In this document: piece after piece, positions 1 to 64,000 of the stretch
Layout of the letters: every line of letters begins with the position of its first letter
Position numbering within the stretch: position 1 is the first letter of the stretch
From: Pirellulales bacterium
Lineage (GTDB): Bacteria > Planctomycetota > Planctomycetia > Pirellulales > JADZDJ01
Reading direction: 5' to 3'
Assembly (NCBI GenBank): GCA_963716135.1
Contig: OY970289.1
Location: 1,783,462 to 1,847,461 of the forward strand
Length of the DNA: 64,000 nucleotides
Made by a program: the position numbers and the translations under genes
Notes under the pieces: model-generated
The model's database searches: none
What the model was told of the DNA's origin: nothing
What the model saw: the letters and a program-made list of their open reading frames with translations, nothing else

Positions 1-1454
1 TTCGCGCGGCGCTTCAGCCCCTCGGGATCCTTGCGCGCGTCGGCCAGATGGGGCGATTCGGCCCGCGATAGTTCCTTTCCGTTCAAATCGTACCGTGCCA
101 GCACTCCGTCGCCCCCCACCACCAGTGTCTCGCCGGGGCCAAGGTTCACGGCCTCGGCTTTGAAATCCAACGGGAACTGGCTCAGCAATTTGCCGTTGGC
201 ATCGAGAATTCGCAATTGCGCGGCCGAAGCCAAGGGCGCGCTCACGGACGCCTTGGATTTATCTTGAGGCGCGCCGCTGAACAACGATGCCAGCGCCGAC
301 ACGATTCCCGGACTGCTGCTATGAAACGTGTTCGGCGATTGGCTGCTGATGACGGCGACAATTCTGCCATCCTTTGCCAGGCAGAATGAGGCGAGCTTCG
401 CATTCGACACGCCTTCCGTGGGACGGATGATCGTTGACTGGCGATGCGTGGCGTCGGTCGTCTTGGGTGCGGCATCAAGCGTGATGGCCCCGGTGATTGT
501 CAGCGTCCCGGTCGCCTGCGGTTTTTGCGCCGCGCTATTTGCAGGGCTGACGCTGATGTACGGCGTGCGCGTTGCCCCGGCATTCCCTTGCGCTGCGGTC
601 CCCTTCGCCGCCGCACCGGATTGCTGGTCCAAGGCCCGCAGTTTGTTGCGCAACTGCGATTCCCGATCCAGCCCGTAATCGAAGTGGTACAAGGCGTAGT
701 CCCAATGCCCGTACATCGGGTTGGGCACGATAAACCACTTCAGGCCCCAGTTGTCGGCATACTTGGCGGCCATCTCGCGCCGGACCGCAGGCTCTTGGGC
801 GGTGTCGTGCATGAAGTCGCCCAGGTAGTCGCTCACGATCAGCAGAATGCGATGCTTCTGCGCCACTTCTTCACGCTTGTTGTGGTTGGTCCATGCTTCG
901 CCCAGCAGCAGTTGATCCTTGTCAGGATCGTAGGGAAATTCCACATGGCGCAAATTGCGCAGCGTGCCGTCGCGCATGTTCTCCCCCCGCGGCGACAAAT
1001 AGATAATCGCCACGTGCTGCTGCGCTGCGTGATCGAGAAATTGCCTGGCTCCCGGCACCGCAGGACAGCTCGCTTCGTTGGCCCAGTCGGAATATTTCTG
1101 ATAGTCGAACTGGCCGTCGCGCTCGATCAGTTGCCTTTCATACGGCGTGTTGTTCCACACGCCTTCGTCCAAGTTGACCATGATGGCCGGCGGCAAATTC
1201 TGGTAGCCCCCTTTTTGGAATTGTTCCGTGGAGGCAGTCCACGTCTTGTCACGCAGCGCCAAATCAAGTTTCTCGCCGGCCGTGTTGAACGTTTGCCGGG
1301 CGCACGCCACATACTCAGCGGAGGTCGCGACCCACAGCGCCGAATCCAGCTTCTCCGGCGCGACAACAGTCTGCGCCGCATCTTCCGCGTGCGCCGAGCT
1401 AAACATCGCCAACGCGATCGCAAACGCCGACCAACGCCATGGATTCTTCAACAT
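1..1454 (-). CDS. Secreted HAD-family class C acid phosphatase / e(P4) 5'-nucleotidase-like protein with extra C-terminal domain (3' end beyond window)
   Basis: Absent from the ORF track only because its stop lies left of position 1. Reading the reverse complement from ATG (comp. 1452-1454) I find no stop down to position 1. It starts with signal peptide 'MLKNPWRWSAFAIALAMFSSAHA', then 'LWVATSAEYVACARQTFNTAGEKLDLAL...IMVNLDEGVWNNTPYERQLI...AVPGARQFLDHAAQQHVAIIYLSPR...HRILLIVSDYLGDF', the block order of class C acid phosphatases. The 411-aa + ORF 444..1679 is its antisense shadow. Confidence 0.6.
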   Translation of the reverse strand, partial: MLKNPWRWSAFAIALAMFSSAHAEDAAQTVVAPEKLDSALWVATSAEYVACARQTFNTAGEKLDLALRDKTWTASTEQFQKGGYQNLPPAIMVNLDEGVWNNTPYERQLIERDGQFDYQKYSDWANEASCPAVPGARQFLDHAAQQHVAIIYLSPRGENMRDGTLRNLRHVEFPYDPDKDQLLLGEAWTNHNKREEVAQKHRILLIVSDYLGDFMHDTAQEPAVRREMAAKYADNWGLKWFIVPNPMYGHWDYALYHFDYGLDRESQLRNKLRALDQQSGAAAKGTAAQGNAGATRTPYISVSPANSAAQKPQATGTLTITGAITLDAAPKTTDATHRQSTIIRPTEGVSNAKLASFCLAKDGRIVAVISSQSPNTFHSSSPGIVSALASLFSGAPQDKSKASVSAPLASAAQLRILDANGKLLSQFPLDFKAEAVNLGPGETLVVGGDGVLARYDLNGKELSRAESPHLADARKDPEGLKRRA

Positions 1455-1730
1455 GATCCACTCTCCCTCTTGATTGCGGCGAGAATGCCGACTTCCCTGC
1501 ATCGCCAAAGAATCGACCCCCCGGCCCGGAAGTCCGCCTCCCTAGTTGCCCCCGGAAAAGACTCTGCTCCCAACCAACGACCATATCCGCTGGCGCTGTG
1601 GGCCGTCAAGTTTTTCGCCGGAGGAAGTCGAATATTGGCTCCCGACAAGGCGGCAAACGTGGGCGGCATGTTTGGGTAGTTAGTCTTGGCTGTCCTTATG
1701 GATGCATGCAACCGGCAGAAAGTTGCATAC

Positions 1731-1771
1731 AAAATAGAAAAGCCCGGCGATCCCTGAGGGAATCGCCGGGC
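1731..1771 (-). terminator. Rho-independent terminator downstream of groEL
   Basis: 10-bp perfect stem GCCCGGCGAT (1742-1751) / ATCGCCGGGC (1762-1771). On the minus strand it is followed by TTTTCTATTTT (complement of 1731-1741), 40 nt after the groEL stop. Confidence 0.65.
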
Positions 1772-1810
1772 GATTTGTGCAAATGAGTTTGTGAATTGTG
1801 TCACAACCGT

Positions 1811-3550
<1,740 letters not shown>

Positions 3551-3555
<5 letters not shown>

Positions 3556-3883
3556 CGAGAACGGCCAGAATGTCTTCCTCGTGCATCAAAAGCAATTCTT
3601 CATCGCCGACTTTGAATTGCTCGCCCGCGTAGCTGGTGAACAGCACGCGATCGCCCGGTTTCACTTGCAGCGGCTGGCGCTTGCCGTCGTCGGTCAGTTT
3701 GCCGTCGCCGACACTGATGACCGTGCCGCGCGAGGGCTTGTTCTTGGCATTGTCGGGCAGCAAAATGCCGCCGGCGGTGCGCTCTTCCGATTCGTCGCGC
3801 TCGACGACCACCCGATCGCCCAAGGGTTGCAAACGAACCTTGCTGCTCTTCTTCTTTTCCTGCTTTGTGGCAGTGGCACTCAT
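3551..3883 (-). CDS. groES: Co-chaperonin GroES (Cpn10), copy 1
   Basis: 110-aa ORF '...[44 protein letters not shown]...[34 protein letters not shown]'. It has a Lys/Ser-rich N-terminal extension, GGAG ~10 nt upstream of the ATG, and groEL immediately downstream. Confidence 0.95.
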
Positions 3884-3937
3884 GACTTTCCAACTCCAAT
3901 AAGACCAATAAGAATTGAGAATTTTGCGAAGGTCAAA

Positions 3938-4022
3938 ACGATAAATGCTAAACGATAAACGCTAAGGAACTAAGGGGGCCACGTTGCCCGCGTTTAGCCT
4001 TTATCGTTTAGCGTTTATCGTT
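3938..4022. repeat. 85-bp palindromic element, family A (words ACGATAAAYGCTAA)
   Basis: Left arm is 'aacgataaatgctaaacgataaacgctaa' (3938-3966). Right arm is 'ttagcctttatcgtttagcgtttatcgtt' (3994-4022). The loop is GC-rich. It sits just upstream of the groES promoter region, and a second copy lies at 4986-5064. Confidence 0.65.
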
Positions 4023-4212
4023 CGCCTAGACCCCGACCGCCTGCCAATCGGCGCAGACCGTCGCCGGGTCGAACATAGATAAAGCAACCCGCGCGCCGTA
4101 AGCCAATCTGGCTACGGAAGTCTAAATGGACTAGAAAGTTATCGTTGTCGGCGTCGCTTGGGAGCCGATTTTCGCAAACTGACCGCTGCTGCCAAATTGA
4201 CAGCAGATTTCG

Positions 4213-4983
4213 ATGATTGATATCGATCGCCTGCTTGCCGAGACCTTCCTCACCCATGCCGAGTGCCACACCCAGCTCGATAGCACGCAATTCCGCGCCC
4301 GGGCTCTGGCAAACGAAGGCAGAGTGACCGCTCCGGCGCTGGTGGTGGCCGATCGCCAAACCGCCGGGCGCGGCCGGGGCAACAATCGCTGGTGGACGGG
4401 CGACGGCAGCCTGGCGTTCAGCCTGCTCGTGGATCCCCAGCAATTCGGTTTTCCGCCGCGGGTTGTGCCGCGATTGTCGTTGGCGGCCGGCGTGGCGGTG
4501 ATCGATGCCATCGCACCGCGACTGTCGGGGCAATCGCTGGGTTTGCACTGGCCCAACGATGTGAATATCGGCCGCGCCAAGTTGGCGGGAATTTTGGTCG
4601 AAGTATTGCCCGACGGCCGCCACATCATCGGTATCGGCCTGAACAGCAACAACACCGCAGCCGACGCGCCGCCGGAAATTCGAGAATCGATCGCGACGCT
4701 GGCCGATTTAACCGGCCGCCCGCACGACCACACCGAACTGCTCGTGGCGCTCTTGGAAAATCTGGAAGCCACGCTCGTGCAATTGGGCGAGCCCGTGGAA
4801 AGGCTCGGCGAGCGCTTCGATCTATTGTGCCTGCAGCGCGGCGAAGTGCTCACTGTGCATCAAGGCGAGCAACAGATCACCGGCCGCTGCATCGGCATCG
4901 CGCCGGACGGGGCATTACTGCTCGAAACGCCGGAAGGGCGAAAGGAAATTCTTTCTGGCACGCTAAAGCCGACGGGATGGTAA
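4213..4983 (+). CDS. birA: Biotin-[acetyl-CoA-carboxylase] ligase (group I BirA, no HTH)
   Basis: 256-aa ORF starting at ATG. 'VVADRQTAGRGRGNNRWWTGDGSLAFSLL' is the biotin-protein ligase GRGRxGRxW signature, and 'LHWPNDVNIGRAKLAGILVE' follows. Confidence 0.85.
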   Translation: MIDIDRLLAETFLTHAECHTQLDSTQFRARALANEGRVTAPALVVADRQTAGRGRGNNRWWTGDGSLAFSLLVDPQQFGFPPRVVPRLSLAAGVAVIDAIAPRLSGQSLGLHWPNDVNIGRAKLAGILVEVLPDGRHIIGIGLNSNNTAADAPPEIRESIATLADLTGRPHDHTELLVALLENLEATLVQLGEPVERLGERFDLLCLQRGEVLTVHQGEQQITGRCIGIAPDGALLLETPEGRKEILSGTLKPTGW

Positions 4984-4985
4984 GC

Positions 4986-5064
4986 AACGATAAACGATAA
5001 ATGCTAAATGATAAACGCGGAGCAAATGCCGCCATTTAGCGTTTATCGCTTAGCGTTTATCGTT
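4986..5064. repeat. Palindromic element, family A, second copy (bidirectional terminator position)
   Basis: Left arm is 'aacgataaacgataaatgctaaatgataaacgc' and right arm is 'atttagcgtttatcgcttagcgtttatcgtt'. It lies between the convergent birA and methyltransferase genes. The right arm supplies the last codons ('KRNDKR*') of ORF 5050..6096. Confidence 0.65.
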
Positions 5065-6096
5065 CCGCTTCGCCGCCACGCAAATTTCCTGCCGGTTATG
5101 GTGCAATTGCCGCGCTCGCACATGCCCGTAGCCCCACAAGCGGATGCGATCGAGATAAGCCGGTATCTCGTCCGCCAGTTTCCAGTCCAGCAGCTTGAGC
5201 GTCAGGATCAATCCCTTAATTTGCACTTCGGGATGCGTGACGATCGCTTCGACGGTATCCAGCGTGTACTGCGGCGCCACGTTGATGTCGGCCGTCAGAT
5301 AGTGCACGCCGCGGAATTCGCGCCGCTTCACGTCGGCGCCACGTTTCTTCAAGTGCGTGAAATTCGGATTCGCCAAGACCAGCGGATCCATGTTGGCCGG
5401 ATCGATGCCGATCACTTTCAAGCCATGATTCAACAATGCCTGGCTCGCTCCGCCCGGCGCACTGCCGATTTCCGCCCACACTTCTCCCGCGCGCAGCGGC
5501 GTGCGCGACCAGGCCAGCGATTCTTCCATTTTCAGGTAGGCCCGCGAAACCGCGTCGGCCGGCGGCTCCAGCGGGAACATGCCGCCGGGCCAGCGTGATG
5601 AAATCGACGCGGCGCGATGATATCCGAACCACCACTCGTGTGGCTCGACCACCACGCAGTCGAGCACCAGGTGCCCAGCCAGCGCGGAATTGGGAGGTTC
5701 ATATCTGCGAGGTTTCTTGATCGCCACCGCTAAGCCGCCGGCGGATGCAGCGACAGCTTCGTGATGCACGCCTTCCTGAACTCTGAACCCCGAACCCTCT
5801 GCTGCGCTCTCGCGAATTGCCGCTTCCACCTCGGCCGCCAACTGCGTCGGGCCGGGTTCATAACTGCGATATCCCGGTTCGTGCAAGTCGCGCTGCCACA
5901 CGTGCAAGCAATCGAACTTGCGCTCGCCGGCCAATTGCCAAACTTGGGCGGCGCGCTCTTCGATGGTCGCGCCGGCCGCTTTGCCCAATGAATATCCGTA
6001 CGACCGGGCGAACACGCTGTGCAAATCAAAGTCGTCCGCCAGAGCCCCTCTCCCTTCAGGAGAGGATTGTGCTGAGGGCGCCGCACCCGCGGGCAA
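5050..6096 (-). CDS. SAM-dependent RNA 2'-O-methyltransferase, RlmM/FtsJ-like
   Basis: 348-aa ORF. 'AVSRAYLKMEESLAW...GEVWAEIGSAPGGASQALLNHGLKVIGIDPANM...ADINVAP' resembles the RlmM (YgdE) C-terminal MTase layout. The first ~17 codons run through a palindromic repeat (6045-6078), so the true start is probably an internal TTG/GTG near 6015-6035. Confidence 0.7.
   Translation of the reverse strand: MPAGAAPSAQSSPEGRGALADDFDLHSVFARSYGYSLGKAAGATIEERAAQVWQLAGERKFDCLHVWQRDLHEPGYRSYEPGPTQLAAEVEAAIRESAAEGSGFRVQEGVHHEAVAASAGGLAVAIKKPRRYEPPNSALAGHLVLDCVVVEPHEWWFGYHRAASISSRWPGGMFPLEPPADAVSRAYLKMEESLAWSRTPLRAGEVWAEIGSAPGGASQALLNHGLKVIGIDPANMDPLVLANPNFTHLKKRGADVKRREFRGVHYLTADINVAPQYTLDTVEAIVTHPEVQIKGLILTLKLLDWKLADEIPAYLDRIRLWGYGHVRARQLHHNRQEICVAAKRNDKR
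6045..6078. repeat. Small palindromic repeat, family D (CCTCTCC..GGAGAGG..GAGGG)
   Basis: Stem CCTCTCC (6047-6053) / GGAGAGG (6059-6065) is followed by 'attgtgctgaggg'. A sister copy lies at 44675-44708 ('ccctctccc catgt gggagaggg ctggggtgagg'). Confidence 0.5.
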
Positions 6097-6255
6097 TTTA
6101 AAAGTCAGAAAACCGGGCCGCGAAAATGCAAACCGAAACGCCGGCCAGCGCCGAGCAAGCTCGGCCTTTAGCGCCGCTTCCGCGCCACCTGGCAGGTCAC
6201 AAAGATAAATCCCGGCGTTTCCATAACCGCAATTCTACCCGATCCGCCAGCGCAA

Positions 6256-6286
6256 GGAAAAACCCGCGGACTATTCGTCCGCGGGT
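6256..6286 (-). terminator. Rho-independent terminator downstream of hsp20
   Basis: Stem ACCCGCGGAC (6262-6271) / GTCCGCGGGT (6277-6286). On the minus strand it is followed by TTTTTCC (complement of 6256-6261), ~40 nt after the hsp20 stop. Confidence 0.7.
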
Positions 6287-6323
6287 TGCCTTGCCTCTGT
6301 TCCGCGTTAGCGAAACAGACCGA

Positions 6324-6776
6324 CTACTTAGTTTTGACGTCGATCTTACGGGGCTTGGCCTCTTCGGTCTTGGGGACCTTCACGGTCAGCACGCCTTCCT
6401 TGTATTCCGCCGTGATTTTGTCCGAATCGACCGCAGTCGGCAGCGGAATCACGCGGAAAAACTCGCCGTGATGTCGCTCCATGCGATGATAAGTCTTCCC
6501 CTTCTCTTGTTGCTCTTCTTTCTTCTCGCCCGAAATCCGCAGCTCACCGCCTTCCATCTCGACGCGGAAATCTTCGGGCTTCATGCCGGGCAGTTCGACC
6601 GTCACTTCGTAATCCGTCTGGGTTTCGGCCAGATTGATTCGCGGAGCGAACACTTCGCGCCCGACCGGCCATTCTTCGCGATTTCCGAAGAACCTGTTCA
6701 TCAGGTCCCCCATTTCGCTTTCGAAACTCGTGAGTGGCCAAGTAAAGTTCACTCGAGGAATAAGTGTTCTTACCAT
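6324..6776 (-). CDS. Hsp20/alpha-crystallin family small heat-shock protein
   Basis: The track ORF 6324..6911 is trimmed to ATG at comp. 6774-6776, which has GGAGGTG 4 nt upstream. 'APRINLAETQTDYEVTVELPGMKPEDFRVEMEGGELRISGEKK...FFRVIPLPTAVDSDKITAEYKEGVLTVKVPK' is a typical alpha-crystallin domain. Confidence 0.9.
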   Translation of the reverse strand: MVRTLIPRVNFTWPLTSFESEMGDLMNRFFGNREEWPVGREVFAPRINLAETQTDYEVTVELPGMKPEDFRVEMEGGELRISGEKKEEQQEKGKTYHRMERHHGEFFRVIPLPTAVDSDKITAEYKEGVLTVKVPKTEEAKPRKIDVKTK

Positions 6777-7063
6777 GACGCACCTCCAACAATCTTTGAC
6801 AATGCCTCGCAGGCTATCTTCCGGGCCACGCGCCCAGCGTGCCTGCTCGAAGTTTTCCCATAACTTCCCACTTATATTACGAGTGGGAGGGGCGCTCGGT
6901 TTTTCCGCCAAGACTCGGGCTGGGAAAACCGGAAATTTGCAATGGCTGAAACCATTGCGCCTGCCGCAACGGCAGTTGCTATGCCCCTGGAGAGTTATTA
7001 AGCAAACTGAATGCCAAGCCGAAATTTTTTGGACCAGGCCGGGATAGCCAATCTATGACGAAT

Positions 7064-8200
7064 TTACGGCGAGCTCGGTTTGCAGTTGCTCAGGGCTAGC
7101 AAGCAATACGCGCTAACCAGATTAGGATCGCCTTCCATGAACCGCTTGTCGGTGTTGACCCAACTGCCATCAGCTTGTTGCCGCTTGGCGAGTTCGGTCA
7201 CCAGTTCGGCCCGCCAATCGTGCTCGGCGCCTTTGGAGTCCGCAATCGTCTTTTCGCCCAAAGCACTCAGCGATTTTGCAAAAGTGTTGTAACCGTAATA
7301 CACACCCGCCTGGCCCAAGCCTGGGTTGGCGGTGAGATCGTAGTTCTTGCGAATCCAATCGACGGCCGCTTTGACGCGCTCGTCGTCCGGCGCCAGGCCG
7401 CAATAGATCATGCTTTTCAAGCCGGCATAGGTCATCGAGCCAAAGCTGCGCAAGCCGCCGTTATCCGTCTTTCCGCCCGGGGCGCTGGCGCCGTTGTCGG
7501 CCGGCGTGTAATAGAAGCCGCCGTCGGGATTCTTGTCGGCAAATTGCGTGGTGTTGTACTGGCTGGGCAAATTCTGGCACCGCGAAACAAACACCAGCGC
7601 CCGCTCCAACGCCTCGTGGTTCGTTTCGGCGCCCGCTGAATGCAGGGCATCGACCAAAAACGACGTGTTGGAAAGATCGGGCCGGGTGCCGCTTTTGCCG
7701 TAGCCGGCGCCGCCGTATTGCACATCGGCGGGCTGGGTCTTCCCGTTGCCCCCCCACTGAATGTTCTTCACGTAGTTGTTCGCCCGATCGATCAGTTCGT
7801 TGTAGCGGCCGTCCTTATTGGCATCCACAAAGCACATCAAGCCGATGCTCGTTTCATAGTTTTGGATGCTGGAGTCCGGCTGATAGATGCCGCCATCCTT
7901 TTGCACGAAGCCTTCCAGGTATTTCAAGCTCTTGGCCACCGCGGGATCATCCGGCGACATGCCGTTGCGCAATAGGGCGCTGGTGCACAGCGCGGTGACC
8001 GCCGGGCTGATCTTGGCGCTGTACGAGCCGTCGGCCGCTTGTCCCTTGCCGGTGAGATAGGCGATGCCGCGCTGGACGGTTTGTTGCTGCAGTTGCGGAT
8101 CGGCCTTCGCCGCCGTCTCGTCGGCCGCCGGCGCTGACGTCAGCCAGATCGCGAACACGCTTGAAACCGCCGCCGCGAAAACACAAAGCCTGGTGCGCAT
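7064..8200 (-). CDS. Secreted prenyltransferase/squalene-oxidase-repeat (alpha/alpha-toroid) protein
   Basis: 378-aa ORF with signal peptide 'MRTRLCVFAAAVSSVFAIWLTSAPA'. It carries repeated 'DGS(Y/W)' / 'GG(I/F)Y' toroid-repeat signatures ('QAADGSYSAK', 'KDGGIYQPD', 'NPDGGFYYTP', 'QQADGSWVNTD'). Confidence 0.7.
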   Translation of the reverse strand: MRTRLCVFAAAVSSVFAIWLTSAPAADETAAKADPQLQQQTVQRGIAYLTGKGQAADGSYSAKISPAVTALCTSALLRNGMSPDDPAVAKSLKYLEGFVQKDGGIYQPDSSIQNYETSIGLMCFVDANKDGRYNELIDRANNYVKNIQWGGNGKTQPADVQYGGAGYGKSGTRPDLSNTSFLVDALHSAGAETNHEALERALVFVSRCQNLPSQYNTTQFADKNPDGGFYYTPADNGASAPGGKTDNGGLRSFGSMTYAGLKSMIYCGLAPDDERVKAAVDWIRKNYDLTANPGLGQAGVYYGYNTFAKSLSALGEKTIADSKGAEHDWRAELVTELAKRQQADGSWVNTDKRFMEGDPNLVSAYCLLALSNCKPSSP

Positions 8201-8264
8201 GAATCACCTCGTGCGGTTTATTCTACAAGTCAAAATGGCCGATGTCGCGGCGGCTATTCGGCGC

Positions 8265-8573
8265 TTAATCGATCACTGCCAGCAGGTCCTGTTCGCTCAT
8301 AATCAACAGCTTCTCGCCGTCGACTTCGAATTCCATTCCTGAATAGGGGCTGAACAACACGCGATCTCCTTCGCTTACCTGGCTGCCGATGCGGCGGCCG
8401 TCTTTCAATTGCCGGCCGTCGCCCACCGACAACACACGCCCTTGATGCGGCTTTTCCTGCGCGGCATCCGGCAGCAAAATTCCGCCGGCCGTTTTTTGTT
8501 CCGCCTCCAGCCGCTTCACAACCACGTGATCGCCCAAGGGCACCACGTTCGTTCCGCGAGCGCTCTTTGGCAT
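8265..8573 (-). CDS. groES: Co-chaperonin GroES (Cpn10), copy 2, not followed by groEL
   Basis: The track ORF 8265..8660 is trimmed to ATG at comp. 8571-8573. '[102 protein letters not shown]' is full-length Cpn10. Confidence 0.9.
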   Translation of the reverse strand: MPKSARGTNVVPLGDHVVVKRLEAEQKTAGGILLPDAAQEKPHQGRVLSVGDGRQLKDGRRIGSQVSEGDRVLFSPYSGMEFEVDGEKLLIMSEQDLLAVID

Positions 8574-8709
8574 CGTGATATTCCGCCGTCGGCCTGCTAA
8601 TGAATTGTAGGTCGCCAGATATTTCAGAGAACTGGCAATTACTGACGAGGATTTTCGCACTTCGCCGAGCGCCCTGCAAGCGCCCGGCCGGTTTCCTGGC
8701 CGGCGAAAC

Positions 8710-8865
8710 CTAACCTATTGCCAGCACAGCCAGAACGATCAGCCAACTCACCAGCATCAGCGCAGCTATTGCCAGCAGGATCTTTTGCCATCGTGCCGGA
8801 GCCGGACGCAACTTCTCGGGGGGCGACGGCGCACGATTCGAGTCCGGCTTGCGCGATTTGCTCAT
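8710..8865 (-). CDS. Small (51 aa) single-pass membrane protein, unannotated in ORF track
   Basis: It falls below the 60-aa cutoff of the track. It runs from ATG comp. 8863-8865 to TAG comp. 8710-8712: 'MSKSRKPDSNRAPSPPEKLRPAPARWQKILLAIAALMLVSWLIVLAVLAIG'. It has a basic N-terminus plus one clear TM helix, and starts 12 nt after the stop of 8878..9345. Confidence 0.4.
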   Translation of the reverse strand: MSKSRKPDSNRAPSPPEKLRPAPARWQKILLAIAALMLVSWLIVLAVLAIG

Positions 8866-8877
8866 GCGCTTGATCGA

Positions 8878-9345
8878 TTACTCAGACTGTTTCTCGGTCG
8901 GCTTCGGCGGCGTGATGTGTACGTTGCGCACCAGCGCCTCGTCGAAGTCGTACACATTCTCGAAATCTTCCCGGCGGTCTTGCTTGGTCTTTCGCATCTG
9001 GCCGGCTTCGATCAGGTTGAAAACGATGTTGCCGATGTCGCCCGTGCTGCGCACGCCCCAGCTATTCAGCACGGCTTTGGCCATTAGGCCGTACTGCTCC
9101 AGCGCATACTGGCGCACCGCTTCGCACAATTGTTGCCCGGTCAGATGGCGTTCCGCTTTTTTGCTTCCGCCTTTCCGAGGCGGTTCCGGCGGGGCCTCTT
9201 CTTCCGGCGGATGCTCCTGACCCATGCCCAGCTTCTCGTGCGCAAAGTTGAGCGCTTCGAACACAAACACGTAGGCTTCGAACTTGTAGCGCTTGTCGTT
9301 CTCCAGCAGCTTGGCCAGCGGATGCGATGGATCGAGGATGGGCAT
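8878..9345 (-). CDS. Conserved Planctomycetota/Verrucomicrobiota protein (resembles the Minf_1886 / TIGR04138-type family, from memory)
   Basis: 155-aa ORF. 'HLTGQQLCEAVRQYALEQYGLMAKAVLNSWGVRSTGDIGNIVFNLIEAGQMRKTKQDRREDFENVYDF' matches my recollection of that family's core. The function is unknown. Confidence 0.7.
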   Translation of the reverse strand: MPILDPSHPLAKLLENDKRYKFEAYVFVFEALNFAHEKLGMGQEHPPEEEAPPEPPRKGGSKKAERHLTGQQLCEAVRQYALEQYGLMAKAVLNSWGVRSTGDIGNIVFNLIEAGQMRKTKQDRREDFENVYDFDEALVRNVHITPPKPTEKQSE

Positions 9346-9371
9346 AATGCGTGTGTTCTAGCAGATCAACT

Positions 9372-9460
9372 AGGAATGACCAATAACCAAGCACCAATGA
9401 CCAATGTCGTTTCCGCGAAGCGTTTGGTCATTGGGATTTCGTCATTGGTCATTCATTCCT
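9372..9460. repeat. Word-built hairpin (words AATGACCAAT), likely terminator of the PSP1 gene
   Basis: Left arm is 'aggaatgaccaataaccaagcaccaatgaccaatg' and right arm is 'tggtcattgggatttcgtcattggtcattcattcct'. It lies between the tandem minus-strand genes 9463..10311 and 8878..9345. Confidence 0.55.
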
Positions 9461-9462
9461 GG

Positions 9463-10311
9463 TCAGTGCGCCTCCTCTTCGGTAGCCGCGCCCTCCACCT
9501 GCCCGCGCTTCAGAACCGTCAGCACGTCGGTCGCGGGAATCAACAGCCGGCGATGGTCCTCCATTTCCACCAACAGTTGTTGCGCCAGAATTTCATGGGC
9601 CAGTACTCGGCTGCGGCCGCGAGAAGTCAGCACATCGGAACCCACCGGCGGCAGTTCCTTTTGCAGCGCTTCATACGTGTCGTATTCGTACCGCAGGCAG
9701 CATTTCAACCGGCCGCAGCGCCCGGAGATTTTCGTCGGATCCAGCGTGGCTTTTTGCAGCTTGGCCATTTTCATCGACACCGGCGGCATTTCGCTCAGGT
9801 GCGTGTTGCAGCACACCGGCTTGCCGCAGTCGCCGTAGTCGGCCAACAATTTGGCTTCGTCGCGCACGCCGATCTGCCGCATTTCGATCCGCGTCTGAAA
9901 TTCCCCAGCCAACTGTTTTACCAAGTCGCGAAAATCGACTCGGTTTTCGGCCAGGTAGTACACCACGATCCGTTCACCGCCGAAAATATGTTCCACGTCG
10001 ACTAGTTCCATCTGCAATCCGGAGCCGCCGATCAGGTCGCGGCACTTCAAGAATTCATCGCGCTGCTGGGCCAGAATGCGCGATTGCTCCATCGAATCGG
10101 CCGGCGTCATCACCCGCAAAATCTGCCCCTGCGTCGGATTCTTCAATTCCTTGGTCGATTCTTCCGTCGCCTCGCACATCACGATCGAGCATTCCAAGCC
10201 GCGATCGGTGCGGGCAATCACCTGCGTGCCGCGCGCATACGCGTCGTCGCCGCGAGGAGACATGATCCCCAAAAATCGCATCGCGCCATACCGGACAACG
10301 TATTTCGACAT
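9463..10311 (-). CDS. PSP1 C-terminal domain protein (YaaT/RicT-like)
   Basis: 282-aa ORF. 'RIVVYYLAENRVDFRDLVKQLAGEFQTRIEMRQIGVRDEAKLLADYGDCGKPVCCNTHL...GRCGRLKCCLRYE' is the PSP1 domain with its Cys cluster. Confidence 0.85.
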   Translation of the reverse strand: MSKYVVRYGAMRFLGIMSPRGDDAYARGTQVIARTDRGLECSIVMCEATEESTKELKNPTQGQILRVMTPADSMEQSRILAQQRDEFLKCRDLIGGSGLQMELVDVEHIFGGERIVVYYLAENRVDFRDLVKQLAGEFQTRIEMRQIGVRDEAKLLADYGDCGKPVCCNTHLSEMPPVSMKMAKLQKATLDPTKISGRCGRLKCCLRYEYDTYEALQKELPPVGSDVLTSRGRSRVLAHEILAQQLLVEMEDHRRLLIPATDVLTVLKRGQVEGAATEEEAH

Positions 10312-10486
10312 TGGAAGCGGAGCTCAACTTGCTGCAAACTCGAAAGGCATGATGCGACACTCGCTGTCCGGTAAACGTAGCCCAATATATCGCCCGGCAT
10401 CGCGCCGGAGAAGTCGACGGACGTCGCGCTGGGAAGGGGCGTCGAACTTGACTTTTGGCCCACCATCAACCACCATGGAGCCGTCG

Positions 10487-10540
10487 TGGGGATGGGGTCC
10501 CCCGAAACCGCCCGCCTGGGCTGATGACTCCTACCGACGC
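10487..10540 (+). promoter_or_regulatory. Fluoride riboswitch (crcB RNA motif)
   Basis: 'GGGGAUGGGGUCCCCCGAAACCGCCCGCCUGGGCUGAUGACUCCUACCG' carries the conserved blocks of the crcB motif (GGnGAUGG..., AAACCGCC, GCUGAUGAnnCCUAC) in the right order and spacing. A terminator and crcB follow. Confidence 0.85.
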
Positions 10541-10576
10541 ACCAGCGTGCGGTCGGAGGCTATCGATCGAGCTAGC

Positions 10577-10605
10577 AGCCTTGCCGCACCGCAAGGCTTT
10601 TTTTG
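10577..10605 (+). terminator. Intrinsic terminator = expression platform of the fluoride riboswitch
   Basis: Stem AGCCTTGC (10577-10584) / GCAAGGCT (10591-10598), then TTTTTTTG, 30 nt before the crcB start. Confidence 0.75.
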
Positions 10606-10635
10606 TTGAATCGCCGCGACGATCCCGGCTGAACC

Positions 10636-11019
10636 ATGCTGAAATTCTCGCTGATTGCGATTGGCGGCGCCATCGGTTCGCTCTTGCGCTACGCCTTCCA
10701 AGGGTGGGTGCAACGTCTCACCGATAGCGCCTTTCCGATCGGCACCATGGCGGTCAACATCACGGCCTGCTTCGCCATCGGATTTTTAAGCGGCCTGTTT
10801 GCCGGCCCGCAGTTGATCCGCGAGGAATATCGCATCGGACTGACCGTGGGCGTTTTGGGCGGCTATTCCACGTTTTCCACCTTCGGGCTGGAATCGTTTA
10901 ATCTGGCCAACGACGGCGAATTCGCTCTGGCGGCAGTCAACCTTGTGTTAAGCTGCGCTGCCGGGTTGGCGGCGGTGTGGATCGGATATCGTTTGGCCGA
11001 ACACTGGTTTGGAGTGTAA
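10636..11019 (+). CDS. crcB: Fluoride ion channel CrcB/FluC
   Basis: 127-aa ORF, 4 TM. 'IGGAIGSLLRYAF...FPIGTMAVNITACFAIGF...GVLGGYSTFSTFGLE' is typical CrcB. It lies directly behind the fluoride riboswitch. Confidence 0.92.
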   Translation: MLKFSLIAIGGAIGSLLRYAFQGWVQRLTDSAFPIGTMAVNITACFAIGFLSGLFAGPQLIREEYRIGLTVGVLGGYSTFSTFGLESFNLANDGEFALAAVNLVLSCAAGLAAVWIGYRLAEHWFGV

Positions 11020-11022
11020 ACC

Positions 11023-11370
11023 ATGAAAATTCCGCAAGACGGATATCTGCTGCGCATCTTCATCGGCGAGGCCGATCGCTGGCACGGCAAGCCGCTCTAC
11101 GAAGCCATCGTGATGAAAGCCCGCGAATTGCACATGGCCGGCGCCACCGTGCTGCGCGGCCCGATGGGCTTCGGCGCCAAAAGCCACATGCATACGGCTA
11201 AGATATTGCGCCTTTCGGAAGACCTTCCCTTCATCATCGAAATCGTCGATGGCAAAGAGAAGATCGACGAGCTGATGCCGCACATCGACGAAATGGTGCA
11301 AGAAGGCCTGGTCACCCTGGAGCGCGTGCAAGTGATCAAATACCGCGCCGGCAACGAAACGAAAACTTAG
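11023..11370 (+). CDS. DUF190 (PII-like) protein commonly co-transcribed with crcB
   Basis: 115-aa ORF starting 4 nt after crcB. 'LLRIFIGEADRWHGKPLYEAIVMKARELHMAGATVLRGPMGFG...LPFIIEIVD' is the DUF190 pattern. Confidence 0.8.
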   Translation: MKIPQDGYLLRIFIGEADRWHGKPLYEAIVMKARELHMAGATVLRGPMGFGAKSHMHTAKILRLSEDLPFIIEIVDGKEKIDELMPHIDEMVQEGLVTLERVQVIKYRAGNETKT

Positions 11371-11373
11371 GCA

Positions 11374-11435
11374 GTGAGTAGGTGAGTAAGTACGAAGCGA
11401 CCTTCTAATCACTCACCTCCTCACCTTCTCACCTC
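11374..11435. repeat. Word-built hairpin (words GTGAGTA / GGTGAG), bidirectional terminator position
   Basis: Left arm is 'agtgagtaggtgagtaagta' and right arm is 'tcactcacctcctcaccttctcacctc'. It lies between the convergent DUF190 and acylase genes. The right arm overlaps the last acylase codons. Confidence 0.55.
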
Positions 11436-13690
11436 TTCGCCTCCTCAATCCTCTCCCCCGGGTGATACTTCTCCACCGCCCCCGCCTTCACGTCATCCCA
11501 ATAAAACAATTCCCGCTTCATTTTTCCTTGCGACATGAGCACGGCCTGATCGAAATAATGCGGCGACTTGGGATCGCCGCTTTCGCCGAAATTCACCACC
11601 GTCGCGCCGCGCACCCGGTTCCCGAATTCAAACACGCCCATGTACGTCGCGCCCAGCACTCCGTAATGTTTCTTGGGCGTTTGCACGAAAGGCACATTCA
11701 GCACCGGCGTGTAGTATTCCGTGAAGATCACGCCCATCGGCCCGTAACCGCCAAGGCAGGGCAAGCTGGTCAAGGTGTCGTCGAGCGATAATTCCGAGAT
11801 GTCCCCCATCTCTGCCTGTCGGCGCACGCGATAAATATCTCCCCACGCCACGCGCCAGTCGCCGAATGTCTTTTGCAATTCTTGCGCGGCGGCCAACAAT
11901 GCTTCCAATTGCGCCACGGGATTGTTGGCGTACTGCGGCTTGAGCGTTTCGGCCGGATACACCGTGCCGTAAAGTTCCTCGTACCACGCCGTCGCGAGCG
12001 GAGCGGCAGTGCTGTCGGCGGTAATGCGGCTGTCCCACGCCTTCAAGTGCGCCAACAGCGGTTCCACCTGTTGGGCCGATTGCGGATTTTTCTGCCTCAG
12101 GTCCCCCAGCGCCGCGGCGATCTGCGGCATGTCATGCTTGGCCCAGTACAGCGTGGTGTCGAACGCCGCCTGCTTGAGCGCTTCGAATGTCCAATCGTCG
12201 CGCGACTGAAGCATTTCGCGCGATCGCTTGGCCCGCCGTTTGTCGTCGTCGCGATCCTCGATCATGTACAGCGGAAATCGGCTGCGATCCGGGTTGTCCA
12301 AATGCGTGGTGGTGAAGGGGCTGGAATTGCAGTTCTGCACGTAGCCGGCCCGGGGATTAAGCAATTGCGGCAACTCGTCGAGCTTGAAAAAGCCCTGCCA
12401 CTCGGTGCGCGGATCGGCCCCGTCCACCGGCTTGCTCCATTGAAATTGCGGGTCGCGCTTTGGAATCACGCCGTCATACAAATAGAAAATGTTGCCTTCG
12501 CGATCCGCATAGATCACGTTCATGAACGGCAACTGCATCAGCCCCAGTGCCTGGCGAAACTCCGCGAGATCGTGCGCTTTGCCCATGTGCAGCGCCTGCG
12601 TCATCGGCCGAAGCTCGTACAAGTTGCCCACGCGCGCCGCCAGGTAATGCTGCTCATCTTCCTTCTTCACCAGCGGCCCATGATCCGTTTTCTTGAACGT
12701 GTAATCCTGCGCCACCACGCCGTTGGACCCGCGCACCTTGATCGTTTCTTTCCACTGGGTTGCCGCGCGGTAGCCATCGCCGTAACGATACCGCAGCGGC
12801 TGCTTGGGATCGTCGAATGTCACCCGCCACACGTCGGCGATGTCGGGCTCGTTGGTCGTTAAGGCCCAGCCCAGATTTTCATTGTGGCCCAGCGTCGGCA
12901 GCGGATTCCCAAAAAACATTCCGCCCGCCAGGTTCATCCCCTCGCCGCTGTGCAGGTGCGCTTCGTACAACTGCGCAAATCCAAAATTCGGCAAATGCGG
13001 ATTAACCAACAGCAGCGCCTTGCCGTCGCGGGTTTTCTGCGGCGCGATCGCCCAGGCGTTGGATCCTCGAGCCGCCCAAATTCGCTCGTTGGTGCGCGGC
13101 AGATAATTGTTGTGCAGCCGCGTGTAGCGGAAGCAGAGCTCCAGCGTCACGTGCCGAAAAAACGCCAGCACCTGCCACGGCTCAAAATGCTCGATCAGCC
13201 GCGGTTTCACTTGCGGATTCTTGGTCAGGTAGTAATTCAACCCGGCCACAAACGCTTCGGTCAGCACTCGATCCGCCGGATCGCAATTCGGATAATCTTC
13301 GCGCGAGCGAGGCACGATTTCAAAGGCCCGATTCAGCAGATCCGAATTCAGCCCTTCGGCCCCGTGCACTTCGCTGTAGCGCCCCGTGGCCAGAATGTAA
13401 TTGTCTTCCACTTGCCAGAAATTATCTTCCGCCTGCGCATAGGCCAACCCAAACAATACGGCGGCATCAGTCGGACCATCGATGTGCGGCGTACCGTAGG
13501 CATCGCGATAGATGGTGATGTTCTTGGCAAGCTCCTCCGCTGTTGGCGCCGCCGCCGAACCAGCGGCTGTTTCAGTCGTCGAACGTGTTGCCGTTTCGCC
13601 GGCCCGGCACTCGCATCGGAGGTCGCCCGGAGAAATAAAGCCGGCAGTTATTGCGACCGCAAGGAGGCCACCGACCCACGAAACACGCAT
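11429..13690 (-). CDS. Penicillin/AHL acylase family protein (Ntn hydrolase, MEROPS S45), secreted
   Basis: The track ORF 11429..14041 is trimmed to ATG comp. 13688-13690, which gives signal peptide '[22 protein letters not shown]'. '[36 protein letters not shown]' and '[26 protein letters not shown]' (beta-subunit Ser nucleophile) are S45 hallmarks. Confidence 0.85.
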
Positions 13691-14039
13691 GAATCCACCT
13701 GTTCCGCCGGAAATCGCTCCCCACGCCTTTCCCGGCCTCCGCCGCGGTGTTCCGCACGCAGACGGCATCAGAATCGCCGGGCTGTCGAGCCCTTCGCATC
13801 GTAACGCCGGGCCTCTGCTCCCGCAACCTGCGCCGGCCGCACACTCCACACATCCCCTACAAACGATCCGATATGCCACGATCGTTTTGACCACAGGAAG
13901 CCCATGGCGTATATGCACAATAGGATCGCGTCCGGTTGCATCTCGTTGTTCGACGAGTGTGTTCAGCCGGGGTGGTTGTCGCTCGGGGGCAGTCGTTTTC
14001 TTGCGCCCGCTGCCGAACCTCAAAAACATCGTTGGTGCC

Positions 14040-15252
14040 ATGGAAGAGCAAGTTTCTCAAACCGCCGACGAAGAGCAGTTTGAACTCCGCATTGCCAAGC
14101 TCGAGGAGCTGTCCGCTGAACTGAAGCAGCTCGAGCAGTCGCTCGGCTCTGGCCAGGAAGGCCATCAGTCCGACACTCCGCCATTGGCCCGCCGCCGGGC
14201 GCAACTGGTGGCCAAGGAAGCACGGCTGGAAGAGGAGATGGAACGCTTGGAAGCGCGCCGCCAGCTCAGCCGCATCCAGCGCCGCCGCATCGCCGGATGG
14301 CTGAAAACCCAACGCAACGAGTTGATCCAAGAAGCGCGAAACCTTCCAGCGAGAATCGAAGCATGTCCAGCAGCAATTGCGCCGCGAACGAGCCCGTTGG
14401 GATAAAGATCGCGAAGAATTTGAGGAGCTCCGTCGGACCTTAGAAGCCAACTCCGAAAACGGCTCCACCGTCAACATTGAAGAGCTAAGCCAGTTGCAAT
14501 CCGACCGATCGGCCCTCAACATGCGGGTGCAGCAATTGGAGCACCAGTTGGCCGAGGCAGAGCATCGGCTGGCTGCTCAGTCTGAGGGGCAAAATACGAC
14601 TGAAATCGACGACCTGCAGCGCCGCTTTGAACTGGCCATCGACGACGTTCGCGAACTCAAACACCGCAACGCCGAACTCGAAGAGGCGCTGGCTGAAATT
14701 CAATCGCTCGGCGGCGACGCGGGTTCCGCCGTCAACGGCCGCGATTGGAACGCCACGAAATCCAGATTGACCGCGCTGTTGAATCAGGGTGAACAGGACG
14801 AATCCATCGACGCCAACGATCGGCTGACGGTCGAAGGCGCCATCCGCATCACTGATGACATCGTCGCCCAACGAGACGAAGAAATTGTCGCCCTCAAGGA
14901 ACAACTGGCGCAGCAATCCGGCGAACCCGCCGAACCGGGCGCCGCCGCAGCGTCCAACGATCAACTCTTCAATCAAGATGACATCATTCGCCAAGAGCGC
15001 GAACGACTGGCCGCGCTGAATCAAGAACTCCGCGAAAAGCTCCGACAAGCTGAAGTCGATCTGTCCGTTCAACGAGCCGGCCTTGCCCGCGAACGTGCAC
15101 AATTGCAGGAAAAGCTGCGAATCGTCGAAACCGAACGGGAAGAATTGGCGGCGCAGCAGCCGGTCAATCCGGCCGCCGCTGGGGGCAAGCCAAAAAAACC
15201 TGCCCGCCGTTGGATGGAACGGATGGGCTTGAAAGAGCAGGACCAGGAATAG
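14040..15252 (+). pseudogene. Long coiled-coil protein, reading frame broken once (~14335-14340)
   Basis: The first part, from ATG 14040, reads '[33 protein letters not shown]...NELIQEAR'. The heptad-rich sequence continues in the +1 frame as 'ETFQRESKHVQQQLRRERARWDKDREEFEELRR...' (track ORF 14377..15252, open from 14326). The function is unknown. Confidence 0.6.
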
Positions 15253-15835
15253 CAGTTCCAAGCTGCCGGCCAACTGCTAATCGCTCTCGCGCGTCGCGCA
15301 CTTTGTCCGCTTCCAGATGGTACACCGCCATGCAGCGGTCTTCAGGGCTTCGCAGCTCGTGAATCGTAAAGACCCCCTCCACCGCCACGGGATGCGTGGT
15401 GAAGTCGGTTGATTTGCCCGGCGCCATCTCTACGACGATGCAGTCGTACAGCGCCGCTCCGGGGCCGAAGCAGCACTCCATGTTGTCGCGCACCAAAACA
15501 AACTGCGTCAGCCCGCTTTGCTGAAAGCTGGGCAGAATATAGCCCCGAATCCGAATCGGCATGTCGTGCAGCTTTTCGATCGCCGGTGTGAGCATCGAGC
15601 GCACAAACGGCTGGTCCTTCTTGATGTCGAACTTCACCGTATCGAAGGTGATGTCGCGCACTGCTTGCGGTTGCGCATCGTGCGGCGGATCGGCAACACT
15701 TCCCGAAACCGGCGGAAGATTGCTTCCTGCCGCCGCCGGCGCAGATCGATCCGAACACCCCGCGCATTGAAATGCAGCAGCCACGACCACCATGGCGCCA
15801 ATCGCAAACCACAGTTTCGCTTCTGCGTTCTGCAT
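15164..15835 (-). CDS. DUF3299-like lipoprotein (paralog B)
   Basis: The track ORF is trimmed to ATG comp. 15833-15835: 'MQNAEAKLWFAIGAMVVVAAAFQCAGCS...IRIRGYILPSFQQSGLTQFVLVRDNMECCFGPGAALYDCIVVEM...'. It shares the G-Y-x-x-P...F(V/L)LVRD...CCFG core with the upstream paralog. It carries a 44-aa tail past the point where the paralog stops ('..QVR*') and overlaps the convergent coiled-coil gene by 89 nt. Confidence 0.72.
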   Translation of the reverse strand: MQNAEAKLWFAIGAMVVVAAAFQCAGCSDRSAPAAAGSNLPPVSGSVADPPHDAQPQAVRDITFDTVKFDIKKDQPFVRSMLTPAIEKLHDMPIRIRGYILPSFQQSGLTQFVLVRDNMECCFGPGAALYDCIVVEMAPGKSTDFTTHPVAVEGVFTIHELRSPEDRCMAVYHLEADKVRDARERLAVGRQLGTAIPGPALSSPSVPSNGGQVFLACPQRRPD

Positions 15836-15856
15836 TCTGCCTTCTGCTTTTCGCAG
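15818..15856. repeat. Purine-word array, family F (GCAGAAGGCAGAA on the coding/minus strand)
   Basis: + strand 'cgcttctgcgttctgcattctgccttctgcttttcgc' fills the 23-nt spacer and gene ends between the two DUF3299 genes. Related arrays lie at 17818-17850, 52372-52412 and 60880-60912. Confidence 0.55.
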
Positions 15857-15858
15857 CC

Positions 15859-16601
15859 TCACCGCACTTGAGCATCGTCCATGTGGTAAAACACGACCCC
15901 CTTCGCATCCGGCGCGTCGTAAGGATCGGTCACGTGAAACGTTCCGGCCAACTTGAACAGCTTGCTGGAAAACGCAACTCCCGCCGGATCCGCAAGCTGT
16001 ACCAAAATACGATCCGTCAATTTCGGATTGCCCCCGAAACAGCAACTGCCTTGATCGCGCACCAGCAGAAACTGCGTGATGCCATTTTGCCGCTGACCCG
16101 GGTAGACATATCCCTTGATGAACACCTTCTTGCCGTCCAGCGATTTCGCGTCGGGCGGAATTCTGTCAGGCGGTTCGTCGGGCAACGGCTGCAGAATCGA
16201 ATAATCAATCCGCTCGTAGCCTTCCGGCACCTCGGTGGCATAGATGTATCCCAGCCGCGCGAAGCCGCCGGCCCAAAACAAAACCGCCAGCACGGTTCCA
16301 GCAATCGCCAGTCCGGCGCCGGTGTACTCGCCACGATGCGTGCGAATGGTTCGCAAGGCCACGATGCCCAGAATCACGGCCGTCAGCGGAATCAGACCAA
16401 GCCACCAGTCGAACATCGCCAATGGCGACAAAATGCCCAGCGCCAGCGCCGCCACCGCCGATGACGATAGAGCGCGATATTCTTCGGCGGGATCGAAATC
16501 GTCATCCTGTTCGTTGCGCGCGAGAACAACGCAGTCCGCGACAACGTTTCATCGCGCGGAGGCTCGGCGGCTAGTTCGGCAGGTGTTTGTTCGATGCTCA
16601 T
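15859..16601 (-). pseudogene. Membrane-anchored DUF3299-like protein (paralog A), probable frame break near 16515-16545
   Basis: The body is track ORF 15859..16455: '...LGILSPLAMFDWWLGLIPLTAVILGIVAL...VFIKGYVYPGQRQNGITQFLLVRDQGSCCFGGNP...'. Its frame stays open upstream ('NEQDDDFDPAEEYRALSSSAV') but has no start codon. An ATG at comp. 16599-16601 ('MSIEQTPAELAAEPPRDETLS...') sits 6 nt after the upstream gene's stop in another frame. Confidence 0.65.
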
Positions 16602-16607
16602 CTAAGC

Positions 16608-17807
16608 TTAATTATTACTAGCCGGCGCCTTCTCGGCCGGAGCTTTCGCCCCCACTGCCCCTCCAAAAAGCGGAAACGCCGTGGCGCGCTTGGCGGCATC
16701 CGGATCAAGCTTTTCCAATTCCGCCAGTTTTTCTTTGGCTTCCGGCAATGGGCAAACCTGCAGATAACGCAGCACCGGCAGCCGCACGAAAGAGTCTTGA
16801 GGATCGGCCTGCTTGAACAGCTCCACGAGCCGATCCATCACCGACCAATCTTGCCAGCGGGCCAAATCGGGAATCACCAGGTCGGCCATTTTCGGGTTAT
16901 CCAAAACATGCCGCAGTGCTGCGGCCGCCTTTTCCTTCTTCACGATTCCCGCATCCTCGCTGATGCGCACCGCCCGGATCGCGGAATTCGTGTCCACAAA
17001 CTCCGCGTTTTTGTTCGTCAGGAACAAGTCTTCGATCGTCGCCATCCCTTCCGGTCCCTTGATCGCCAGATAGCTGCCGATCAGCACGTCCAATCCTTCG
17101 GCCAGCTTGCGATCCTTGGAATTCAACAGCGACTCCAGCATCGGCAAGTCTTTTTCCGTCCCGCAGACGCCCAGCATCGTGTAATACAGCCGCCGGTGGC
17201 TCGGCAAATTGTTCGGGTTCTTCAGCCATGCGATCAATTGATCGTGGTCCATCTTCGGCGCCAGCGCCTTCAAATCGGCGTAGGGCGCCAGCGCGAATTC
17301 ATCGTGCGCATCGCGGCACAGAACCTGGTCCTCGTCCTCCAAGTGCTTTTGGAAAAACACCAGGCGATCGGGCCCGGTGTCCGGCAGCTTCATGATGTCC
17401 AGGATGTACTGCCGGCCTTCGTTGGAAAGCGGAACCGGCGTCGACCAGGCGATCGACTTGGCGCCTGTGCCTGTGACGAGAAACTGCGCGCCGACGGTCG
17501 CATCGCCGAGGTAGTTCGCCTCGATCTGCTTGATATCTTTTACTAAGTCCGCCCCTTTAACCGACTCCAGAATTTTGAATTTGGATTTCGCCAGCGGCTC
17601 GCTGAGGCCGGGCGCAAAACCTCCGTCGCTGCCTGACTGACTTGGCGGAAGTTCCACTAGTTCGGCGATCACCGCCACGTCGGCCCCTTGAATCTCCTGC
17701 GAAAACGTGCGCGAAACGGCGCTGCAAAACGGACATGCCGATGCCACTCCTGCAGCCAACACAGCGAACAGCCCGAATATGCCCAGCGCGCTTCGACGAC
17801 GTGTCAT
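16608..17807 (-). CDS. Secreted protein with N-terminal CPFC motif and helical-repeat (HEAT-like) body, function unknown
   Basis: 399-aa ORF. The signal peptide 'MTRRRSALGIFGLFAVLAAGVASA' is followed immediately by 'CPFCSAV'. It is the third gene of the ABC operon. Confidence 0.8.
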   Translation of the reverse strand: MTRRRSALGIFGLFAVLAAGVASACPFCSAVSRTFSQEIQGADVAVIAELVELPPSQSGSDGGFAPGLSEPLAKSKFKILESVKGADLVKDIKQIEANYLGDATVGAQFLVTGTGAKSIAWSTPVPLSNEGRQYILDIMKLPDTGPDRLVFFQKHLEDEDQVLCRDAHDEFALAPYADLKALAPKMDHDQLIAWLKNPNNLPSHRRLYYTMLGVCGTEKDLPMLESLLNSKDRKLAEGLDVLIGSYLAIKGPEGMATIEDLFLTNKNAEFVDTNSAIRAVRISEDAGIVKKEKAAAALRHVLDNPKMADLVIPDLARWQDWSVMDRLVELFKQADPQDSFVRLPVLRYLQVCPLPEAKEKLAELEKLDPDAAKRATAFPLFGGAVGAKAPAEKAPASNN

Positions 17808-17817
17808 CTCATGCTCC

Positions 17818-17850
17818 TTTTTTGCCTTCTGCTTTCTGCCTTTTGCGTTC
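17818..17850. repeat. Purine-word array, family F, in the permease-CPFC gene spacer
   Basis: + strand is 'tttttgccttctgctttctgccttttgcgttcgc'. On the transcript this reads 'gcgaacgcaaaaggcagaaagcagaaggcaaaaaaggagcAUG', i.e. reiterated AAGG/GGAG-like words directly before the start codon. Confidence 0.55.
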
Positions 17851-17855
17851 GCCCG

Positions 17856-19232
17856 TCACGGTGTCGCCGTCAACGCCCGCGCCACGTCCGTGCGGTACGC
17901 CGACAGCGCCGGCAAAAATCCGACCAGCGACGCCAGCACAATCAATCCTGGTATCAAAATTAACTCATATTGCGGCGCAAACTGCAAGAAACCCACGCTG
18001 ACGCCGGTGGTGCCTTCAATCCAGGGACTCAGCGCCCCCAGCAAGCCATGGCCTAACAGCCAACCGCACAGCCCACCCGATAGCGCCAGCAAGATCGACT
18101 CCGCCAGCACGATGGCCATGATTTTGCCGCGATGCGCGCCCAGGGCCCGCATCACCGCAATTTCGTGCCGCCTTTCGGACATCGAATTATAGATGCTTAC
18201 CATGATGCCGATGCCTGAAACCACGACGATCAGCACGGCCAGGCCGAACAGCAAGTAGGTCAACGGCCCCACTAATGTGTCGAACAGCCGCGTGATTTCG
18301 CCGATCGGCGCCACGGCTTGAGCCACAAAATCCTTGTTGATGTCTTTGATCAGCCCCTGCACGAACAGCTCCCGCGGTGCGCCGGCGACGGGGCTTTTGG
18401 TGAGCACCAGCAGGGCGGTGACTTCGCGCATGTCTTCCGGCAGCGGCTTCAAACCGTGGGTGTGTTTGTCCACGTGCGGATCGTTCTCAATCGGCGCGGT
18501 CGTGGAGGCAGCGGTAGCGCCGGCGGCAGGCGCGGCGCCCGGCTCCGCCGCAACCTTGCGCGAATGCCCTCCCATCAAATAAAAGCCTTCCATGTTCACG
18601 TACACGGCCCGGTCGGCAGGCGTGCCGGTGCGCTTTAGAATGCCGACCACTTCGAACGGATCGTGCTTGTGTCCTTCCGGCGCGCCGTGCGACGGTTGAA
18701 TGTCGTCCCCCAGCTTGATGCCCATGTCGCGGGCCACTTGTGAACCGACGACCGCCGTAAAGTATTCATCTTGCTTGAAATTCCGCCCCTGAGCGAATTC
18801 ATATTTTTTGTCGGGCGCATACTCCATCTCGTCGAACATTTCGGTGTTGGTGGCCACCACGCGGAACTCGCCGAAGTAATCGCCCATCAGCACGGGAATC
18901 ACTTTGTCGGTTGCCGAAGCGAACTTGCCGTCCTTGCCGTCGTGCCGTTTCGCCGCCGGCAGAAATTCCTGGTAGTACCAATACGGAATGTTCTCCACCG
19001 GCTTGCTCAGGTGATACACCGTGTTGAGCACCAACTGCAGCGAGCCCCCTTTGGCCCCCACGATCATGTTGTAGCCTAGTCCGGCGCCGGAGCGGAACGA
19101 TGCGCCCACCACGCCGCTGGCCACCAGCACCGCCACCACCAGTGAAACGCCCAGCGCCATCGACAGGCCCGTGAGAAACGAGGCCAGTGACCGCTGCTGA
19201 ATGCTGCGCCAGGCTATTTTCCAAAGCGTCAT
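17856..19232 (-). CDS. ABC transporter permease, FtsX/MacB-type
   Basis: 458-aa ORF with N-terminal TM 'SFLTGLSMALGVSLVVAVLV', a large extracytoplasmic loop and a C-terminal FtsX bundle ('MRALGAHRGKIMAIVLAESILLALSGGLCGWLLGH'). The start overlaps the ATPase stop (ATGA). Confidence 0.9.
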   Translation of the reverse strand: MTLWKIAWRSIQQRSLASFLTGLSMALGVSLVVAVLVASGVVGASFRSGAGLGYNMIVGAKGGSLQLVLNTVYHLSKPVENIPYWYYQEFLPAAKRHDGKDGKFASATDKVIPVLMGDYFGEFRVVATNTEMFDEMEYAPDKKYEFAQGRNFKQDEYFTAVVGSQVARDMGIKLGDDIQPSHGAPEGHKHDPFEVVGILKRTGTPADRAVYVNMEGFYLMGGHSRKVAAEPGAAPAAGATAASTTAPIENDPHVDKHTHGLKPLPEDMREVTALLVLTKSPVAGAPRELFVQGLIKDINKDFVAQAVAPIGEITRLFDTLVGPLTYLLFGLAVLIVVVSGIGIMVSIYNSMSERRHEIAVMRALGAHRGKIMAIVLAESILLALSGGLCGWLLGHGLLGALSPWIEGTTGVSVGFLQFAPQYELILIPGLIVLASLVGFLPALSAYRTDVARALTATP

Positions 19233-19915
19233 TGGACCGTCGCGGCCGTGGCCGCCGTCACTTCGTTAATGTGTTCCAGATTTTCTACGCGCTGAAATTG
19301 CCCAGAGACTTCCGGCGTATGCGTTACAAGGACCAGTGCCACGTTTTCTTCGCGGCACGTTTCGCAAATCAGATCGACCACTTGCTGCTGATGCCGCGTG
19401 TCGATGTTCGCCGTGGGCTCGTCGGCCAACAGCAGCTTCGGCTTGTTCGCCAGCGCCCGCGCCACCGCCACGCGCTGCTGTTCGCCGACGGATAGCTGCG
19501 TGGGCTTATGATGGAATCGATGCCCCAATCCCACGCGCTCCAACAGGTGTTTCGCTCGATCGGGCCTCACCCGCCCCGTGGCGAACGACATTCCCAGCAG
19601 TACATTTTCCAACGCCGAAAACGCCGGCAGTAGATTGAATGTCTGAAATATGTAGCCGATCTTGTCGGCCCGAAACCGGTCGCGCCCCGCCTCGGGCAAG
19701 CGCGTAATTTCCACGCCGTCGATGCGAATCGAGCCTTCATCAGGCCGGCTAATGCCGGCGATCAAATGCAGTAATGTTGTCTTGCCCGATCCGCTGCGGC
19801 CGATCAGCACCATTTGCTCGCCGGCGGCGACGTAAAACTTTCGCACGTTGAGAATCGGCAGCCGCGAACCCCCCGGCTCGATGAACGACTTTTTAACGTT
19901 TTCCAGCGTAAGCAT
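19229..19915 (-). CDS. ABC transporter ATP-binding protein (LolD/MacB-like)
   Basis: The track ORF is trimmed to ATG comp. 19913-19915. It has Walker A 'GRSGSGKTT', signature 'LSVGEQQR' and Walker B 'LLLADEPT'. Confidence 0.92.
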   Translation of the reverse strand: MLTLENVKKSFIEPGGSRLPILNVRKFYVAAGEQMVLIGRSGSGKTTLLHLIAGISRPDEGSIRIDGVEITRLPEAGRDRFRADKIGYIFQTFNLLPAFSALENVLLGMSFATGRVRPDRAKHLLERVGLGHRFHHKPTQLSVGEQQRVAVARALANKPKLLLADEPTANIDTRHQQQVVDLICETCREENVALVLVTHTPEVSGQFQRVENLEHINEVTAATAATVQ

Positions 19916-20320
19916 CGAGAGGCCAGAGTGGATCGAAGGTGGGATCGGCGGGCGAGAACCAACGGCAAGCCGCATCGGGTGCGACAGGCAAGATCGCTTA
20001 CTGATGGTATATCCGGCGGCGGTTCTTCATGCAATCCAATTGCATGACGGGCCCGGTCCCCGCGCTGCCTCCTTGTCGCTTAACAAGTCGCCCGATCCGC
20101 CTCAAGTCTTGCGATGATAACTTGTTACAATACCAAGACAAAGATCAACCTGGCGTGCAGCTCCTTCCCCTAAAATACGCGGCCGGCGCCGTCGTGGTTC
20201 AACTTACGCCGCCAACTCAAATTCCAGACGGATGGCCACTGACGGATTTCAAAACCCACCGTACAATGCGACACCTTAAACGCTGACCAATCGGCGCCGG
20301 CTCGTTGCGGAGTTCTTAGC

Positions 20321-21902
20321 ATGGCCCAAATGCTCGATCTTTCCCGGCATGAAATCGACGCGGAGTTCGCCGTGCTCAATGCGCCCCCGGCGCCGCTCTA
20401 TGAAGACGCCGTCATTCTCGAGCACGCCGCCATCGCCGACAGCGGCGCGCTGATCATCCGCTCCGGCAAGAAAACCGGCCGCAGTCCGCTGGATAAACGC
20501 ATCGTCGATAATCCCGACAGCTCCGGCAGCGTGTGGTGGGGTCCGGTGAACATCAAGCTCGACGAGCACAGTCTTCGTCATCAATCGCCAACGCGCCATC
20601 GACTACCTGAACACCCGCGAACAACTTTACGTGGTCGATGGCTTCGCCGGCTGGGATCCTCAATACCGCATCAAGGTGCGAGTCATCTGCGCCCGGGCCT
20701 ACCACGCCCTGTTCATGCACAACATGCTCATTCGCCCTACGCCCGACGAGATGGCCACCTTCGGCGATCCCGATTACGTGATCTACAACGCCGGCCAGTT
20801 TCCCGCCAATCCGCACACGCAGCAGATGACCTCGCGCACCAGCATCGATATCAGCCTGGAACGCCGCGAGATGGTCATCCTGGGCACCGAATACGCCGGC
20901 GAAATGAAAAAGGGCGTGTTCACGCTGATGCACTACGTGATGCCCGGCCGCGGCGTGCTCTCCATGCATTGCAGCGCGAACGAAGGAGATGCCGGCGACG
21001 TGTCGCTGTTCTTCGGCCTATCGGGTACCGGCAAAACCACGCTCTCCGCCGACCCGCGGCGGCGGCTGATCGGCGACGACGAACATTGCTGGAGCGACGA
21101 AGGCATTTTCAACATCGAAGGCGGCTGCTACGCCAAGTGCATCAATCTCACGCGCAATAGCGAACCCGAAATCTACGACGCCATCCGCTTCGGCACCGTG
21201 CTGGAAAACGTCGTCTACGACGAGGAATCGCGCGCCGTCGATTTCGACGAGCGCCGCCATCACCGAAAACACCCGCGCCGCCTATCCGATCGAATATATC
21301 GCCAACGCCAAGGTGCCGTGCGTCGGCGGCCATCCGCGCAACATTATTTTTCTCACTTGCGATGCCTTCGGCGTGATTCCGCCGGTCAGCCGACTGACCC
21401 CCGAGCAGGCGATGTATCACTTCCTCAGCGGCTACACAGCCCGTGTGGCGGGCACGGAAGAGGGCGTCAAGGAGCCGCAGGTGGCTTTTTCCGCCTGCTA
21501 TAGCGCCGCCTTCCTGGTGCGACATCCCACGGTCTATGCGCAACATGCTGGCCGATCGACTGCGGGTTCATCACGACGCAAGCCTGGCTGGTGAACACCG
21601 GTTGGTCCGGCGGCGCAGTCGGCGCCGGCTCGCGCATCAAGCTGGCCTACACCCGCGCGATCATCGATGCCATTCACAACGGCACGCTCGGCGATGCTCC
21701 CACCCAGCGCGATGCCTATTTCAAGCTCGATTACTGCACCCGTTGCCCGAGCGTGCCCGATTCCATTTTGCAGCCGGCCGGCACATGGAAAGATCGGGCG
21801 GCCTACGAAGCCACGGCGAAAAAACTCGCCGGGTTGTTCCGCGAAAACTTCGCCAAGTATGCCGCCGACGCCGGCAAGGAAACTCAGTCCGCCGGCCCTT
21901 AG
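20321..21902 (+). pseudogene. pckA: Phosphoenolpyruvate carboxykinase (ATP), reading frame broken four times
   Basis: Conserved PckA sequence is spread over frames 2>0>1>2>0. The pieces are: 'MAQMLDLS...[16 protein letters not shown]' | '[37 protein letters not shown]...[42 protein letters not shown]...VDFDE' | '[48 protein letters not shown]...[10 protein letters not shown]' | '[12 protein letters not shown]' | '[31 protein letters not shown]...'. The breaks fall at ~20572, ~21250, ~21543 and ~21582. Confidence 0.9.
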
Positions 21903-21931
21903 GCTGCTTAAAGCGCGTAGCTCTGACCGCC

Positions 21932-22033
21932 GGGTGGCACTGACGCCGGGTGGCACTGACAAGCGCGGCGCTTGTCAGTGGATGCGTTGAGCTCAGCGCG
22001 CCAACACTGACAAACAAGGTTTGTCAGTGCCAC
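21932..22033. repeat. Double-hairpin element with terminal inverted repeats, family C (GGTGGCACTGACAA...TTGTCAGTGCCAC)
   Basis: Hairpin 1 is CACTGACAAGCGC/GCGCTTGTCAGTG and hairpin 2 is CACTGACAAAC/GTTTGTCAGTG. The outer ends are mutually complementary. It lies between the convergent pckA and xfp stops. A near-identical copy lies at 32118-32195. Confidence 0.7.
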
Positions 22034-22040
22034 ACAGCCA

Positions 22041-24440
22041 TCAAGTCGCGGTCGTCGACATCCCCGCCGCGCTGTATTTACCCCAGCGCCATTCGCGCAC
22101 CTCCGGCATGTCGTCGCCGTGGGTGCGGATATAGTTTTCGTGATCCACCAGCTTGTCGCGCAGCGATTGTTTTAGATAAGCGGCGCGGGGACCGAGCTTC
22201 GGCACGCGATCGATCACGTCGCCGACCAAATGAAATCGATCCAGATCGTTGCGCACCGTCATGTCGAACGGCGTGGTCGTGGTTCCCTCCTCCTTATAAC
22301 CGCGCACGTGCAAGTGGTTGTGGTTGTGGCGGCGATACGCCAGCACGTGAATCAGCGATGGATAACCGTGGAAGGCAAACACGGTCGGCGTGTTGGGCGG
22401 AAACAAAGCGTCGAATTCCGCGTCCGGCAGCCCATGCGGATGTTCGCTGGGCGGCTGCAAACGCATTAAGTCCACCACGTTGATCACCCGTACTTTCAAA
22501 TCCGGCAATTCGCGCCGCATCAAATCGACCGCCGCCAGCGTTTCCAACGTGGGCACGTCGCCGCAGCAAGCCATCACCACGTCGGGCTCGCCGTGCTGAT
22601 CGTTCGAGGCCCAATCCCAAATGCCGATCCCTTCGGTGCAATGCTTCACGGCCTGATCCATCGAGAGCCACTGCGGCGAAGGCTGCTTGCCCGCCACGAT
22701 CACGTTCACGTAGTTGCGGCTGCGCAGGCAATGGTCGGTCACGCTCAGCAGGCAATTCGCATCCGGCGGCAGATACACACGAATCACATCCGCCTTCTTG
22801 TTCACGACGTGATCGATAAAGCCGGGATCCTGATGCGAAAACCCGTTGTGATCTTGCCGCCACACGTGTGACGACAGCAGATAGTTGAGCGAGGCGATCG
22901 GCCGCCGCCAGGGAATATCGCGCGTCACCTTCAACCACTTGGCATGTTGGTTGAACATGGAGTCGATAATGTGGATAAACGCCTCGTAGCACGAGAAAAA
23001 CCCGTGCCGCCCGGTGAGCAAATACCCTTCCAGCCAGCCTTCGCACTGATGCTCGCTGAGCATCTCCATCACGCGGCCGTCGGCGGCCACGTGGTCGTCG
23101 CTGGGCAGAATCTCCGCCGTCGAACACCGGCTGGTTTCTTCAAACACGGCGCTCCAGCGGTTCGAATTCGTCTCATCGGGGCTGAACACGCGGAAATTGC
23201 GATTCTCGCGATTGGCCCGCAGCACGTCGCGAATCAATTCGCCTTGCACCCGCGTGGCTTCGGCATCCACCGCCCCGGGGCGCGGCACTTCGACCGCGTA
23301 ATCGTGGAAATCCGGCATCCGCAAATCGCGCAGCAAAATGCCGCCGTTAGCATACGGATTGGCCCCCATCCGCCGTTCGCCATCCGGCGCCAGCGCCGCC
23401 AGCTCCGGCCGCAGCCGCCCACGGTCGTCAAACAATTCCTCCGGCTTGTAGCTGCGCATCCATTGTTCCAATATTTTCACGTGCTCGGGCTTATTCATCT
23501 CGGCCAGCGGCACCTGATGCGCGCGGAATGTTCCCTCGATCTGTTTGCCGTCGACTTCTTTCGGCCCCGTCCAGCCCTTGGGCGAGACCAGCACGATCAT
23601 CGGCCAGCGCGGCCGCTTTCTAAATCCCTCCGAGCGCGCCTGCTTTTGGATGTGCCGAATTTCCGCCAGCACTTTATCCAGCGTGGCCGCCATTTGCTGG
23701 TGCATCACCAGCGGATCGTCCCCCTCGACAATGTGCGGCGCATAACCGTAGCCGCGCAGCAACTCGTTCAACTCTTCGCGGCTAATTCTGGCCAGCACCG
23801 TCGGCCCGGCGATTTTGTAGCCGTTCAAGTGCAAAATCGGCAGCACTGCGCCGTCGGTCGCCGGATTCAAAAACTTGTTCGAGTGCCACGAGGTGGCCAG
23901 CGGGCCGGTTTCCGCCTCGCCGTCGCCAATTACGCAGGCCGCAATCAGATCGGGATGATCGAACACGGCGCCGTGCGCGTGCGAAAGGGAATATCCCAGC
24001 TCGCCCCCTTCATGAATCGAGCCGGGAGTTTCCGCCGCCGTGTGGCTGGGAATGCCCCCGGGAAACGAAAACTGTGTGAACAGCCGCTTCATGCCGGCTT
24101 CGTCCTGCGACACGTTCGGATAGTACTCGCTGTACGTCCCCTCCAGATACACGTTGGCCACGATCGCCGGCGCCCCATGCCCCGGTCCGGTGACGTAGAG
24201 CATGTTCAAATGGTGCTGTTTGATCGCGCGATTCAAATGCACGTAGATGAAATTCAATCCGGGCGAAGTGCCCCAGTGCCCCAGCAACCGCGGCTTGATG
24301 TGCTTCCGCTCCAGCGGCTTCTTCAACAGCGGATTATCCATCAAGTAAATCTGACCGACCGCCAGGTAATTGGCCGCATGCCAATAGGCGTTCATTTTTG
24401 TCAACAGATCGGGCGAAAGAGGCGATTCCATGGAAGTCAC
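22041..24440 (-). CDS. xfp: Xylulose-5-phosphate/fructose-6-phosphate phosphoketolase
   Basis: 799-aa intact ORF. '[28 protein letters not shown]...[23 protein letters not shown]...[10 protein letters not shown]...[12 protein letters not shown]' is canonical XFP. The GTG start (24438-24440) overlaps the ackA stop (GTGA). An alternative ATG lies 9 nt downstream. Confidence 0.95.
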
Positions 24441-25559
24441 CTGTTCTGATTGCCTAGAAGATCGACCGCCGATTGCGCGATCACTTGTTCTTCATCCGTC
24501 GGAATGACCCACACGGTCACGCCGGCCTCGGCGCGGGAAATCGTTTGCGCCGACTTATTGTTCTGTTCATCATCCAAACTGATGCCCAGGAACTGCAAGC
24601 CCGTGCAAATCCGATACCTTATCTCGGCGCATGTTCGCCGATGCCGCCGCTAAACACCAGCGTTTCGATCCCGTTCATCGCGGCGGCCAAAGCGCCGATC
24701 GCTTTGCGTATCTGATAACAATAAAGATCAATGGCTTCCGCCGCCCGCACGTCGCTTGCCTGGCGCGCCATGAGGTCGCGCATGTCAGAGCTGGTTTCCG
24801 AAATGCCCAATAGTCCCGATTCGTGGTTCACCATCTGCTGGAATCGCGCGGGCGTCATCTTTTCGCTGCGCGCAGATAATCCACCAGGCCCGGGTCCAGA
24901 TCGCCGCTGCGCGTGCCCATCGGCACACCCGAGGCCGGCGTGAAGCCCATGGTGGTGTCGATGCTCTTGCCCCCCTGCACTGCCGCCAAACTCGAGCCGC
25001 TGCCCAAATGCGCCAGCACCACGTGCCCCCCCGCCGCTTTCGCGCCGGCGAGTCGCGCCAACTCTTGCATCAAATACGTGTACGACAACCCATGAAAGCC
25101 GTACCGTCGCACGCCTTGAGCATGGTATCGCCGCGGAATCGCCAACCACTGCGCCACCCGCGGCAGGTGTTCGTGGAACGCGGTATCGAAGCAAACCACT
25201 TGCTTCCACTGCGGCTGCTTCTTTTTCACGGCCTCGATCAGCGCGATTTCCCGCGGCAAATGATCCGGGTCCAAAAGTGCAAGCTGCCGCAACTCGGACA
25301 GAAGCTCCTCGGTGACCATCGCCGGGGCAAAGTGCCGCGGTCCCCCATGCACCAGCCGATGCCCCACGGCTGAAATCTCTTGATCGCCCACTTTCTCCTC
25401 CACGGCTCGCAAGAGGTCTAAAGCCGAGTCGTTGGATTCAACCCGATCGATGGCCCCCGAGCGAATTCGCGTCAGCCCCGATTCCGCCACAAAGACCGCG
25501 AATTTGATGCTCGAAGAGCCGGCGTTGAGCGTTAGAATTCGTTTCGTCGCGTCGCTCAT
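24437..25559 (-). pseudogene. ackA: Acetate kinase, reading frame broken twice
   Basis: The pieces are: 'MSDATKRILTLNAGSSSIKFAVF...VGHRLVHGG...VCFDTAFH...RRYGFHGLSYTY...AHLGSGSSLAAVQGGKSIDTTMGFTPASGVPMGTRSGDLDPGLVDYL' | 'ARSEKMTPARFQQMVNHESGLLGISETSSDMRDL...ETLVFSGGIGEHAP' | 'EIRYRICTGLQFLGISLDDEQN...[14 protein letters not shown]'. The breaks fall at ~24865-24875 and ~24623-24627. Confidence 0.88.
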
Positions 25560-25606
25560 GCGCGCAATGTATCAGACTTCGATTCGCCGTCACAAGAACC
25601 AACCCC

Positions 25607-26978
25607 ATGCCTCGTTCGCCCATCGACCTTCGTGCCGACGCCCTCCGCATCTGGCAAGCGGGGTTAGCAGCCGTCCGCTCCGAGCGGTTGATGTCGGCTC
25701 ATGTTCGCCTGGACGCGGGAAAGTTAATCATCGGCACAAATTCGCCGGAAATCATCGATCTGATGAACTTCCGGCGGATTGCCGTAGTCGGAGCCGGCAA
25801 AGCCGGGGCTGGAATGGCCGCGGCGCTGGAAGAGATTCTCGGCCCGAAGCTCATGGCGGAAAAACAGCTAAGCGGCTGGGTAAACGTGCCGGCCGATTGC
25901 GTGCGAAAACTGCAGCGAATTCACCTGCACGCAGCGCGGCCACCGATCGCCAATGAACCTTCGTCCGAAGGCATCGCTGGTGCCGAAGAAATCCTGCGCA
26001 TCGTTTCCTCGCTGGGTCCGGACGATCTGTGCGTCGTGCTGGTTTCCGGCGGCGGCACCGTGCTGCTGCCCGCGCCGATCGAAGGCATCGCTCTGTCCGA
26101 CCTCGTCGCTGTCACACGATTCCTCAGCGCCGCCGGCGCCGACATCCGCCAACTCAATACCGTGCGCAAACAACTCAGCCGGATCATTGGCGGCGGCTTG
26201 GCCCGAGCCTGCGCGGCCGGCCGCCTGGTGACGCTCGTCATTTCCGACGTACTGGGCGACCCGCTGGATTTGATCGGTTCTGGACCGACCGTGCCCGATT
26301 CATCCACGCCGCAACAATCGCTCGGCATCCTGAAACATTTCGATCCGCAGAGTCAATCTATTCCGGCACCAGTCCTCGAAGTTCTGCGCAAAAATCAGTG
26401 AGGCCAACATTCCTCATTCCCCGCTCCCCATTCCACATTTGTCTCATCACGTGATCGGCAACAACGCCACGGCGGTGGAAGCCGGTGCCCACGAAGCCGA
26501 ACGTTTAGGTTACCAAGTCACCACCGCCTGCGCTCAAAAGTTGGAGGGCGAAGTGGAACCAATTGGCCGCCATTTGGCCGACATGGCCGCGCACTTGCGC
26601 TGCACGCCCGGCGCCAAATGCTTCATCAGCGGCGGCGAAGGCACGGTGAAACTGGCTCCCGAGCACGAACGTGGGCTGGGCGGCCGCAATCAGCAGACGA
26701 TCCTGGCGGCCCTAGGGCGCCTGATTGAAAGTGACCCGCGCGGCATCGCAATTCTCTCCGGCGGCACCGATGGCGAAGATGGTCCGACCGACGCCGCCGG
26801 CGCATTGGTCGATGCCGCGGTGATTCGGCGGGCGCAGCAATTGAATTTAGATCCCGCTGATTTCCTCCGCCGCAACGACGCTTACCATTTCTTCGAGCCG
26901 CTGGGCGCGCTGATCAAAACCGGCCCCACCAACACCAATGTCTGCGACGTGCGCGTGGTGGTTACCGCCGGCGCATAA
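25607..26978 (+). pseudogene. Glycerate 2-kinase / hydroxypyruvate reductase-like (DUF4147 + MOFRL), one frame break (~26396-26400)
   Basis: The N-domain has 'RIAVVGAGKAGAGMAAALEEIL...VVLVSGGGTVLLPAP...LNTVRKQLSRIIGGGLA...VISDVLGDPLDLIGSGPT'. The MOFRL domain has 'FISGGEGTVKL...GGRNQQTILAAL...ILSGGTDGEDGPTDAAGALVD...TGPTNTNVCDVRVV'. The in-frame TGA at 26399-26401 is bypassed by removing one nt ('..RKNQ|EANIPHSPLP..'). Confidence 0.85.
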
Positions 26979-27032
26979 AAAAACCGGCGATTGCATCGCC
27001 GGCTTTGTAGTTGCTGAACCCCGAACCCTTGT

Positions 27033-28470
27033 CTAGTCCCACCACCACTGATCCTTCCGCAGGTTCTTCAGATCGACGTCTTCCCGCGCCTTTTCGACCT
27101 TCCCATCTTCGTCGCGCAACAGGTTCGATTCCCGCAGCGCCATTCTCGGTTCGATGTGCACGCCGCCGCCGATCGGCGTCATGAGCGTGCTGCCTTTGAA
27201 CACGCTGGTCACGGCCGATTCGACTTGCTGCGGTGCCGTGAGCGTTTTCACCGAGTACACATCCTCGTCGCCGAAGGGCATCTTCCAGCCGGCCTTGTCG
27301 TAATAGTCTTTTTCCTGAATGAACGCGGCCACGACTGCCAGGTCGATGCAGTTGCGCAACTGCGAGTACACCGGAATCACATTGGCCAGTTCCGAATATT
27401 TCTTCGTGAACGCTTCGGTGAAAGCGCGGCTGGCGGCGTCGATGGCGCTCGATTTCACGCGCGAGCCGTCGGCCGACACAATTTCGTCGGCGTTCACCAG
27501 CTTCACGCCGTTGCCGACCATCTCCATTGCCAGGCCGTCGGCCGTTTCGCGCACGCACTCATAGTCGGGCACAAAGTACCAGCGCTGCACGCGCGTTGCG
27601 GCTGACCATGCGCGGATTCGCGCGATCGACGTAGCTGGCCAACTGCTTCACCGGCGGCCTTTCCAGACCGATGCCGATCAGTTTCATGCGATAGTCGGCT
27701 TCGACCAGGACCTGGGCGAAGTGCGTCGAGGCAGGCACGCCGGTGATGCGCACCGTTTGCAATCCCAGGCTTTCCTTCAAGCCGCTAACAATTTCTTGAG
27801 TTTGACTTTGCGCGGTGGCGGCCGAAAGGCGCGAACCGGTTTGCTTGAGGAAATCCTGCATCCGCTGCAAGCCCTCCTTGGTCGGGTCGATCGAGCAACT
27901 GATCACCGGCGTATCGTTTTTGCCCCCCGGCGGAAACGCGCGCAGCGCGGTTACCAAATCGTCCAATTGCACCACAGGCTTCCCGCTATTCAGCCCGCGC
28001 ACGCGCCCCGATAAGTCTGCCGCCCAGCCTTCCGCGGGTCCCGCAATTACAATGTCCTTCGTGTCCGGGTAATAAAACACATATTGCACCCGGGTCAGCC
28101 CGGCCAGGTTTTTCATTTCGTCGGTCGGTTTTTCGCCGGCTTGCAATTTGTCGCGCAGCGCCGCGTCGAGGCGAGTCAGCGAAATCTTTCGCATCGGGCT
28201 GGGCTTGGCGAGCTTCGGATTCAACTGCGCCTTGGCGGCCGCCATCCGCTGCCACATCAACTGGCCCGATTGATCCATGTAGATCTGCGTGCGCAGAACG
28301 CCGTCGGGATCGACCATCACACCGGCGATGGGCGTCGTGGAAGTTACGACAGTTGTGACCGTAGTGCCGGTGGTGGTTGTCTGAGCCTGGGCCAGAACCG
28401 CGCCCAGCGCCAGAAACGTCAGAATGAGCCACAAACGAACGGCATAAACAAACAAGCGGTGCGGAGCCAT
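27033..28470 (-). pseudogene. DUF1598-family secreted protein, one frame break (~27589-27594)
   Basis: ATG comp. 28468-28470 has AGGAG upstream. Signal peptide is 'MAPHRLFVYAVRLWLILTFLALGAVLAQA'. The sequence continues across frames as '...YVDRANPRMVSRNA|VQRWYFVPDYECVRETADGLAMEM...'. The C-terminus is '...KNLRKDQWWWD'. Confidence 0.75.
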
Positions 28471-28728
28471 GAACCGAATTCTCCTGGTGCCTTCCCGCGT
28501 CGGTGTCCGGTACGCTCCCACCCCTGTTTCGCGCAAGTTGCACATCACCGCGGTGGGAGCGCGGGTTTGACGATGTAAAAGGATAGGTTTTTGATGACCC
28601 CTATCCCGGAAGATTTAAGTCTAATAACGGGAAAATGGTAAAGCAAGAAATGTGGGGGTTTTACGGCGTTTTTTGAAGCCCTGGACCGGTACCCCCTGCG
28701 GTTTTGGCGCTGAAGCTATGATTGAGAA

Positions 28729-30180
28729 ATGGCCAAATTCGTCGCCAATTCTCTGAGATCGGTCCCCCTGCCCCGCGGACCCGAGCGAACTCTTATTCTA
28801 TACCGCTGGCTCTTGGTGGCGGTGGGCATCTATACCGTTCTGGTCACCTGGAACGTTTGGCAGGTGCGGTCGGCGCCCGATTGGCATCCTTGGAAATACG
28901 CCACGCCGGATTCGCACATAATCTGGAACCATCGGCCCAGCGATGCGCAATTGGCGCCCATGCTGCCTGCCTGGGATTGGCTGCCGCAATTCGACGTCGG
29001 CGCATTGTTGATCGCGGGATTCGTGCTGGTTGTGTTTCTGCCGCGTACCGGTCTGACCGCGCTCGCTGCAATCTGGTTAATCGCGGTTTTGATGGATCGC
29101 ACGCGCCTGCAGCCACACTATCAAATCGGATTGTTGATATTGGCTACGCTCCCCAGCCCCGGCGCGAAGCTTGTCGGCCGCGCGAACTTGATCGCGCTCT
29201 GGTTTTGGGCCGGCTTTCACAAGGTGATCATCGATTTCATCAAGCCCGAAGGTTTGCCCGGCTTCAAAAACGACATCATTCCATTGGACCTGGCCCGAAT
29301 GTTTCCCCCGGAACATTACGCCTGGAGCACGCACAATTTCGCCGTCGCGGTGGGTTGGACCGTGGCCGTGAGCGAAATGTTGCTGGGCATCATGTGTCTG
29401 TTTCCGCCCCTGCGCTGGCTGGTCGGCATCATCGCATTGGTGTTGCATGGCGGCATTCTGCTGTGGAATTGCCGGATGCTCGGTTGCAACCTGACGGGAT
29501 GGAACGTGGCATTGATGCTCGCCGGCGTGGTGCTCATCACTCCCTGGCGCGAGTGGCCCCGCACCGCGTTGAAACAATGCCGCCCGCTGGCCCGGGTGCT
29601 GGCGATCGCCTTGCTCATCTATCCGGCTGCGTTCTACGTCGATGCGGTGAATGGATACCTGGCACACTGCATCTACGTGCCCAACTCAGCATACGGTGAA
29701 CTGCGCCGCACAGGCGAGGCTCCAAAGCCCGCCCCTTTCATGCCCTTTGAGGTCATCAATTTTCCGCTGCCTCCCGGCCAAAGCATTGCCGAAGCATATT
29801 TCAACAAGATCAAACAAACCGGCGACGAAATGATCATTTACGATCCGCGTCCCTGGGCCCGTCACAACGGCATGCACTTACGCCGGCTGACGTACGATGG
29901 CGAATTGCGCAACGATCTGCCCTACGGCCACTGGATCCGCCGCGACGATAAGGGGAACAAGCTGAGCGAAGGCGATTTCAAAGACGGCGTCGAAACCGGC
30001 CACTGGATCTTCTGGTATGCCGATGGCCGCAAGGCGATGGAAGGCGATTTTGTCGACGGACGCGCCGAAGGACCGTGGCTTACCTGGTCGCCCGAAGGCG
30101 AAGAAGAATTCGTCGAATTCCACGATGGCCAGCCCGTGTCGCCGCTACCGCCTGCCGAGCCGTCAACCGGCGGCGAGTAA
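28729..30180 (+). CDS. Multi-pass membrane domain fused to C-terminal MORN-variant (YwqK-like) repeats
   Basis: 483-aa ORF starting at ATG. It has ~8 hydrophobic segments in residues 20-290. The C-terminus 'LPYGHWIRRDDKGNKLSEGDFKDGVETGHWIFWYADGRKAMEGDFVDGRAEGPWLTWSPEG' is the G-x-W...G...G MORN-variant periodicity. Confidence 0.8.
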   Translation: MAKFVANSLRSVPLPRGPERTLILYRWLLVAVGIYTVLVTWNVWQVRSAPDWHPWKYATPDSHIIWNHRPSDAQLAPMLPAWDWLPQFDVGALLIAGFVLVVFLPRTGLTALAAIWLIAVLMDRTRLQPHYQIGLLILATLPSPGAKLVGRANLIALWFWAGFHKVIIDFIKPEGLPGFKNDIIPLDLARMFPPEHYAWSTHNFAVAVGWTVAVSEMLLGIMCLFPPLRWLVGIIALVLHGGILLWNCRMLGCNLTGWNVALMLAGVVLITPWREWPRTALKQCRPLARVLAIALLIYPAAFYVDAVNGYLAHCIYVPNSAYGELRRTGEAPKPAPFMPFEVINFPLPPGQSIAEAYFNKIKQTGDEMIIYDPRPWARHNGMHLRRLTYDGELRNDLPYGHWIRRDDKGNKLSEGDFKDGVETGHWIFWYADGRKAMEGDFVDGRAEGPWLTWSPEGEEEFVEFHDGQPVSPLPPAEPSTGGE

Positions 30181-30310
30181 ATCGCCTGTTTGTGTCCTAA
30201 GCCGAGCAATGGCGTTGCGATTTAGCAGGCCAATGACTAACTTTGTACGCCCCTCCCCCATAAAATACTGACAATTGACGACAGACCACCGCCCGCTGAC
30301 TGCCGACCGC

Positions 30311-32116
30311 ATGCCCGAAAATCGCCAGATCCGCAATTTCTGCATCATCGCCCACATCGACCATGGCAAAAGCACCCTGGCCGATCGGCTGATCGAGCTG
30401 ACCGGCACGGTCCAAAAGCGCGAAATGCAAGCGCAATTGCTCGACGATATGGACCTGGAACGCGAGCGAGGCATCACGATCAAAGCCCGTGCCGTGTCGA
30501 TGCACTACCGACACGGTGGTGAAGAGTACGAATTGAACCTGATCGACACCCCGGGCCACGTTGATTTTCACTACGAAGTCTCCCGCAGCCTGACCTGCTG
30601 TGAGGGAGCGATTCTGTTGGTCGATGCGTTCCAAGGGGTCGAGGCCCAAACGGTCGCCAATGCCCTGGCCGCCATGGAGCACAACCTCACCATCGTGCCG
30701 GTGCTGAATAAGGTCGACCTGAAGCACGCGCGCCCCGACGAAGTGATGCTCGAAATGGAGCAGGTATTGGGCATCAAGCCCGAAGAAGTGCTGAAGTGCA
30801 GCGGAAAAACCGGCGAGGGAGTAGCCGAGTTGTTGGAAGCGATCGTCGCGCGCATTCCGCCGCCGACGGGCGACCCCGCCGCTCCGCTTCAAGCGATGTT
30901 GTTCGATTCGCACTACGACGATTACCGCGGCGCCATCGCCTACGTGCGCCTGATGCAGGGCAGCGTCGAAAAAGGGCAAAAAATTCGCTTTCTGCGAGTA
31001 GAAGCCACCTACGAAGTTTTGGAGCTGGGCCAGTTCGTGCCCGAGCGCAAAGCCTGCGAACGTCTGGTGGCCGGCGAAGTGGGCTACCTGATCTGCAACA
31101 TTAAGGAACTGAAAGATATTCACATCGGCGACACCGTCACCGTGCCCGGCGACAACGCCGCCCCTGCCCTGCCCGGCTATCGCCCGCCGCAGCGGATGGT
31201 GTATTGCGGACTGTACCCGTCCGACGGCCAGAACTTCGAAGAACTGCGCGATTCACTCACCAAGCTTTCGATCAACGATCCCAGCTTCGAGTTCACGCCC
31301 GAAACCAGCGAGGCCCTCGGCTTCGGCTTCCGTTGCGGCTTCCTGGGCTTGTTGCACATGGAAATCATCCAGCAGCGGCTGGAGCAGGAAGCCAACTTGG
31401 ATTTGGTGCAAACTGCGCCCAACGTCACTTATCAAATTCTCACCCGCAACGGCGAAACGCTCGAAATTCACAACCCGCAAGATGTTCCCGATACCGGCGA
31501 GATCGAAGAATTCCGCCAGCCGATCGTGCGGGTGAACTTCGTGCTGCCCGTGGAATACATCGGCCCCGTGATGCAGTTGTGCACCGATCGCCGCGGCACC
31601 TACAAGCGCACCGAGTACCTCGGTCCCACGCGCGCCATGATCACTTTCGATCTGCCGCTGGCGGACGTGATCTACGATCTGCACGACAAGCTGAAAAGCG
31701 TCACCCGCGGTTACGGCACCATGGATTACGAAGTGATCGGCTACGTGCCGGCCGATCTGGTGCGAATGGATATTCTGGTCGGCGGCAAGAAAGTTGACGC
31801 GCTATCGATCATCTGCGACAAGCGCGATGCCGATCGCCGCGGCCGGGCAATCGTGAAAAAACTGCGCACCGAGATCGACCGCCACATGTTCGAGATCGCC
31901 ATCCAGGCCGCTATCGGCAGCCGCATCATCGCCCGCGAAACCATTTCCGCCATGCGCAAAAACGTGACCGCCAAATGCTACGGCGGCGACATCACCCGCA
32001 AGCGCAAACTCTGGGCCAAGCAGCGGGAAGGTAAAAAGCGGATGAAATCCATCGGCTCCGTCGACATCCCCCAGAAGGCCTTCCTGGCCGTGCTGGAATC
32101 CGGCGCGGAACAATAG
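30311..32116 (+). CDS. lepA: Elongation factor 4 (LepA)
   Basis: 'MPENRQIRNFCIIAHIDHGKSTLADRLIELTG...LLDDMDLERERGITIKA...NLIDTPGHVDF' and the C-terminal LepA domain 'AKCYGGDITRKRKLWAKQREGKKRMK'. I prefer the ATG at 30311 over the TTG at 30275 used by the track. Confidence 0.95.
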   Translation: MPENRQIRNFCIIAHIDHGKSTLADRLIELTGTVQKREMQAQLLDDMDLERERGITIKARAVSMHYRHGGEEYELNLIDTPGHVDFHYEVSRSLTCCEGAILLVDAFQGVEAQTVANALAAMEHNLTIVPVLNKVDLKHARPDEVMLEMEQVLGIKPEEVLKCSGKTGEGVAELLEAIVARIPPPTGDPAAPLQAMLFDSHYDDYRGAIAYVRLMQGSVEKGQKIRFLRVEATYEVLELGQFVPERKACERLVAGEVGYLICNIKELKDIHIGDTVTVPGDNAAPALPGYRPPQRMVYCGLYPSDGQNFEELRDSLTKLSINDPSFEFTPETSEALGFGFRCGFLGLLHMEIIQQRLEQEANLDLVQTAPNVTYQILTRNGETLEIHNPQDVPDTGEIEEFRQPIVRVNFVLPVEYIGPVMQLCTDRRGTYKRTEYLGPTRAMITFDLPLADVIYDLHDKLKSVTRGYGTMDYEVIGYVPADLVRMDILVGGKKVDALSIICDKRDADRRGRAIVKKLRTEIDRHMFEIAIQAAIGSRIIARETISAMRKNVTAKCYGGDITRKRKLWAKQREGKKRMKSIGSVDIPQKAFLAVLESGAEQ

Positions 32117-32117
32117 C

Positions 32118-32195
32118 GGGTGGCACTGACAAGCGCCGCGCTTGTCAGTGGAAATCTCCTTCACCCCACTGACAAACCGGGTTTGTCAGTGCCAC
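32118..32195. repeat. Double-hairpin TIR element, family C, second copy
   Basis: 'gggtggcactgacaagcgccgcgcttgtcagtgg...cactgacaaaccgggtttgtcagtgccacc' starts 2 nt after the lepA stop. Confidence 0.7.
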
Positions 32196-32308
32196 CGAAG
32201 CGTTCCACTCGCTCTTGTGAACTCCGCAAAAAACCCGTAACTTACGGGCTCTTCCCGCGCCCGCAATTTGGATTTCTGCGCCCTGCATCCTGAATCCTGC
32301 GCCCTGCA

Positions 32309-33328
32309 ATGGCCTACGCTCCTCCTCAAAACTTGCGATCGCCGCTGCGGCGGCTGACCGGGGTGCAGTGCATCGCCACCGGCAGCTACGTGCCGGATAT
32401 CGTGGTGCGCAACGAAGATCTGACCAAGTATGGCTGCGACCCCCAGTGGATTTTCGATCGCAGCGGCATCCGCGAGCGCCGCCAGGTTGCTCCCGATCAG
32501 TGCACCAGCGATCTGGCCGTGGCCGCCGCCAAGCGCGCCATGGATCGCGCCGGCGTCTCCCCCGGCGATATCGATCTGTTGGTCCTCGGCACCTTCAGCC
32601 CCGACTTGCCCATCCCCTCCACCGCCACTCAGGTGCAACACAAGCTCGGCCTGCATTGCGGCGCGTTCGACGTCTCCGCTGCGTGTGCCGGCTTCATGTA
32701 TGCCCTCGTCACGGGTGCGCAATTCGTCGCCGCCGGAAGCAGCAAGCTGGCGCTCGTCATCGGCGCCGATGCCAATTCACGCATCGTCGAGCCGAGCGAC
32801 AACAAAACCTATCCGCTGTTCGGCGACGGCGCCGGCGCCGTCCTGCTGGCCCCCGGCGGCGAGGACCAAGGTCTAATCTCCTACACCCTTGGCGCCGACG
32901 GCTCCGCCGAAGAAATTTTGTGCATGAAGGCCGGCGGCTCGCGCAAGCCCGCCTCCTGCGAAACCGTCCAAGCCGGCGAACACTTCATGCGCATGGACGG
33001 ACGCGCCGTGTTTAAGTGGGCGATCCGCCTGATCGATCAATCGGTGCGCGACGTGCTGGACCACGCGAAAATCTGCACCGACCAGGTCGATCTCGTCGTG
33101 TTGCATCAGGCCAATATCCGCATTCTCGATGCCGCCGCCGAAGAGCTCGGCATCGACCGCGGCAAGATGTTCGTCAACCTCGAAAAATACGGCAATACCT
33201 CCGCCGGCAGCATTCCGTTGGCGCTCGATGAAGCCGTGCAAAAGGGTTTGGTCAAGCGCGGCAGCAACATCGTCATGTGCGGCTTCGGCGCCGGCCTCTG
33301 CTGGGGCACCGCCCTGTGGCGCTGGTGA
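32309..33328 (+). CDS. fabH: Beta-ketoacyl-ACP synthase III
   Basis: 339-aa ORF with 'AFDVSAACAGFMYAL' (active-site Cys), 'VVLHQANIRIL' (His) and 'LEKYGNTSAGSIPLAL' (Asn). It is preceded by a tandem 12-nt word CTGCGCCCTGCA x2 (32276-32287, 32297-32308) abutting the ATG. Confidence 0.92.
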   Translation: MAYAPPQNLRSPLRRLTGVQCIATGSYVPDIVVRNEDLTKYGCDPQWIFDRSGIRERRQVAPDQCTSDLAVAAAKRAMDRAGVSPGDIDLLVLGTFSPDLPIPSTATQVQHKLGLHCGAFDVSAACAGFMYALVTGAQFVAAGSSKLALVIGADANSRIVEPSDNKTYPLFGDGAGAVLLAPGGEDQGLISYTLGADGSAEEILCMKAGGSRKPASCETVQAGEHFMRMDGRAVFKWAIRLIDQSVRDVLDHAKICTDQVDLVVLHQANIRILDAAAEELGIDRGKMFVNLEKYGNTSAGSIPLALDEAVQKGLVKRGSNIVMCGFGAGLCWGTALWRW

Positions 33329-33351
33329 CCTGCGAAATGGCTCGATCCAGA

Positions 33352-33476
33352 GAACACAGATGAAAAGGATGAACTCAGATAAAAACAGAGTTCATCAAAA
33401 CCCGTTCATCCAAGTCCTAAACTTAATTTGTTGCCGATCTGTGTTTATCTGAGTTAATCCGTGTTCATCTGTGTTC
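33352..33476. repeat. Word-built long hairpin (words CAGATGAA / CAGATAAA)
   Basis: Left arm is 'gaacacagatgaaaaggatgaactcagataaaaacagag' and right arm is 'ctgtgtttatctgagttaatccgtgttcatctgtgttc'. It lies between fabH and pepF. Confidence 0.55.
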
Positions 33477-33502
33477 CCTAGATTCTCAATTCGATTTGAC
33501 CC

Positions 33503-35305
33503 ATGTCCAAAGTCAAACAACTTCCGCCGCGCAGCAAAGTCAAATCCGCCGACTGCTGGGATCTGGCCAGTCTCTGCAAATCCGATGCGGCCTGGGAAGC
33601 CGCCTTCAAAAAATGGGAAAGCGAAATTAAGGGCTATGAAAAATTTGCCGGCCATCTCGGCGAGAGCGCCAAGAAACTTGCCGACTGCCTGGAATTCGAC
33701 ATCGCTTTCGACCGCACCGGCGAGCGCCTGGGCACCTACGCCTTTCTGAAAACGACCGAAGACCAGGCCAACAGCACCTATCAGCGGATGATCGGCCGTT
33801 ATCAAAACGCCGCCAGCCGCGCCGGCCAGGCCGCCAGTTACATCCGTCCGGAAATCATGGCGATTCCCGAGGCGACGATGAAAAAATTCCTGGCCGCGAA
33901 GGAACTGGCCCCCCATCGCATTTCCTTGGAACGCCTGCTCCGCTACAAGCCACACACGCTGGCGAAATCGGAAGAAAAACTCCTGGCGATGCAGGCCGAG
34001 ATGGCCGAAACTGCCAATCACGCCTTCCGCCAGTTGACCGACGCCGATCTCAAATTCGGCCTGGTGAAAAACGAGAAAGGCGAGCAGATCGAACTCTCTA
34101 ACGCCACATTCTCATTATTCTTGCATTCGCCGAAGCGAGCCGTCCGCAAAGCGGCGTTCCACCAGTATTACGCGCAGTTCAAGGGGCACGAAAACACGCT
34201 GGCCGCCACGCTTTCCGGCTCGATGCAGCGCGACGTTTATTACGCCAAGGCCCGGAATTACAAGAGTGCCCTGGCCGGTGCTTTGTTCGCCGACAACGTG
34301 CCGCTAAGTGTTTACGACAACCTGATCGCCGCGGTGCACAAGAATCTGCCGGCGCTGTATCGGTACTACGATCTGCGCAAACGCAAAATGAAACTGCCCG
34401 ACATCCATCATTACGACACCTACGTGCCGATCCTCAGTCAGTTGGAATCGCGCCACACTTGGGATCAAGGCGTCAAGGAAGTCGTCACGTCGCTAGAGCC
34501 GCTGGGCAGCGAATACTGCGGCGTGTTGGAACGCGGCCTGAACAACGGCTGGTGTGACCGCTACCCCAACCAGGGCAAGCAAAGCGGCGCATTCTCCGCC
34601 GGCACGTTCGATGGCGATCCGTACATCATGATGAACTACCAGCCCGAAGTGCTGGATCACGTGTTCACGCTGGCCCACGAGGCCGGCCATTCGATGCACA
34701 GCTACTACTCGGCCAAACATCAACCGTATCAGTACTACAACTACACGATCTTCGTGGCCGAAGTGGCCAGCACGTTCAACGAGCAACTGCTCAGCCGCCA
34801 TTTGCGGCAAAAGGCGCACAGCGACAAGGAACGCGCCTACCTGATCAACCGCGACATCGACGCCATCCGCGGCACGATCATCCGCCAAACGATGTTCGCC
34901 GAGTTCGAGAAGATCACGCACGAAACGGTCGAAGCCGGCGAACCCCTGACGGTCGAAAAGTTCAAAGAAATCTATCGCGCCCTGTTGGATCGTTACTTCG
35001 GCAAAGATTTTGCCATCGACGACGAGCTAGCCCTAGAATGCTTCCGCATCCCGCACTTCTACCGCGCGTTCTACGTTTACAAATACGCCACGGGCTTGTC
35101 GGCGGCGATCGCACTTTCGGAGCGCGTCGTCGGAGGCGGCAAACGTGAATTGTACGACTACCTCGGCTTCCTCAAAGGCGGCTGCTCAAAGTTCCCGCTG
35201 GATCTTTTGCGCGACGCCGGCGTCGACATGCAAAAGCCCGCTCCCGTCGAAACCGCCCTGAAACACTTCGCCCGCCTGGTCGAAGAACTGGACGATTTGC
35301 TCTGA
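33503..35305 (+). CDS. pepF: Oligoendopeptidase F (M3B)
   Basis: 600-aa ORF with zinc motif 'TLAHEAGHSMH' and 'FYRAFYVYKYATG', typical of M3B PepF. Confidence 0.9.
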   Translation: MSKVKQLPPRSKVKSADCWDLASLCKSDAAWEAAFKKWESEIKGYEKFAGHLGESAKKLADCLEFDIAFDRTGERLGTYAFLKTTEDQANSTYQRMIGRYQNAASRAGQAASYIRPEIMAIPEATMKKFLAAKELAPHRISLERLLRYKPHTLAKSEEKLLAMQAEMAETANHAFRQLTDADLKFGLVKNEKGEQIELSNATFSLFLHSPKRAVRKAAFHQYYAQFKGHENTLAATLSGSMQRDVYYAKARNYKSALAGALFADNVPLSVYDNLIAAVHKNLPALYRYYDLRKRKMKLPDIHHYDTYVPILSQLESRHTWDQGVKEVVTSLEPLGSEYCGVLERGLNNGWCDRYPNQGKQSGAFSAGTFDGDPYIMMNYQPEVLDHVFTLAHEAGHSMHSYYSAKHQPYQYYNYTIFVAEVASTFNEQLLSRHLRQKAHSDKERAYLINRDIDAIRGTIIRQTMFAEFEKITHETVEAGEPLTVEKFKEIYRALLDRYFGKDFAIDDELALECFRIPHFYRAFYVYKYATGLSAAIALSERVVGGGKRELYDYLGFLKGGCSKFPLDLLRDAGVDMQKPAPVETALKHFARLVEELDDLL

Positions 35306-35313
35306 GCCGAAAT

Positions 35314-35393
35314 AGAAGCGGAGAGGATGAGAAGAGCAGAAGAGGAGATGCGAGTTAGCCTGCTCTTCTCATTTTCTGCTCTTCTCCTCTTCT
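35314..35393. repeat. Word-built hairpin (words GAGAAGAGCAGAAGAGGAG), bidirectional terminator position
   Basis: Left arm is 'agaagcggagaggatgagaagagcagaagaggag' and right arm is 'ctgctcttctcattttctgctcttctcctcttct'. It lies between convergent pepF and 35399..36433. Confidence 0.55.
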
Positions 35394-35398
35394 GTCCA

Positions 35399-36433
35399 TC
35401 ACGGCTTCAGCGTCGTGATCCACACCAGCGGCTTGCCCGCATCGTCCAGGCGCACTTCGCACTTCAGCCCGGCCTGAAACAGCACCTGATCCAAGATCTT
35501 TTTGTAGAACGTTTTGCCGGCCGGCACTTTCACTTTCTTCGCCAGGTCGATCCGATCCCGCGCCATGTTGTTGTAATCGAACAAGAACGGCGTTTTCAGC
35601 CGGCCCTGGATCGCCGCCAGCGCCTCGTCGGCCGGCGTATTGTCGATTTCCACCTTGATGAATTCGAAAAGCGCCGGAATGATTTTGCCCTCGTCTTTTT
35701 CTCCCGGCGGCCAACCGATCGGCCACGATTGAATTCCCTCTTTGGCCGCCGTCAATCGTAGCTCCAGGTTTCCATTCACAAACCGCGGCACAATTGCTCC
35801 GCCCGCCGGCCGAACTATCGCCGCCATCGCTGTTCCGCTGGCCACCGCGTCCAATTCATCGCGCGCCGGCTCGTCGACCGCAATCGCCTGTTCGATCGCC
35901 GGATCGACGGTCACTTTTGCCTTCAAGCCGCCGCGAATCTGTTCCAGTGCCTTTGCGGCGGGCAATCCCTTGGTCGCAAATCCGACCGGCGCCGCCAGAC
36001 TTTGCCGCGCTTGATCGAGCTGCTCGCGGGTAAATCCAAACGCGGTTCTCGGCTGCCCGATTCCTCCCACGCCGCCCGATTGCAAATCCGCCAACCATTC
36101 TTTTAACTTCGCGCTATCGGAAATCGCGAATTGCCCGCCGGGCGTAACCAGCATTCCACGCTCATCCAATTGCGCGGTGACGTGTATCGTGCCGCCATCC
36201 GCGCCTTGCACGTCGATCCGGTCTCCCGTCTGCGCGGGCCGAAACTGAACGTTGCTAAAGCCAAGATCCGCCAGTGTCTTCATCCATTTCTGCGAAGCCG
36301 TCGCCGCATTCACGCTGGGTCGAGCCAGCACCTCGATCTCCACGCGCGGCGGAGCGGCATCGACCAAACCGCCCGTTGTCAGGATCGCGGTGATGAGCGT
36401 CGAGAAGCAAACGATTCGAGACAAATGACACAT
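35399..36433 (-). CDS. Secreted hypothetical protein
   Basis: The track ORF is trimmed to ATG comp. 36431-36433, which gives signal-like 'MCHLSRIVCFSTLITAILTTGGLVDA'. I recognise no domain. Codon usage is consistent with its neighbours. Confidence 0.65.
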   Translation of the reverse strand: MCHLSRIVCFSTLITAILTTGGLVDAAPPRVEIEVLARPSVNAATASQKWMKTLADLGFSNVQFRPAQTGDRIDVQGADGGTIHVTAQLDERGMLVTPGGQFAISDSAKLKEWLADLQSGGVGGIGQPRTAFGFTREQLDQARQSLAAPVGFATKGLPAAKALEQIRGGLKAKVTVDPAIEQAIAVDEPARDELDAVASGTAMAAIVRPAGGAIVPRFVNGNLELRLTAAKEGIQSWPIGWPPGEKDEGKIIPALFEFIKVEIDNTPADEALAAIQGRLKTPFLFDYNNMARDRIDLAKKVKVPAGKTFYKKILDQVLFQAGLKCEVRLDDAGKPLVWITTLKP

Positions 36434-36493
36434 ACTGGCACAACAGTCTAGCAGAATCTTGAATCGATCCGGTTGGTGGTACACTGGAAGTAT

Positions 36494-37984
36494 ATGCCTT
36501 CTGCATCGTCAGGCTGTCGATTTTGCGTGCTCGCCTGCTTTCTGGCAGTGACAACCGTCTTTTTAGGTCGGGCTTCCGCAACTGAAACGATCACGAATTC
36601 TGAAGAGGCTCGCGAGCAACTTTACGCGGCTTATGCTAACCAGCTAAGCGAACTAGCCGCCGAATGTGATTCCAGCGGTCTGACGTCGCAAGCGCAGTTC
36701 ACGCGCAAGTGGCTGCCCAAGCGCGATCCGACGATGATCTATGTGTTTGCGCTGCCCGATTCATCCGCGCCGCCGGCGAAGCTCGTCGATTCGGAAGCGA
36801 GCCAGCAATGGTGGACGAAATTCACCGAGCTGCGACGCGGCCAGGCCGACAAGCTCTTCCAATTGGCCCAGTCGGCGGCCAAAGCCAAGCAACCCGCGCT
36901 GGCGTTTGAATTGGCGCGCGAAACGGTGCGTGAAAACCCCGACCACGCGCAGGGCCGAAAGATACTCGGCTTCGAAAAATATCAGGACTCTTGGAAAACC
37001 GCCGAAACGGTGCGCCGCCTAAAAGACGGGCAAGTCTGGAGCGATTCGTTCGGCTGGCTGCCCGCCGATCAATTGCCGCGCTACGAAAAAGGAATGCGCT
37101 ACTATCGCGGCAATTGGATCGACAAGGAGGAAGATGCCCGGCTGCACAGCAACATCAAGAACGGCTGGCATGTAGAGACCGATCATTACGCGGTCACGAC
37201 TAATCACAGCCTGGAAGAAGGAGCGCGGTTGGCCGGCCGGCTGGAAACGCTGTACGACGTGTGGCGGCAAGTGTTTCTGCCCTACTACGCCGGCGTGTCG
37301 GACGTGGAGCGCTGGTTTGCCGACGCAGCCATCCCCGCCGCTCCCCACAAATTGCACCAGGTGGTGTATTTCCGCGACAAAGAGCAATACGTCGATGCCC
37401 TGAAGCAGGCGCATCCGCAAATCGCCATGTCGCTGGGCATTTATATCGACACCGCCAACACGGCGTACTTTTTTTATGATGCGGAGCGTCACGATTCGAC
37501 GCTGAACCACGAAGGCACGCATCAGTTGTTCCAGGAAGTGCGCCCCGGCACGATCAAAGCCGGGGTGAAGAACAACTTTTGGATCGTTGAAGCCGTGGCG
37601 TGCTACATGGAATCGCTCGCCGAGCATCGCCTGCTGCCCGATGATCTTTACGGCAGTTACATCACCGTCGGCGGCGAAAATGAAGGCCGCGCGCCTGCGG
37701 CACGCAAGCGACTGCTGGACGACAACTTCTACGTGCCGCTGCGAGAATTGACGGCCTTCGGCCGAGATTCAATGCAGCACGATCCACGCCTGCCGATGAT
37801 CTATAGCGAAAGCTCGGGACTGGCGCTGTTCTTGATGGCTGCCGACGGTGGCCGCTACCGCGGGGCGCTGATGGATTATCTAATCGCCGTGTACACCGGA
37901 CACGCCGCGCCGGATGCGCTGGAAAAGCTTACCGGGCAGCGGTTCGAAGAACTCGATCGGCAGTACCGCGAGTTCATGAAGTAA
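36494..37984 (+). CDS. DUF1570-like putative zinc metallopeptidase (HExxH), secreted
   Basis: ATG 36494 gives 'MPSASSGCRFCVLACFLAVTTVFLGRASA'. 'HYAVTTNHSLEEGARLAGRLETLY...STLNHEGTHQLFQE' has an HExxH motif in the context typical of the DUF1570/peptidase-MA-like family. Confidence 0.72.
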   Translation: MPSASSGCRFCVLACFLAVTTVFLGRASATETITNSEEAREQLYAAYANQLSELAAECDSSGLTSQAQFTRKWLPKRDPTMIYVFALPDSSAPPAKLVDSEASQQWWTKFTELRRGQADKLFQLAQSAAKAKQPALAFELARETVRENPDHAQGRKILGFEKYQDSWKTAETVRRLKDGQVWSDSFGWLPADQLPRYEKGMRYYRGNWIDKEEDARLHSNIKNGWHVETDHYAVTTNHSLEEGARLAGRLETLYDVWRQVFLPYYAGVSDVERWFADAAIPAAPHKLHQVVYFRDKEQYVDALKQAHPQIAMSLGIYIDTANTAYFFYDAERHDSTLNHEGTHQLFQEVRPGTIKAGVKNNFWIVEAVACYMESLAEHRLLPDDLYGSYITVGGENEGRAPAARKRLLDDNFYVPLRELTAFGRDSMQHDPRLPMIYSESSGLALFLMAADGGRYRGALMDYLIAVYTGHAAPDALEKLTGQRFEELDRQYREFMK

Positions 37985-39277
37985 GCGACGGCTGTTCGTC
38001 TGCTTGCGGTTTGCCGCTGGCCGCCTGCCACGCGTCTTTACCGCAGGCGAATGCGTTGGGAGTGTGCACGTGCTCCGGCGCGCGCCCATGCCGACCATGC
38101 GCGCTGGAATGCGCCGTAATCGCGGCCAACGGTGCAGCCAACGTACGATTCGCGGAGGCTTGATTTGCTGCGTCGCCGTGATGGCCCGATTGATCACTCG
38201 ATTTTGAATGAACACTTGCACGCGCTGCGTCACTCGTGTGGGAAACTCGCGGCGGCGCTGCACGCGGTGTAAATCGGTCAGCGTGAGCGATTTGTCTTTT
38301 AGCGGCGCGGCCAGCAAGTTTGCGGTAGCGACCGCATCTTGAATTGCCAGGTTGATGCCCACGCCGCCCACCGGCGACATCGCGTGCGCCGCATCGCCGA
38401 TGCACAATAGCCCCGGCTTGTACCAACGCTCCAGGCGATCGATTTTCACGGTCAGCAGGCGGATGTCGTCCCAGGTGCGCAGCTCGTTCACGCGGTCGCC
38501 CAAAAATGGCGAGATTTCCAAAATCCGCGCCCGGAATGCTTCCAACCCGCGGGCCCGCACTTCATCGTAGCCTCCTTTGGGAATCACGTACGCACATTGC
38601 CAGTACTGGCCGCGGTAGATCATCACCAAAATGCTGCCGGCCGACACCTGGCCCAGCGGAATCAACGGGTCGCTCTCTTTGCGGGAAATCCGCATCCATA
38701 GCACGTCGATCGGCGAGCCGAAATCGCGCACCTTAAAGCCGGCGCGGTCGCGGAGCGTTGAGTGGCGCCCATCGCTGGCGACGGTCAATTCGGCCCGCAC
38801 TTCCAACGGTCCCTCCGGCGTTTCGGCATGCACGCCGACGACGCGGTCATCCTCTTCGATTAAATTGGTCACATTCGCCTGCATCCGCAGATGGAACGTC
38901 GGATATTTTTTCGCCTGCTCGGCCAAGAAATTCAGGAAATCCCATTGCGGCATCAGGGCGATGAACTTGCAGTGCGTCGGCAGGTAGCGGAAATCGGCGA
39001 TCATGGTTTCGAAATCGCCGATCTTGCCGGCCAGTTGCTGCACCTCCTGATGCTCGCGCTTCAGGAATTGTTCCAACAGGCCCAGTTCGTACATCACTTC
39101 CAGCGTGGAAGGATGGACCGTGTCGCCGCGAAAATCGCGCAAGAAATCGCCGTGCTTCTCCAGCACGGTCACGTCGACGCCGGCGCGGGCCAGCAGATAG
39201 CCGAGCATCATCCCGGCCGGTCCGCCGCCAGTGATGCAGCAGGTAGTTTGAACGGTTTTTGGTGTTTGGTTGCTCAT
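37974..39277 (-). pseudogene. FAD-dependent monooxygenase (UbiH/PheA-type fold), one frame break near the 3' end (~38080-38092)
   Basis: 'CCITGGGPAGMMLGYLLARAGVDVTVLEK' is the GxGxxG motif, with 'ASDGRHSTLR' and 'LLCIGDAAHAMSPVGGVGINLAIQDA'. After 'RIPARMVGMGAR' the family-typical 'PEHVHTPNAF' continues in another frame (track ORF 37974..38426). Uncorrected, the ORF runs 105 nt into the convergent gene. Confidence 0.85.
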
Positions 39278-39281
39278 GCGT

Positions 39282-39374
39282 GAAGTCTAGGTCGAAAAGT
39301 CCAAAAGTCTAAAAGTCGAAAAGTGCCGACCTGTTCTCTCTTTGACTCGTAGGCTTTTCGACTCTTCGACTTTT
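39282..39374. repeat. Word-built hairpin (words AAAAGTCGAAAAG)
   Basis: Left arm is 'gaagtctaggtcgaaaagtccaaaagtctaaaagtcgaaaagtg' and right arm is 'ctttgactcgtaggcttttcgactcttcgactttt'. It lies between yjbQ (stop 39380) and the monooxygenase start (39277). Confidence 0.55.
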
Positions 39375-39379
39375 AAACC

Positions 39380-39801
39380 TCACTCGCCAATGATTTTCAC
39401 CAGCACTCGCTTCCGCCGCCGGCCGTCGAATTCGTAGTAGAAAATATGCTCCCACGGGCCAAGATGCAGTTGGCCCTTGGTAATGGCCACGACCACTTCG
39501 CGCCCATCACCTGGCGCTTCAAGTGCGCATCGGCGTTATCTTCGCCGGTGCGGTTGTGGTGGTACGTCTTCGACGAAGCGTCGAACGGCGCCAGCTTTTC
39601 CAGCCACAGTTCGTAATCGTGGTGCAGGCCCGATTCGTTGTCGTTGATGAAGACCGACGCGGTGATGTGCATGGCGTTCACCAGCGCCAGGCCCTCCTTC
39701 ACGCCGCTGTCGCCGACGGCCTTTTCCACTTCGCGGTGAATCGAAACAATCGCCCGGCGCTGGGGCACTTCCATCCACAGTTCTTTGGTGAAGGTTTTCA
39801 T
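39380..39801 (-). pseudogene. yjbQ: YjbQ/UPF0047 family protein (secondary thiamine-phosphate synthase-like), one frame break (~39497-39506)
   Basis: The pieces are: '[29 protein letters not shown]...[34 protein letters not shown]...[20 protein letters not shown]' | '[40 protein letters not shown]'. The second part is in the adjacent frame, with its stop at comp. 39380-39382. Confidence 0.85.
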
Positions 39802-39917
39802 TGGGCTGCCACAAAATCCCGCTTGATTTGACGGCATTATAGCAGCAGACGGCTCAGATTGGCCCGGAAGTTGCATCATCTTTACCCGCACCGTAGGGAC
39901 TGCCAGAGGAGGCAAAT

Positions 39918-40487
39918 ATGCATTCGGCATTGATCGACACCAGATCGCGCACCAGAACGCACCGACAGGCTTGGGCAAACGAGACCAGCGAAGAGCGCGA
40001 AGTCGATCGACTGGAGCAGATTGCGTATTGGCTGGATAGCGCGTTCCGCGTGCCCGGCATCGGCTTGCGGTTCGGTTTCGACGCCATCCTGGACTTACTC
40101 CCGGGCGTTGGCGACGCGCTGGGCGCGCTCTTGTCGATGTACATCTTCCAGGCCGCGCGGCGGTTTGGCGTGCCCCGCGTCACGCTGGCGCGCATGGCGA
40201 TGAATATCGGCATCGACTACATCGGCGGTTTGGTGCCGTTCTTCGGCGCGATCTTCGACGCCTATTGGAAAGCGAACATTTGGAACGTCGGTCTATTGAA
40301 GCGGCATATCAAGGCAACGCCGCAAGAAGCCCGGCGAGCCCGTCGCGGCGACGGCGTGTTTGTGGCGCTGTGCATTGTCGGGCTGGTGCTGTTTATGGTC
40401 GCCACCTTTGCTCTGTTTGCGCTGGCGATCGCCTTGGTTGCCCAATTCTTCGCCCACATCGGCGGCCCGCGCAATTCGATCATCTAA
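39918..40487 (+). CDS. DUF4112 membrane protein
   Basis: 189-aa ORF. '[79 protein letters not shown]' is the DUF4112 core. Confidence 0.8.
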
Positions 40488-40591
40488 TTTGCAGAGGGCA
40501 CTCGATGAATCGATTGCCATTCGATTGGCGGTGGACGATAATCTCGGGCGCTCTCCCTTCTCTCGTCATGCGCTCCAGATCGCGATGATCC

Positions 40592-40849
40592 ATGGCCGAT
40601 CGACTAGTCACCGTCGCCAGTTTCCTCGGTCTCATCGAGGCGCATTTGGCGAAGAATCAGTTCGCTGAATCAGGCATCGAATCATTCTTATCCGACGAGA
40701 CGACAGCATACATGGCCTGGCATCTGACCAACGCTATCCACGGGATCAAGTTGCAGGTTAAGGGCGAAGATGTTGACGCCGCGCGCGAACTTTTGGCTGC
40801 CGACAGCGGTGCGCCCCTACAGCCGCTGCGGAAGAATTGCAGTCAATGA
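40592..40849 (+). CDS. DUF2007-like small protein (putative signal-transducing fold)
   Basis: 85-aa ORF. 'LVTVASFLGLIEAHLAKNQFAESGIESFLSDE...IKLQVKGEDVDAARELL' is the DUF2007 pattern. Its stop overlaps the next ATG (ATGA). Confidence 0.65.
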   Translation: MADRLVTVASFLGLIEAHLAKNQFAESGIESFLSDETTAYMAWHLTNAIHGIKLQVKGEDVDAARELLAADSGAPLQPLRKNCSQ

Positions 40850-41106
40850 TGGCGGAAGAAATGCCGGCGGCGGACGCCGGATTCGATGCGCACTTGGATG
40901 AGCCGGATCCCCTGACGCGGCGGGAAGACATGGCGGAGCGTGCATTCCGAGGCGCGGTGATCGGAATTTTGTTCGTGCCTTGGCAGTTGTGCGTGGCGTG
41001 GTTGCTTTTGAAAATCTATTTTTCAGATGAGCGGCTGGAACCGAGCCATCGCCGGAAAGCGTTTGTCGCGGCGACGATCAATTTCCTGTACGTGCTGATG
41101 GTTTGA
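40846..41106 (+). CDS. Small two-TM membrane protein, translationally coupled to the DUF2007 gene
   Basis: ATG 40846 overlaps the upstream TGA. 'MMAEEMPAADAGFDAHLDEPD...AFRGAVIGILFVPWQLCVAWLLLKIYF...AFVAATINFLYVLMV'. Confidence 0.55.
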   Translation: MMAEEMPAADAGFDAHLDEPDPLTRREDMAERAFRGAVIGILFVPWQLCVAWLLLKIYFSDERLEPSHRRKAFVAATINFLYVLMV

Positions 41107-41255
41107 ATTTTCCTGAAGTGGAAGCTGGGCATGCTCGTCTTTGCGGCGTAGGCCGCATGCCCGTTTGGTAGGTGGCCGGATGCGGCGTCCACCGGTACGA
41201 TTCGTGTAGAGGGTTTGGTCTCGGCAAAGAGGCCTGCGACGAAAGGAGACGGATC

Positions 41256-41732
41256 ATGGAACCGCGAATCGATCTAAAGAAAGCGCCGCCTGAAGCGATG
41301 AAGGCGATGTACGGCCTGGAAAAATATCTGCGATCAAGCGGCTTGGAAGAATCGCTGCTGCACCTGGTCAAAATGCGCGCCTCACAGATCAACGGCTGCG
41401 GCTACTGTCTGGACATGCATTCGAAAGATGCCCGCGCGAACGGCGAAACCGAGCAGCGGCTGTACGTGCTGCCCGACTGGCGCAAAGCGCCGTTTTACAC
41501 CGACCGCGAACGCTCTGCGCTGGCCTGGACGGAAGCGCTGACGCAGATTGCCGAAACGCACGCCCCCGACGAAGTATTCGAGCAAGTGCGCGAGCAGTTC
41601 GATGAGAAGGAGATCGTGGATCTTACGCTGGCGATCACAACGATCAACGCCTGGAACCGCATCGCCATCGGCTTCCGCGCCCCGATCGGCCAATACCAGC
41701 CGCACGAGCATCACGCCGCCGCGGCTACGTAA
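41256..41732 (+). CDS. Carboxymuconolactone decarboxylase / AhpD-like family protein
   Basis: ATG 41256 has AAGGAG 8 nt upstream. 'LLHLVKMRASQINGCGYCLDMHSKDARANGETEQRLYVLPDWRKAPFYTDRERSALAWTEALT' contains the CxxC AhpD-like core. Confidence 0.85.
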   Translation: MEPRIDLKKAPPEAMKAMYGLEKYLRSSGLEESLLHLVKMRASQINGCGYCLDMHSKDARANGETEQRLYVLPDWRKAPFYTDRERSALAWTEALTQIAETHAPDEVFEQVREQFDEKEIVDLTLAITTINAWNRIAIGFRAPIGQYQPHEHHAAAAT

Positions 41733-41772
41733 CCGCGAAGACGCGAAGATCGCGAAGGAGGACGATCTGCGA

Positions 41773-43001
41773 TCAGGGCGGGCTGCGGCACGCGCTGCAC
41801 ACGGCGCGACGCCGGCGGCCGACATAGCCAGTGGCCACCAGCGCCATTGCCGCCAGCACGATGCCCGACGGTTCGGGCACCAGCGTGTAGCCGATCAGGT
41901 CCAACGCCAGAATGTCGAGCGGCGTTACGATGCCCAACTCGCCGTCGTCGATGTTCGGATCCATGATCCCAAACGGCGGGCCGGGAAATGTGTAGGTGCT
42001 GTCCTTCCAGTGTTGCGCCTGGTACCCGTCGCCGAAGTTGATGCCCGTGGAAAACAGTGCGGAGGACGTGACGCCGCCGTCGTAGGACAAATAGGGATTG
42101 TCGCCGGGCACGTCGCTTGTGCCGGCGGCCCAATCGAGCACGGCGCCGCTAAGGGGCTGATCCACCAACGACGTGCTGTCGGCGGAGTAGCGGAACAAAT
42201 CGAGCACGGTAAAGATCGTTTCCGTCGAGTAGTCGTGAGGGTAATCGGGTCCATCGTGACCGGCGCCGTCGGAACTGGCGTAGTCGATGTGGTCCACGCC
42301 GCTAATGAATCCCATGCCGTGCGCCAGCTCGTGCGTGAGGACGGCGGTAAAGTCGATCTTTCCGGCGTCGATTCCGTCGCTGGGATCGAAATCCATGATG
42401 GGGAAGTAGATCGAGTTCACGACGATCGTGCCGTCGGCACCAGGCCGCCGTCCGCGCCCGGCAGCAGGCCCAAGGCCTTCTGGTTGGCGCGCGTCAGCCG
42501 CAGCGTGGAGTTGTAGACCAACGGGGCGGTCACATGCATGCGCAGCGACGGGGCGCCGGCCGTGTCGTTGGTGATCATGCTCAGCGCCGGCCCGGGCTGC
42601 AGCGAACTGACGGCCGAGGCGTCGTGCGCGGAAGTGCTGTCCAGGGCCAGCGCCGCGGCCACCGAACTGTAAGCGAATGGGCTGGTCGTCGGATCGACAT
42701 CGAAATAGCCCAGCGGTCCGCCCGGGATCGACGCTTCCACTAATTTGAAGTGCAGCACGATCGGATCGGCAAACTCGCTTTCCCACGTGCCGGTGGCGAT
42801 GCTGACCGAGGTCGCCAGGCCGCTCATGACCGGTGGAGGAAGCGGTGAGCCGACGTAGGGTAGCTCGATCAGCATCGCCGCGGCCGGCGACGCCGCCCAG
42901 AGAACTACAGCGACCGACAATGCGAGCACGCAGGCGCAGCGCGCGGTCGGCGAAGCCTTGGCGCACCTGGGCGGATGCGGTCGGCCGATGAATGCCGCCA
43001 T
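41773..43001 (-). pseudogene. Secreted HExxH metalloprotease with PEP-CTERM sorting signal, one frame break (~42431-42437)
   Basis: The N-part (track 42417..43001) has a signal peptide and '...LGLLPGADGGLV'. The C-part (other frame) reads 'DGTIVVNSIYFPIMDFD...AVLTHELAHGMGFISG...WKDS...IMDPNIDDGE...' and ends in 'LVPEPSGIVLAAMALVATGYVGRRRR' (PEP-CTERM). Confidence 0.8.
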
Positions 43002-43510
43002 GAAGGGACTCTCCTGTGGGCGAGACTGGCAACGAGAAAAGCAGATAAGTCGATTTCGCCTCGCGCTGGCGGAAGGGTAACACGGGGCGAAATCCGCGGC
43101 CAGCGTTTGGCAAGTTAGTGGAGGAGTTTTGCACCACCTTAAGGGGATTCCCTACATCTGCAGAGGGGACAGGCGCATGGCGGAGGGAATTCTCACGCAA
43201 AGGCGCGGAGACGCTAAGAAGAGGAGAATAGGAGACAAGGAGACATGAGCGCGCAGGGATAAACAGTTCCGCGCGAGGCGGGTTTTGTGCGATCGGCCCC
43301 GAGGGGTCGTGCATCCTTCGACACTTTTCCGAACAAGTCGGGAAAGGCTCAGGACTATAGGTTTGGCGATCGATCGGTGGGCTGGAATGCCTTGGACCAG
43401 CCCATTGAAGCTTGGCTGCCGATCGACCTCACGACCCCGGCGCTGGCTCCTGCGGCGGACCCATGCATGGGGTGAACGCGGGAGGGGAGCGCTTGGTCGG
43501 GCCGGGTTGC

Positions 43511-43584
43511 AGCTGTTAGCTTTTGGCAATTAGCCTTTAGCCAGCAGAAGCCAGCTAATTGCTAACGACTAATCGCTAACTGCT
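43511..43584. repeat. Word-built hairpin (words TTAGC / GCTAA)
   Basis: Left arm is 'agctgttagcttttggcaattagcctttagc' and right arm is 'gctaattgctaacgactaatcgctaactgct'. It lies in the 680-bp non-coding stretch preceding the TA islet. Confidence 0.5.
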
Positions 43585-43819
43585 AGTGTGGACATACTTC
43601 GCTGGGCACCGGCGGCAAGGCGTCGCGACCTGTTTATGTCCGAATTCGGGCGCAACATTGGCTCGCCCTTGCGAGCGGGACCTTTCGTCATGAGCACTGG
43701 CTGAACTTCTAGAAAGCCAACCACGAGCTGTACCACAGACCGCGACCGACGGTTCGCGGCTTTATGGTTTGCCCGATGCTCATCTAGCGGGAAGGGGCGA
43801 AGCTGGCGTTGCCGTGTTT

Positions 43820-43945
43820 CACCGCGGAGACGCAGAGACGCGGAGAGGAAATTTCCAACTGCGAATCTCCCTCGCGCGGTGAAGCGTTCAACGACCACAC
43901 GCAACATACACGAAGTGGTGGCCCAATTTCAAGGATCGTTTTGGG
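43820..43945 (+). repeat. Direct repeat copy 1 (~125 bp, imperfect) upstream of the higBA-like module
   Basis: '..ccgcggagacgcagagacgcggagagg..gttcaacgaccacacgcaacatACACGAAGTGGTGGCccaatttcaaggatcg' aligns by eye with 44712-44838. The identical 15-mer is at 43908-43922 and 44806-44820. Confidence 0.6.
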
Positions 43946-43965
43946 CCACGGTTACGATATAGCGC

Positions 43966-43993
43966 TTGACACATATAGTCTATAAGCTATAAT
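43966..43993 (+). promoter_or_regulatory. Consensus sigma70-type promoter of the TA module with embedded palindrome
   Basis: TTGACA (43966-43971) - 16 nt - TATAAT (43988-43993). The spacer contains the palindrome TATAGtCTATA (43974-43984). The first ATG lies 2 nt and the second ATG 8 nt after the -10 box. Confidence 0.6.
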
Positions 43994-43995
43994 TC

Positions 43996-44358
43996 ATGGG
44001 CATGTGGGCAGTCGAATATACCGATGAGTTCGAGCAATGGTGGAATTCGTTGGATGCGTACGAGCAACGTTCGGTCGATGCGAGTGTGGAACTTTTGCGC
44101 GAAGCAGGGCCGCGGCTTGGTCGGCCGCATGCGGATACACTTCACGGTTCGAAACATTCCAACATGAAAGAGTTGCGAACGCAGCATGAAGGGCGTCCGC
44201 TGCGAACGCTATTTGCCTTCGATCCTCGTCGCAGCGCGATTTTGCTGATTGGTGGCGATAAGACCGGCGACGATCGATTTTACGAACGCATGATTCCATT
44301 GGCAGATCGTTTGTATGACGAACATTTGGAAACACTTAAGCGAGAAGGGCTAATCTAA
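43996..44358 (+). CDS. RelE/ParE-superfamily toxin, HigB/Gp49-like
   Basis: 120-aa ORF. 'WAVEYTDEFEQWW..L...RLGRPHADTLHGSKHSNMKELRTQHEGRPLRTLFAFDPRRSAILLIGGDKTGDDRFYERMIPLADRLYDEHL' fits the Gp49/HigB-type killer pattern. It is followed by an XRE antitoxin, in toxin-first order. The start may be the second ATG (44002) if the mRNA is leaderless. Confidence 0.8.
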   Translation: MGMWAVEYTDEFEQWWNSLDAYEQRSVDASVELLREAGPRLGRPHADTLHGSKHSNMKELRTQHEGRPLRTLFAFDPRRSAILLIGGDKTGDDRFYERMIPLADRLYDEHLETLKREGLI

Positions 44359-44669
44359 TGGCCAAAAACTTTCGAGAATTAGAAGCAAAAATGAAGCCGG
44401 AGCATCGAGCCTGGGCCAAAGCACGGGCGAAGGAGATGATGGCGGAGATGCTGCTGGCGGAAATTCGCCGCAGCACCGGCCAGACTCAAAAGGAGGTCGC
44501 GGAAATCTTGGGCGTCAAGCAACCGACCTTGTCGCGCCTCGAATCGCAAGACGACATGCAAATCAGCACGTTGAATCGACTGATCGAAGCGCTGGGCGGC
44601 AAGCTAGAAATCATCGCCCATCTGCCCAAAGGCGACATCCGCATCAGCCAATTCACCGACGCCGCTTAA
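44358..44669 (+). CDS. XRE-family HTH antitoxin (HigA-like)
   Basis: 103-aa ORF whose ATG overlaps the toxin stop (TAATG). Its HTH is 'TGQTQKEVAEILGVKQPTLSRLESQDDMQISTLNRLIEALGGKLEI'. Confidence 0.85.
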   Translation: MAKNFRELEAKMKPEHRAWAKARAKEMMAEMLLAEIRRSTGQTQKEVAEILGVKQPTLSRLESQDDMQISTLNRLIEALGGKLEIIAHLPKGDIRISQFTDAA

Positions 44670-44674
44670 CCGCT

Positions 44675-44708
44675 CCCTCTCCCCATGTGGGAGAGGGCTG
44701 GGGTGAGG
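44675..44708. repeat. Family D palindrome acting as terminator-like hairpin after the antitoxin
   Basis: 9-bp stem CCCTCTCCC (44675-44683) / GGGAGAGGG (44689-44697), then 'ctggggtgagg'. It starts 6 nt after the stop. A sister copy lies at 6045-6078. Confidence 0.55.
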
Positions 44709-44711
44709 AGT

Positions 44712-44838
44712 TCGCCGCGGAAATCGCTAGACGTCGCGGAGGGCGCAATTCCTCGTGGTGCGTCAGTAGGCCCGTGGTGAGTTGTTCAACGTCCACGCGC
44801 ACTTTACACGAAGTGGTGGCTCGATTTCAAGGGATTCT
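44712..44838 (+). repeat. Direct repeat copy 2 upstream of the HEPN-motif gene
   Basis: '..ccgcggaaatcgctagacgtcgcggaggg..gttcaacgtccacgcgcactttACACGAAGTGGTGGCtcgatttcaagggattc'. I estimate ~75-80 percent identity to copy 1 by eye; this was not computed. Confidence 0.6.
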
Positions 44839-44910
44839 TGAGTGACTTTCTCTTCACTTTGTTATATTTGGCAGCGGACGAATTTTGTTCACGAAAGATT
44901 GTGGTGGAGT

Positions 44911-46245
44911 ATGTCCTACGACAAAAAGAAGCTTGCAAATTATGTTAGCGAACTGCTGTCCAATACGACCGCTGATTTTGAGAAAGTCGATCGAGATCGC
45001 CCCTACTCGATCTTAGGCGGCGCCGGGTCGCATGTTGAACTTACAAACCAAGCAGGACAAACGTTTGTTGGTAAAATGTCCGAGGAAGGAACGCCCACTC
45101 TTTACATCCTTGAAGCCGGGCTCCGTTCGCTCTATGCATTTGTGGATGAATGTCTTAAGGACCGCGAGTTTGCCACAAAGATTGGGAGCGACGCATTGGT
45201 CAAGCATCTTCAGGCTACGGCCAAAAAGTTCTATGCGGTGTCGCCCAGTGACCTAGATCTTGCAAAGATTGTGAAGGAAGACATCTTGCAGGCATTACGC
45301 GCAGAGATCAGGCAATGGCGCGTTCACGTTCCGATCAGCAACTTGCAAATCCAGCAGCCGCTAACGATTGGCAGGGTAACTTTCGTTCGGCACGAAGAGG
45401 GAGTAGTCGCTAGCACAAAGATTATTATTGATCATCAGGGACCTCCTAATGCTGATCGGAGTACATCGGACAAGGCAGCCCTATTAGTCACGATCGGTGC
45501 AATTTCTCAGCAGGGGTCAGCGTGGGCGGTCGCGGAGATTGAATCACACGAGAAAAGAGTTAGCGAAGTTGCTAGAGAGGAGATTGAAACCGCGGTGAAT
45601 GTGATTCGAGCGTTCACGCATGTATTTAATTCGCGTTCACTTCATTCGGCCTTTGGGCTGCCCTATGAACTAACCAATGGAACGGCGGGATTCATTTCGC
45701 AGTCTAAAGATCTGTTTTTAATTCAGATGGATCGCAGGGGTTTCTTTCATCCGTTTGATTTGAATGAGATCGTCGTAACGAAACTCAAAAGCGAGTATTA
45801 CTTCGATCAGCTGGTTAGGATTGCTGGAACGGCGTGGGGCTCACTTAATTCTTTGGAGAAAGCGGTACGAGTGGCTTTTCACTGGCTCGGTCGTTCAATC
45901 ATCGCGCTTACGAAGGCAGAAGCGTTCACCCAGTGTGTCATTGCGCTCGAAAGACTGTTGATCACCGACGACGAGGAGACAACTGTCGAGCGATTTGCTG
46001 ACCGTTTGGCGTACTTACTTTCAGATAAATCTGATGAGCGTAAAGCGATTCATAGGGCAGCCAAACGGCTTTACGACGTCCGCTCGAGAATTGTCCACGC
46101 GGGATTTGATTCCATTGAGGAACGTCAAATCCAGGAAATCGAGAATCTGGCTGTCGGCGGGTTGGTTAAGGCGGCTTCGCTATTGGACAGCCTTGTTGAC
46201 CACAATGCTTTGCGTGATTACTTCCACAATTGCAAGATGACGTAG
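44911..46245 (+). CDS. 444-aa protein with unassigned N-terminal region and C-terminal HEPN-like domain (R-x4-H motif); candidate Abi/ApeA-like defence effector
   Basis: ATG 44911 is preceded by GGTGGAG. G+C is visibly lower than in the flanks. The C-terminal ~130 aa 'LEKAVRVAFHWLGRSIIALTKAEAFTQCVIALERLLI...RFADRLAYLLSDKSDERKAIHRAAKRLYDVRSRIVHAG' shows the helix pattern and the 'Y..RSxIVH.G' (R-x4-H) signature of HEPN RNase domains. I recognise no other domain. Confidence 0.75.
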   Translation: MSYDKKKLANYVSELLSNTTADFEKVDRDRPYSILGGAGSHVELTNQAGQTFVGKMSEEGTPTLYILEAGLRSLYAFVDECLKDREFATKIGSDALVKHLQATAKKFYAVSPSDLDLAKIVKEDILQALRAEIRQWRVHVPISNLQIQQPLTIGRVTFVRHEEGVVASTKIIIDHQGPPNADRSTSDKAALLVTIGAISQQGSAWAVAEIESHEKRVSEVAREEIETAVNVIRAFTHVFNSRSLHSAFGLPYELTNGTAGFISQSKDLFLIQMDRRGFFHPFDLNEIVVTKLKSEYYFDQLVRIAGTAWGSLNSLEKAVRVAFHWLGRSIIALTKAEAFTQCVIALERLLITDDEETTVERFADRLAYLLSDKSDERKAIHRAAKRLYDVRSRIVHAGFDSIEERQIQEIENLAVGGLVKAASLLDSLVDHNALRDYFHNCKMT

Positions 46246-46431
46246 TTTTTCGTCATCGCGATAACCCTGGGCGGAGCCCGGGGCTAGTGGGCGTTGCGGC
46301 GGCGGGCGGATTTGCGGCCGGGGCGGTAGCCACTCGGCTGGGCTCGTGACGGGCCGGCGACGCGCGCGGCGGAATCTCCCGGTGTAACCGGGGGCTGACG
46401 GGTCAAACGGTGTGGATTGCCCATTGGTTGT

Positions 46432-46465
46432 GCTCCGGAGGCTGTTAGCCTCCGGCTATTTTTTT
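46432..46465 (+). terminator. Rho-independent terminator closing the islet
   Basis: Stem GCTCCGGAGGCT (46432-46443) / AGCCTCCGGC (46447-46456), followed by TATTTTTTT (to 46465). The orientation fits the + strand only. It overlaps the last codons of the convergent ygiQ. Confidence 0.7.
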
Positions 46466-48533
46466 CGCGGGCGGCGGTTTGTGTTGCGGTGGGGGCGGTA
46501 GCCGACGCCTGTGTTGGATTGTTTCGTGCTTTTCGTGAGTTTCGTGGTTGGCCGCGCGTCGTGCGACGGCTCGGCGGGAGCCTCGCCCTCCCGGGTGGAG
46601 CGCGGTTTGGTGCGCGACCCCCGGGCCGAGCCCGGGGCTAAGGGGGTGGCGCGGATGTGATCGCCGGAAGTTTCGTTTAGGGATTCGTTTGCTTTGCGGC
46701 GGCGGCGGGAGAGGGCTTCCTTTGGCGGGCGCTCCGGAATCAGGCAATCGCAGCCGTTGCCGATTAGATCCTGGCGGCCGGCTTGTTCTAGGGCTTTGCG
46801 CACTTCGAAATAGTTTTCGGGTTTGAAGAATTGCAATAGCGCGCGCTGCAGGCGGCGGTCGCGGAGGTGTTTGGCGATGTAGACCGGCTTCATCGTGAAC
46901 GGGTCGTAGCCTGTGTGGTACATGCAGGCGGCGATGTCGAAGGGGCTGGGGATGAAATCTTGGACCTGGTCGGGGCGGTAGTGGTTGCGCTTGAGGAACA
47001 GGGCCAGATCGATCATCGCGTTCAGATCGCTGCCGGGATGGCTGGCGATGTAGTACGGGATGAGGTACTGCTTTTTGCCGGCGGCTTTCGATTGGCGGCG
47101 GAAGGAGTCGGAGAACTTTTCGAAATCGTCGTTGCTGGGTTTTTTCATCTTCTCCAGCACGCCGGGGTCGGTGTGTTCGGGGGCGACCTTCAGATGGCCG
47201 CCGACGTGGTGCTGGGCCAGTTCGCGCATGTAGACCGGGTCGCGGCGGGCCAGGTCCATGCGGATGCCGGAGGCGACCAGCACTTTTTTGACGCCGGGCA
47301 GTTCGCGCGACTTTTTCATCAGGTCGATCAGCGGGCCGTGGTCGGTGCCCAGCAGTTTGCAGATGGTGGGATGGACGCAACTGAGTCGGCGGCAGACGGC
47401 TTCGACCTCGGGGCGGGAGCAGCGCATCTGGTACATGTTGGCGGTGGGGCCGCCGATATCGCTCACGACGCCGGTGAAATCGGGCTGGGTTTGCCGCATG
47501 CGCTCGATTTCCGCGAGCACCGATTGCTGGCTGCGGCTTTGGATGATGCGGCCTTCATGAGCGGTGATGCTGCAGAAGGTGCAGCCGCCGAAGCAGCCGC
47601 GCATGATTTGCACGGAGTGCTTGACGACGTCGTAGGCGGGGATTTTTTCCCGGCCGTAGCTGGGGTGCGGGCGGCGCGTGAACGGCAGGCCGTAGACGCG
47701 ATCCATTTCGGCTTGCGTCAGCGGCAGCGCGCCGGGGTTGACGACGATCGCTTCGGTGCCGTGGCGCTGCAGGAGGCGCTTGGCGTTGTAGGGGTTGGTT
47801 TCCTGGTGGGAGATTTTGGTCATCAGGCAGAAGGTGCGCTTGGATTGCGCATCGTCGGCGGAGATTGTTTCGTAGGGGGGGAGTTCGATGGTGGGGGGAT
47901 CGAAGGCGGAATTCGGAAGGCGGAAGGCGGAGGTTTCTTTGGCGCCAAGCGATATGCCACGCCGCGCAGGGTGCGCAGGTCTTTTACGGTGGCGCCGGCG
48001 GCGAGGCGGTGGGCGAGTTCGATGATCGGGCGTTCGCCCATGCCGTAGACCAACAGGTCGCACTTGGCGTCCATCAGGATGCTGCGGCGGACCTTGTCGC
48101 TCCAGTAGTCGTAGTGGGCGATGCGGCGGAGGCTGGCTTCGACGCCGCCGGCGATGATGGGGACGCCCTTATACGCCTCGCGGGCGCGCTGGCAGTAGGC
48201 CAGCGTGCAGCGGTCGGGGCGGCGGCCTATTGCGCCGCCGGGGCTGTAGGCATCGTCGTTGCGCACTTTGCGGTTGGCGGTGTAGTGGTTGATCATCGAA
48301 TCCATGTTGCCGGCGCTAATGGCGAAAAACAGCCGCGGCTTGCCGAAGGTGCGCCACGGCTCGCAGGAATGCCAATCGGGCTGGCTGAGGATGGCGACGC
48401 GGAAGCCTTCGTCTTCCAACAGGCGGCCGAGCAGGGCCATGGCGAAGCTGGGGTGATCGACGTAGGCGTCGCCGGTGACGAAGACGATGTCGACGTAGTC
48501 CCAGCCGCGCTCGTGCATTTCGGCGCGGGACAT
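46456..48533 (-). pseudogene. ygiQ: YgiQ-family radical SAM protein (UPF0313), one frame break (~47945-47952)
   Basis: The N-domain starts from ATG comp. 48531-48533: '[54 protein letters not shown]...[13 protein letters not shown]...LRGVAYR'. It continues in another frame as '[27 protein letters not shown]...IMRGCFGGCTFCSITAHEGR...' (CxxxCxxC). It has a basic C-terminal tail. The track's longer N-terminus is encoded by a word repeat and is probably not translated. Confidence 0.85.
47901..47933. repeat. Purine-word array, family E (AAGGCGGAATTCGGAAGGCGGAAGGCGGA), inside ygiQ
   Basis: 'cgAAGGCGGAATTCGGAAGGCGGAAGGCGGAgg'. Near-identical 30-mers lie at 52344-52372 and 55760-55790. Here it is read antisense as '[13 protein letters not shown]' in the ygiQ linker, right next to the frame break. 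Confidence 0.65.
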
Positions 48534-48540
48534 GGGAAGC

Positions 48541-48600
48541 GGCGAAGAGTGCGGAGTGCGAAGTTCGGAGGGCGGAGTGGATGGAGTGCGGCGGGCGGCC
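48541..48600. repeat. Purine-word array (GCGGAGTG / GCGAAG words) upstream of ygiQ
   Basis: 'ggcgaagagtgcggagtgcgaagttcggagggcggagtggatggagtgcggcgg'. It accounts for the spurious Pro/Ser-rich N-terminal extension of track ORF 47823..48701. Confidence 0.5.
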
Positions 48601-48863
48601 AGCGAGCCGACGAGGTCGATGTAGGGACCAAGCGCGCGGCCGAATTCGTCGGAGCGCGGGGGGTCGATGATCGGCAGCGGATTGAATGTGGGCGCGGACA
48701 TAAGGATCGCTCAAAGCAAGCGGCACCCTTGATTGTAGGCGAGGCGGGGTCAGGAAGTGAGTGGCTGGAGAAGAACTAAGAGCTATGAGCAATGAACAAT
48801 GAGCAAACGGCGGAATGCATTACCGTTCAATGTTCTTTGTTCAAAGCTCATAGTTTGCCGTCG

Positions 48864-49628
48864 TCACCAGCCGCCGCTGGCGCCGCCGCCGCCAAAGCTG
48901 CCGCCACCTCCAGAGAACCCGCCGCCACCGCCGCCGCCGGAAAAACTGCCGCTGAAGATGCCGCCGCTGGATGAGGTGCCGGAGGTGGAAATCCAATAGG
49001 GGCCGATCCAATGATTGCGATAACGGCGGAAACGCAGGTGCGAGATGAGAACCACAAACAGCACGATCATCCAAAAGATGATTATGCCGGGATCGATTGT
49101 CGATCGCGGCTTGTGCGGGACCGCCTTGTATTCGCCGCGAGTGGCCTTGTCGATGGCGGTGATGCCGGCCAATAGTCCGCCGCCGTAATCGCCGGCTTTG
49201 AATCGCGGGGCGATTTCATTGCGAATGATTTCGGACGAGCGAGCGTCAGTGAGTGCGCCTTCCAGGCCGTATCCGACTTCGATGCGCAGCTTGTGATCTT
49301 GAATCGCCGCGACTACCAGCACGCCATTCCGATTATCTTTTCGACCAAGCTTCCAAGCCTGAGCCGTTCGAATCGAGAAATCTTCGATGGTGTCGCCATC
49401 CAGTGAAGCAACCGTGAGGATGACAAGCTGGTTTCCTGTTTTTTGCTCCACGCTTGTCGAGAAGGCATCCAGTTGGCTTTTCTGTTGAGGGGAGAGGACG
49501 TGGGCGTAATCGTTCACGCGCCCTTGGAGCTTGGGGATGGCGGGCGTGGCGGCGTGCGCGCTGGCCACCAGCGGCAGGGTGAGCAGGCCGACGGTTGCGA
49601 AAGCGACGAACGGCCGCATGAAAATCAT
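48864..49628 (-). CDS. TPM-domain (YgcG-like) membrane protein with Gly-rich tail
   Basis: 'RVNDYAHVLSPQQKSQLDAFSTSVEQKTGNQLVILTVASLDGDTIEDFSIRTAQAWKLGRKDNRNGVLVVAAIQDHKLRIEVGYGLEG' is the TPM domain. A TM segment and a 'GGFSGGGGSFGGGGASGGW' tail follow. I prefer the ATG at comp. 49626-49628, 5 nt after the lemA stop. Confidence 0.85.
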   Translation of the reverse strand: MIFMRPFVAFATVGLLTLPLVASAHAATPAIPKLQGRVNDYAHVLSPQQKSQLDAFSTSVEQKTGNQLVILTVASLDGDTIEDFSIRTAQAWKLGRKDNRNGVLVVAAIQDHKLRIEVGYGLEGALTDARSSEIIRNEIAPRFKAGDYGGGLLAGITAIDKATRGEYKAVPHKPRSTIDPGIIIFWMIVLFVVLISHLRFRRYRNHWIGPYWISTSGTSSSGGIFSGSFSGGGGGGGFSGGGGSFGGGGASGGW

Positions 49629-49633
49629 CCGTC

Positions 49634-50227
49634 TCAATCGAACTTCACCTGCGGAACTTTTTCCGCGTCGGCGGTTTTTTTGAAGTACTCAGCCTGGTGG
49701 AATCCGCTGCCGGCGGCGACGAAGCGGGCGAAGAAGCCGTTGACCAGGGTGTTGTACGACTGGACCTGTTCGTTGTAGCGCTCGCGGGCCACGTTGATGC
49801 GGTTTTCCGTGCCTTCCAGTTGCGATTGCAGGTCGAGAAAGTTCTGGTTGGCTTTGAGATCGGGGTATTGCTCGGCCACGGCGATTAGGTGCGACAGTGC
49901 TCCGGCCATCGAGCTTTGAGCCTGCTGCAGCTCTTGCATCGCGGCGGGGCTATTGGGGGCGGCTTCGATTTTGATTTGGCCCATCTTCGAGCGGGCCTCG
50001 GCCACTTCGTCGAACACTTTTTCTTCGTGCGTGGCATAGCCTTTGACCGTGGCCACGAGGTTGGGGATCAGGTCGGCGCGGCGCTGGAGCGTGGAATCGA
50101 CATTGGCCCAGGCGCTTTGCACGGCCTGGTTGCCGGAATTCAATTTGCCGTAGACGGAGATCCAGCCGCCGGCGAGCACGACGATCAGGAAAACGATGAC
50201 CAGCACGACGACAAGCAAGCCTTTCAT
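49634..50227 (-). CDS. lemA: LemA family protein
   Basis: 197-aa ORF with an N-terminal TM. 'AWANVDSTLQRRADLIPNLVATVKGYATHEEKVFDEVAEARS...YPDLKANQNFLDLQSQLEGTENRINVARERYN' is typical LemA. Confidence 0.9.
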   Translation of the reverse strand: MKGLLVVVLVIVFLIVVLAGGWISVYGKLNSGNQAVQSAWANVDSTLQRRADLIPNLVATVKGYATHEEKVFDEVAEARSKMGQIKIEAAPNSPAAMQELQQAQSSMAGALSHLIAVAEQYPDLKANQNFLDLQSQLEGTENRINVARERYNEQVQSYNTLVNGFFARFVAAGSGFHQAEYFKKTADAEKVPQVKFD

Positions 50228-50319
50228 CGTACGAATCTCCTTAGGGGATAGCGCAGGCTGGTTGCGGCGGCGGATGACGCGCAGCGGTCAGCCGTGCTGA
50301 ATCATACCGTGCGGTTGCA

Positions 50320-50676
50320 TCAGAGCGAATGCAACAGATGATTGCCGATGAAGTTGGCGGTCGTCCAGACCAACACGGCCCAGGGGACGAGTTTGCCGAC
50401 ATATCGGCGAAAATGCTGCGGCGTGGCGCGAAAACTTTGCGCAGTGCGCCCGTAACCAGAGCGGACTTCGATCCAGCGCCCGATAACCATCGCGCTTACG
50501 GTGATGTAGAAAGCCAGATCGTAACCGGTGAGCCAGCCGCTGCCAGTGACGACAATCATCACTGTCAGCAAAACCAGCACAATCGGCCCGATTACGAACC
50601 AGAGCAAACGGCCGCACAGCGCCCAGAACGGTTCGCGCTCCGACGATTCAACGACATACCGATCGGTGTTGTCCAA
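50320..50676 (-). CDS. Small integral membrane protein (3-4 TM), unknown function
   Basis: 118-aa ORF with a TTG start and AGGAG ~9 nt upstream. Hydrophobic segments include 'LLWFVIGPIVLVLLTVMIVVTG', 'LAFYITVSAMVIG' and 'LVPWAVLVWTTANFIG'. Confidence 0.55.
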   Translation of the reverse strand: MDNTDRYVVESSEREPFWALCGRLLWFVIGPIVLVLLTVMIVVTGSGWLTGYDLAFYITVSAMVIGRWIEVRSGYGRTAQSFRATPQHFRRYVGKLVPWAVLVWTTANFIGNHLLHSL

Positions 50677-50971
50677 CTCTTCTTCTCCTGGCCCGAGGCA
50701 AACGCCTAAGGCGTTCTCCTACCGAATTTTAACACAATAACGAAGTATTTTGATTCAGCAAGTGAACGGGTTCCTTGGGGGACGGTCTGAGCAGTTGAAC
50801 CAGAGGGGCAGGCGCGGATCGGCGAATTACAATGAAGAATTCCTTAAAAATTGATCGTGAGGCGGTGTGGGGCCTGCGGAGCGGGTTTGACGATTTGTCG
50901 TAAGCCGTTTAGGCTAAATGTGTTGTCCTCTTTTCTCGGCTAGCAAGGCCGGCGCACTCCCAGGAGTGATT

Positions 50972-52418
50972 GTGAAGCAGAAAGCCTGGTCGGGAGTATT
51001 CAGCGAGGCGACGGATCGCCGGGTCGAGCAGTTCACCGAAAGCATCAGCTTTGACCGGCGATTGTACGCGCATGATGTAACTGCATCGATTGCGCATGCC
51101 CAAATGTTAGTCACTGTCGGCCTTATCACTGCCGAGGAATGCCGACAGATTGAGCAAGGATTGGGCGCGATTCGCCAAGAGATTGAGCAAGGTAAATTCG
51201 AGTTTCGCTCGGAGCTCGAAGACATTCATCTGCACATCGAGCGGGCGCTGGTGGAGCGCATCGGCGACGTCGGGCGGAAGCTGCATACGGCGCGAAGCCG
51301 CAACGATCAGGTTTCGACGGATCTGCGGCTGTGGTGTCGGGAGGCGATTGACCGAATTGATGCGGCACTGGCGGGCGTGCAGCGGGCGTTTGTCGAGCGA
51401 TGCGACGTCGATCGGGACGTGATTTTGCCGGGCTACACGCACATGCAGCGCGCAGCCGGTGCTGGCGCCGCACTACTGGTTGGCCTACTGCGAAAAATTC
51501 GAGCGTGATCGCCAGCGATTGGCGGATTGCCGAAGGCGAGTGAATGTGTTGCCGTTGGGGGCGGCGGCGCTGGCGGGCACCAGTTTGCCCATCGATCGCG
51601 AAGATGTTGCGCGGCGGTTGGGCTTTGTCAACGAGCGCGGCCAACCGCAGGTGATGAGCAACAGCATCGATAGCTCCAGCGATCGCGATTTTGTGATCGA
51701 GCTGGCGTTTGCGCTCTCCGTCGTGTCGGAGCATTTGAGCACCTGGGCCGAGGAATGGATTTTGTGGAGCACGGTCGAGTTTGGGTTTTTGAAATTGCCG
51801 CAGGCGTTTTGCACCGGCAGTTCGATCATGCCGCAGAAGATCAATCCCGACGTGCTGGAATTGGTGCGCGGCAAGACGGCGCGGGTGATTGGCAATTTGC
51901 AATCGCTGTTGGTTTTGGTGAAGGGGTTGCCGTTGGCCTATAACCGCGATCTGCAGGAGGACAAAGAGCGGATTTTTGATTCGGTCGACACGGTGTCGGC
52001 GTGTTTGGAGATTGCGGCGCCGCTGGTGGCGGGGGCGGAATTGAACAAGGCGGCGATTGCGGAGAAGTTGGATCGCGGATATTTGGATGCGACCACGCTG
52101 ATGGAGGAATTAATTCGGGGCGGCACGCCGCAGCGGACGGCGCATGAGATGGTTGGGAAGTTGGTGAAGGCAGCGATGGATCAGGGAGTGCGATTGGCGG
52201 ATTTGCCCAGCGAATTATTGGATGGCGAGCTTAAGGATGCGCTGGGGGTGAAGAATGCCGTGGCGCGATTTGTCAGTTATGGATCGACGGGGCCAAAGGA
52301 AGTTGCGCGGCAGGTTCAGATTTGGAAAGAGAAATTGACACCTGAAGGCGGAGTTCGGAAGGCGGAAGGCGGAACGCAGAAGACAGAAGGCAAACGGCAG
52401 AAGGCGAAAAAAACATGA
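50972..52418 (+). pseudogene. argH: Argininosuccinate lyase, one frame break (51447-51455) and a repeat-encoded C-terminal tail
   Basis: GTG 50972 has AGGAG 5 nt upstream. The pieces are: '[43 protein letters not shown]...[18 protein letters not shown]...[10 protein letters not shown]' | '[17 protein letters not shown]...GSSIMPQKINPDVLELVRGK...'. The conserved QRAQPV is restored by adding GC to the (GC)n run. The last ~25 aa 'PEGGVRKAEGGTQKTEGKRQKAKKT' are encoded by word arrays E+F. Confidence 0.9.
52344..52412. repeat. Composite purine-word array (family E then family F) forming the argH 3' end
   Basis: 'gAAGGCGGAGTTCGGAAGGCGGAAGGCGGAacGCAGAAGACAGAAGGCAAACGGCAGAAGGCgaaaaaaac', followed by ATGA (argH stop / next start). 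Confidence 0.65.
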
Positions 52419-54645
52419 GCAGGCATCTTCGATTGGCTTTGGGCGCGGTCGGCTGGGCGATTTTCATGACCGCGGTCGCTGACGCGCAAAATCGTCCAGC
52501 GCCGCCAAAACCGGCGGCCGGCGATATCATGCCGGTGATCGAAAAGCACGATCCGGCAGTAGATACGATTGTGGAATCGAATCCACAAACGCCGCGCGAA
52601 CTATTGCGGGCGGCGGCAATCCTGGCCGATTTGGATCGCGCGGATTTGGCGAAACAATATTTGCAGAAGGTACTTGCCGCGAAATTGAACGACGAGGCAC
52701 TGACCGATTTGGCGGCGCACGTCGATGCGGATTTGCTGCTGCGGATGTCGACGAACGAGGCGCTGGCGCCGGAGGGGCACCAGGTTGCCGAGGCCGTGCT
52801 GAGCGCCGCGGCCAAGCAGGCGCACGATCCCAAACGGCTGGCGGCGGCGATCGATAAGCTGAATGATCCATCGCGGGCGGTGCAACTGCATGCGGTTGGC
52901 ACGATTCTGGCCGCGCATGATGATGCCGTGCCGAGCCTGACGTTGGCGCTGGCGGATGAAAAGCGCGCCGCGGTGCGGCCGCTGATCAAGGAAGCGCTGG
53001 TGCACATCGGGCCGGCGGCGATTGCGCCGCTTTCGGCGGCTTTGCAAAGCGACAATGCGGCGCTGAAGCTGCAAATCATCGACGTGCTGTCGCAGATTGG
53101 GTTGCGGGAGGCGGTGCCATATTTGGCGGCGCCTGCGACGGCGGAAAAAAGTCCGCCGGAGGTGCGCGAGGCAGCCCGGTCGGCGCTGTTGGAAATCCAG
53201 AATATCACGCGACCGACCGCCGAAGCCGCCGCGAAGCTGTTGATGGCGGAGATCGACAAACACCTGAAACACGAACAATTACTGAATTCCGATGCCAACG
53301 GGAACGTGGATGTATGGCGATGGGATGCCGCGGCGGGCGTGCCGGTGCATGAGAAAACGTCGCCGGATCAGGCACATGTGGCGCTGGCGGCGCGGTTGGC
53401 AGACGATTTGATGCTGGTGGCGCCGGACGACTCGCGCGAAGCGAATGTTTTTGGTGAGCGTGCTGGAGGCAGCCGGCAGCGGACAGCAGCCGGAACACCG
53501 TCTGCAGCAGGCTGCGAAGATGGGCGCACCCGGAGGTCGAGGATGCGCTGACGTATGCGATGTTGACCGGGCATGTGCCGGCGGCGATTGCGGCGGTGCA
53601 GGTGTTGGGGACGATCGGCGATCGGTCGTTGTTGGATGCCAATGGCGCCAATCCCCGGCCGTTGGTGTTGGCGCTTGAGCAGCGCGATCGGCGGCTTCGA
53701 TTCGCGGCGGCTGAGGCGATTATGAAGCTCGATCCGAAGGCAGGTTTCAATGGTTCGAGCAACCTGGTCAATGCGCTGGCGTGGTTTGCGGGCACTTCGA
53801 ACACCAAGCGGGCCCTAGTGGCGTTTCCCAACGATGCGGTAGCGACGCAATTGGGCGCAATGCTGGCCACGATGGGCTACGACGCGGACATTGCCACTAA
53901 CGGCCGCAATGCGTTTCTCAAGGCGCTAGCCTCGAGTGATTACGAATTGGTGCTTTTGAGCAGCCGGATCGATCGGCCGCCCGTGTGGGTAGTGCTGCAG
54001 GAGATGCGGCACGATCCGCGGAGCGCACGGCTGCCGGTGATTCTGTTGGGCGAGGACGGTGAGAGGGAATTGGATCATCTGGAAACGTTGGTTCTCTATG
54101 ATCCGTGGACCAAAGTGTTCGCCCGGCCGGTGACGACCGACGGGATGAAGTTTTTTGTCGATCGATTGAACCAGCAAGCCGGCAGTTTTGTGGTGCCGCT
54201 GGAAGAGCGCGAAGAACAAGCGGCGAAGTCGTTGGCGTGGTTGAAGAAATTGAATGAGACGTCGGCGCGGGAATTTGAGATTCAAACGCACGAGGCGGAA
54301 ATTGCCCGGGCACTTTACGTGCCGAAACTTAGCGCGGCGGCGGCGGAATTGCTGGGGATGATTGGCACGCACACGGCGCAGCGGGCGCTGGTGGATGTAG
54401 CCAACCGGCCGGCGACGCCGATGGAAATGCGCGAAGCGGCGGCCGCGGCGTTCAGCCAGAGTGTGCGCAAACATGGAATTCAATTGACAAGTCGCGAAAT
54501 TCAACATCAGTACGACCGGTACAACGAAAGTGCCACCGAAGACGCCGCGTCGCAGCAGTTGTTGGGATTGGTTCTGGACGCCATCGAACTGCCGCGGTCG
54601 CTATCCAACATCTCTCGTCCCTCGTCCCTCGTTCCTCGCCCCTAG
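52415..54645 (+). pseudogene. Secreted HEAT/ARM-repeat protein with a degenerate receiver-like (pseudo-REC) domain, two frame breaks (53448-53452, 53529-53531)
   Basis: ATG 52415 overlaps the argH stop. Signal peptide is 'MSRHLRLALGAVGWAIFMTAVADA'. Repeated 'AV..L...L.D....VR..A..AL..IG' HEAT-like units are present. The sequence continues across frames as '...DSREAN|VLVSVLEAAGSGQQPEHRLQQAAKMGAP|EVEDALTYAMLTGHVPAAIAAVQVLG...'. The REC-like stretch 'ALVAFPNDAVATQLGAMLATMGYDADIATNGRNAFLKALASSDYELVLLSSRIDRPP...LPVILLGED' lacks the phospho-acceptor Asp. Confidence 0.72.
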
Positions 54646-54658
54646 GCTTTCTTCTCCC

Positions 54659-55720
54659 ATGCCGCCGCACGAATCACAAAACGGTCCGCCGATTGATGGG
54701 ATCATCGGCTCCGGCGCGGCGATGCAGGAAGTCTATCGGCTGACGCGGCAGGTGGCTTCGTCCCGGGCTTCGGTATTGCTGCTGGGGGAAACTGGCACGG
54801 GCAAGGAATTGATTGCCAAGGCGATTCATGAGCTTAGTCCGCGGGGCAGCGGGCCGTTTGTGCGCGTGAATTGCGGGGCGCTTTCCGAGAGTTTGCTCGA
54901 GAGCGAATTGTTCGGGCACGTGCGCGGTTCGTTCACGGGGGCGATCAATAATCGCACGGGACGATTCGAGGCGGCGCACACCGGCACGATTTTTCTGGAC
55001 GAGATTAGTTCCACGACGCCCAAGCTGCAAATCAAATTGCTGCGCGTGCTGCAAGAGCGGGAGTTCGAGCGCGTCGGCGATACGCAGACCATTCGCGTGG
55101 ATGTGCGCGTGATCGCGGCGAGCAATCATGATTTGCACGATCTGGTCGATAAGCACGAGTTCCGCGAGGATTTGTATTATCGGCTGAACGTGGTGCCGAT
55201 TCGGTTGCCCCCTTTGCGGCAGCGGCGCGAGGATATTGCGGAGTTGGTGAGCCATTTTCTCGGACTGTATAACGAGGAAAACGGTCGAAAAGTGAAAGAG
55301 GTCGACAAGAAGGCCAAAGATGCGCTGGAAAACTATCACTGGCCGGGCAACGTGCGCGAATTGCAGAATGTGATCGAGCGGGCCGTGGTGATGGCCACCG
55401 GCGATGCGCTGACGTGCGATTTGTTGCCGCCGGCTGTGATGGGAGAAGGAAAAGGGCGCGGGCATTCGCGGCGCGCAGGCGCGGCGGTCGATTTGGAAAC
55501 GCTCGCTTCGGAATTAGTGCAGCAAGGCGTCGGGGCGGCCGGCGCCAACGAAGACAGCCTGCACACCAAAATCGTCAACCGCGTGGAGCGAGAGCTAATC
55601 GCTCAAGTGATGGCCGCGTGCGACAACGTGCAGACGAAGGCGGCCTCACGCTTAGGCATCAACCGCAACACGCTGCACAAGAAGCTGAAGGAATACGGGC
55701 TGGAAGAGGCGGGGGAGTAG
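54659..55720 (+). CDS. Sigma-54-dependent transcriptional activator (AAA+ + Fis-type HTH) without N-terminal sensory domain
   Basis: ATG 54659. The AAA+ core starts only ~12 aa in: 'IIGSGAAMQEVYRLTRQVASSRASVLLLGETGTGKELIAKAIH', 'ESELFGHVRGSFTGA' (GAFTGA variant), 'GTIFLDEI', 'RVIAASN', 'FREDLYYRLNV'. The C-terminal HTH is 'NVQTKAASRLGINRNTLHKKLKEYGL'. Confidence 0.9.
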   Translation: MPPHESQNGPPIDGIIGSGAAMQEVYRLTRQVASSRASVLLLGETGTGKELIAKAIHELSPRGSGPFVRVNCGALSESLLESELFGHVRGSFTGAINNRTGRFEAAHTGTIFLDEISSTTPKLQIKLLRVLQEREFERVGDTQTIRVDVRVIAASNHDLHDLVDKHEFREDLYYRLNVVPIRLPPLRQRREDIAELVSHFLGLYNEENGRKVKEVDKKAKDALENYHWPGNVRELQNVIERAVVMATGDALTCDLLPPAVMGEGKGRGHSRRAGAAVDLETLASELVQQGVGAAGANEDSLHTKIVNRVERELIAQVMAACDNVQTKAASRLGINRNTLHKKLKEYGLEEAGE

Positions 55721-55792
55721 GTGGAAGTAGGATGTAGGAGGTAGGAATTAGGATTTAAGAAGGCGGAAGGCGGAATTCGGAAGGCGGAAAAT
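55721..55792. repeat. Composite purine-word array (GTAGGAG words then family E)
   Basis: 'gtggaagtaggatgtaggaggtaggaattaggatttaaGAAGGCGGAAGGCGGAATTCGGAAGGCGGAAAa' lies between the convergent activator and PEP-CTERM genes. Confidence 0.6.
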
Positions 55793-55794
55793 TC

Positions 55795-57377
55795 TCAACC
55801 GGCGGTTCTTCGCCGGGCGAAGCGCGCGGCCAAGAGTGCTGCGGCGGACAGGGCCAGGCAAATGCTCGCGGGTTCTGGAACCGCCATCAAGGCGAGGTCG
55901 TTGCCGCCGATGAAACTGTTGCCATCGACGTCGGCGAAGTAGGTGATTTGGAACCACAGGCCGTTGGACTCGAGGATCGACCCCTCGGCCGCATTCGCGA
56001 ATTGACCGTTGATGGCGTTCGCACCCTTGTTGTTGATGATGTAATAAATGTCGCCGAGGATGGGGGTGAAATCGCCGGCGAAGAGTTTTAGCGTGGCGCC
56101 GCCGACGGATACATTGCCGTCGATATCCATGCGGTCGTAACCTGTCTCAGGCTGCGAGCCATTGATTCCCATGTCCAATTCCGATTCTTCTTCGAACGTG
56201 AGGTCGCCTTCGATCTCGAATTCCTCCGGGCTGTCGCCGAAAAAGTTTGGCGAATTTGTTTGGGCCCCCGCCGTGCCGCTATAGCTGCCTTGAAAAGTTG
56301 TTTGGCGGCGGATGACAACATCGCCGCCGATTATCGATTGATCGGCAACTTCAATCCGGCCTCCGGCGAGAACGATAGCCCCTGTCGCGGCGCTATGATC
56401 GCCGGAAATGCCGAGCACGCCGCTGAGGACCGTGGTACCGCCGGTATAAGTGGCGGCGCCGGTCAGCAGCCATATGTCGCTGCCGGTTTTGACAATCGAT
56501 GTGGCGCCGCCGGGGCCGTCGGCGATGGAAGCAGCGAGTTTACTCGTGTTTCGCGTTCCAAAGACGCTTGCGGATCCACCCAGCGTCAGCGTGCGCGGAC
56601 CCGAGCCGCTATAAGCGAGAGCCGCCGTGGAATTGAAATACAAGTCGTCGGAGCCATTGTTCAGGATCGTGGCGCCGCCAGGTGAGACGGTGAATTGCCG
56701 ATCGGTAGCATCGCCCACGCCGGTGTATTCGAGCGTTCCGCCTTCGAATTTCAAATTGCTGGCCGCGGCGCTGCTTGCGCCAGGGCGCTATTGCTGCCGC
56801 CGTTGGCCAGCGAGGTGATACTTAGCGTTCCGCCCGCGATGGTGACCGCGCCAGTAAAGGTGTTGGAATCGTTCTTCAAAACCAATTTACCTGGTCCTGC
56901 TTTGGTGAGGGCGCCGGAACCGGAAACGGTTTTGTAGGCCGTCAGGGTCAGGCCGTCGCCGATCGTCCACGTTTGATCCAGCGGGAGCGACACGGTGGTG
57001 TTCAGCCCGGGGAGCCTGTTCGGGCTGCCCGTGACGGTCACGCCACCGCTGCCGATGTTGAATGCGCCTGCAGACTGCGAAATGAACCAAACCGCGTCGG
57101 TGTTATCGAGCGTGACGCCGCCAACAATAACGTTGCCGTTGAGATTGGGTTGATTGGCGATCGTGGCTTGATTTCCGAAAGCTACCGTATCGTTGAACCG
57201 GGCGCCGTCGAACCAATCGCTTGGGCCGTTAGGTGTCCAAGCGCTAGCGGTTGTCCAGGAGGTGGTCGAATCGTTCCACATGTAAGTGGTTTGGGCGCGA
57301 GCGGCGGTCGTTGCCAGAAGCCCAGAGAAGAGAATCGCCAGTGGCGCGGCAAGGCGCTGAATGGAGCGTCGGCTCAT
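55795..57377 (-). pseudogene. Autotransporter-associated beta-strand-repeat protein with PEP-CTERM anchor, one frame break (~56778-56782)
   Basis: ATG comp. 57375-57377 gives 'MSRRSIQRLAAPLAILFSGLLATTAARA'. Repeats include '..GSGALTKAGPGKLVLKNDSNTFTGAVTIAGGTLSI..'. The junction is 'GGSNSAL|GASSAAASNLKFEGGTLEYTG'. The C-terminus is 'MAVPEPASICLALSAAALLAARFARRR' (PEP-CTERM). Confidence 0.8.
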
Positions 57378-57498
57378 TGGCGTTTCCTGGAACCGATTCG
57401 ACGAGGACGAGCGATGCCGCGGACGTGACAAGATTAACAGGAGTTTATACCCGAGCGCGGGGGGAAAGGAAAGGAAAATTTGGGGGATGCGAGAAAGG

Positions 57499-57520
57499 GC
57501 CGGGCTGGGGACAGCCCGGC
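57499..57520 (-). terminator. Hairpin after the sulfotransferase gene (weak U-tail)
   Basis: Stem GCCGGGCTG (57499-57507) / CAGCCCGGC (57512-57520). The minus-strand continuation is CCCTTTCTC. Confidence 0.4.
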
Positions 57521-57547
57521 TCGGGCTGATGCCGCCGCGAGGAGGAA

Positions 57548-58696
57548 TTATTCGTAGCCGTAACGCACGAAATAATCGCTCCAGCGGCGGCGGATTTCGG
57601 TGCGGAGTTCGGGTTCCAGGTCGTGGCGGTTGACCTGATAGTCTTTTTGCTGGCTCGCGTACGCTTCGAGCTGCGGGCGGACTTGCTCGAAGTCGCCCAG
57701 TTCGAGCTTCTCATAAATAGAGCGGACCTGGCCGACGGGATCGCGCACCAGATCTTCGTAGCGGATCTCGCAGAGTTGCGAAGGAACGATTTTCTCTCGC
57801 TGGCGGTTGAACCCGCGGTACATGCGTTCGAAAGAGGCGAACACGTATTCGTCCAGGTTGCGATCGTGCGGGTGCTGCAGTCCTTGGGGCCAATCCAAGG
57901 AGACCCACAAGCGCCGCGTGCTGGGGAAAATGGTGTACGGATCGCGGACGATGTGGACGAACTTCGCGCCGGGGAAGAGGCGCGACAGTTCTTCGATGCG
58001 GCCGGTGTGGGGGGGCGATTTCATGATCAGCCGCTTGCCCTTTTTCATCGTCAGCGCCTGCACGAAGTATTTGATGTCGTGCCGCCAGCGATCGAGGTCG
58101 TCCAGCTGGCAGCCGTCCATGTCGAGGAATTCGTTGAATGGCGGCGGGTCGTTGGGATACGCCATGCGGCAGTAAGGCGTGGGGGCGCCCATCGTCAAAA
58201 GCGCGAACTCGTCTTCCTGCGGGCGGTGCCAGCCGGTGGGCATGTTGTCCATCGGGCGTTTGCCCGGCAACAGCGGCCAAAGCAACGTGGGGGCGAACCA
58301 GCCGGTGACTAGAAAATGGTTCGGCTCGAAGCATTCGTAGTAGGTGGGATAGGCGAAGCGGTCGTCGCGGACCATCAATTCATGCAGGTAGGTGGTGCCG
58401 CTGCGCCAATGGCCGATGATGAAAATCGGCGGCTCTTTGATTTCAGTGGCGGCAATGCGGCGGTCGTAGATCAACCGCTGCAAAAATGCCCAGCAGGAAT
58501 TGATGATGGCGCAGCCCGTAATGATGAGCGCCATGCAGATGCGCAGCGGGTGGATGCGAAAGTGCCCGCGCACCATCACCTTCCACCAATCGCCCAGGCG
58601 CATGCCGCTCCAGAAGCGGGGCGCGTAGAAGGGGTAGGCGTTGAGCTTCAGCTTTTTCTTGAGCGCGGGCTTGGGCTTTTCGAGAGCGGTAGACAT
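57548..58696 (-). CDS. Membrane-anchored sulfotransferase family protein
   Basis: 382-aa ORF with TM 'ICMALIITGCAIINSCWAF', then 'PPIFIIGHWRSGTTYLHELM' (5'-PSB loop) and 'LIMKSPPHTGRIEELSRLFPGAKFVHIVRDP' (3'-PB region). Confidence 0.85.
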   Translation of the reverse strand: MSTALEKPKPALKKKLKLNAYPFYAPRFWSGMRLGDWWKVMVRGHFRIHPLRICMALIITGCAIINSCWAFLQRLIYDRRIAATEIKEPPIFIIGHWRSGTTYLHELMVRDDRFAYPTYYECFEPNHFLVTGWFAPTLLWPLLPGKRPMDNMPTGWHRPQEDEFALLTMGAPTPYCRMAYPNDPPPFNEFLDMDGCQLDDLDRWRHDIKYFVQALTMKKGKRLIMKSPPHTGRIEELSRLFPGAKFVHIVRDPYTIFPSTRRLWVSLDWPQGLQHPHDRNLDEYVFASFERMYRGFNRQREKIVPSQLCEIRYEDLVRDPVGQVRSIYEKLELGDFEQVRPQLEAYASQQKDYQVNRHDLEPELRTEIRRRWSDYFVRYGYE

Positions 58697-58865
58697 GGAT
58701 GGCGATCGGCGGCAAAAAGTTAGCGGTCCATTGTAGCAATGGGCAATGGAGAATGAGAGTGTCGGGGCTTGATGGGGTGTGAGGGCTCTGCCAAACTATG
58801 GAATCACAAATCTTCCCGACTGACACAGTCGGGCTATGTAGCGGTCATTCGTGGGTGAAGCGGCC

Positions 58866-60020
58866 ATGAAATTCTTCACTTTTCATTTGATGCCGTGGGA
58901 TCGGTTGCCGGCCGATTTTGAGACGAAGTATGAATCGGCGTGGACGTGGCTGCCCAACAGCGTGTACGAGCCGGAGCATGGGCACGAGTTGTACAACCGG
59001 TATCTGGATGAGTTGGTTCTGGCCGATGAGTTGGGGTTCGACGGCGTGTGCGTCAACGAGCATCATCAGAATGCTTACGGCACGATGCCCAGCCCGAACT
59101 TGATGGGGGCGATTCTGGCGCGGCAGACGAAGCGAGTGAAGATCGCGGTGATTGGCAATGCGCTGCCGCTTTACAATCCGCCGACGCGCGTGGCGGAAGA
59201 GTTTGCGATGATCGACGTGATCAGCGGCGGCCGGTTGATCGCGGGGTTGGTGGTCGGCGGAGGGCCGGAATATTACAGCTTCACGATCAACCCGACGTTT
59301 GCCCGCAGCATGTATCAGGAGGCGGTCGATCTGATCATTCGCGCGTGGACGGAGCCGGGGCCGTTTGAGCATTACGGGAAGCACTGGAAGCTGAAGTATG
59401 TGAACCCTTGGCCCAGGCCGATCCAGCAGCCGCATCCGCCGATTTGGATTCCGGGGGCGGGGAGCAAGGAGACGATCGAGTACGTGGCGGCCAAGCGGTG
59501 GAGCTACATGGGGATTCCGTATTTCCACATCGATTTCTTTCAGCGGAACTTTGATATGTTCCGCAAGAGCGCGGAAAAGAACGGATACACGGCCGATCCG
59601 GAGCAGTTGGGTTGGCTGTTGCCGATTTATGTGGCGGAGAACGATGAGAAAGCGTGGGCGGAATACGAGCAGCACCTGTGGTATTTTGCGCGGAAGCTGC
59701 TGAAGGGGTTGGCGGTGCTGCCGCCGGGGTACACCAGCGTGCAGTCGATCGCGGTGATCAACAAGGCGAAGGACAAATTCCTCACCAACGTGACGACGCG
59801 CAAGCAAGTGGAAGAAGGGGGCTACGCCATTGTGGGCAGCCCCGCTACCGTGCGCGATCGGTTGATCGAATACGTGAAGAAATTGGGCGTGGGAAATTTG
59901 CTGGGGCTGTTCCAGTTGGGGAGCCTGCCGGCGGATTTGACCAAGAAGAATATGACGATGTTTGCGAAGGAAGTTTTGCCGGCACTGCGGAAGGAATTGC
60001 AGCCGGCGTCAGTGGCGTGA
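58866..60020 (+). CDS. LLM-class (luciferase-like) flavin-dependent oxidoreductase
   Basis: ATG 58866. 'ADELGFDGVCVNEHHQNAYGTMPSPNLMGAILARQTKRVKIAVIGNALPLYNPPTRVAEEFAMIDVISGGRLIAGLV' is the typical LLM TIM-barrel N-half. Confidence 0.85.
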   Translation: MKFFTFHLMPWDRLPADFETKYESAWTWLPNSVYEPEHGHELYNRYLDELVLADELGFDGVCVNEHHQNAYGTMPSPNLMGAILARQTKRVKIAVIGNALPLYNPPTRVAEEFAMIDVISGGRLIAGLVVGGGPEYYSFTINPTFARSMYQEAVDLIIRAWTEPGPFEHYGKHWKLKYVNPWPRPIQQPHPPIWIPGAGSKETIEYVAAKRWSYMGIPYFHIDFFQRNFDMFRKSAEKNGYTADPEQLGWLLPIYVAENDEKAWAEYEQHLWYFARKLLKGLAVLPPGYTSVQSIAVINKAKDKFLTNVTTRKQVEEGGYAIVGSPATVRDRLIEYVKKLGVGNLLGLFQLGSLPADLTKKNMTMFAKEVLPALRKELQPASVA

Positions 60021-60065
60021 ATGTCTGAATGTCTAAATGACTAAATGTCTGAATGATTTGAATTC
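60021..60065. repeat. Tandem word array, family B (AATGTCT / AAATGAC), in the LLM-hydrolase spacer
   Basis: 'atgtctgaatgtctaaatgactaaatgtctgaatgatttgaattc'. It shares CTAAATGACTAAATG with 3498-3555. Confidence 0.5.
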
Positions 60066-60854
60066 ATGACGCAAATTGAGAATACGACTGAGTTCGTCAC
60101 CATTGCCGGCAAGAAGACGCAGGTGATGCGCGGGGGGAAGGGGCCGCCCTTGGTTTATTTGCACAGCGCCGGCGGGGAGATGGAGTGGACGGCGTTTCAC
60201 GACGGGCTGGCGCGGAGTTTTTCGGTGATCGCGCCGGCGCATCCCGGGTTTTCGCTGTCGGAAGGGCTGGATCAGGTCGAGAACATCCACGATTATGCCT
60301 GGCACTACGTCGATTTGTTTGAGCAATTCGATTTGCGCAAGGTGCCGGTGGTCGGTTTTTCGCTCGGCGGCTGGTTGGCGGTCGAGCTGGCGATCCTGCG
60401 GCCGGAGCTGGTGAGCAAGCTGGTGATCGCGAATCCCGCGGGGCTGCACGTGCAAGGTGCGCCGATGGCCGAGTGGTTCATTGATGACTTGATGAAATTG
60501 CGGAACATGCTGTTTTTCGATCCGATGGGCCCGGTCGCCCTGGAAGTTGCGCCGCTGGAACCCACGGAACTTCAACTGCTGATGTTTTTGCGGGCGCGCG
60601 AGGCGACGGCGCGAGTAGGTTGGAACCCGTATTTGCACAATCCGAAATTGCCGCAGCATTTGCGGCGTGTGCGGTGTTCGACGTTGGTGATCAGTGCGCG
60701 GGACGACAAGCTGATTCCGGCGGCGCACGCTCGCTATTATGCCGAGCACATTCCCGAAGCGCGGCTGGAAACCTTTGAGAACTGCGGGCACATGCTGCCG
60801 TATGAGAAATGCGATGAATTTGTGCGGCTTGCGACGCAGTTTGCGAAGAGTTAA
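60066..60854 (+). CDS. Alpha/beta-fold hydrolase
   Basis: 262-aa ORF with 'PPLVYLHSAGG', nucleophile elbow 'VVGFSLGGWLA' and C-terminal 'FENCGHMLPYE' (catalytic His). Confidence 0.88.
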   Translation: MTQIENTTEFVTIAGKKTQVMRGGKGPPLVYLHSAGGEMEWTAFHDGLARSFSVIAPAHPGFSLSEGLDQVENIHDYAWHYVDLFEQFDLRKVPVVGFSLGGWLAVELAILRPELVSKLVIANPAGLHVQGAPMAEWFIDDLMKLRNMLFFDPMGPVALEVAPLEPTELQLLMFLRAREATARVGWNPYLHNPKLPQHLRRVRCSTLVISARDDKLIPAAHARYYAEHIPEARLETFENCGHMLPYEKCDEFVRLATQFAKS

Positions 60855-60855
60855 C

Positions 60856-60912
60856 CGCGAAGGCGCGAAGAGCGCGAAGAAAGCAGAAGGCAGAAAGCAG
60901 AAGGCAGAAGGG
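60856..60912. repeat. Composite purine-word array (GCGAAG words then family F)
   Basis: 'cgcgaaggcgcgaagagcgcgaagaaaGCAGAAGGCAGAAAGCAGAAGGCAGAAGggg' lies between the convergent hydrolase and TPR genes. Confidence 0.6.
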
Positions 60913-60918
60913 GCCGAA

Positions 60919-63110
60919 CTAGCGGTGGATCGTGGCGGGGTGCTTGTCGGCGGAGGTGTCGAACTTGGCGGCCATATCGGAAAAGTTGCGGGCCTCCTGG
61001 GTATGTCCCAGCGCCTGATGCATGGCGGCGAGGTTGTTGTAGGGCACGGTTAACGATTTGGGTTCGATCAGACTTTGGTGCACCGCCTCCTCGATGTGCT
61101 GCATGCCGGCATCGGTGAGTTCCAGCGCCACTTTGCGTTGGCCCACTTCCCAATAGCTGATGCCCATGCTCACGAGCCATTCGCCATAGTGGCCTTGTTG
61201 AGCGTGCTGCGTGGGCGGGATGGGCCGATCCAAGAGCGGGAATGCTTTTTCGTACCAACTGACGGCGGTTTTGTGATCGTTGCGGCGCACGGCGTGCATG
61301 GCGCCGACGCGGTAATAAATGGAGCCGAGGCGGAAAACATCTTCAGGATTTTCGCGTCGGCCTTTGGCGCCTTCTTCGAGATAGCTGGCCGTCAGCGTGG
61401 CATTGTCGAGCGCATGGGCGCGGGGCCGCGGAGCTGGTCGGCGGTCAGGCCGTCGGAAAGCGCGAGGCCTAATTCCCACTCCAGGCGGTGTTTTCGCCAA
61501 GGATCGTTGGCCGCGGCAATCAACTGCTTGCCTTGCTGCAGTGCCTGGCGAGTCCAGGGGAGCGGATCGATTTTGCCCTCGGCTGCGGCGCAGGCGGCCA
61601 GCGCCGCGCGCGCACGCGCAGGCGGAGCGCGGGATCGGCTGATTCGTTGTTGATCAAGTCTTCGGCAAAGGCGGTGGCGCGGTCGATCCACTTGGGAACG
61701 ATTTGCGGTTTTTGGCCGTAAACGCCGCAGGCGATGTCGTTGGCGGCGCCCAGGTGCGCGTCGATCAGAACCAGCTTGGCGGCGCGGCGCACCGTGGCGC
61801 GTTTGTCGTGCGCCAGTTGATCGGCGGCTTTGATGGCGGCCAAATGCTGGTCCAGCGCGAGCTTGTAATCGTGCGCAGGGCTGTCGGCGATGAGTTGTGC
61901 CAGTTGGCACAAAGACTTCGACTTGAGCTCCAGGTCGTCTTGATTGGCCGAGGTTAGCACCTCTTTCGTCTCTTGGGCAGCTTGATCGTATTTTCCAAGG
62001 CAGCCAAGAATTTCGCAGCGGAGCAAGCGGTAAGTCGGTTGATTTTCGTCGGCGGCCAGGGCCGATTGGCAAGCCGCCAGCGCCTCGTCGTAATGCGCGC
62101 AGGGATAACAGCAGCTTTGCCTGCAGGTAGTGAGCGCGGGCGTGCTGGGGCTGCTGCTGCAGGACATATTCCAGATCGGCCTGGCTGCGGCGGCATTGCG
62201 TGTCGAGGTTCATCTCGGCCCGCAGCACGAACGATTCATAATCGATTTTTTCCAGCGAGACGTGCGAGACGAGCTTGCCGCCGGGGGCATAGGTCAGCAG
62301 CACGCCGCGCTCGGGATAGGCCTGGCCCAGCGGCTGGCCGGTTTCGTCGGGAATGTTGACCGGCCGGACGTCGGCGATTTGCAGTTGCTTGGCCAAGACG
62401 GCGGTGCTGAGGGGTTTGGCCAACTGCACGACGATCGATTTCACGACGTTGTCGTTCAGCGTGACGTCGATGCGCGGAAACGACTCGAGCTTATAGCTGC
62501 GGACATTTTCGGCGCCGGGTTCGGAGGCGACTTTGCCTTCGCCCCAGAGTTGAATTAATTCTTCGGTGGTGGTTTTGCCGGGCTGCACGCCGTTGAAAGC
62601 AGCGGCATCGATCTTCACGCCAGCCGGCGGCGGCAGATCGTCGAACGTGGCGGCGAACGGACCGGAATTGGTGATGTCGTCGCCGCCGACAGTATCGTTT
62701 TCGTCGGGAGCGCTTGCGGGCGGAGTTTCAGGAATTGCCTCGTGCGGTCGATCGTGGTGGGAAGAACCGACTTTGACGGACTTCGGGACAGTGGGGCCCT
62801 CGTCGGCCAATTCGGGCGACGTGGCGTTCGTCGGCATGGGGGCGGATTCTTCAACCGCGCTACGCTCTTCAGCGGCTTCTGAGTGATGCGGCGTTTCGCT
62901 GGATTGCTCGATGCTGGCCCGGGGCAACGGAATATCGCGGGGTGCTTGGGCGTCGGAATCGGCGGAATCCAGTTCGTCTGCGGCCGGCATCGGAGCGGAT
63001 TCGCGGGCCAAAAGCGGCAATCCGCAGCAGCAGAAGTGCAGCGACGCGGCCATGAAGACGACGCGCATCGCGGGCCATAATAGCCGACGCGAGAATGTGG
63101 TTAACCGCAT
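60919..63110 (-). pseudogene. Large secreted/anchored TPR-repeat protein, three frame breaks (~62091-62100, ~61603-61620, ~61414-61425)
   Basis: ATG comp. 63108-63110 has AAGGAGG upstream. The pieces are: 'MRLTTFSRRLLWPAMRVVFMAASL...QQQPQHARAHYLQAKLLLSLR' | 'HYDEALAACQSALAADENQPTYRLLRCEILGCLGKYDQA...ADPALRLRV' | 'AALAACAAAEGKIDPLPWTRQALQQGKQLIAAANDPWRKHRLEWELGLALSDGLTADQLRG' | 'HALDNATLTASYLEEGAKG...YYRVGAMHAVRRNDHKTAVSWYEKA...'. It is spread over track ORFs 61392..63230, 61520..62167 and 60919..61500. Confidence 0.75.
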
Positions 63111-63260
63111 CGCGTGTTCCTCCTTGAACACCGTCGATGAACGCTCGACAATAATTACGACTAATTTCGACTGACGTGCGAGTGCGCGAAAGCTGCGCGT
63201 GACTGCGCAGGAGGCAGAGAATAGCGGCACAAGCGGGGAGGGTCTAGAGCAGAAGCGCTG

Positions 63261-64000
63261 CTAGCGGCTGGCGATTGGCTGATCGCTGTTAGCCAGCAGT
63301 GACAGCAAGGCCGAACGTGCTGCGGAAATGTCGTCGAATATCGATGCATTGTGGGCGAGACGCAATTGCTCGACTTGCCGTTGGGTGAATGGCACGGCAT
63401 CGCCCGGACGCAATTCAAGCGGAACCAGTCGGGCACAAATCTGTTTCAGCAAATTTTCGATGCCGTCGCCGGTTAGCGCGCTCGTGAACACAGTCGCGGG
63501 GGTGGTTGGCGAAACGATCAGATCGCGTTTGTTGCCGACGACCAAAGCGCGGGGAAATTTCTCGATGAGTTGAGCATCCGCGGCCGTCCAAGGTTGCGAC
63601 ACATCGAATACCAGCAGCAGGCAGTCGGCGGCTTGCGCTTGCTCGGCGGCGCGGATTGCGCCGGCGGCTTCCAGCGGGTCGCCGGAATCGCGCAGCCCGG
63701 CGGTGTCGGATAGAACCATGGGCCAGCCGTCGATGGCAGTAATCGCGGTGACGACATCGCGGGTGGTGCCCGGCTGGTCGAGAACGATTGCCCGCTGGTA
63801 GCCGAGAATTGCGTTGAGCAAACTGCTTTTGCCGACGTTGGGGGGCCCGGCGATGACGATGTGCCAGGGATGCGTGAGGTGCATTCCCAAGGCGGCGCGG
63901 GCCAGCAGTTGATCGATTTCTTTGGCGACAGATTGCACATCGGCGGAATCGAGACGAGCGACGATTTGACGAAGCGCGGCGTCGAGCGCACCGTGATATT
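63261..64000 (-). CDS. mnmE: tRNA-modification GTPase MnmE/TrmE-like (5' part outside window)
   Basis: The frame is open to the window edge ('..YHGALDAALRQIVARLDSADVQSVAKEIDQLL..'). The G domain has 'IAGPPNVGKSSLLNAI' (G1), 'GTTRD' (G2), 'SDTAG' (G3) and 'GNKRD' (G4). The C-terminus ends '...LLANSDQPIASR' without the usual CIGK. Confidence 0.8.
   Translation of the reverse strand, partial: YHGALDAALRQIVARLDSADVQSVAKEIDQLLARAALGMHLTHPWHIVIAGPPNVGKSSLLNAILGYQRAIVLDQPGTTRDVVTAITAIDGWPMVLSDTAGLRDSGDPLEAAGAIRAAEQAQAADCLLLVFDVSQPWTAADAQLIEKFPRALVVGNKRDLIVSPTTPATVFTSALTGDGIENLLKQICARLVPLELRPGDAVPFTQRQVEQLRLAHNASIFDDISAARSALLSLLANSDQPIASR

Follow-up and report, generated by a model that had tools for sequence, protein, structure and literature searches.

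Reading-frame breaks in 14 genes of the window

The window, i.e., the whole stretch of 64,000 nucleotides of Pirellulales DNA that was analysed, contains 21 reading-frame breaks in 14 genes, and every one of those listed in an earlier reading of the letters alone (hereafter the sequence-only reading) is present in the deposited sequence. As claimed there, the conserved protein carries on in an adjacent frame at all the listed places, which we saw in three-frame translations, and blastx searches against the ORFs of relatives' loci gave consecutive subject coordinates in different frames for pckA, ackA and yjbQ, the ackA switch being supported by ~30 intact homologues. Base-level alignments to relatives, among them the syntenic sister Pirellulales assembly contig_36362 (L082/83/85/86; ~88–91% nt identity to the window), located 17 breaks to the base, and the TPR (three), PATR beta-strand and PEP-CTERM junctions were located by protein alignments. 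With 21 minimal edits of 1–2 nt each, the 14 genes become uninterrupted ORFs with 0 internal stops, and ackA, yjbQ, ygiQ and argH then give a single unbroken Pfam match across each junction. The events comprise nine gains of 1 nt, ten losses of 1 nt and two losses of 2 nt, with none larger.

The first break lies in a coiled-coil gene (14040–15252, + strand), where alignment to L086 reveals a 1-nt insertion, CAAG[A]AGCGCG (14329–14334); a 403-aa ORF results once base 14332 is deleted. L086 has its own +1 in this gene, at a GCGC 20 nt upstream of the window's break. The DUF4190/DUF3299 gene (15862–16601, − strand) has lost 1 nt, most likely in a GCGCGCG tract at 16516–16522, a position deduced within a possible range of 16490–16545 from the N-terminus MSIEQTPAEL, which stands in the other frame and is conserved with L081 (“MSxxQxPAEL”); one inserted base gives a 247-aa ORF with the Pfam domains DUF4190 and DUF3299. 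Four 1-nt insertions interrupt pckA (+ strand): GAGCA[C]AGT at 20566–20572 (base 20569, away from GCGC and absent in L081 and L083) and, by alignment to relatives, TTCGA[C]GAGCGCC at 21244–21250 (21248), TATGC[G]CAAC at 21539–21541 (21540), which itself generates a GCGC, and TTCA[T]CACGACGC at 21566–21575 (21571), again away from GCGC. The xfp gene is intact in the window, as had been stated. Two 1-nt deletions affect ackA (− strand), namely CTC-GGCGC at 24624–24627 (24626), where L083 reads GGGCGC and both L083 and L084 have the extra base, and a loss in a (GC)n tract at 24871–24873, where the window reads GCGCGCA, the intact L084 GCGCGCCA and L083 GCGCCA (−2). The DUF4147/MOFRL glycerate-kinase gene (+ strand) carries an extra A in an A5 run adjoining GCGC (CTGCGCAAAAATC) at 26390–26394, rather than the break at 26396–26400 given by the sequence-only reading; its true reading is ...RKISE..., and the L083 and L084 proteins have ...HRKIQ.... 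In the DUF1598 gene (27589–27591, − strand) the insertion is GCA[C]GCGCG (27590), the base being absent in both relatives.

Further along, the FAD monooxygenase gene (− strand) has a 1-nt deletion near its C-terminus, CCGG-CGCGCGCC, at 38078–38080 (38079; alignment to a relative), and the yjbQ/UPF0047 gene (− strand) has one at 39502–39506 (39503), GCG-CCC for GCGCCCC in the relative, located with that relative, L052 and Pfam. In the PEP-CTERM protein gene (41773–43001, − strand), 1 nt is missing from a C3 run at 42441–42443 (sense CTGG[G]TGCC), ~10 nt from a GCGC, and homologues read DGGLG[AS]DGTIV. The ygiQ radical-SAM gene (− strand) reads GGCG-CCAAG at 47944–47946 (47945; GGCGCCC in the relative, with Pfam in agreement), whilst argH (+ strand) has shortened from (GC)4 to (GC)3 at 51446–51453 (−2 at 51448; relative, Pfam). 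The HEAT-repeat gene (+ strand) is broken in a CGCGCG tract at 53431–53437 by −2 or, less likely, +1 nt, and again at 53528–53531 by an insertion, GGGCGCA[C]CCGG (53529), where the relative is continuous (AKMGAPAIEDALTYAML). A 1-nt deletion at 56778–56782 (~56780; sense CTGG[G]CGCAAGC) costs the PATR beta-strand/PEP-CTERM gene (− strand) its invariant SALGAS motif. Finally, the TPR gene (− strand) has an insertion, ATGCGC[G]CAGG, at 62098–62100 (62099), a deletion in GCGCGCG-CACGCGC at 61610–61614 (61613), both located with the relative and homologues, and a 1-nt deletion in the G run of GGGCGCGGGGCC at 61420–61424 (~61422), identical in contig_36362. The sequence-only reading misplaced two breaks by ~10 nt, namely the first HEAT break, assigned to a T5 run at 53448, and the PEP-CTERM break, assigned to 42431–42437, an interval ~6 nt to the left of the actual break.

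About 30% to a third of the genes are broken across the affected 50 kb. Comparison with relatives, possible for ~85% of the window, revealed no further coding frameshift, and the broken genes contain no larger deletions, IS elements or nonsense codons, in keeping with the earlier remark that other signs of decay are absent. The source's own gene call P0147 (319 aa, on a 4,246,306-bp contig) is 100% identical to the PATR fragment, so this break belongs to the deposited record.

GCGC context, sister assemblies and selection

The indels cluster strongly at one tetranucleotide: of the 20 events that can be localised, 17 are no more than 2 nt from a GCGC, where ~2.9 would be expected, such positions making up 9.8% of the window (binomial P = 3.6 × 10−12; mean 2.9 and maximum 11 in 20,000 simulations). 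The three events away from GCGC are those at 20569, 21571 and 42442. That several breaks sit in (GC)n tracts had been recognised from the letters, but this understated a context that is dominant, whereas the short homopolymers named alongside play a small part and the assignment to T5 was wrong. None of the papers searched describes a GCGC-linked indel signature, and the Nanopore errors that have been linked to methylation in print are for the most part substitutions rather than indels.

Two aspects of the distribution deserve mention in their own right. Comparison with a relative found no coding frameshift of the window in 1–14,000 or 28,700–38,000, the gaps that had already been pointed out, and this patchiness is moderately above chance (P = 0.014 when the two largest gaps are tested against the distribution of GCGC sites). 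All −1 events are in minus-strand genes and seven of the nine +1 events in plus-strand genes (Fisher P = 0.0007), which is unexpected under a simple strand-symmetric error model. We count both the patchiness and the strand asymmetry against a reading of the breaks as consensus errors, as we do the three events away from GCGC and the prevalence of substitutions among published methylation-linked errors.

Relatives show the same kind of damage at largely different places. The sister assembly contig_36362 has its own set of ~23 frameshifts, ~19 of which fall at GCGC. Among the genes hit are several whose window counterparts are unbroken (xfp, lepA, fabH, amidase, CMD, luciferase-like and abhydrolase), and its essential tyrS is split within the catalytic core, where GCGC[G]CC has lost 1 nt. 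L081 (contig_71829) and P0151 are likewise fragmented. Shared splits in orthologues had been named as grounds for rejecting the frameshift calls; in our alignments the closest relatives lack 20 of the 21 split sites, and share the one at 61422. There the window and contig_36362 have the −1 in common and differ neither in DNA nor in the frame switch, and eight intact homologues are continuous across the site with no gap. Elsewhere a single site is broken by differing lengths, as at ackA 24872 (−1 in the window, −2 in the relative, intact in L084) and HEAT 53431–53437 (−2 in the window, −1 in the relative). Only 1–2 breaks were seen at the xfp/ackA loci of other lineages, and the heavily affected assemblies all come from one Pirellulales lineage, so that a lineage-specific biological cause is still conceivable. 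We found no independent assembly of the same species, the best PckA match being 88% identical at the amino acid level.

Selection on the broken genes is not relaxed. Across 5,046 codons their dN/dS is 0.116, and neither genome has an in-frame stop there; intact genes give 0.094, and the TPR frame downstream of 61422 gives 0.058. Were the 21 indels neutral mutations, 4–8 nonsense substitutions would be expected (P(0) = 0.015–0.0002), under our own assumption of a substitution:indel ratio of 5–10 and ~4% stop-creating substitutions.

Origin of the breaks

Since nearly all of the breaks are 1–2-base slips at GCGC, as they are in the sister assemblies, they are very probably consensus errors of long-read metagenome assembly and not mutations of the organism, a preference that the sequence-only reading had also expressed and that the motif, the sister assemblies and selection support. 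In the MAG of this Pirellulales (Planctomycetota) member, the consensus would have gained or lost 1–2 bases at about 2% of GCGC sites, most often where a GCGC forms part of a longer (GC)n tract or borders on a short run of C or G, and an error site falling inside a gene would break its frame. The same context-dependent process would act in the sister assemblies, and would thus produce sister breaks at other GCGC sites, at the same site with a different length and, once, with the same length. The most likely cause is a motif-linked basecalling or polishing error, with an altered pore signal at GCGC as the presumed proximate step. This signal could stem from methylated GCGC (HhaI-type 5mC or 4mC), which possibly lies behind the error, or from an intrinsic basecaller/polisher weakness on GC-dinucleotide repeats, either of which may be made worse by locally low depth. 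The platform was presumably Nanopore-only Flye with Medaka polishing, given the size of the contig (4,246,306 bp) that holds the window's proteins and the naming of the relatives' records as contig_NNNNN. Flye/Nanopore MAGs polished with Medaka and named in this manner have been published (PMC12313526), which is consistent with such an origin, a tie to that particular project being a possibility.

The indels do stand in the deposited consensus, and a real and recent multi-gene pseudogenisation, with GCGC/(GC)n tracts acting as mutational hot spots and the frameshifts being fixed, has to be weighed. Possible mechanisms would be dinucleotide slippage, Z-DNA-type or NarI-type −2 events, or end-joining scars after HhaI-type cleavage; the (GC)n −2 events at 51448 and 53431–53437 resemble classical slippage, the strongly affected assemblies are all of one lineage and the TPR break at 61422 is common to two species-level relatives. 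Nevertheless, we consider it very unlikely: housekeeping genes are hit both in the window (argH, pckA, ackA) and in the sister assembly (tyrS, fabH, lepA, xfp), the affected stretch has ~30% of its genes broken but no nonsense codons, deletions or IS elements, and the dN/dS of broken genes equals that of intact genes. Strong purifying selection (0.058) on the frame that follows the shared TPR break is not what an ancestral frameshift would leave, most of the indels are ±1 changes in (GC)2–3 tracts, which are too short for slippage hot spots, and one site can be broken by different lengths in two assemblies (ackA, HEAT). That GCGC sites of this lineage are targeted by a mutagenic process seems extremely doubtful, the candidates being HhaI-type self-cleavage followed by end joining, or (GC)n slippage where the population is deficient in repair; were the indels real, the MAGs would be snapshots of populations in which motif-directed frameshifts build up in many genes. 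A milder corollary of the consensus-error reading, by which the error pattern would be a footprint of GCGC methylation in the lineage, is likelier than a set of real motif-directed indels.

A mixed-population consensus, in which length polymorphisms of co-assembled strains or thin coverage yield inconsistent bases, would make the breaks an artefact of depth or mixture rather than of motif. The patchy distribution, with the two long empty intervals, and the three events away from GCGC would fit, but 17 of 20 events at one tetranucleotide are left unexplained, and the assembly of a different sample has the same motif bias and even the identical error at 61422, which makes this reading highly improbable. 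Programmed recoding (ribosomal frameshifting or transcriptional slippage), by which the split genes would be expressed normally, could draw on the TPR break at 61422, conserved in two assemblies with a conserved downstream frame. However, 21 sites in 14 unrelated genes would need both +1 and −1 shifts, no slippery heptamers were seen in the break contexts, 20 of the 21 sites are private to the window with respect to its closest relatives, and eight TPR homologues require no shift; the intact orthologues effectively refute recoding, to which we assign a negligible probability.

Significance and comparison with known systems

The breaks say nothing new on biology unless orthogonal reads reproduce the indels. 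Their main importance is one of data hygiene, in that annotation of the affected 50 kb would wrongly list about a third of its genes as fragments or pseudogenes, and this would lead to wrong metabolic inference for the MAG in arginine synthesis, gluconeogenesis and the phosphoketolase/acetate pathway. The GCGC association provides a simple, checkable rule to find and repair errors here and in sister assemblies, and suggests that the polishing of high-G+C planctomycete MAGs may have a blind spot, possibly GCGC methylation.

Decaying genomes, such as those of Mycobacterium leprae, Sodalis and recent host-restricted pathogens, combine frameshifts with nonsense mutations, deletions, IS expansion and elevated dN/dS. 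The window resembles these genomes in having many frameshifted genes, metabolic ones included, in a short stretch; however, those other signs are absent and the breaks are motif-bound. Neither relaxed selection with nonsense mutations nor a sparing of essential single-copy genes was found. (GC)n/NarI-type (GGCGCC) −2 frameshift hot spots and simple-sequence contingency loci are generally known sources of frameshifts. Two events in which (GC)3–4 cleanly loses one GC unit (−2) recall them, as does one −1 event inside GGCGCC, whereas 19 of the 21 events are ±1, in very short tracts, and include gains and losses. Contingency loci concern surface or R-M genes; here the targets are housekeeping genes, and the tracts are (GC)2–4 or runs of 3–5 nt, unlike the long tracts, with several units or more, of simple-sequence phase variation. 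The consensus errors of Nanopore-only bacterial genomes and MAGs, at homopolymers, short tandem repeats and methylation motifs, differ in that the motif here is GCGC/(GC)n rather than long homopolymers, on a platform that is itself presumed; like those errors, the breaks are 1–2-nt indels that split conserved genes, recurring at one short motif, in sister assemblies and on very long contigs.

Reading-frame breaks in the deposited record

The sequence-only reading had described 21 reading-frame breaks in 14 conserved genes, an observation that was confirmed in full by translations, blastx, and DNA and protein alignments. At all 21 listed places three-frame translation showed the protein carrying on in another frame, and the GC3 frame plot changed phase at the same places. 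For pckA, ackA (~30 intact homologues) and yjbQ, blastx against the ORFs of the fetched loci gave subject coordinates that stay consecutive from one frame to the next. The indels were placed to the base by pairwise and three-way alignment with syntenic relatives, and the three junctions in the TPR gene, the one in the beta-strand/PEP-CTERM (PATR) gene and the PEP-CTERM junction were settled by protein alignment to intact homologues. Such orthologue alignment had been proposed as a check, and the intact homologues indeed read through the junctions of ackA, TPR (all three), PATR and PEP-CTERM. In the DUF4190/DUF3299 gene the conserved N-terminus sits in the other frame, and the exact base of the break is one that we infer. 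The positions first proposed needed adjusting in three cases: by alignment, an additional A in an A5 run (26390-26394) accounts for the glycerate-kinase break and the first break of the HEAT-repeat gene lies in a CGCGCG tract (53431-53437), which rejects the homopolymer (T5 at 53448) to which it had been attributed, while protein alignment to intact homologues places the PEP-CTERM break in a C3 run (42441-42443). In total, 21 edits of 1-2 nt returned the 14 genes to single ORFs with no internal stops, after which Pfam matches span the junctions in one stretch in ackA, yjbQ, ygiQ and argH.

Six of ten window ORFs were found residue for residue in a public protein collection, on one 4,246,306 bp contig (NCBI and ENA), where the PATR gene's C-terminal fragment has its own 319-aa protein entry (P0147); the breaks therefore belong to the deposited record. 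An intact PATR paralogue (P0152, 51% identical) is located elsewhere on this 4.25-Mb contig. The best intact relatives of the reconstructed PckA were Pirellulales (Planctomycetota) MAGs, the top one at 88% amino acid identity over the full length. Syntenic DNA came from a close relative (L081, ERZ25039558 contig_71829), from four pieces (L082, L083, L085 and L086) of ERZ25039533 contig_36362 (1.08 Mb; 88-91% nucleotide identity, jointly covering ~85% of the window) and from L084 (ERZ1700618; 80-86% nucleotide identity to the window). A search of genome contigs with xfp supplied many intact ackA homologues and, among the matches listed, no close relative (best 78% identical), since xfp has been too strongly conserved and has spread horizontally; when TPR, HEAT, PEP and beta were combined in a chimeric query, only TPR homologues came back.

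Over the ~85% of the window that contig_36362 covers, alignment revealed no further frameshift in the window. The remaining window/relative length differences that are not multiples of three are, inside genes, the relative's own lesions, and the others are intergenic; candidate window frameshifts at 7270 and 41680 (CMD gene) were accordingly rejected as errors of the relative. The two sequences also differ in gene content. Nothing in the syntenic contig_36362 corresponds to the low-G+C island at 43,500-46,650 (50-54% vs ~60%), whose genes encode a Gp49/HigB-like toxin (43996-44358), an HTH antitoxin (44358-44669) and, at 44842-46245, a 467-aa protein without Pfam matches. The relative likewise has no PATR gene at the place syntenic to 55,795-57,380, and it is without the AT-rich intergenic repeats of the type TAAATGACTAAA / AATGTCTGAATG that the window carries at 3,484-3,525 and 60,017-60,065. 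Conversely, a ~5.8-kb bacterial-microcompartment locus (BMC shell, EutN, aldehyde dehydrogenase, DeoC and RpiB), present in L083 (11,424-17,210), L084 and L085, is missing from the window at the corresponding place (30,152-30,286).

GCGC context and strand asymmetry of the indels

Relative to the intact frame, the indels comprise nine +1, ten -1 and two -2 events, the latter in argH, where (GC)4 became (GC)3, and in the first HEAT break, within (CG)n. Among the 20 localisable events, 17 are at most 2 nt away from a GCGC tetranucleotide, as are 9.8% of window positions; 20,000 simulated trials gave a chance expectation of 2.9 on average and 11 at most, and the binomial estimate for the enrichment is 3.6e-12. 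The usual contexts are GCG[C]CC(C), GGG/GG-CGC, GCGCG[C] and [N]GCGCG, and only the events at 20569, 21571 and 42442 fall off the motif. About 2% of the 833 GCGC sites in the window are affected.

Insertions and deletions were unevenly divided between the strands, with all ten -1 events in minus-strand genes and seven of nine +1 events in plus-strand genes (Fisher P=0.0007). GCGCC occurs twice as often on the plus strand of minus-strand genes, which explains part of this asymmetry but not all of it. The sister assembly shows no such split, and an explanation by GC skew or replichore was sought and none found. GC skew does switch from negative to positive at 39,500-40,000, where the cumulative skew reaches its minimum. 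A replication origin or a rearrangement breakpoint would have this polarity, and neither a cluster of DnaA boxes nor a dnaA gene lies nearby. Two stretches (1-14,000 and 28,700-38,000) are emptier of breaks than GCGC density predicts (P=0.014), a pattern that local read depth would most obviously explain.

Consensus error versus pseudogenisation

Real pseudogenisation of these genes keeps a small probability. In the same 55 kb, contig_36362 has ~23 frame-breaking indels of its own, ~19 of them at GCGC. They split ackA, glxK, pckA, ygiQ and the HEAT and FAD-monooxygenase genes as well, and also genes whose window copy is intact (xfp, lepA, fabH, penicillin amidase, a CMD-family gene, a luciferase-like gene and an abhydrolase). 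In its tyrosyl-tRNA synthetase gene, tyrS (L086 612-1894), one base is missing from GCGC[G]CC, which divides the product into pieces of 76 and 351 aa between the HIGH motif and 'GHKPIALVGGATG'; the enzyme is essential, and a break at that point cannot be real. Fragmentation also affects L081 and the contig that carries P0151. Some sites are broken in both assemblies with different outcomes: ackA 24872 is -1 in the window and -2 in contig_36362, against GCGCGCC in the intact L084, and HEAT 53431-37 is -2 in the window and -1 in the relative. At TPR 61422 (a G run after GGGCGC) both carry the same -1 in otherwise identical DNA, and eight intact homologues from other projects pass through without a gap. 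The more distant L084, which belongs to another project, shows no break at any GCGC site compared. This 49.8 kb contig has odd gene calls (a split aldehyde dehydrogenase, a fused RpiB-DeoC and a split xfp), with a few indels of its own in non-GCGC contexts, which suggests a different error profile.

Selection bears on the same choice. In corrected frames, Nei-Gojobori dN/dS between the window and contig_36362 was 0.116 for the 14 broken genes (5,046 codons, dS 0.32), with no in-frame stops in either genome, and 0.094 for genes intact in the window, a pool slightly inflated by one antisense shadow ORF. Constraint downstream of the breaks equals that upstream (second segments of DUF1598, 0.009, and yjbQ, 0.028; TPR segments 2-4, 0.03-0.08). 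Alongside 21 neutral indels, 4-8 nonsense substitutions would be expected and none was observed (P=0.015-0.0002, depending on the assumed substitution:indel ratio). The shadow ORF (411 aa, 444-1,679, plus strand), the first dN/dS entry ('444-1630 +'), has a dN/dS of 1.7 against the relative; the real gene lies opposite on the minus strand and extends past the window start, and its counterpart in the relative is acid-phosphatase-like.

Motif enrichment, sister assemblies and selection thus support the artefact interpretation favored from sequence alone and sharpen it to a GCGC-linked error signature. The simplest account of the breaks is context-dependent consensus error in a long-read metagenome assembly; taken as biology, the 21 breaks are not a real feature.

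Possible origin of the error signature

One cause of such errors could be GCGC methylation in the Pirellulales lineage; alternatively, the basecaller or polisher may have an inherent difficulty with GC-dinucleotide repeats. Nothing relevant emerged when the literature was searched for Nanopore indels specific to GCGC. In a survey of xfp/ackA at 80 further loci, several of them from projects of this kind, only 1-2 breaks were seen, too few to judge GCGC bias platform-wide; this scarcity tilts the choice towards a cause tied to the lineage, for instance methylation, or towards low depth in these bins. What the finding offers is a caution for these related assemblies and a rule for repairing them. 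The 4.25-Mb contig, the naming of the relatives' contigs in Flye style and the many so-named MAGs among the matches listed suggest that the assembly is probably Nanopore-only Flye, polished once with Medaka; Nanopore-only Flye assemblies with single Medaka polishing are described in PMC12313526.

Follow-up and report, generated by a model that had tools for sequence, protein, structure and literature searches.

The closest described relatives of the locus reported here are ZrgABCDE of Vibrio cholerae and V. parahaemolyticus and PA4063-PA4066 of Pseudomonas aeruginosa, zinc- or Zur-regulated systems that have been studied genetically (PMC9817125, PMC9820375, PMC11481552) and that influence growth when zinc is scarce or cobalt in excess (PMC9817125 Table 1; PMC9820375; PMC11481552). 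ZrgABCDE is a single operon for a split ATPase, a permease with four transmembrane (TM) segments and an extensive periplasmic domain, and ZrgE, which is a DUF3299 protein (PMC9817125 Table 1; PMC9820375); it also encodes the His-rich zinc binder ZrgA (DUF2796) and ZrgD (DUF2607). The Pseudomonas system, which likewise includes a ZrgA (PA4063), has been proposed to export pyochelin-cobalt (PMC11481552). The function of these reference systems is disputed between zinc import in Vibrio and pyochelin-cobalt export in Pseudomonas, which counts against the metal function that we propose below.

The window analysed here is a 64,000-nucleotide stretch from a Pirellulales bacterium (GCA_963716135.1 OY970289.1:1783462-1847461). 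Five tightly packed genes are found on its minus strand (Table 1), where the original prediction from the sequence had placed them, and their products are those it described: an ATPase resembling LolD, a permease of the FtsX/MacB_PCD type, a secreted protein of helical repeats with CPFC at its mature end, and one TM-anchored and one lipoprotein-type DUF3299 protein.

Table 1. Features of the five-gene cluster and its flanks, in window coordinates.
Feature	Position	Strand	Evidence or remark
Perfect 9-3-9 palindrome TCATGCAAT-N3-ATTGCATGA	20027..20047	.	112 nt upstream of ATPase start codon
ABC ATPase, 228 aa	19229..19915	-	Pfam ABC_tran 124 bits
MacB-type (type VII ABC) permease, 458 aa	17856..19232	-	Pfam FtsX 64.8, MacB_PCD 44.1 bits, both above cutoff
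Permease histidine triad	18564..18689	-	H182 18687-18689, H190 18663-18665, H223 18564-18566
Variable periplasmic insert, residues 224-261	18450..18563	-	directly after H223
Purine-rich spacer, 48 nt	17808..17855	-	contains AAGCAGAAGGCA and AAGGAG Shine-Dalgarno-like site
Secreted CPxC (CPFC) protein, 399 aa	16608..17807	-	AlphaFold2 model pLDDT 85
CPFC motif, residues 25-28	17724..17735	-	predicted mature N-terminus
TIMP/NTR-like OB-fold domain, residues 25-130	17418..17735	-	domain model pLDDT 83.7
HEAT/ARM-like helical repeat domain, residues 131-377	16677..17417	-	HEAT_2 23-25 bits, under cutoff 27.7
Gene 4 5' remnant	16456..16601	-	start ATG 16599-16601 (MSIEQ...), out of frame with remainder
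Membrane-anchored DUF3299 protein (gene 4)	15859..16455	-	Pfam DUF4190 38.5, DUF3299 23.0 bits, both above cutoff
Purine-rich spacer, 23 nt	15836..15858	-	same AAGCAGAAGGCA word as 48-nt spacer
Second DUF3299 protein (gene 5)	15164..15835	-	Pfam DUF3299 27.6 bits; match to 4HSP E 1.4e-4

By sequence homology, the cluster belongs, as a planctomycete version, with the split MacB-type (type VII) ABC machines of the Zrg/PA4063-66 class. The permease aligns with PA4065 over its full length (31% identity, 160 bits, E 6e-49) and the ATPase with PA4064 (39% identity, E 1e-51), identifying them by similarity as homologues of PA4065/ZrgB and PA4064/ZrgC, respectively; gene order is also alike, with ATPase and permease followed by DUF3299 downstream. 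The ATPase carries its Walker A motif at residue 39, signature at 141 and Walker B at 161; its reading frame could open at an upstream ATG at 19975, but orthologues and PA4064 align from MLTLEN. Since the permease also shares three histidines with PA4065 (see below), DUF3299 plus FtsX forms the core of the Zur-regulated systems. The claim that no characterised system has this composition therefore does not stand, at least for the DUF3299 and FtsX/MacB ABC core. The assumption that DUF3299-FtsX operons lack an assigned function stands in part: zinc/Zur-regulated relatives have been studied genetically, while the role of DUF3299 and the direction of transport are unsettled. New relative to Zrg are the absence of ZrgA and ZrgD, the presence in their stead of a family of CPxC proteins with TIMP-like and HEAT domains, two Cys-Cys DUF3299 paralogs (one membrane-anchored), and poly-His/Asp inserts in many orthologous permeases.

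The better-known branches of the type VII ABC superfamily, which work by mechanotransmission, are more distant. The cluster falls under every curated family cutoff for MacB, LolCDE and FtsEX, and encodes neither a MacA-type adaptor nor a LolA/B-type partner. In the permease, the curated models for Lol, MacB, FtsX and DevC, like the solved structures, cover the C-terminal TM region only, at no more than 55 bits; the MacB, LolE and LolF structures align to this TM bundle at no more than 44 bits. A Lol-like system extracting lipoproteins or envelope lipids is accordingly a highly improbable reading: LolD is the best curated (NCBIfam) match of the ATPase and gene 5 encodes a lipoprotein in the window lineage, but the LolD score is 199 bits for a cutoff of 308, the LolCE model gives 45 bits for a cutoff of 362 and only in the C-terminal region, the second DUF3299 protein is soluble and secreted in most orthologues, and the full-length homologue of the permease is PA4065.

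The five-gene cluster is real and conserved across the Pirellulales, in an arrangement far beyond chance. The CPFC protein has relatives in 570 or more species genomes; each of the 80 loci examined comes from the Planctomycetota, most of them from the Pirellulales, and gene order is kept. A survey of gene neighbourhoods, as the original prediction had proposed, finds DUF3299 near ABC/FtsX genes: the ABC pair lies directly upstream of the CPxC gene in 52 of 65 testable loci, the TM-type DUF3299 gene directly downstream in 62 of 63, and a second DUF3299 gene after it in 51 of 63. Genes for ZrgA, Fur/Zur or membrane-fusion proteins were not found within 6 kb in 82 planctomycete loci and the window, which counts against a role in metal handling; a Fur-family regulator does adjoin the Phaeobacter copy of the system.

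These neighbourhoods also bear on the possibility that the machine moves a small molecule or metal chelate outward from the membrane or periplasm, as PA4064/PA4065 would with pyochelin-cobalt, the Cys proteins acting as adaptors or in substrate recognition instead of carrying metal. MacB-family members are mostly exporters or extractors, loss of PA4065 leads to intracellular build-up of pyochelin and cobalt (PMC11481552), and a Ruegeria relative has, beside its His-triad permease and DUF3299, both a porin and a 'biotin/lipoyl-binding' protein of the membrane-fusion type. However, no membrane-fusion protein, outer-membrane channel or biosynthetic gene lies in or adjoins any planctomycete locus, and export leaves the His triad, the poly-His loops and three Cys partners unexplained unless the cargo is metal-bound, in which case it merges with our main explanation. 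We consider export in its own right unlikely.

Hydropathy predicts four TM segments in the permease and a periplasmic domain at approximately residues 51-315 (18288-19082). Within this domain, in a part that does not align with the solved MacB, LolE and LolF structures, H182, H190 and H223 are conserved in 100%, 98% and 100% of 41 aligned permeases (the window sequence and 40 orthologues). The same set is present in the DUF3299-linked permeases of Pseudomonas, Stutzerimonas, Phaeobacter and Ruegeria, making it a candidate metal site as judged from the alignment. The insert that follows H223 is Ala/Pro-rich in the window, ending in HVDKHTH, and in many orthologues contains a poly-His/Asp/Glu tract: 14 of the 41 permeases have at least four His here (maximum 27 His in 96 residues), with a median His fraction of 0.043 there versus 0.018 in the rest of the protein.

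We give slightly better than an even chance to the cluster encoding an ATP-driven periplasmic machine for a divalent transition metal, for which zinc is our best guess. The original suggestion of periplasmic metal is independently supported by the three conserved histidines, the poly-His inserts and the Zur-regulated homologues. The original prediction fares well on composition, Cys conservation and metal, and poorly on the lack of a characterised relative. Several observations count against this reading. The window insert has only three His, and permease position 115, a Cys in 88% of orthologues, is Leu in the window; no conserved operator was detected in the upstream regions compared, nor did a search for riboswitches find any. 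In the oxidising periplasm, the paired cysteines could be bonded as disulfides instead of serving as ligands. In the reference systems, knocking out zrgE alone gave no phenotype (PMC9820375), and crystals of PA4066 revealed 'no evident ability to bind Zn' (PMC11481552).

In the metal machine that we envisage, all working parts would face the periplasm. ATP hydrolysis by the ATPase/permease pair would move the large periplasmic domain bearing the His cluster and often a poly-His/Asp loop. Around the permease would sit three Cys-bearing partners, two of them membrane-tethered in the window: a DUF3299 OB-fold protein held in the membrane by its DUF4190 hairpin, another DUF3299 protein (in the window, a lipoprotein), and the CPxC protein, whose first mature residue is predicted to be Cys and whose TIMP/NTR-like OB domain would precede a HEAT-repeat scaffold. 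The Cys pair at the N-terminus of the CPxC protein, together with the Cys-Cys pairs of the DUF3299 proteins, may pass metal to or from the permease His site, with the CPxC protein filling the place of the His-rich ZrgA of proteobacteria. The analysis itself shows that the ABC pair and DUF3299 are homologous to the Zur-regulated systems, that the His and Cys motifs and the gene order are conserved, and which folds the proteins match; that metal is bound, which metal it is, how it is relayed and which way it is transported are what we infer here. A functional analogy might be drawn with CusF-CusCBA and MerP-MerT, in which a small periplasmic OB-fold (CusF) or CxxC (MerP) protein delivers a soft metal to machinery in the membrane, MerT taking it on a vicinal Cys-Cys pair; the families, energy source and membrane component are unrelated to those of the cluster.

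The CPxC protein belongs to a large family, with 2,742 representatives of 50% clusters (E<=1e-3) and at least 1,421 relatives, none of them named. The window protein has a signal peptide at residues 1-24 and a predicted mature start at Cys25. A conserved signal-peptidase I site immediately precedes CPxC in 118 of 118 relatives: position -1 is A, S or G in 114 of the 118, and position -3 is always A, V, L, S, I, T or G (81 Ala and 17 Val). The Cys motifs noted originally are conserved: every one of the 118 full-length relatives has CP[FYG]C, and 74 of the 76 TM-type DUF3299 orthologues have CCFGG. C25, P26 and C28 are invariant in the alignment, and the motif is retained in paralogues of merely 25-30% identity. 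Foldseek matches the helical domain to alphaRep, importin-alpha and deoxyhypusine hydroxylase; that domain contains one invariant Cys, C352 (16752-16754), and one that is almost invariant, C215 (17163-17165). Many orthologues have a C-terminal TM anchor; the window protein has none.

CPxC is the classical dithiol oxidoreductase motif, and all three partners have conserved Cys pairs; the cluster might be a periplasmic thiol-disulfide system, CPFC working as a redox pair of the glutaredoxin/DsbA type with the vicinal cysteines of the DUF3299 proteins as redox partners or sensors. Against this, the modelled CPFC lies outside a thioredoxin fold, ahead of a TIMP-like OB domain; no electron source (a DsbD/CcdA/DsbB-like gene) is present in the cluster; proteobacterial DUF3299 has Cys-x-His and no Cys pair; and the His triad and poly-His loops are left unexplained. 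We judge such a system to be quite unlikely.

The N-terminal third of the CPFC protein, on which the original prediction made no comment, is modelled as a TIMP/NTR-like OB domain. A Foldseek search of the PDB with residues 25-130 returned TIMP-1, TIMP-3, agrin NtA or PCOLCE NTR as all of the top 14 matches (top 13: probability 1.00, TMq 0.51-0.56, best E 1.2e-3; TIMP-3 3cki: probability 0.92, TMq 0.44). In the models, the similarity is at the level of fold only (E ~1e-3, TM ~0.55); no sequence-level match to TIMP/NTR was found, and confidence is low for the modelled CPFC segment (pLDDT <50 when the whole protein is modelled, 61 for the domain alone). These limits, like the missing disulfide partners noted below, weigh against the metal reading. 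As in animal TIMP, the mature chain is predicted to begin with Cys after signal-peptide cleavage, and in TIMP Cys1 chelates a His3-bound zinc through its amino and carbonyl groups, a parallel that speaks for the metal reading. The cluster protein differs in having CxxC for the CxC of TIMP, in a fusion to HEAT repeats, in having no protease partner, and in lacking all of the TIMP disulfide partner cysteines.

The fold match raises a further alternative, in which the domain is a true protease inhibitor or regulator and the ABC pair governs a zinc metalloprotease or a cell-wall hydrolase of the periplasm in the manner of FtsEX, whose type within the ABC superfamily regulates hydrolases. A secreted Listeria lipoprotein of TIMP-like structure does pair with a metzincin, although there the metzincin gene adjoins and ABC transporter, DUF3299 and CPxC are all missing (PMC8235301). 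We regard protease control as very unlikely, as the loci inspected have no protease or hydrolase gene in or adjoining the cluster, the TIMP disulfide framework is missing, and the nearest relatives of the cluster are metal-regulated transport systems.

Both DUF3299 proteins contain the predicted Cys-Cys blocks, FLLVRDQGSCCFGG and FVLVRDNMECCFGP. Profile comparison confirms DUF3299 membership for the planctomycete domains, PA4066 (4HSP) being the sole PDB match (E 1.9e-9). One Cys is universal in four DUF3299 subtypes; the next residue is Cys here, while Pseudomonas has His two positions on (C-I-H-V-P-P-P-P in PA4066 versus C-C-F-G in the window proteins). Gene 4 encodes a DUF4190 TM hairpin, a third TM segment and a periplasmic OB domain that matches 4HSP, with Cys-Cys at residues 138-139 (16039-16044). 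Gene 5 is of the lipoprotein type in the window (lipobox CAGC, 15755-15766), and has Cys-Cys at residues 121-122 (15470-15475), within an ECCFGPGA motif kept in close orthologues. Its DUF3299 domain ends at about residue 180 (15296), followed by a lineage-specific tail of 43 residues that is missing from orthologues and overlaps a convergent ORF by 89 nt.

Gene 4 also has a frame break that had been overlooked. The CPFC stop (TAA) is indeed 6 nt from an ATG, as predicted, but this ATG does not share the reading frame of the DUF3299 ORF, whose mechanical start is GTG 16455. Since orthologues begin 'MSI(E/D)..YxxYRALS', the ATG is the ancestral start; three-frame translation and orthologue N-termini place the break between approximately 16548 and 16516. 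It is also present in a 97%-identical locus, L003, and therefore reflects either a systematic error of the assembly or a lesion particular to the lineage. The window contains indel errors, and pckA is broken across four frames.

The palindrome upstream of the ATPase gene is a possible, weak candidate operator; it is kept in L003 only and absent from 51 other upstream regions. The remaining junctions are as originally described: the ATPase and permease overlap by ATGA at 19229-19232, and the spacers between permease and CPFC gene and between genes 4 and 5 are 81% and 78% purine. Further copies of their AAGCAGAAGGCA word occur at 36495 and 60881-60906 in the window, so the word is not operon-specific.

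The five minus-strand genes at 15164-19915 are a planctomycete version of the Zrg/PA4063-66 class of MacB-type ABC systems, furnished with a new family of partner proteins. Pfam assigns the five proteins, in order, to ABC_tran; FtsX and MacB_PCD; HEAT_2 (sub-threshold); DUF4190 and DUF3299; and DUF3299. The original prediction had located all five genes correctly and had regarded the combination as having no known characterised counterpart. That description fits the protein with the N-terminal CPFC motif (the CPxC protein), whose family is new, but not the ABC and DUF3299 core, which belongs to a known zinc-regulated class with an unsolved mechanism.

Coordinates of the cluster genes and of neighbouring or related features (window positions)
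Feature	Position	Strand	Remarks
ABC ATPase	19229-19915	-	228 aa; ATGA overlap with permease gene
Permease	17856-19232	-	458 aa; followed by 48-nt spacer, 81% purine
CPxC (CPFC) protein	16608-17807	-	399 aa; TAA, 6 nt, ATG at 16599-16601
DUF3299, TM-anchored (gene 4)	ORF 15859-16455	-	198 aa; followed by 23-nt spacer, 78% purine
DUF3299, second copy (gene 5)	15164-15835	-	223 aa
Gene 5 tail	15164-15295	-	43 aa past the DUF3299 domain
Coiled-coil ORF	14377-15252		convergent; overlaps gene 5 tail by 89 nt
pckA homologue	20321-21902	+	PEP carboxykinase; frames 2/3/1/3
Palindrome	20027-20047		between pckA and ABC ATPase gene
Purine word, further copy	36495-36506	-
Purine word, further copies	60878-60912	+	tandem at 60881 and 60895
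Fluoride riboswitch	10479-10540	+	RF01734

DUF3299 is ZrgE in Vibrio, part of the zrgABCDE operon that is induced 76- to 206-fold in zinc deficiency (PMC9817125, Table 1), and PA4066 in the P. aeruginosa operon PA4063-PA4066, where its structure has been solved (4HSP; PMC8561739). Both genera use a split MacB-like pair as the transporter, whose function is disputed between zinc import, based on growth phenotypes in Vibrio, and a proposed export of pyochelin-cobalt in Pseudomonas (PMC9820375; PMC11481552). Our searches for literature on planctomycete MacB and zinc, and on ZrgE, turned up nothing relevant.

With 64.8 bits for FtsX (cutoff 25.5) and 44.1 for MacB_PCD (cutoff 27), the permease passes both Pfam thresholds; it has hydrophobic segments at residues 15-50, 316-352, 370-398 and 419-446, and joins an FtsX C-terminal transmembrane region to a MacB periplasmic core, the arrangement that defines type VII (MacB-type) transporters. 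Compared with the P. aeruginosa locus (ZrgA, ABC ATPase, MacB_PCD/FtsX permease, DUF3299), it is 31% identical to PA4065 across residues 1-455 (160 bits, E 6e-49), and the ATPase, in which the Walker A, signature and Walker B motifs are all present, is 39% identical to PA4064 (E 1e-51). The curated LolCE, MacB, FtsX and DevC models and the solved MacB, LolE and LolF structures align with the C-terminal transmembrane bundle of the permease only, at 55 bits or less. Lol-like trafficking is extremely improbable: both proteins fall below the NCBIfam equivalog cutoffs for LolCDE (LolD, 198.8 vs 307.75 bits; LolCE, 44.9 vs 362.45).

Three periplasmic histidines of the permease are essentially invariant in an alignment of the window sequence and 40 orthologues (H182, 100%; H190, 98%; H223, 100%). 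The same triad occurs in the DUF3299-linked permeases of Pseudomonas, Stutzerimonas, Phaeobacter and Ruegeria; as a feature of the Zrg class it is defined here, from five lineages, and it offers a hallmark for this permease subfamily. Just past H223 lies a variable insert, which in 14 of the 41 planctomycete permeases contains a poly-His/Asp/Glu tract such as 'HDHAHDHDHDHDHDHAHAHHH'. Loops of this composition are typical of Zn/Ni/Co-binding proteins. The most extreme examples (fetched loci L051, L071, L073, L062, L061 and L082) reach 27 His in 96 residues; the insert of the window permease is modest, reading 'HVDKHTH'.

The two DUF3299 proteins match PF11736 at 23.0 and 27.6 bits (cutoff 22), as do 13 of 18 planctomycete DUF3299 domains. 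Individually, the window sequences match PA4066, which has an OB-like fold, with E-values of 1.4e-4 and 7e-3, and a planctomycete DUF3299 profile finds 4HSP as its only match in the PDB (E 1.9e-9). This profile match, with the full-length matches to PA4065 and PA4064, establishes the ATPase-permease-DUF3299 core as homologous to the Zrg class. Both sequence blocks singled out by the original prediction, FLLVRDQGSCCFGG and FVLVRDNMECCFGP, are present, and their Cys-Cys motifs are conserved: 74 of the 76 TM-type orthologues carry CCFGG, and the close orthologues of the second (L) type carry ECCFGPGA. Across four DUF3299 subtypes, the aligned motif reads C-C-F-G-G in the planctomycete TM type (S-C-C-F-G-G in the window), C-C-F-G-P in the L type, where another conserved Cys lies 10 residues downstream (E-C-C-F-G-P in the window), C-K-F-G-P...A-D-H in a third planctomycete type, and C-I-H-V-P-P-P-P in the Pseudomonas type. 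One Cys is therefore universal and marks the core of DUF3299. Since this Cys is all that the window proteins share with the proteobacterial G-A-C-I-H-x-P-P-P-P block, they represent a divergent subfamily. In the window lineage the second DUF3299 protein is a lipoprotein (CAGC/AGC lipobox); in most others it is secreted and soluble.

The cluster resembles the Zrg/PA4063-66 systems in its full-length ATPase and permease homology, its His triad and its DUF3299 proteins, present here in two copies, but differs in that the zinc-binding partner ZrgA (DUF2796/PF10986) is absent from the five proteins by Pfam. Searches by tblastn with Phaeobacter and Pseudomonas queries likewise found no ZrgA in the operon or in 82 planctomycete loci, and no Fur/Zur or membrane-fusion genes were found near the planctomycete loci. 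The Phaeobacter copy is plasmid-borne and lies beside a Fur-family regulator and DUF2796. On a Ruegeria conchae plasmid (NZ_CP081104.1; locus L086), a membrane-fusion-type 'biotin/lipoyl-binding protein' stands in place of ZrgA and is followed by an ABC ATPase, a His-triad permease, DUF3299, a porin and a second DUF3299.

Relatives of the CPxC protein number at least 1,421, every one unnamed. An exhaustive profile search returned 2,742 cluster representatives (50% identity) at E<=1e-3 and 1,141 at 1e-30. Scanning genomes, one for each species, placed the family in at least 570 of them. The 80 loci kept for comparison all belong to the Planctomycetota, chiefly the Pirellulales. A survey of co-occurrence with DUF3299 and ABC genes confirmed that the cluster is real and conserved across these loci: 52 of the 65 loci that could be tested carry the ABC pair immediately upstream of the CPxC gene. 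Immediately downstream of it stands a DUF4190-DUF3299 gene (62 of 63 loci), and after that the second DUF3299 gene (51 of 63). The CPxC protein and the TM-anchored DUF3299 are thus the tightest pair, and a few loci carry these two genes alone. Because flanking genes vary among loci, the cluster is a self-contained module. A sixth gene, encoding a CPxC paralogue of 25-30% identity, comes after these in 17 of 56 loci; no extra paralogues of the cluster genes were found elsewhere in the window. In two loci (L013:5968-9702 and L047:5896-9539) the CPxC and TM-anchored DUF3299 genes form a two-gene module, ABC genes being absent for 6 kb around it and the next gene encoding a polytopic membrane protein of 516-527 aa and unassigned type. 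Another (L053:900-10400) has five CPxC-family paralogues around one ABC pair, two of them with 'ICC' and 'GCLC' as N-terminal motifs.

The CPFC motif, which had been placed at the mature N-terminus, proved to be conserved at that predicted position. Among the matches listed, all 118 full-length relatives have CP[FYG]C, and the motif persists in paralogues of only 25-30% identity. It directly follows the signal peptide, with A, S or G at -1 in 114 of the 118 and A, V, L, S, I, T or G at -3 in all of them (81 Ala, 17 Val); the mature protein is therefore predicted to begin with Cys (C25 in the window). The frequency of R, K and Q at -2 argues against a lipobox. Elsewhere in the protein C352 never varies and C215 hardly ever does, and many orthologues have an additional low-complexity linker and C-terminal TM anchor.

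A full-length AlphaFold2 model (pLDDT 85) consists of a beta domain (44-127) and a helical solenoid (129-377), with the CPFC segment at low confidence. HEAT_2 (PF13646) reaches 23.0-25.4 bits, just short of its cutoff (27.7), and Foldseek matches the full model only to generic HEAT/ARM repeat proteins; the matches to the HEAT part (alphaRep, importin-alpha, deoxyhypusine hydroxylase; E ~2e-3) are likewise generic and assign it no specific function. The conserved Cys pairs of the cluster would also suit a thiol-disulfide system, but this explanation is decidedly unlikely, weakened by the lack of a thioredoxin fold and of an electron source. In the models a flexible stretch at the N-terminus leads into an OB-like beta domain and then HEAT repeats, whereas thioredoxin-fold CxxC oxidoreductases have their CxxC at the start of helix 1 of that fold, and neither Pfam nor Foldseek matched the protein to Trx, Grx or Dsb.

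Modelled alone (residues 25-145, AlphaFold2, pLDDT 83.7), the N-terminal domain forms an N-TIMP-like five-stranded OB-type barrel with flanking helices. Its top 14 Foldseek matches are exclusively TIMP-1, TIMP-3, the agrin NtA domain and the PCOLCE NTR domain, 13 of them with probability 1.00 and TMq 0.51-0.56 and the other, TIMP-3 (3cki), with 0.92 and 0.44 (best E 1.2e-3). Pfam gave no TIMP/NTR match at E<=10, a PDB profile search found no TIMP, and C25 and C28 are the only conserved cysteines of the domain, so that the TIMP disulfide framework is absent. We therefore consider this a resemblance of fold and not membership of the TIMP/NTR sequence family. The domain is not a cryptic DUF3299 either (hhalign probability 0.3%). 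TIMPs have an N-terminal Cys, exposed by signal cleavage, that chelates a zinc held by three histidines, which makes the resemblance to a Cys-initiated protein suggestive. It would also be compatible with FtsEX-like control of a metalloprotease through a TIMP-like inhibitor, an arrangement that is very unlikely given that no protease gene lies nearby.

The system thus unites a Zrg-class split MacB-type pair, with its conserved periplasmic His cluster, and three periplasmic partners, each with a conserved Cys pair, and all of these components are co-inherited. MacB-family transporters work by mechanotransmission (a principle that PMC9820375 and PMC11481552 cite), and ATP-driven movement of the periplasmic domain would place a divalent metal on the His site or remove it from there, with the N-terminus of the CPxC protein and the Cys-Cys sites of the DUF3299 proteins as putative metal donor and acceptor. 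The proposal of periplasmic metal or thiol chemistry was reasonable and is now better grounded, its metal side gaining support from the His triad, the poly-His inserts and the homology to Zur-controlled systems. Zinc is our best guess for the metal, since the homologous systems are under Zur control and mixed His/Cys ligation suits zinc; Co, Cd and Cu are also possible. Against a role in metal handling it counts that searches found no Zur, ZrgA or operator near the planctomycete clusters and no riboswitch, and that the Cys pairs may be disulfides. The data on DUF3299 itself are negative, a zrgE single mutant having no phenotype (PMC9820375) and Zn binding not being evident for PA4066 (PMC11481552). 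Export of a metallophore or chelate, as proposed for Pseudomonas, is unlikely here.

More specifically, and as a tentative possibility, the TIMP-like domain might act as a wedge: its free N-terminal Cys, docking through the alpha-amine and the two CPxC thiols, would sit on a metal held by the His triad, and ATP-driven stripping or loading would pass the metal to the Cys-Cys sites of the DUF3299 OB-fold proteins. If true, this would be a new form of ABC metal movement, by mechanotransmission between periplasmic sites and not via a membrane pore, and the first use of a TIMP fold in metal trafficking; we know of no obvious membrane pore in MacB-type ABC proteins. The still unexplained Zrg/PA4063-66 systems, which are important for zinc-starved pathogens, would thereby gain a mechanism too. 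The planctomycete cluster amounts to a natural 'experiment', in which a His-rich ZrgA has been swapped for a TIMP-like protein with an N-terminal Cys, accompanied by Cys-Cys DUF3299 partners, and the comparison supplies concrete residues for mutation and complexes for modelling. It likely assigns a role to a CPxC family hitherto annotated only as 'hypothetical'.

Sequence quality bears on the two DUF3299 genes. The 6-nt spacing between the CPxC stop and the next ATG is as originally described, but this ATG is not in frame with the DUF3299 ORF: translation from it ends after 69 codons, and the frame that encodes DUF3299 opens with a GTG at 16455. Orthologues of gene 4 begin 'MSI(E/D)...YxxYRALS' and the window ATG reads 'MSIEQ...'; this ATG is therefore the ancestral start, with a frame break between about 16548 and 16516. 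The same structure occurs in locus L003, which is 97% identical (MAG 'Pirellulales bacterium MFD04944.bin.2.46'), and the break may be a systematic error common to both sequences, or real. The window clearly carries indel errors: its pckA homologue has three frame changes relative to the intact 525-aa orthologue of locus L002, and in L003 pckA is interrupted only once, at another position, pointing to indel errors of long-read assembly. The tail of gene 5 is absent from orthologues and common to L003.

The purine word AAGCAGAAGGCA, a 12-mer, occurs in both operon spacers and five times in all (0.33 expected), with a one-mismatch copy just upstream of an ORF start. Its copies at 36495 and 60881-60906 mark it as a short motif dispersed in the genome and rule out an operon-specific word array. 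The perfect 9-3-9 palindrome upstream of the ATPase gene, TCATGCAAT-cca-ATTGCATGA, recurs in L003 only and is absent from 51 other upstream regions, so it is not a conserved operator; no conserved palindrome was found upstream of the operon across 52 loci, nor did Rfam at E<=1 reveal a regulatory RNA in or upstream of it. The sole Rfam match in the window is the fluoride riboswitch (55 bits; gathering score 34). GC skew changes sign at ~39-41 kb, at the minimum of the cumulative skew, and the 44-46 kb bin has a GC content of 0.514 vs ~0.60 elsewhere; this anomaly (~39000-46000) might reflect foreign DNA or a landmark of replication.

Follow-up and report, generated by a model that had tools for sequence, protein, structure and literature searches.

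A predicted sensor-fused HEPN ribonuclease of a mobile protein family in a HigBA-anchored variable slot of a Pirellulales bacterium

HEPN domains are four-helix up-down bundles built from two alpha-hairpins; they carry an Rx4-6H motif and act as metal-independent endoRNases with a dimeric composite active site (PMC3710099). PrrC, RloC and at least 16 HEPN clades associated with restriction-modification (R-M) systems have a C-terminal HEPN domain with an Rx4H motif and an upstream acidic residue, and the R-M-linked enzymes have been predicted to act as second-line suicidal RNases (Anantharaman et al. 2013, PMC3710099). The tRNA anticodon nuclease ApeA mediates abortive infection and is switched on through a ligand pocket (10.64898/2026.01.26.701840). 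HepS, DARNA and HEC-08 are stand-alone HEPN RNases that sense and execute without a partner gene: HepS is a small HEPN-only tetramer, DARNA combines an N-terminal HEPN domain with a Pds5-like part, and HEC-08 has an N-terminal HEPN domain and zinc fingers. The protein described here, of 444 aa, likewise appears to stand alone, and it shares with PrrC, RloC and the R-M-linked clades the C-terminal position of the HEPN domain, the Rx4H motif and the upstream acidic residue, together with the predicted role.

The window analysed is a stretch of 64,000 nt from a Pirellulales bacterium (GCA_963716135.1, OY970289.1:1783462-1847461). Within it, three plus-strand genes (higB, higA and the gene for the 444-aa protein) lie between minus-strand genes for a PEP-CTERM protein and YgiQ, as judged from ORF calls and Pfam. 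The original prediction described an AT-richer islet with its own promoter and terminator, and all of these features proved real by ORF calls, Pfam, a site scan and a G+C profile. The G+C content was 0.512 in the islet compared to 0.595 in the whole window, the islet value being the lowest among all 2.4-kb windows (5th percentile 0.569). The higB and 444-aa genes had GC3 values of 0.52 and 0.53, respectively, versus 0.70-0.82 for the neighbours; higA had a native-like value of 0.70. A sigma-70-type promoter for higBA (TTGACA-16-TATAAT, 43966-43993, plus strand) matches the consensus at 12/12 positions. The intrinsic terminator (46435-46465, plus strand) consists of a 9-bp stem at 46435-46455 with 7 G-C pairs and a 3-nt loop, followed by T7 (CTATTTTTTT), and its T-run overlaps the final codons of the convergent ygiQ gene. 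Region-wide counts of promoter-like and terminator-like sites were not above those in shuffled sequences, and these two sites stand out by quality only. The ygiQ-type radical SAM gene (46456-48701, minus strand; Radical_SAM_N, Radical_SAM and DUF3362 in Pfam) is split here into two overlapping ORFs, 47823-48701 and 46456-48063, which contain Radical_SAM_N profile positions 2-200 and 211-301, respectively. G+C-rich repeats D4-D6, shared by the spacer 3' of the 444-aa gene and the ygiQ tail, were set aside as probable low-complexity chance matches.

The 444-aa ORF extends from 44911 to 46245 on the plus strand; a 467-aa version initiating at a GTG at 44842 was ruled out because all homologues begin MSYDKK. 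The full AF2 model had a pLDDT of 89, and the separate model of the C-terminal domain (residues 296-444; 45796-46245, plus strand) had a pLDDT of 95. The domain model is a four-helix up-down bundle with helices H1 (314-330), H2 (335-350), H3 (374-397) and H4 (404-423) and an insert helix (359-370) between H2 and H3. H3 ends in R391-S392-R-I-V-H396 (46081-46098), followed by A-G398, such that the Rx4H motif closes H3 and a serine follows the arginine, as in the HEPN definition (PMC3710099). In agreement with that definition, E347 (45949-45951) lies in H2 and a helix is inserted between H2 and H3; the insert helix carries R365, and the motif is E-R and not the typical Ex3[KR]. Within LYDVRSRIVHAG the Rx4H motif is R391-x4-H396, which did not vary in any of the 21 close or 77 distant homologues. 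E347, R391 and H396 were the sole invariant columns among the 77 relatives, down to 16% identity, S392 was conserved in at least 90% of these sequences, and R365 was invariant among the 21 close homologues.

Structure comparison with Foldseek identified the HEPN protein 2hsb as the best PDB match of the C-terminal domain (probability 0.99, TM-scores of 0.55/0.63). The E-value of 0.27 for this match was not significant alone; our assignment of the fold is based instead on the gap in TM-score to the other PDB matches, generic helical bundles with TMq of at most 0.35 and TMt of at most 0.45, and on topology and motifs. These comparisons support a HEPN-like C-terminal segment of about 150 aa by modelled fold, topology and invariant catalytic residues, and the R-x4-H motif on which the original prediction had been built is upheld by the predicted fold and by the invariance of R391 and H396. 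Recognition by existing models was a different matter. The 444-aa protein had no Pfam match at E<=1 and none of the 21 members had one at E<=5, HEPN-clan models included; no sequence relative was detected in the PDB; and the search of PADLOC returned only a weak, partial match to DzbB.

DzbB of the Dazbog system (PDLC03836) was the only defence-database model touched. Residues 358-413 of the 444-aa protein aligned with positions 267-322 of the 341-residue model (about 56/341 positions), surrounding the Rx4H helix. This local match was seen in 11/21 members with an E-value of 6e-3 here and 3.4e-4 at best, and it was absent from 10 distant family members. Dazbog also requires a partner, DzbA (DUF262), and the neighbours in our window are higBA, the PEP-CTERM protein gene and ygiQ. 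A dzbB deletion could not be transformed, so that DzbB behaves like an antitoxin-type component, which calls for caution in assuming an effector role for the 444-aa protein. Together with the existence of non-catalytic HEPN domains (PMC3710099) and one archaeal member located 1.6 kb from a DUF262 gene, this similarity could suggest that the HEPN-like domain is non-catalytic and binds a ligand or RNA or has a regulatory function, making the protein a regulator or adaptor. However, loss of the Rx4-6H motif is typical of non-catalytic HEPN domains (PMC3710099), whereas the Arg, the His and the helix-2 Glu are the only residues that are invariant family-wide, a signature of catalytic selection, and the DUF262 partner is missing from the window and from most loci. 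We therefore regard a non-catalytic protein as very improbable.

The N-terminal region of about 295 aa (44911-45795, plus strand) was modelled as an alpha/beta structure with AF2 pLDDT values mostly above 85. Its best-conserved part is a beta-meander at residues 133-160 (45307-45390) with W136, P141, N144, L145 and G154. The expectation that this part of the protein would match no recognised family held in searches of Pfam, NCBIfam, PDB sequences, PDB folds and BFVD. Full-length Foldseek searches against PDB and BFVD gave nothing significant, and sequence profiles against the PDB returned only noise (antibody frameworks, PAN3). The possibility that the N-terminal helices are a degenerate HEPN duplicate was rejected (hhalign probability <1%). 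We presume that this region is a sensor or regulatory domain; as it matches nothing known, the trigger may be new.

Comparison with the characterized systems delimits the protein further. It differs from PrrC and RloC in lacking an N-terminal ABC-ATPase, residues 1-295 containing no Pfam or NCBIfam domain, and it did not match the Pfam models of the R-M-linked clades. As no R-M system is adjacent in the window, an R-M complex cannot mask the protein here in the manner of PrrC. Like ApeA, the 444-aa protein combines a large non-catalytic N-terminal part with a C-terminal HEPN domain in one polypeptide. However, ApeA is about 590 aa in length and predominantly helical, with N, Mid and split-HEPN parts, whereas the 444-aa protein has an alpha/beta N-terminus and a compact HEPN domain. 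The resemblance to ApeA that had been proposed thus survives as a fair functional analogy, apparently the best among known systems, but not as family membership: PF18739 (HEPN_Apea) gave no match and no ApeA structure was found among the PDB fold matches. Membership in the Abi_2, MAE_28990 and RiboL-PSP families was likewise rejected, as no Pfam HEPN model matched, and ApeA, DARNA, HepS and HEC-08 were rejected as homologues on architecture (domain order and accessory domains).

The 444-aa protein belongs to a large protein family that is unnamed and horizontally mobile. Searches yielded 7,543 cluster representatives with E<=1e-3, of which 174 reached E<=1e-30; among the top 150 matches, most had lengths of 400-470 aa and aligned over most of their length. 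The thousands of sequence clusters include Planctomycetota, Armatimonadota, Bacillota and Halobacteria. Members are carried on a Priestia plasmid and a Halomicrobium plasmid; in plasmid relatives (hhalign 99.5-99.7%) the PGAP annotation reads 'HEPN domain-containing protein'. Pfam, NCBIfam and PADLOC hold no model (for PADLOC, no full model) for the family, and 10 distant members plus two plasmid proteins named 'HEPN' by PGAP had no model in these three collections. In 9/10 loci compared, as well as here, the homologue was AT-richer than its surroundings (0.41 vs 0.64 G+C at one locus, L012). As with the R-M-linked HEPN RNases, the gene recurs in or beside R-M operons (Type I, Type III and MmeI-type). 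One homologue (L011) is situated between a Type III methyltransferase gene (mod, 3.7e-172) and its restriction endonuclease gene (res) on the same strand, another (L010) lies directly 3' of an MmeI-type enzyme gene, and others adjoin Type I hsdMS, with integrases and an McrBC or PDC-S31 gene. One homologue adjoins a NucC/PD-(D/E)xK nuclease gene and one is near ArdC. These loci and the G+C comparison bear out the view that the gene is accessory and mobile and recurs beside R-M and defence genes.

The remaining contexts are less suggestive of defence. At about half of the loci, the homologue has ordinary metabolic genes as neighbours (trpE, esterase, T2SS F, DegT), there was no family match among phage records, and no validated defence model matches the protein; HEPN domains also function in TA systems and in RNA processing (PMC3710099). 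The protein could accordingly be an active HEPN RNase without an anti-phage role, i.e. a toxin that is selfish or addictive, an RNase acting in stress responses or a mobile RNA-processing enzyme. We consider this explanation unlikely, although it is the most plausible of the alternatives. No conserved partner gene, antitoxin-like or other, was found among the homologue loci inspected, and in several unrelated lineages the gene lies within or next to R-M operons and candidate defence genes. Moreover, a core role in RNA processing would fit poorly with the gene's patchy distribution and foreign composition, and the slot that the gene occupies holds other defence-type genes in relatives. A role in defence thus remains our preferred reading.

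That slot (44709-46684) extends from the higBA block to the conserved part of ygiQ, its right-hand anchor, and holds the 444-aa gene. It has no nucleotide counterpart in two relatives, L027 and L028, in which homology resumes at 46685 and 46684 (46612 by tblastx). The relatives instead contain a 247-aa PDC-M04A-like gene (1.4e-6) or a DUF5343 gene with a DpnII/MboI-like gene. The higBA block (43958-44708, limits by blastn) is kept in place in relatives at 78-83% nucleotide identity, compared with 76-86% for core flanks and 84-86% for ygiQ in L027 and L028. In these two relatives, both higBA and ygiQ have stayed in place and show core-like divergence, with different defence-type cargo between them. 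Because the block is conserved in place while the cargo is replaced, we conclude that higBA is resident and that only the 444-aa gene is variable cargo. The best reading of these alignments is a HigBA-anchored, variable, apparently defence-type slot at the 3' end of ygiQ.

The left edge of the slot is formed by HigBA, a resident type II TA module that is separate from the 444-aa gene and has both a promoter and a closing hairpin of its own. The higB ORF (43996-44358, plus strand) encodes a HigB/Gp49-type toxin of the RelE/ParE superfamily (PF05973 Gp49, 6.8e-21), and the higA ORF (44358-44669, plus strand) encodes a HigA-type XRE/HTH_37 antitoxin (HTH_37, 1.7e-9; also HTH_31 and HTH_3), whose 90%-identity cluster has members on four other contigs. 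The higB stop codon and the higA start share 1 nt. The true higB start is probably the ATG at 44002 (118 aa; GTG in a relative), 6-8 nt past the -10 box; 118-aa higB genes were called in L027 and L029, and the start codon is conserved with L027. A start at this position would give leaderless-type promoter spacing. The -10 box and the upstream TATAGCGCTTGA are also conserved in L027. A short palindrome, TATAG-T-CTATA (43974-43984), was read within the promoter spacer and might serve as an operator. A G+C-rich 9-bp hairpin (44676-44698, plus strand) is located just 3' of the higA stop codon (fold energy of -25.4 kcal/mol for 44665-44715); L027 shares the stem but not the loop. The hairpin lies where the conserved block ends; it has no T-run, and a role as a terminator or stabiliser is only presumed. 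The pair is toxin-first, combines Gp49 with XRE-HTH, is translationally coupled and is conserved in L027, L028 and L029. Its stop and start codons overlap and it has a promoter of its own, which makes it a canonical HigBA (Gp49-XRE) module, unusual only in the leaderless-type spacing and in anchoring a variable slot.

The original prediction treated the three genes as one foreign module. A related explanation is that HigB, HigA and the 444-aa protein constitute one three-gene system, the TA pair gating or co-regulating the third gene under common control by a repeat. The 680-bp spacer upstream of higBA had been called repeat-rich; one repeat in it was significant and no others were, and the spacer had no Rfam match and no counterpart in relatives. 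This 60-nt direct repeat has one copy 24 nt upstream of the conserved higBA block (43875-43934, plus strand) and a second 79 nt upstream of the 444-aa gene start (44773-44832, plus strand). The copies are 82% identical (local alignment score of 65 vs 19.3 ± 2.2 for shuffled sequences), and a 16-nt core occurs exactly twice in the window compared to 0.03 expected occurrences. An RNA structure was rejected as the copies share no fold and have no Rfam match. An integron cassette array with attC-type sites was rejected as well, since the copies share no stable fold on either strand and neither the region after the 444-aa gene nor the rest of the window contains another copy.

A repeat upstream of both units would suit a three-gene system, as would adjacent genes on the same strand that are AT-richer than the flanks and the failure of the site scan to detect a strong separate promoter in front of the 444-aa gene. 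However, neither copy of the repeat falls within the conserved TA block, and the repeat was found neither in relatives nor in the metagenomes searched. In addition, higBA was beside none of about 17 other homologue loci, the same TA block occurs with different cargo or in other contexts in relatives, and the block closes with the conserved hairpin. Finally, the composition and synteny data divide the genes, the 444-aa gene being foreign whereas higA has native-like GC3, unlike the HEPN gene, and higBA shows core-like divergence. Consequently, the single foreign module does not hold, and a three-gene system is improbable.

The reading that we favour as reasonably probable is a stand-alone, sensor-fused HEPN abortive-infection RNase in a HigBA-anchored slot, its RNase and defence functions being predicted. 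It builds on the fold, motif invariance, family size, foreign composition, defence-linked contexts and cargo replacement, and it would entail RNase activity, dimerisation, an N-terminal sensor role, an abortive phenotype and a trigger. By analogy with PrrC/RloC and the R-M-linked HEPN clades (PMC3710099), ApeA (10.64898/2026.01.26.701840), DARNA (10.64898/2026.02.22.705581) and HepS (PMC13043305), the protein would be made in a latent form. Pairing of two HEPN domains would bring R391 and H396, with S392 and E347, together in a composite active site. Until an infection cue is perceived, this site would be kept inactive by the N-terminal domain or, in some genomes, by an R-M complex associated with the protein. 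The activated enzyme would then cut RNA without a metal, the likeliest targets being tRNA anticodon loops, or else mRNA or rRNA; translation would stop and the infection would abort.

We regard the 444-aa gene as a new candidate anti-phage gene that is credible but of a fairly ordinary kind, and not as part of a three-gene system. It introduces no new class of mechanism, as large numbers of R-M-linked HEPN RNases had already been predicted in 2013, several of which have been characterized in the meantime. More tentatively, and with somewhat less than even confidence, we suggest that the family may be a widespread, unrecognised single-protein abortive-infection system of bacteria and archaea with a new-fold cue sensor, the gene being swapped here at a HigBA hotspot by the 3' end of ygiQ. 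If confirmed, it would add one more sizeable family to the single-protein HEPN anticodon/RNA nucleases (PrrC, ApeA, DARNA, HepS). Defence-finding pipelines overlook the family because it is missing from Pfam, NCBIfam and PADLOC, and a profile built from the family alignment (A4) would allow them to find it. The locus itself illustrates, cleanly and on a small scale, a variable defence slot anchored by a TA pair in Planctomycetota, whose defence repertoire has received little study.

Three + strand genes lie between a PEP-CTERM protein gene and ygiQ, both of which are on the − strand. Our ORF listing placed a higB-like toxin gene (Pfam Gp49/HigB, 6.8e-21) at 43996-44358 and a higA-like antitoxin gene (Pfam XRE/HTH_37, 1.7e-9) at 44358-44669, the two overlapping by 1 nt, followed by a long ORF at 44911-46245 encoding a 444-aa protein. 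Its start was set by homologue alignment; because 21 of 21 close homologues begin with MSYDKK, ATG 44911 and not GTG 44842 is the real start codon. A signal scan identified a + strand promoter, TTGACA-16-TATAAT, at 43966-43993 with a 12/12 consensus match, and a + strand terminator rated good, consisting of a hairpin at 46435-46455 plus T7; the total of promoter- and terminator-like sites across the region was not above that in shuffles. Genes, flanks and signals were therefore present as described in the original prediction, and its claim of an AT-richer stretch was borne out by a G+C profile, in which this segment (about 0.513) was the lowest 2.4 kb of the 64-kb window (median 0.595, 5th percentile 0.569). 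GC3 was 0.52 for higB and 0.53 for the 444-aa gene compared to 0.70-0.82 for the neighbours; higA was native-like (0.70).

The three genes had been interpreted as one foreign islet. We reached related contigs via members of a 90%-identity HigA cluster. In one of them, L027, the gene order is CMD, ADH, higB, higA, a 247-aa gene and ygiQ. Comparison of L027 with the window by blastn yielded matches to 37071-37983 (71%), the CMD gene (76%), a block at 43958-44708 containing the promoter, higBA and a hairpin (78%), and ygiQ from 46685 (84%), with no match between the end of the toxin-antitoxin (TA) block at 44708 and ygiQ. A second contig, L028, contains higBA (83%), a 123-aa ORF, DUF5343 and a DpnII/MboI-like gene, and then ygiQ from window position 46684 (86%). 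The L027 cargo matches the PADLOC candidate PDC-M04A at 1.4e-6. As the blastn blocks stop and resume alike in L027 and L028, the window and both contigs have a higBA-slot-ygiQ layout in common, in which the boundaries are nearly identical and the cargo differs in all three. The TA block and the core genes beside it have diverged to a similar degree, an argument for the block being ancestral at this site. The block is closed by a conserved G+C-rich hairpin, and higBA was not seen at the other loci carrying a gene of the HEPN family described below. From the slot comparison, the TA divergence, the conserved hairpin and the absence of higBA at other loci, we conclude that the supposed islet instead comprises two units: higBA as the resident anchor and, next to it, a defence slot with variable content. 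Judged by these sequence comparisons, HigBA is a separate resident module and the 444-aa gene swappable cargo.

The conserved higB start (ATG 44002 in the window, GTG in L027) lies 6-8 nt past a conserved −10 box (window 43988-44004; L027 2890-2915), implying a leaderless or near-leaderless higBA mRNA. The promoter spacer contains the palindrome TATAG-T-CTATA, a candidate that may serve as a HigA operator. In a metagenomic relative (L030, 468-848) higB is precisely deleted, leaving an orphan antitoxin gene joined to the promoter; the junction corresponds to window 43957-44016 joined to 44343-44665. A 60-nt direct repeat (82% identical) brackets the TA block, with copies upstream of higBA (43875-43934) and of the 444-aa gene (44773-44832). 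Its alignment score was 65 versus 19 ± 2 for shuffles; the copies have no shared fold, and no further copy was found in the window, the relatives or metagenomes. The repeat is real; it may be the scar of a recombination event or else have a shared regulatory role. A 64-nt G+C-rich element (91% identity) recurs in the cargo slots of L027 (3636-3699) and L028 (919-982), which are otherwise unrelated, and L028 has a weaker inverted copy at ~771-818; the element may represent a recombination site of the slot or be REP/MITE-like. Relative to L027, the window contains an extra ~3.3 kb (37984-41254) between the gene at 36473-37984 and the CMD gene, and, in the stretch 41733-43957, a PEP-CTERM (HExxH) protein in place of a zinc alcohol dehydrogenase, so that variability extends to the left of higBA as well. 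On the other side, ygiQ (Pfam Radical_SAM_N, Radical_SAM and DUF3362) is split into two overlapping − strand ORFs (47823-48701 and 46456-48063) that differ in frame and divide the Radical_SAM_N profile between them. ygiQ is frameshifted, as a pseudogene or through a sequencing error; the junction (47895-47942) contains no long homopolymer.

A Pfam search with the 444-aa protein gave no match. A word-indexed search identified only 21 relatives; these proteins are 437-470 aa long and lack both annotation and Pfam domains, and their alignment contained invariant Y388, R391, S392, H396, G398, E347, R348 and R365 residues. The AlphaFold2 model built from this alignment is confident (pLDDT 89, pTM 0.83); its N-terminal region (residues 1 to ~295) is alpha/beta and its C-terminal region entirely helical. 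By the published definition (PMC3710099), a HEPN domain is a four-helix up-down bundle in which helix 3 closes with an Rx4-6H motif that extends into the loop before helix 4; the R is followed by a polar residue, helix 2 carries an acidic residue, and an insert separates helix 2 from helix 3. The C-terminal model agrees with this definition point by point: H1 (314-330), H2 (335-350, carrying E347), an insert helix (359-370), H3 (374-397, closing with R391-S-R-I-V-H396-A-G) and H4 (404-423). When residues 296-444 were modelled separately (pLDDT 95), the best PDB match by Foldseek was the HEPN protein AF_0298 (2hsb; prob 0.99, TM 0.55/0.63). Its E-value of 0.27 is not significant alone, and the fold call therefore rests on the combined evidence; the remaining PDB matches were generic bundles (TMq <=0.35, TMt <=0.45). 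The strongest single argument for HEPN identity comes from 77 family members aligned down to 16% identity, in which E347, R391 and H396 were the sole invariant columns. The Rx4H motif noticed at the outset was retained in all 77 and lies in a predicted HEPN-like fold. From the model and the alignments we conclude that the protein contains a C-terminal HEPN domain with the structural and sequence features of the superfamily that we tested, and RNase function is predicted.

The coding sequence also contains a 21-nt inverted repeat (45649-45669 and 46049-46069, 379 nt apart), the arms of which cover the codons for AFGLPYE and IHRAAKR. Its complementarity (19/21) exceeded that in 60 of 60 synonymous-codon shuffles (maximum 16/21); 11 homologous genes showed no conservation of it (4-13/21).

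The N-terminal ~300 aa, originally reported as matching nothing recognisable, indeed gave no sequence or fold match in the PDB and none in BFVD. The best-conserved part of this region is a beta-meander at 133-160 with the consensus W-x-V-x-x-P-I-x-N-L. Comparison of the two regions ruled out a duplicate of the HEPN domain.

In an exhaustive profile search the number of cluster representatives was 7,543 at E<=1e-3, falling to 2,296 at E<=1e-10 and to 174 at E<=1e-30. Among the best 150 matches, the majority were 400-470 aa long and aligned over most of their length. Ten distant members had no match in Pfam or PADLOC. Searching plasmids by tblastn identified two members named 'HEPN domain-containing protein' by PGAP, from Priestia megaterium (405 aa) and Halomicrobium salinisoli (662 aa). 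Both were joined to the family by hhalign at 99.5-99.7%, and Pfam and NCBIfam contained no model accounting for the PGAP name. Of the 21 close relatives, 11 gave a weak partial match in PADLOC to DzbB of Dazbog, with 3.4e-4 as the best E-value. This match, the family's only defence-database contact, spans model positions 267-322 of 341, the Rx4H helix region. Membership tests placed the 444-aa protein outside ApeA, DzbB/Dazbog and PrrC/RloC, and its architecture is unlike that of HepS, DARNA and HEC-08. On the Halomicrobium plasmid (NZ_CP084468.1; locus L016) the enlarged 662-aa archaeal member (L016 7257-9245) is followed on the same strand, 1.6 kb downstream, by a DUF262 gene (L016 10867-12582), a layout that resembles the Dazbog pair of DzbA (DUF262) and DzbB, the latter being the sole PADLOC model weakly matched by the family.

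Genes of the family were AT-richer than their surroundings in the window and at nine of ten compared loci, L021 being the exception (e.g. G+C of 0.41 versus 0.64 at L012, 0.41 versus 0.51 at L019 and 0.48 versus 0.56 at L008). Neighbours varied by locus, and no partner gene was seen to be kept across them. Settings with a link to defence were found repeatedly. In Schlesneria (L001) the gene is flanked by Type I hsdM/S/R and, on the opposite side, by an integrase gene and McrBC; L004 contains Type I hsdMS, a PDC-S31 candidate (5e-56) and integrases. At L011/L022 the genes for a Type III methyltransferase (3.7e-172) and a Type III restriction subunit flank the family gene at distances of 68 and 10 nt, all three in the same orientation. 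Elsewhere it directly follows an MmeI-type enzyme gene (L010), adjoins a NucC/PD-(D/E)xK nuclease gene (L018) or is near ArdC and a giant helicase (L005); plasmid copies adjoin DUF87 and a restriction endonuclease gene, or have DUF262 and CoiA nearby. The neighbours at other loci look metabolic (trpE, esterase, T2SS F, DegT). No member was encoded in the phage records searched. A defence role remains a matter of guilt by association and by embedding, a principle experimentally validated for other genes (10.1101/2024.01.29.577857). In the Rhodopirellula-type loci L002 and L008 the gene is directly downstream of trpE, which encodes anthranilate synthase I, and McsB lies upstream; in L005 (Armatimonadetes) there is likewise a chorismate-binding gene, 6 kb upstream. 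These positions may be coincidental or mark a second site preferred for insertion.

Catalytic signature, fold and genomic behaviour are the demonstrated parts of the case, and we infer every step of the mechanism. By analogy with PrrC/RloC (PMC3710099), ApeA (10.64898/2026.01.26.701840), DARNA (10.64898/2026.02.22.705581) and HepS (PMC13043305), the protein most likely acts as a latent RNase whose active site would be built across a HEPN dimer. The N-terminal domain of the same protein would sense an infection cue and unlock the enzyme, which would then cut tRNA or other RNA and abort the infection. Members encoded inside restriction-modification (R-M) operons could plausibly guard the R-M system in the manner of PrrC; at the window locus autonomous sensing is more likely because there is no R-M neighbour. 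The 444-aa protein is best described as a member of an unnamed new family, missing from every domain and defence library searched here, inside the well-known class of single-protein HEPN RNases linked to R-M systems and defence islands, with a presumed sensor domain of no assigned family and with RNase activity predicted. Predictions of such HEPN RNases are common; the family is nonetheless large and easy to test.

Follow-up and report, generated by a model that had tools for sequence, protein, structure and literature searches.

The 444-aa protein encoded on the + strand of the window (the whole 64,000-nucleotide stretch of DNA that was analysed) is, on balance, probably an abortive-infection HEPN ribonuclease, stand-alone and built of two modules: an ApeA-like single-gene defence nuclease. 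Judged by sequence, residues ~296-444 are a HEPN domain whose active-site set is intact and invariant, predicted to act as a ribonuclease and distantly homologous to its counterpart in ApeA, an anti-phage protein; in the structure model, residues 1-295 form a conserved and well-folded alpha/beta module that packs against this domain. The features of the gene are as follows:

44911-46245, + strand: coding sequence of the 444-aa protein with its stop codon (ORF listing and 21 homologues matching from M1)
44911-45795, + strand: N-terminal region, residues 1-295, mixed alpha/beta (full-length structure model)
45310-45327, + strand: R134-x4-H139 string in the N-terminal part, fortuitous (poor conservation of H139)
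45796-46242, + strand: C-terminal HEPN domain, residues ~296-444, as assigned from the PDB profile search, the AF2 model and the RefSeq names of relatives
45949-45951, + strand: codon of E347, invariant acidic residue of HEPN helix 2 ('IALExLL'; 92/92, aligned with 'IAIESL' of Ec2ApeA)
46072-46104, + strand: motif Y388-x2-R391-S392-x3-H396-x-G398 (R-x4-H), predicted catalytic (92-member conservation, Ec2ApeA alignment)

The gene and the N-terminal region of its product

A single + strand ORF ends at 46245; its longest form opens with a GTG at 44842 and has 467 aa, and translation from the ATG at 44911 yields 444 aa. Because the N-termini of the close homologues agree, all 21 of 21 opening at the equivalent Met with 'MSYDKKKLA' and M1, Y3, K7 and L8 conserved, ATG 44911 is the likely start, and the GTG, which these N-termini contradict, is an unlikely one. 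The ORF given in the preliminary description (44911-46245, + strand, 444 aa) was borne out by the ORF listing, and all the peptide strings quoted there are present in the protein ('EKAVRVAFHWLGRS...RSRIVHAGFDS', 'VTFVRHEEGVVASTKIIIDH', 'AWAVAEIESHEKR' and 'EIRQWRVHVP'). The 444-aa protein has no Pfam (E <= 1) or NCBIfam match. Its N-terminal region was also said to carry no nucleotide-binding or TM motif, and this holds for the protein: the Walker A motif is absent, and a TM segment is not indicated, since no 19-residue Kyte-Doolittle mean exceeds 1.21.

In the full-length AlphaFold model (pLDDT 89, pTM 0.83), residues 1-295 fold into 13 strands and 10 helices. Only a Planctomycetota-centred clade has the first ~55-65 residues; residues ~65-295 are common to the wide family, with P141, G154, R233 and G249 conserved. 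Residues 1-295 had no match in Pfam, NCBIfam, PDB sequences, PDB-Foldseek or BFVD, and when the full-length model was submitted to Foldseek, no PDB or BFVD entry matched at E < 0.1. Both the model and the null searches agree with the earlier view of an N-terminal region of mixed alpha/beta character without a known match; by analogy, this region may serve as a cytoplasmic sensor domain.

The C-terminal domain and its predicted catalytic motif

When the profile of residues 300-444, the part for which a separate search had been proposed, was compared with the PDB, eight sequences were obtained at E <= 10 and all were ApeA chains, from five homologues (Ec1-4, Thr1), Ec2ApeA being the best match (E = 1.7e-9); the solved-structure matches are thus HEPN only. 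ApeA was found only with the divergent C-terminal profile (A3) against PDB sequences, and the single-sequence and 21-sequence profiles returned noise (PAN3, antibody chains). In the C-terminal profile search the R502A mutant ApeA chain scored 7 bits below the wild-type, which indicates that R391 of the family aligns with the catalytic R502 of ApeA. Weak profile matches were confined to HEPN-containing models (DzbB, Csx1/Csm6, CARF-HEPN, RiboL-PSP HEPN), full-length relatives carry the RefSeq name 'HEPN domain-containing protein', and hhalign supported family membership at 99.2-99.9% probability. Few proteins and no fresh annotation came from word-indexed searches for homologues that started from the A3 and A2 alignments.

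The C-terminal domain modelled alone reached an AF2 pLDDT of 97.6, with the following helices:

Residues 298-306; 314-330 (H1); 335-350 (H2); 359-370 (insert); 374-397 (H3); 404-423 (H4); 431-443

With Foldseek, the best matches to this model at TM > 0.5 were two HEPN crystal structures, 2hsb (prob 0.97, TM 0.55/0.62) and 1wol (prob 0.84, TM 0.50/0.58). Of the 'four-helix region' proposed earlier, the four-helix core is retained, and the idea of a bare four-helix bundle is not, because the AF2 model contains extra helices.

In the divergent family alignment (92 members, mean identity 20%) E347, R391 and H396 are each conserved in 92/92, and R391 and H396 also in 21/21 of the close homologues. 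Around them, Y388 is kept in 91/92 and G398 in 86/92, while position 392 is S in 84/92 and N in 5/92. Y388, R391 and H396 align with Y499, R502 and H507 of Ec2ApeA. Criteria for HEPN domains include a polar residue after the R and an acidic residue upstream in helix 2, with a described role (PMC3710099); here the polar residue right after R391 is S or N, and E347 sits inside helix 335-350. Taken with the ApeA-only PDB matches, the invariant E, R and H uphold the C-terminal HEPN assignment of the preliminary description. Its placing of the R/H pair where the last helix begins has to be corrected: in the AF2 models (pLDDT 89 and 97.6), R391-H396 lies at the C-terminal end of HEPN helix 3 (374-397), the site that the motif has in canonical HEPN domains, followed by a loop and helix 404-423, with two helices after it in all.

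It is the conservation that is significant here and not the bare R-x4-H string, as shuffles of the 444-aa sequence contain at least one such string in 62% of cases and at least two in 23%. The protein has three, at positions 134, 275 and 391, the one at 275 having been overlooked before. The string at R134-H139 had been suspected to be fortuitous, rightly so: H139 occurs in 1/21 close homologues (usually R) and is replaced by I, Y, L or F in the wide family, and a second active site at this position was rejected for that reason.

Comparison with ApeA and other HEPN systems

ApeA defends against phage as a single-gene HEPN system (Gao et al. 2020; structures 9HXB-9HXN, bioRxiv 10.64898/2026.01.26.701840). 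It acts by single-protein abortive infection, cutting tRNA anticodon loops, and its defence is abolished by R502A; it forms a decameric or dodecameric ring, with the activating ligand in a pocket between N-domain and HEPN domain (bioRxiv 10.64898/2026.01.26.701840). The two proteins share, beyond the profile match at E = 1.7e-9, an 'IA(L/I)E(S)L' helix and the pattern 'Y-x2-R-(S/N)-x-I-V-H-x-G', both are found in R-M-embedded or defence-island contexts, and both are encoded by a single gene without a conserved partner, in our family at all loci examined. They differ, however, in architecture. ApeA has 546-619 aa and is predominantly alpha-helical, with N (1-198) and Mid (199-309) domains and a split HEPN domain of ~250 aa with large insertions, whereas the 444-aa protein combines a compact 145-aa HEPN domain with a mixed alpha/beta N-terminal region of 13 strands; the distance from the E helix to R-x4-H is about 40 residues here and about 115 in Ec2ApeA. 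The full-length family profile aligns with ApeA only at ~319-384 and ~489-534, and the N-terminal stretches give about 0 bits, so that residues 1-295, alpha/beta as against helical, were ruled out as an ApeA N or Mid domain. Neither Pfam HEPN_Apea (PF18739) nor ApeA_NTD1 matched the 92 relatives (E <= 0.01) or the C-terminal domain alone (E <= 10), and no ApeA model was among the PADLOC matches of the query or the family. To obtain a full ApeA as a control, plasmids and phages were queried by tblastn with two Ec2ApeA fragments, which matched nothing.

The nearest structural matches to the C-terminal model (TM 0.50-0.62) are AF_0298 (2hsb), ST0689 (1wol) and HepT (7ae6/5yep). Such minimal HEPN proteins and toxins appear to have the same four-helix core, with R-x4-H ending helix 3; unlike the 444-aa protein, in which the HEPN domain is fused to a 295-aa module, they are stand-alone domains of ~120-145 aa that usually have an MNT nucleotidyltransferase as their antitoxin. 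No MNT gene lies near the HEPN gene in the window and the Gp49-HTH pair beside it (see below) is missing at all other loci, for which reasons a HepT/MntA (type VII) or other HEPN toxin-antitoxin pair was rejected. PrrC, RloC and DARNA also join a HEPN RNase to a larger regulatory or sensor module and are silent before infection, but PrrC and RloC have ABC-ATPase N-domains, and in DARNA the HEPN domain is N-terminal and the C-domain is helical and binds ssDNA; none of the three matches the 444-aa protein in sequence or resembles its alpha/beta N-module. The sole PADLOC model matched by the query was DzbB of Dazbog (PDLC03836), over residues 358-413, the R-x4-H helix region (E = 0.006). The DzbB matches are marginal (about 55 residues, 3/92 members, best member E = 3.4e-4) and Dazbog is a two-gene system (DzbA/DzbB), whereas our family has no conserved neighbouring gene at the loci compared; on these grounds membership is improbable. 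A literature search on Dazbog/DzbB found nothing.

The family itself is large: a profile search collected 7,543 cluster representatives, 2,296 of them at E <= 1e-10, most of the 7,543 being built of the same two modules, and among the best 150 of the 7,543 most have 400-460 aa and align across ~60-443. It ranges over Planctomycetota, Bacillota, Pseudomonadota, Deinococcota, Armatimonadota and haloarchaea. Close homologues are patchily distributed: searches of 5.8 billion proteins and of 185,579 species genomes yielded only 21 proteins and 7 loci, respectively. PADLOC models matched the family with marginal E-values only. A direct phage link is lacking, since tblastn of two family members against 50,697 phage records gave no match.

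Genomic setting and proposed function

In the window, the flanks have a GC content of about 0.60-0.66, which falls to 0.46-0.51 in the gene, and this low-GC islet contains the HEPN gene together with a Gp49/HigB-HTH toxin-antitoxin (TA) pair:

43996-44358, + strand: Gp49/HigB toxin, neighbour of the HEPN gene
44358-44669, + strand: HTH antitoxin, 241 nt from its stop to the HEPN start
44695-44840, + strand: non-coding stretch upstream of the HEPN gene, repeating the sequence upstream of the TA operon (43803-43940)
46435-46465, + strand: terminator-like hairpin and T-run, 190 nt past the stop codon (consensus match only)

The hairpin, a 9-bp stem with 7 GC pairs before the T-run, could serve the HEPN gene or the convergent ygiQ. 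Both flanks consist of ordinary metabolic or housekeeping genes, with no R-M genes within ~7-10 kb, and no DnaA-box cluster, looked for with a replication origin in mind, was found at the GC-skew switch.

Gene neighbourhoods were compared in about 17 contexts and read qualitatively. Neighbours vary across every locus examined, with no conserved partner, and the family gene sits in laterally acquired contexts rich in defence or mobile genes; many homologues lie beside or inside R-M, other defence or mobile genes, the association that the preliminary description had proposed looking for. Two loci (L001, L005) adjoin type I R-M systems with integrases, one with McrBC and the other with a Schlafen-type gene; a third (L014) lies downstream of an MmeI-type R-M gene, and in a fourth (L015) the gene is flanked by a DNA methylase and a ResIII helicase, all on one strand, with gaps of 68 and 10 bp. 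Plasmid relatives adjoin TIR, GIY-YIG, integrase, VapBC, DUF262 and McrBC-like genes and a Bil-like E1/E2 cluster. No housekeeping operon recurs with a conserved partner; the one repeated housekeeping neighbour is trpE, which in Rhodopirellula lies 180 bp upstream of the family gene and shares its strand. Several close homologues stand beside ordinary genes (trpE, an esterase in L007, the flanks in the window), which counts against a role in defence.

By analogy with established HEPN biology and ApeA, from which we infer dimerisation, gating by the N-module and the RNA target, two HEPN domains would dimerise into a composite, metal-independent RNase site, and the N-terminal module would hold the nuclease silent until an infection-derived cue appeared, candidate cues being small molecules, nucleic acids and phage proteins. 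The switched-on enzyme would then cut cellular RNA, tRNA anticodon loops being the likeliest target by analogy with ApeA, PrrC, RloC and DARNA; translation would halt and phage propagation would be blocked.

Other explanations were weighed against this one. The HEPN protein might be a third component of the neighbouring TA locus, either neutralised or repressed by the HTH protein or co-regulated through the upstream repeat. The units are adjacent on one strand with a gap of 241 nt, share the low-GC islet, and have similar sequence of ~140 nt upstream of both, at about 74% identity and with a 27-mer core that occurs twice against 0 expected; a structured RNA or Rfam family in this repeat found no support. 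However, 18 related loci lack the repeat, no Gp49 or HTH pair stands beside the family gene in any of ~16 other contexts, and the pair, complete and typical of two-gene modules, has a perfect sigma-70 promoter of its own (predicted). As the arrangement is not conserved, we rejected the tripartite reading as quite improbable: the Gp49/HigB-HTH pair is a TA module independent of the HEPN gene that lies in the same islet. It is also unlikely, if a little less so, that the family gene is an accessory or back-up module of R-M systems, a suicidal RNase licensed by R-M failure as proposed by Anantharaman et al., with the copy in the window an orphan. R-M operons adjoin or enclose the gene in 4 of ~11 close-family contexts, and ApeA-type and other HEPN genes are embedded in R-M operons (PMC3710099), but R-M genes are absent within ~7-10 kb in most contexts, the window included, and those present are of different types (type I, IIL, III-like), a mixture that fits co-location in defence islands better than specific functional coupling.

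Very improbable, finally, is a role outside conflict systems, whether as an enzyme of housekeeping or stress-related RNA processing or as a HEPN-type binding protein without catalytic activity. The metabolic genes on both flanks of the window and the position after trpE in Rhodopirellula would suit it; the patchy distribution, the atypical GC and the varying neighbours do not, and the invariant E, R and H argue against a non-catalytic role. Within the preferred reading, that of an ApeA-like defence nuclease, we tentatively raise the possibility that the N-module is a previously undescribed sensor fold and the family an unnamed, widespread single-gene anti-phage system, in which ApeA-like gated RNA cleavage would answer a different infection cue.

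ApeA, PrrC, DARNA and similar solo HEPN nucleases are emerging as models for how a generic infection signal is converted into RNA-level suicide, and each new N-terminal module has so far exposed another kind of trigger. The present family is large and phylogenetically broad, is not in Pfam and has no significant PADLOC match; since its catalytic core is tied to a solved and mechanistically understood relative, it is a tractable candidate for another trigger class. For annotation, thousands of proteins now called 'hypothetical' or simply 'HEPN domain-containing' may become readable as two-module, ApeA-like nucleases.

The HEPN domain of the 444-aa protein

The 444-aa protein of the preliminary description is encoded by a real ORF on the + strand, and all the peptide strings quoted there are found in it. 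The ORF ends at 46245; its longest form, from GTG 44842, has 467 aa, and the form from ATG 44911 has 444 aa. Since the equivalent Met, with 'MSYDKKKLA', begins 21/21 close homologues, ATG 44911 is the likely start. The reported lack of nucleotide-binding and TM motifs also held: a P-loop was not found in the protein and no membrane helix is indicated, the best 19-residue window having a Kyte-Doolittle mean of 1.21.

The protein contains three R-x4-H strings, at 134, 275 and 391. At least one such string is present in 62% of shuffles of the sequence, so the bare string means little and conservation decides. Among 92 family members (mean identity 20%), E347, R391 and H396 are the sole invariant columns, and G154, Y388, S392 and G398 are nearly invariant, giving the signature 'IALExLL ... 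LY-x2-R-S-x-I-V-H-x-G'. R134-x4-H139 was rejected as an active site and had rightly been guessed to be fortuitous, as H139 is not conserved: most close homologues have R at this position, and in the other members the residue is hydrophobic.

Searching the whole set of PDB chain sequences with a C-terminal profile (residues 300-444, 41 sequences) retrieved eight distinct sequences at E <= 10 (best E = 1.7e-9), and every match was an ApeA anti-phage protein (Ec1, Ec2, Ec3, Ec4 and Thr1ApeA; structures 9HXB-9HXN, bioRxiv 10.64898/2026.01.26.701840). The alignment consists of two collinear blocks: the E347 helix pairs with 'LNLWIAIESL' of Ec2ApeA, and 'LYglRSkIVHeG' pairs with 'IYRTRNLIVHTG'; therefore, R391 and H396 correspond to R502 and H507 of Ec2ApeA. 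The R502A mutant chain, a substitution that abolishes ApeA defence, scored 7 bits below the wild type.

AlphaFold2 modelled the full-length protein with pLDDT 89 and pTM 0.83, and the C-terminal domain alone with pLDDT 97.6. The predicted helices of the HEPN domain (residues ~296-444) are:

314-330
335-350, carrying E347
359-370
374-397, with R391-H396 at its C-terminal end
404-423
431-443

Canonical HEPN domains have the motif where helix 3 ends and passes into the loop before helix 4, and an acidic residue in helix 2 (PMC3710099); the modelled placement of E347 and R391-H396 matches this description. The preliminary description took the R/H pair as a HEPN hallmark, with the minor error of placing it where the last helix begins. 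In a Foldseek search of the domain model against the PDB, the two top matches were HEPN crystal structures, neither significant alone: 2hsb (probability 0.97, TM 0.55/0.62, rmsd 4.2 Å, E 0.39) and 1wol (probability 0.84, TM 0.50/0.58, E 1.1); 4nqf and HepT 7ae6 ranked lower. Weak matches of family members were to HEPN-type models only (RiboL-PSP HEPN, Csx1/Csm6, CARF-HEPN, DzbB). On all this evidence together, the HEPN assignment, with the catalytic set intact, is secure, and the domain is very probably catalytically competent.

The N-terminal module and the family

Residues 1-295 (the N-module) are confidently predicted as mixed alpha/beta, the character first read from the sequence, with strands within 33-66, 134-160, 204-212 and 258-284 and interleaved helices. 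The high pTM implies that in the model the module is packed in a fixed manner against the HEPN domain. Its conserved positions are few (P141 in 81/92, G154 in 91/92, R233 in 79/92, G249 in 72/92, an aromatic at 136) and not obviously catalytic. The module has no match in Pfam or NCBIfam, no PDB sequence match with the full-length profile, and no Foldseek match against PDB or viral models.

Pfam and NCBIfam have no match to the 444-aa protein as a whole. When 5.8 billion proteins were searched through a word index, 21 close homologues were returned, all full length (437-470 aa, 24-60% identity), with named sources in Planctomycetota (Schlesneria, Rhodopirellula, Planctomycetales, Phycisphaeraceae) and one Armatimonadetes MAG. 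The family profile built from them, scored against 1.84 billion cluster representatives, matched 7,543 at E <= 1e-3, 2,296 at E <= 1e-10 and 174 at E <= 1e-30. The best 150 matches are mostly of 400-460 aa and align over profile positions ~60-443, which argues that the two-module architecture is common to a large, divergent family; the first ~55-65 residues, unlike the rest, are restricted to the close clade. Plasmid-borne members were found by tblastn in Priestia, Agrobacterium, Sinorhizobium, Deinococcus, Listeria and the archaeon Halomicrobium, and RefSeq names them 'HEPN domain-containing protein'. By hhalign, two of them are confirmed as family members, the one from Priestia at 99.9% over 396 columns, N-terminal part included, and the one from Agrobacterium at 99.2%; Pfam and NCBIfam HMMs do not match these proteins either.

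Gene neighbourhoods

The neighbours of close homologues differ at every locus examined, and no conserved partner gene was found across these loci.

Neighbours of the family gene in homologous loci (L numbers) and plasmid-borne relatives
L001 (Schlesneria): divergent from type I hsdM-hsdS-hsdR; integrase and McrBC nearby
L005: type I R-M, Schlafen/AlbA_2 gene, integrases
L014: MmeI-type R-M gene, family gene directly downstream
L015, 1180-8200 (Planctomycetales MAG): 903-aa N6/N4 DNA methylase, family gene, 952-aa ResIII helicase; same strand, gaps 68 and 10 bp
L004: ArdC, giant DEAD helicase and methylase in vicinity
L006: DUF5677 and DUF2513 genes around
L008: small unknown genes, SUKH immunity gene
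L002, L012 (Rhodopirellula): trpE upstream
L007: esterase adjoining
Agrobacterium plasmid: TIR, GIY-YIG, integrase, antitoxin
Sinorhizobium plasmid: GIY-YIG, VapBC, integrase
L022 (Deinococcus plasmid): 1,147-aa DEAD/DEAH helicase and Bil-like multiubiquitin/E2/E1/DUF6527 cluster adjoining; family gene (5468-6696) apparently split into 162-aa 'hypothetical' and 246-aa 'HEPN domain-containing' CDS
Halomicrobium plasmid: DUF262
Priestia plasmid: McrBC-like genes
Listeria plasmid: recombinase

In L015 a type III-like R-M operon encloses the family gene. Many homologues lie beside R-M, McrBC, integrase or TIR genes, those of the trpE and esterase loci beside ordinary genes, and the bias to defence and mobile genes is qualitatively clear.

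In the window, the HEPN gene (GC 0.46-0.51) lies inside a ~2.5-kb islet of lowered GC, between flanks of ~0.60-0.66.

Features of the islet and its flanks
41773-43314, −: 513-aa ORF, no Pfam match, PEP-CTERM-like tail '...PEPSGIVLAAMALVATGYVGRRRRA', high GC (0.66)
43803-43940: ~140-nt direct repeat, first copy
43966-43998: perfect sigma-70 consensus TTGACA-16 nt-TATAAT (12/12), ending 2 nt ahead of the toxin ATG
43996-44358: Gp49/HigB-type toxin (PF05973, E = 6.8e-21), forming with the HTH gene a pair directly upstream of the HEPN gene
44358-44669: HTH antitoxin, overlapping the toxin gene by 1 nt
44695-44840: direct repeat, second copy
44911-46245, +: HEPN gene
46456-48701, −: ygiQ-type radical SAM, two overlapping ORFs in different frames (Radical_SAM_N 2-200 and 211-301)
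50918-52418, +: argH (argininosuccinate lyase), apparently two ORFs, 50918-51508 and 51459-52418

The toxin and antitoxin genes are a complete type II TA pair, and the position of the sigma-70 consensus implies that its transcript would be leaderless. The C-terminal 100 residues of the toxin also match PADLOC NsnC of the Menshen system (E = 4.7e-13). The layout is [repeat]-TA-[repeat]-HEPN, the copies being about 74% identical overall and 82% over the last 60 nt; the core 27-mer ACACGAAGTGGTGGCYCRATTTCAAGG occurs 2 times in 64 kb, with 0 expected. The repeat was not found in 18 related loci, has no Rfam match and shows no folding advantage over shuffled sequences; a shared operator/promoter region or the scar of a cassette insertion are possible readings.

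The flanking genes are ordinary: FAD monooxygenase, UPF0047, DUF4112, CMD and the 513-aa ORF upstream, and ygiQ, TPM, LemA and argH downstream. Around the islet, none of the ORFs that were examined stood out as an integrase, and no tRNA genes were found in the 64-kb window. The ygiQ ORFs indicate a frameshift near 47.9-48.0 kb (pseudogene or assembly indel). That frameshifts affect two housekeeping genes within 6 kb points to indel errors of assembly. GC skew turns from negative to positive at ~37000-40000, and the cumulative curve is lowest near 39 kb, a pattern like that of a replication origin; a DnaA-box cluster was not found, and with <=1 mismatch allowed TTATCCACA has 5 matches across the 64 kb vs 5.7 expected.

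Relation to known systems and proposed mode of action

Although its HEPN domain is homologous to that of ApeA, the protein differs from ApeA in three testable defining features: the ApeA family HMMs do not match it, and it lacks both the N and Mid domains and the split HEPN with large insertions. It is therefore better not classed as ApeA. Nor is the N-module the ApeA N-terminal region, which scores ~0 bits and whose N and Mid domains have been described as mostly helical, whereas the N-module is mixed alpha/beta. The protein is also no HepT/MntA-type toxin: such a toxin would have a partner gene, and here there is none. The sole PADLOC match, to DzbB of the two-gene Dazbog system (residues 358-413, E = 0.006), is marginal and not convincing. 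The protein is a member of an unnamed family, already recognised generically by RefSeq as HEPN-containing, and we rate it as a probable solo HEPN defence nuclease whose N-module has no fold match.

This solo gene joins an intact HEPN active-site set to a conserved N-module, in a laterally mobile, defence-biased context. Dimerisation of the HEPN domain would form a composite, metal-independent RNase site, which the N-module may keep inactive until an infection cue is perceived. In ApeA, the pocket that binds the activating dinucleotide lies where the N-terminal domain meets the HEPN domain; from this and the architecture we infer that the N-module may be a sensor or regulator. By analogy with ApeA, the active enzyme would cut cellular RNA and the cleavage would arrest translation; its most plausible substrates are tRNA anticodon loops, by the precedent of ApeA, PrrC, RloC and DARNA. 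We consider it reasonably probable that the protein is an autonomous defence or abortive-infection nuclease; tRNA as its specific target is a tentative and rather doubtful proposal. The HEPN call itself will not surprise a specialist, but the family is a reasonable choice for experiments, given its size, its absence from defence databases and the lack of any match to its N-module.
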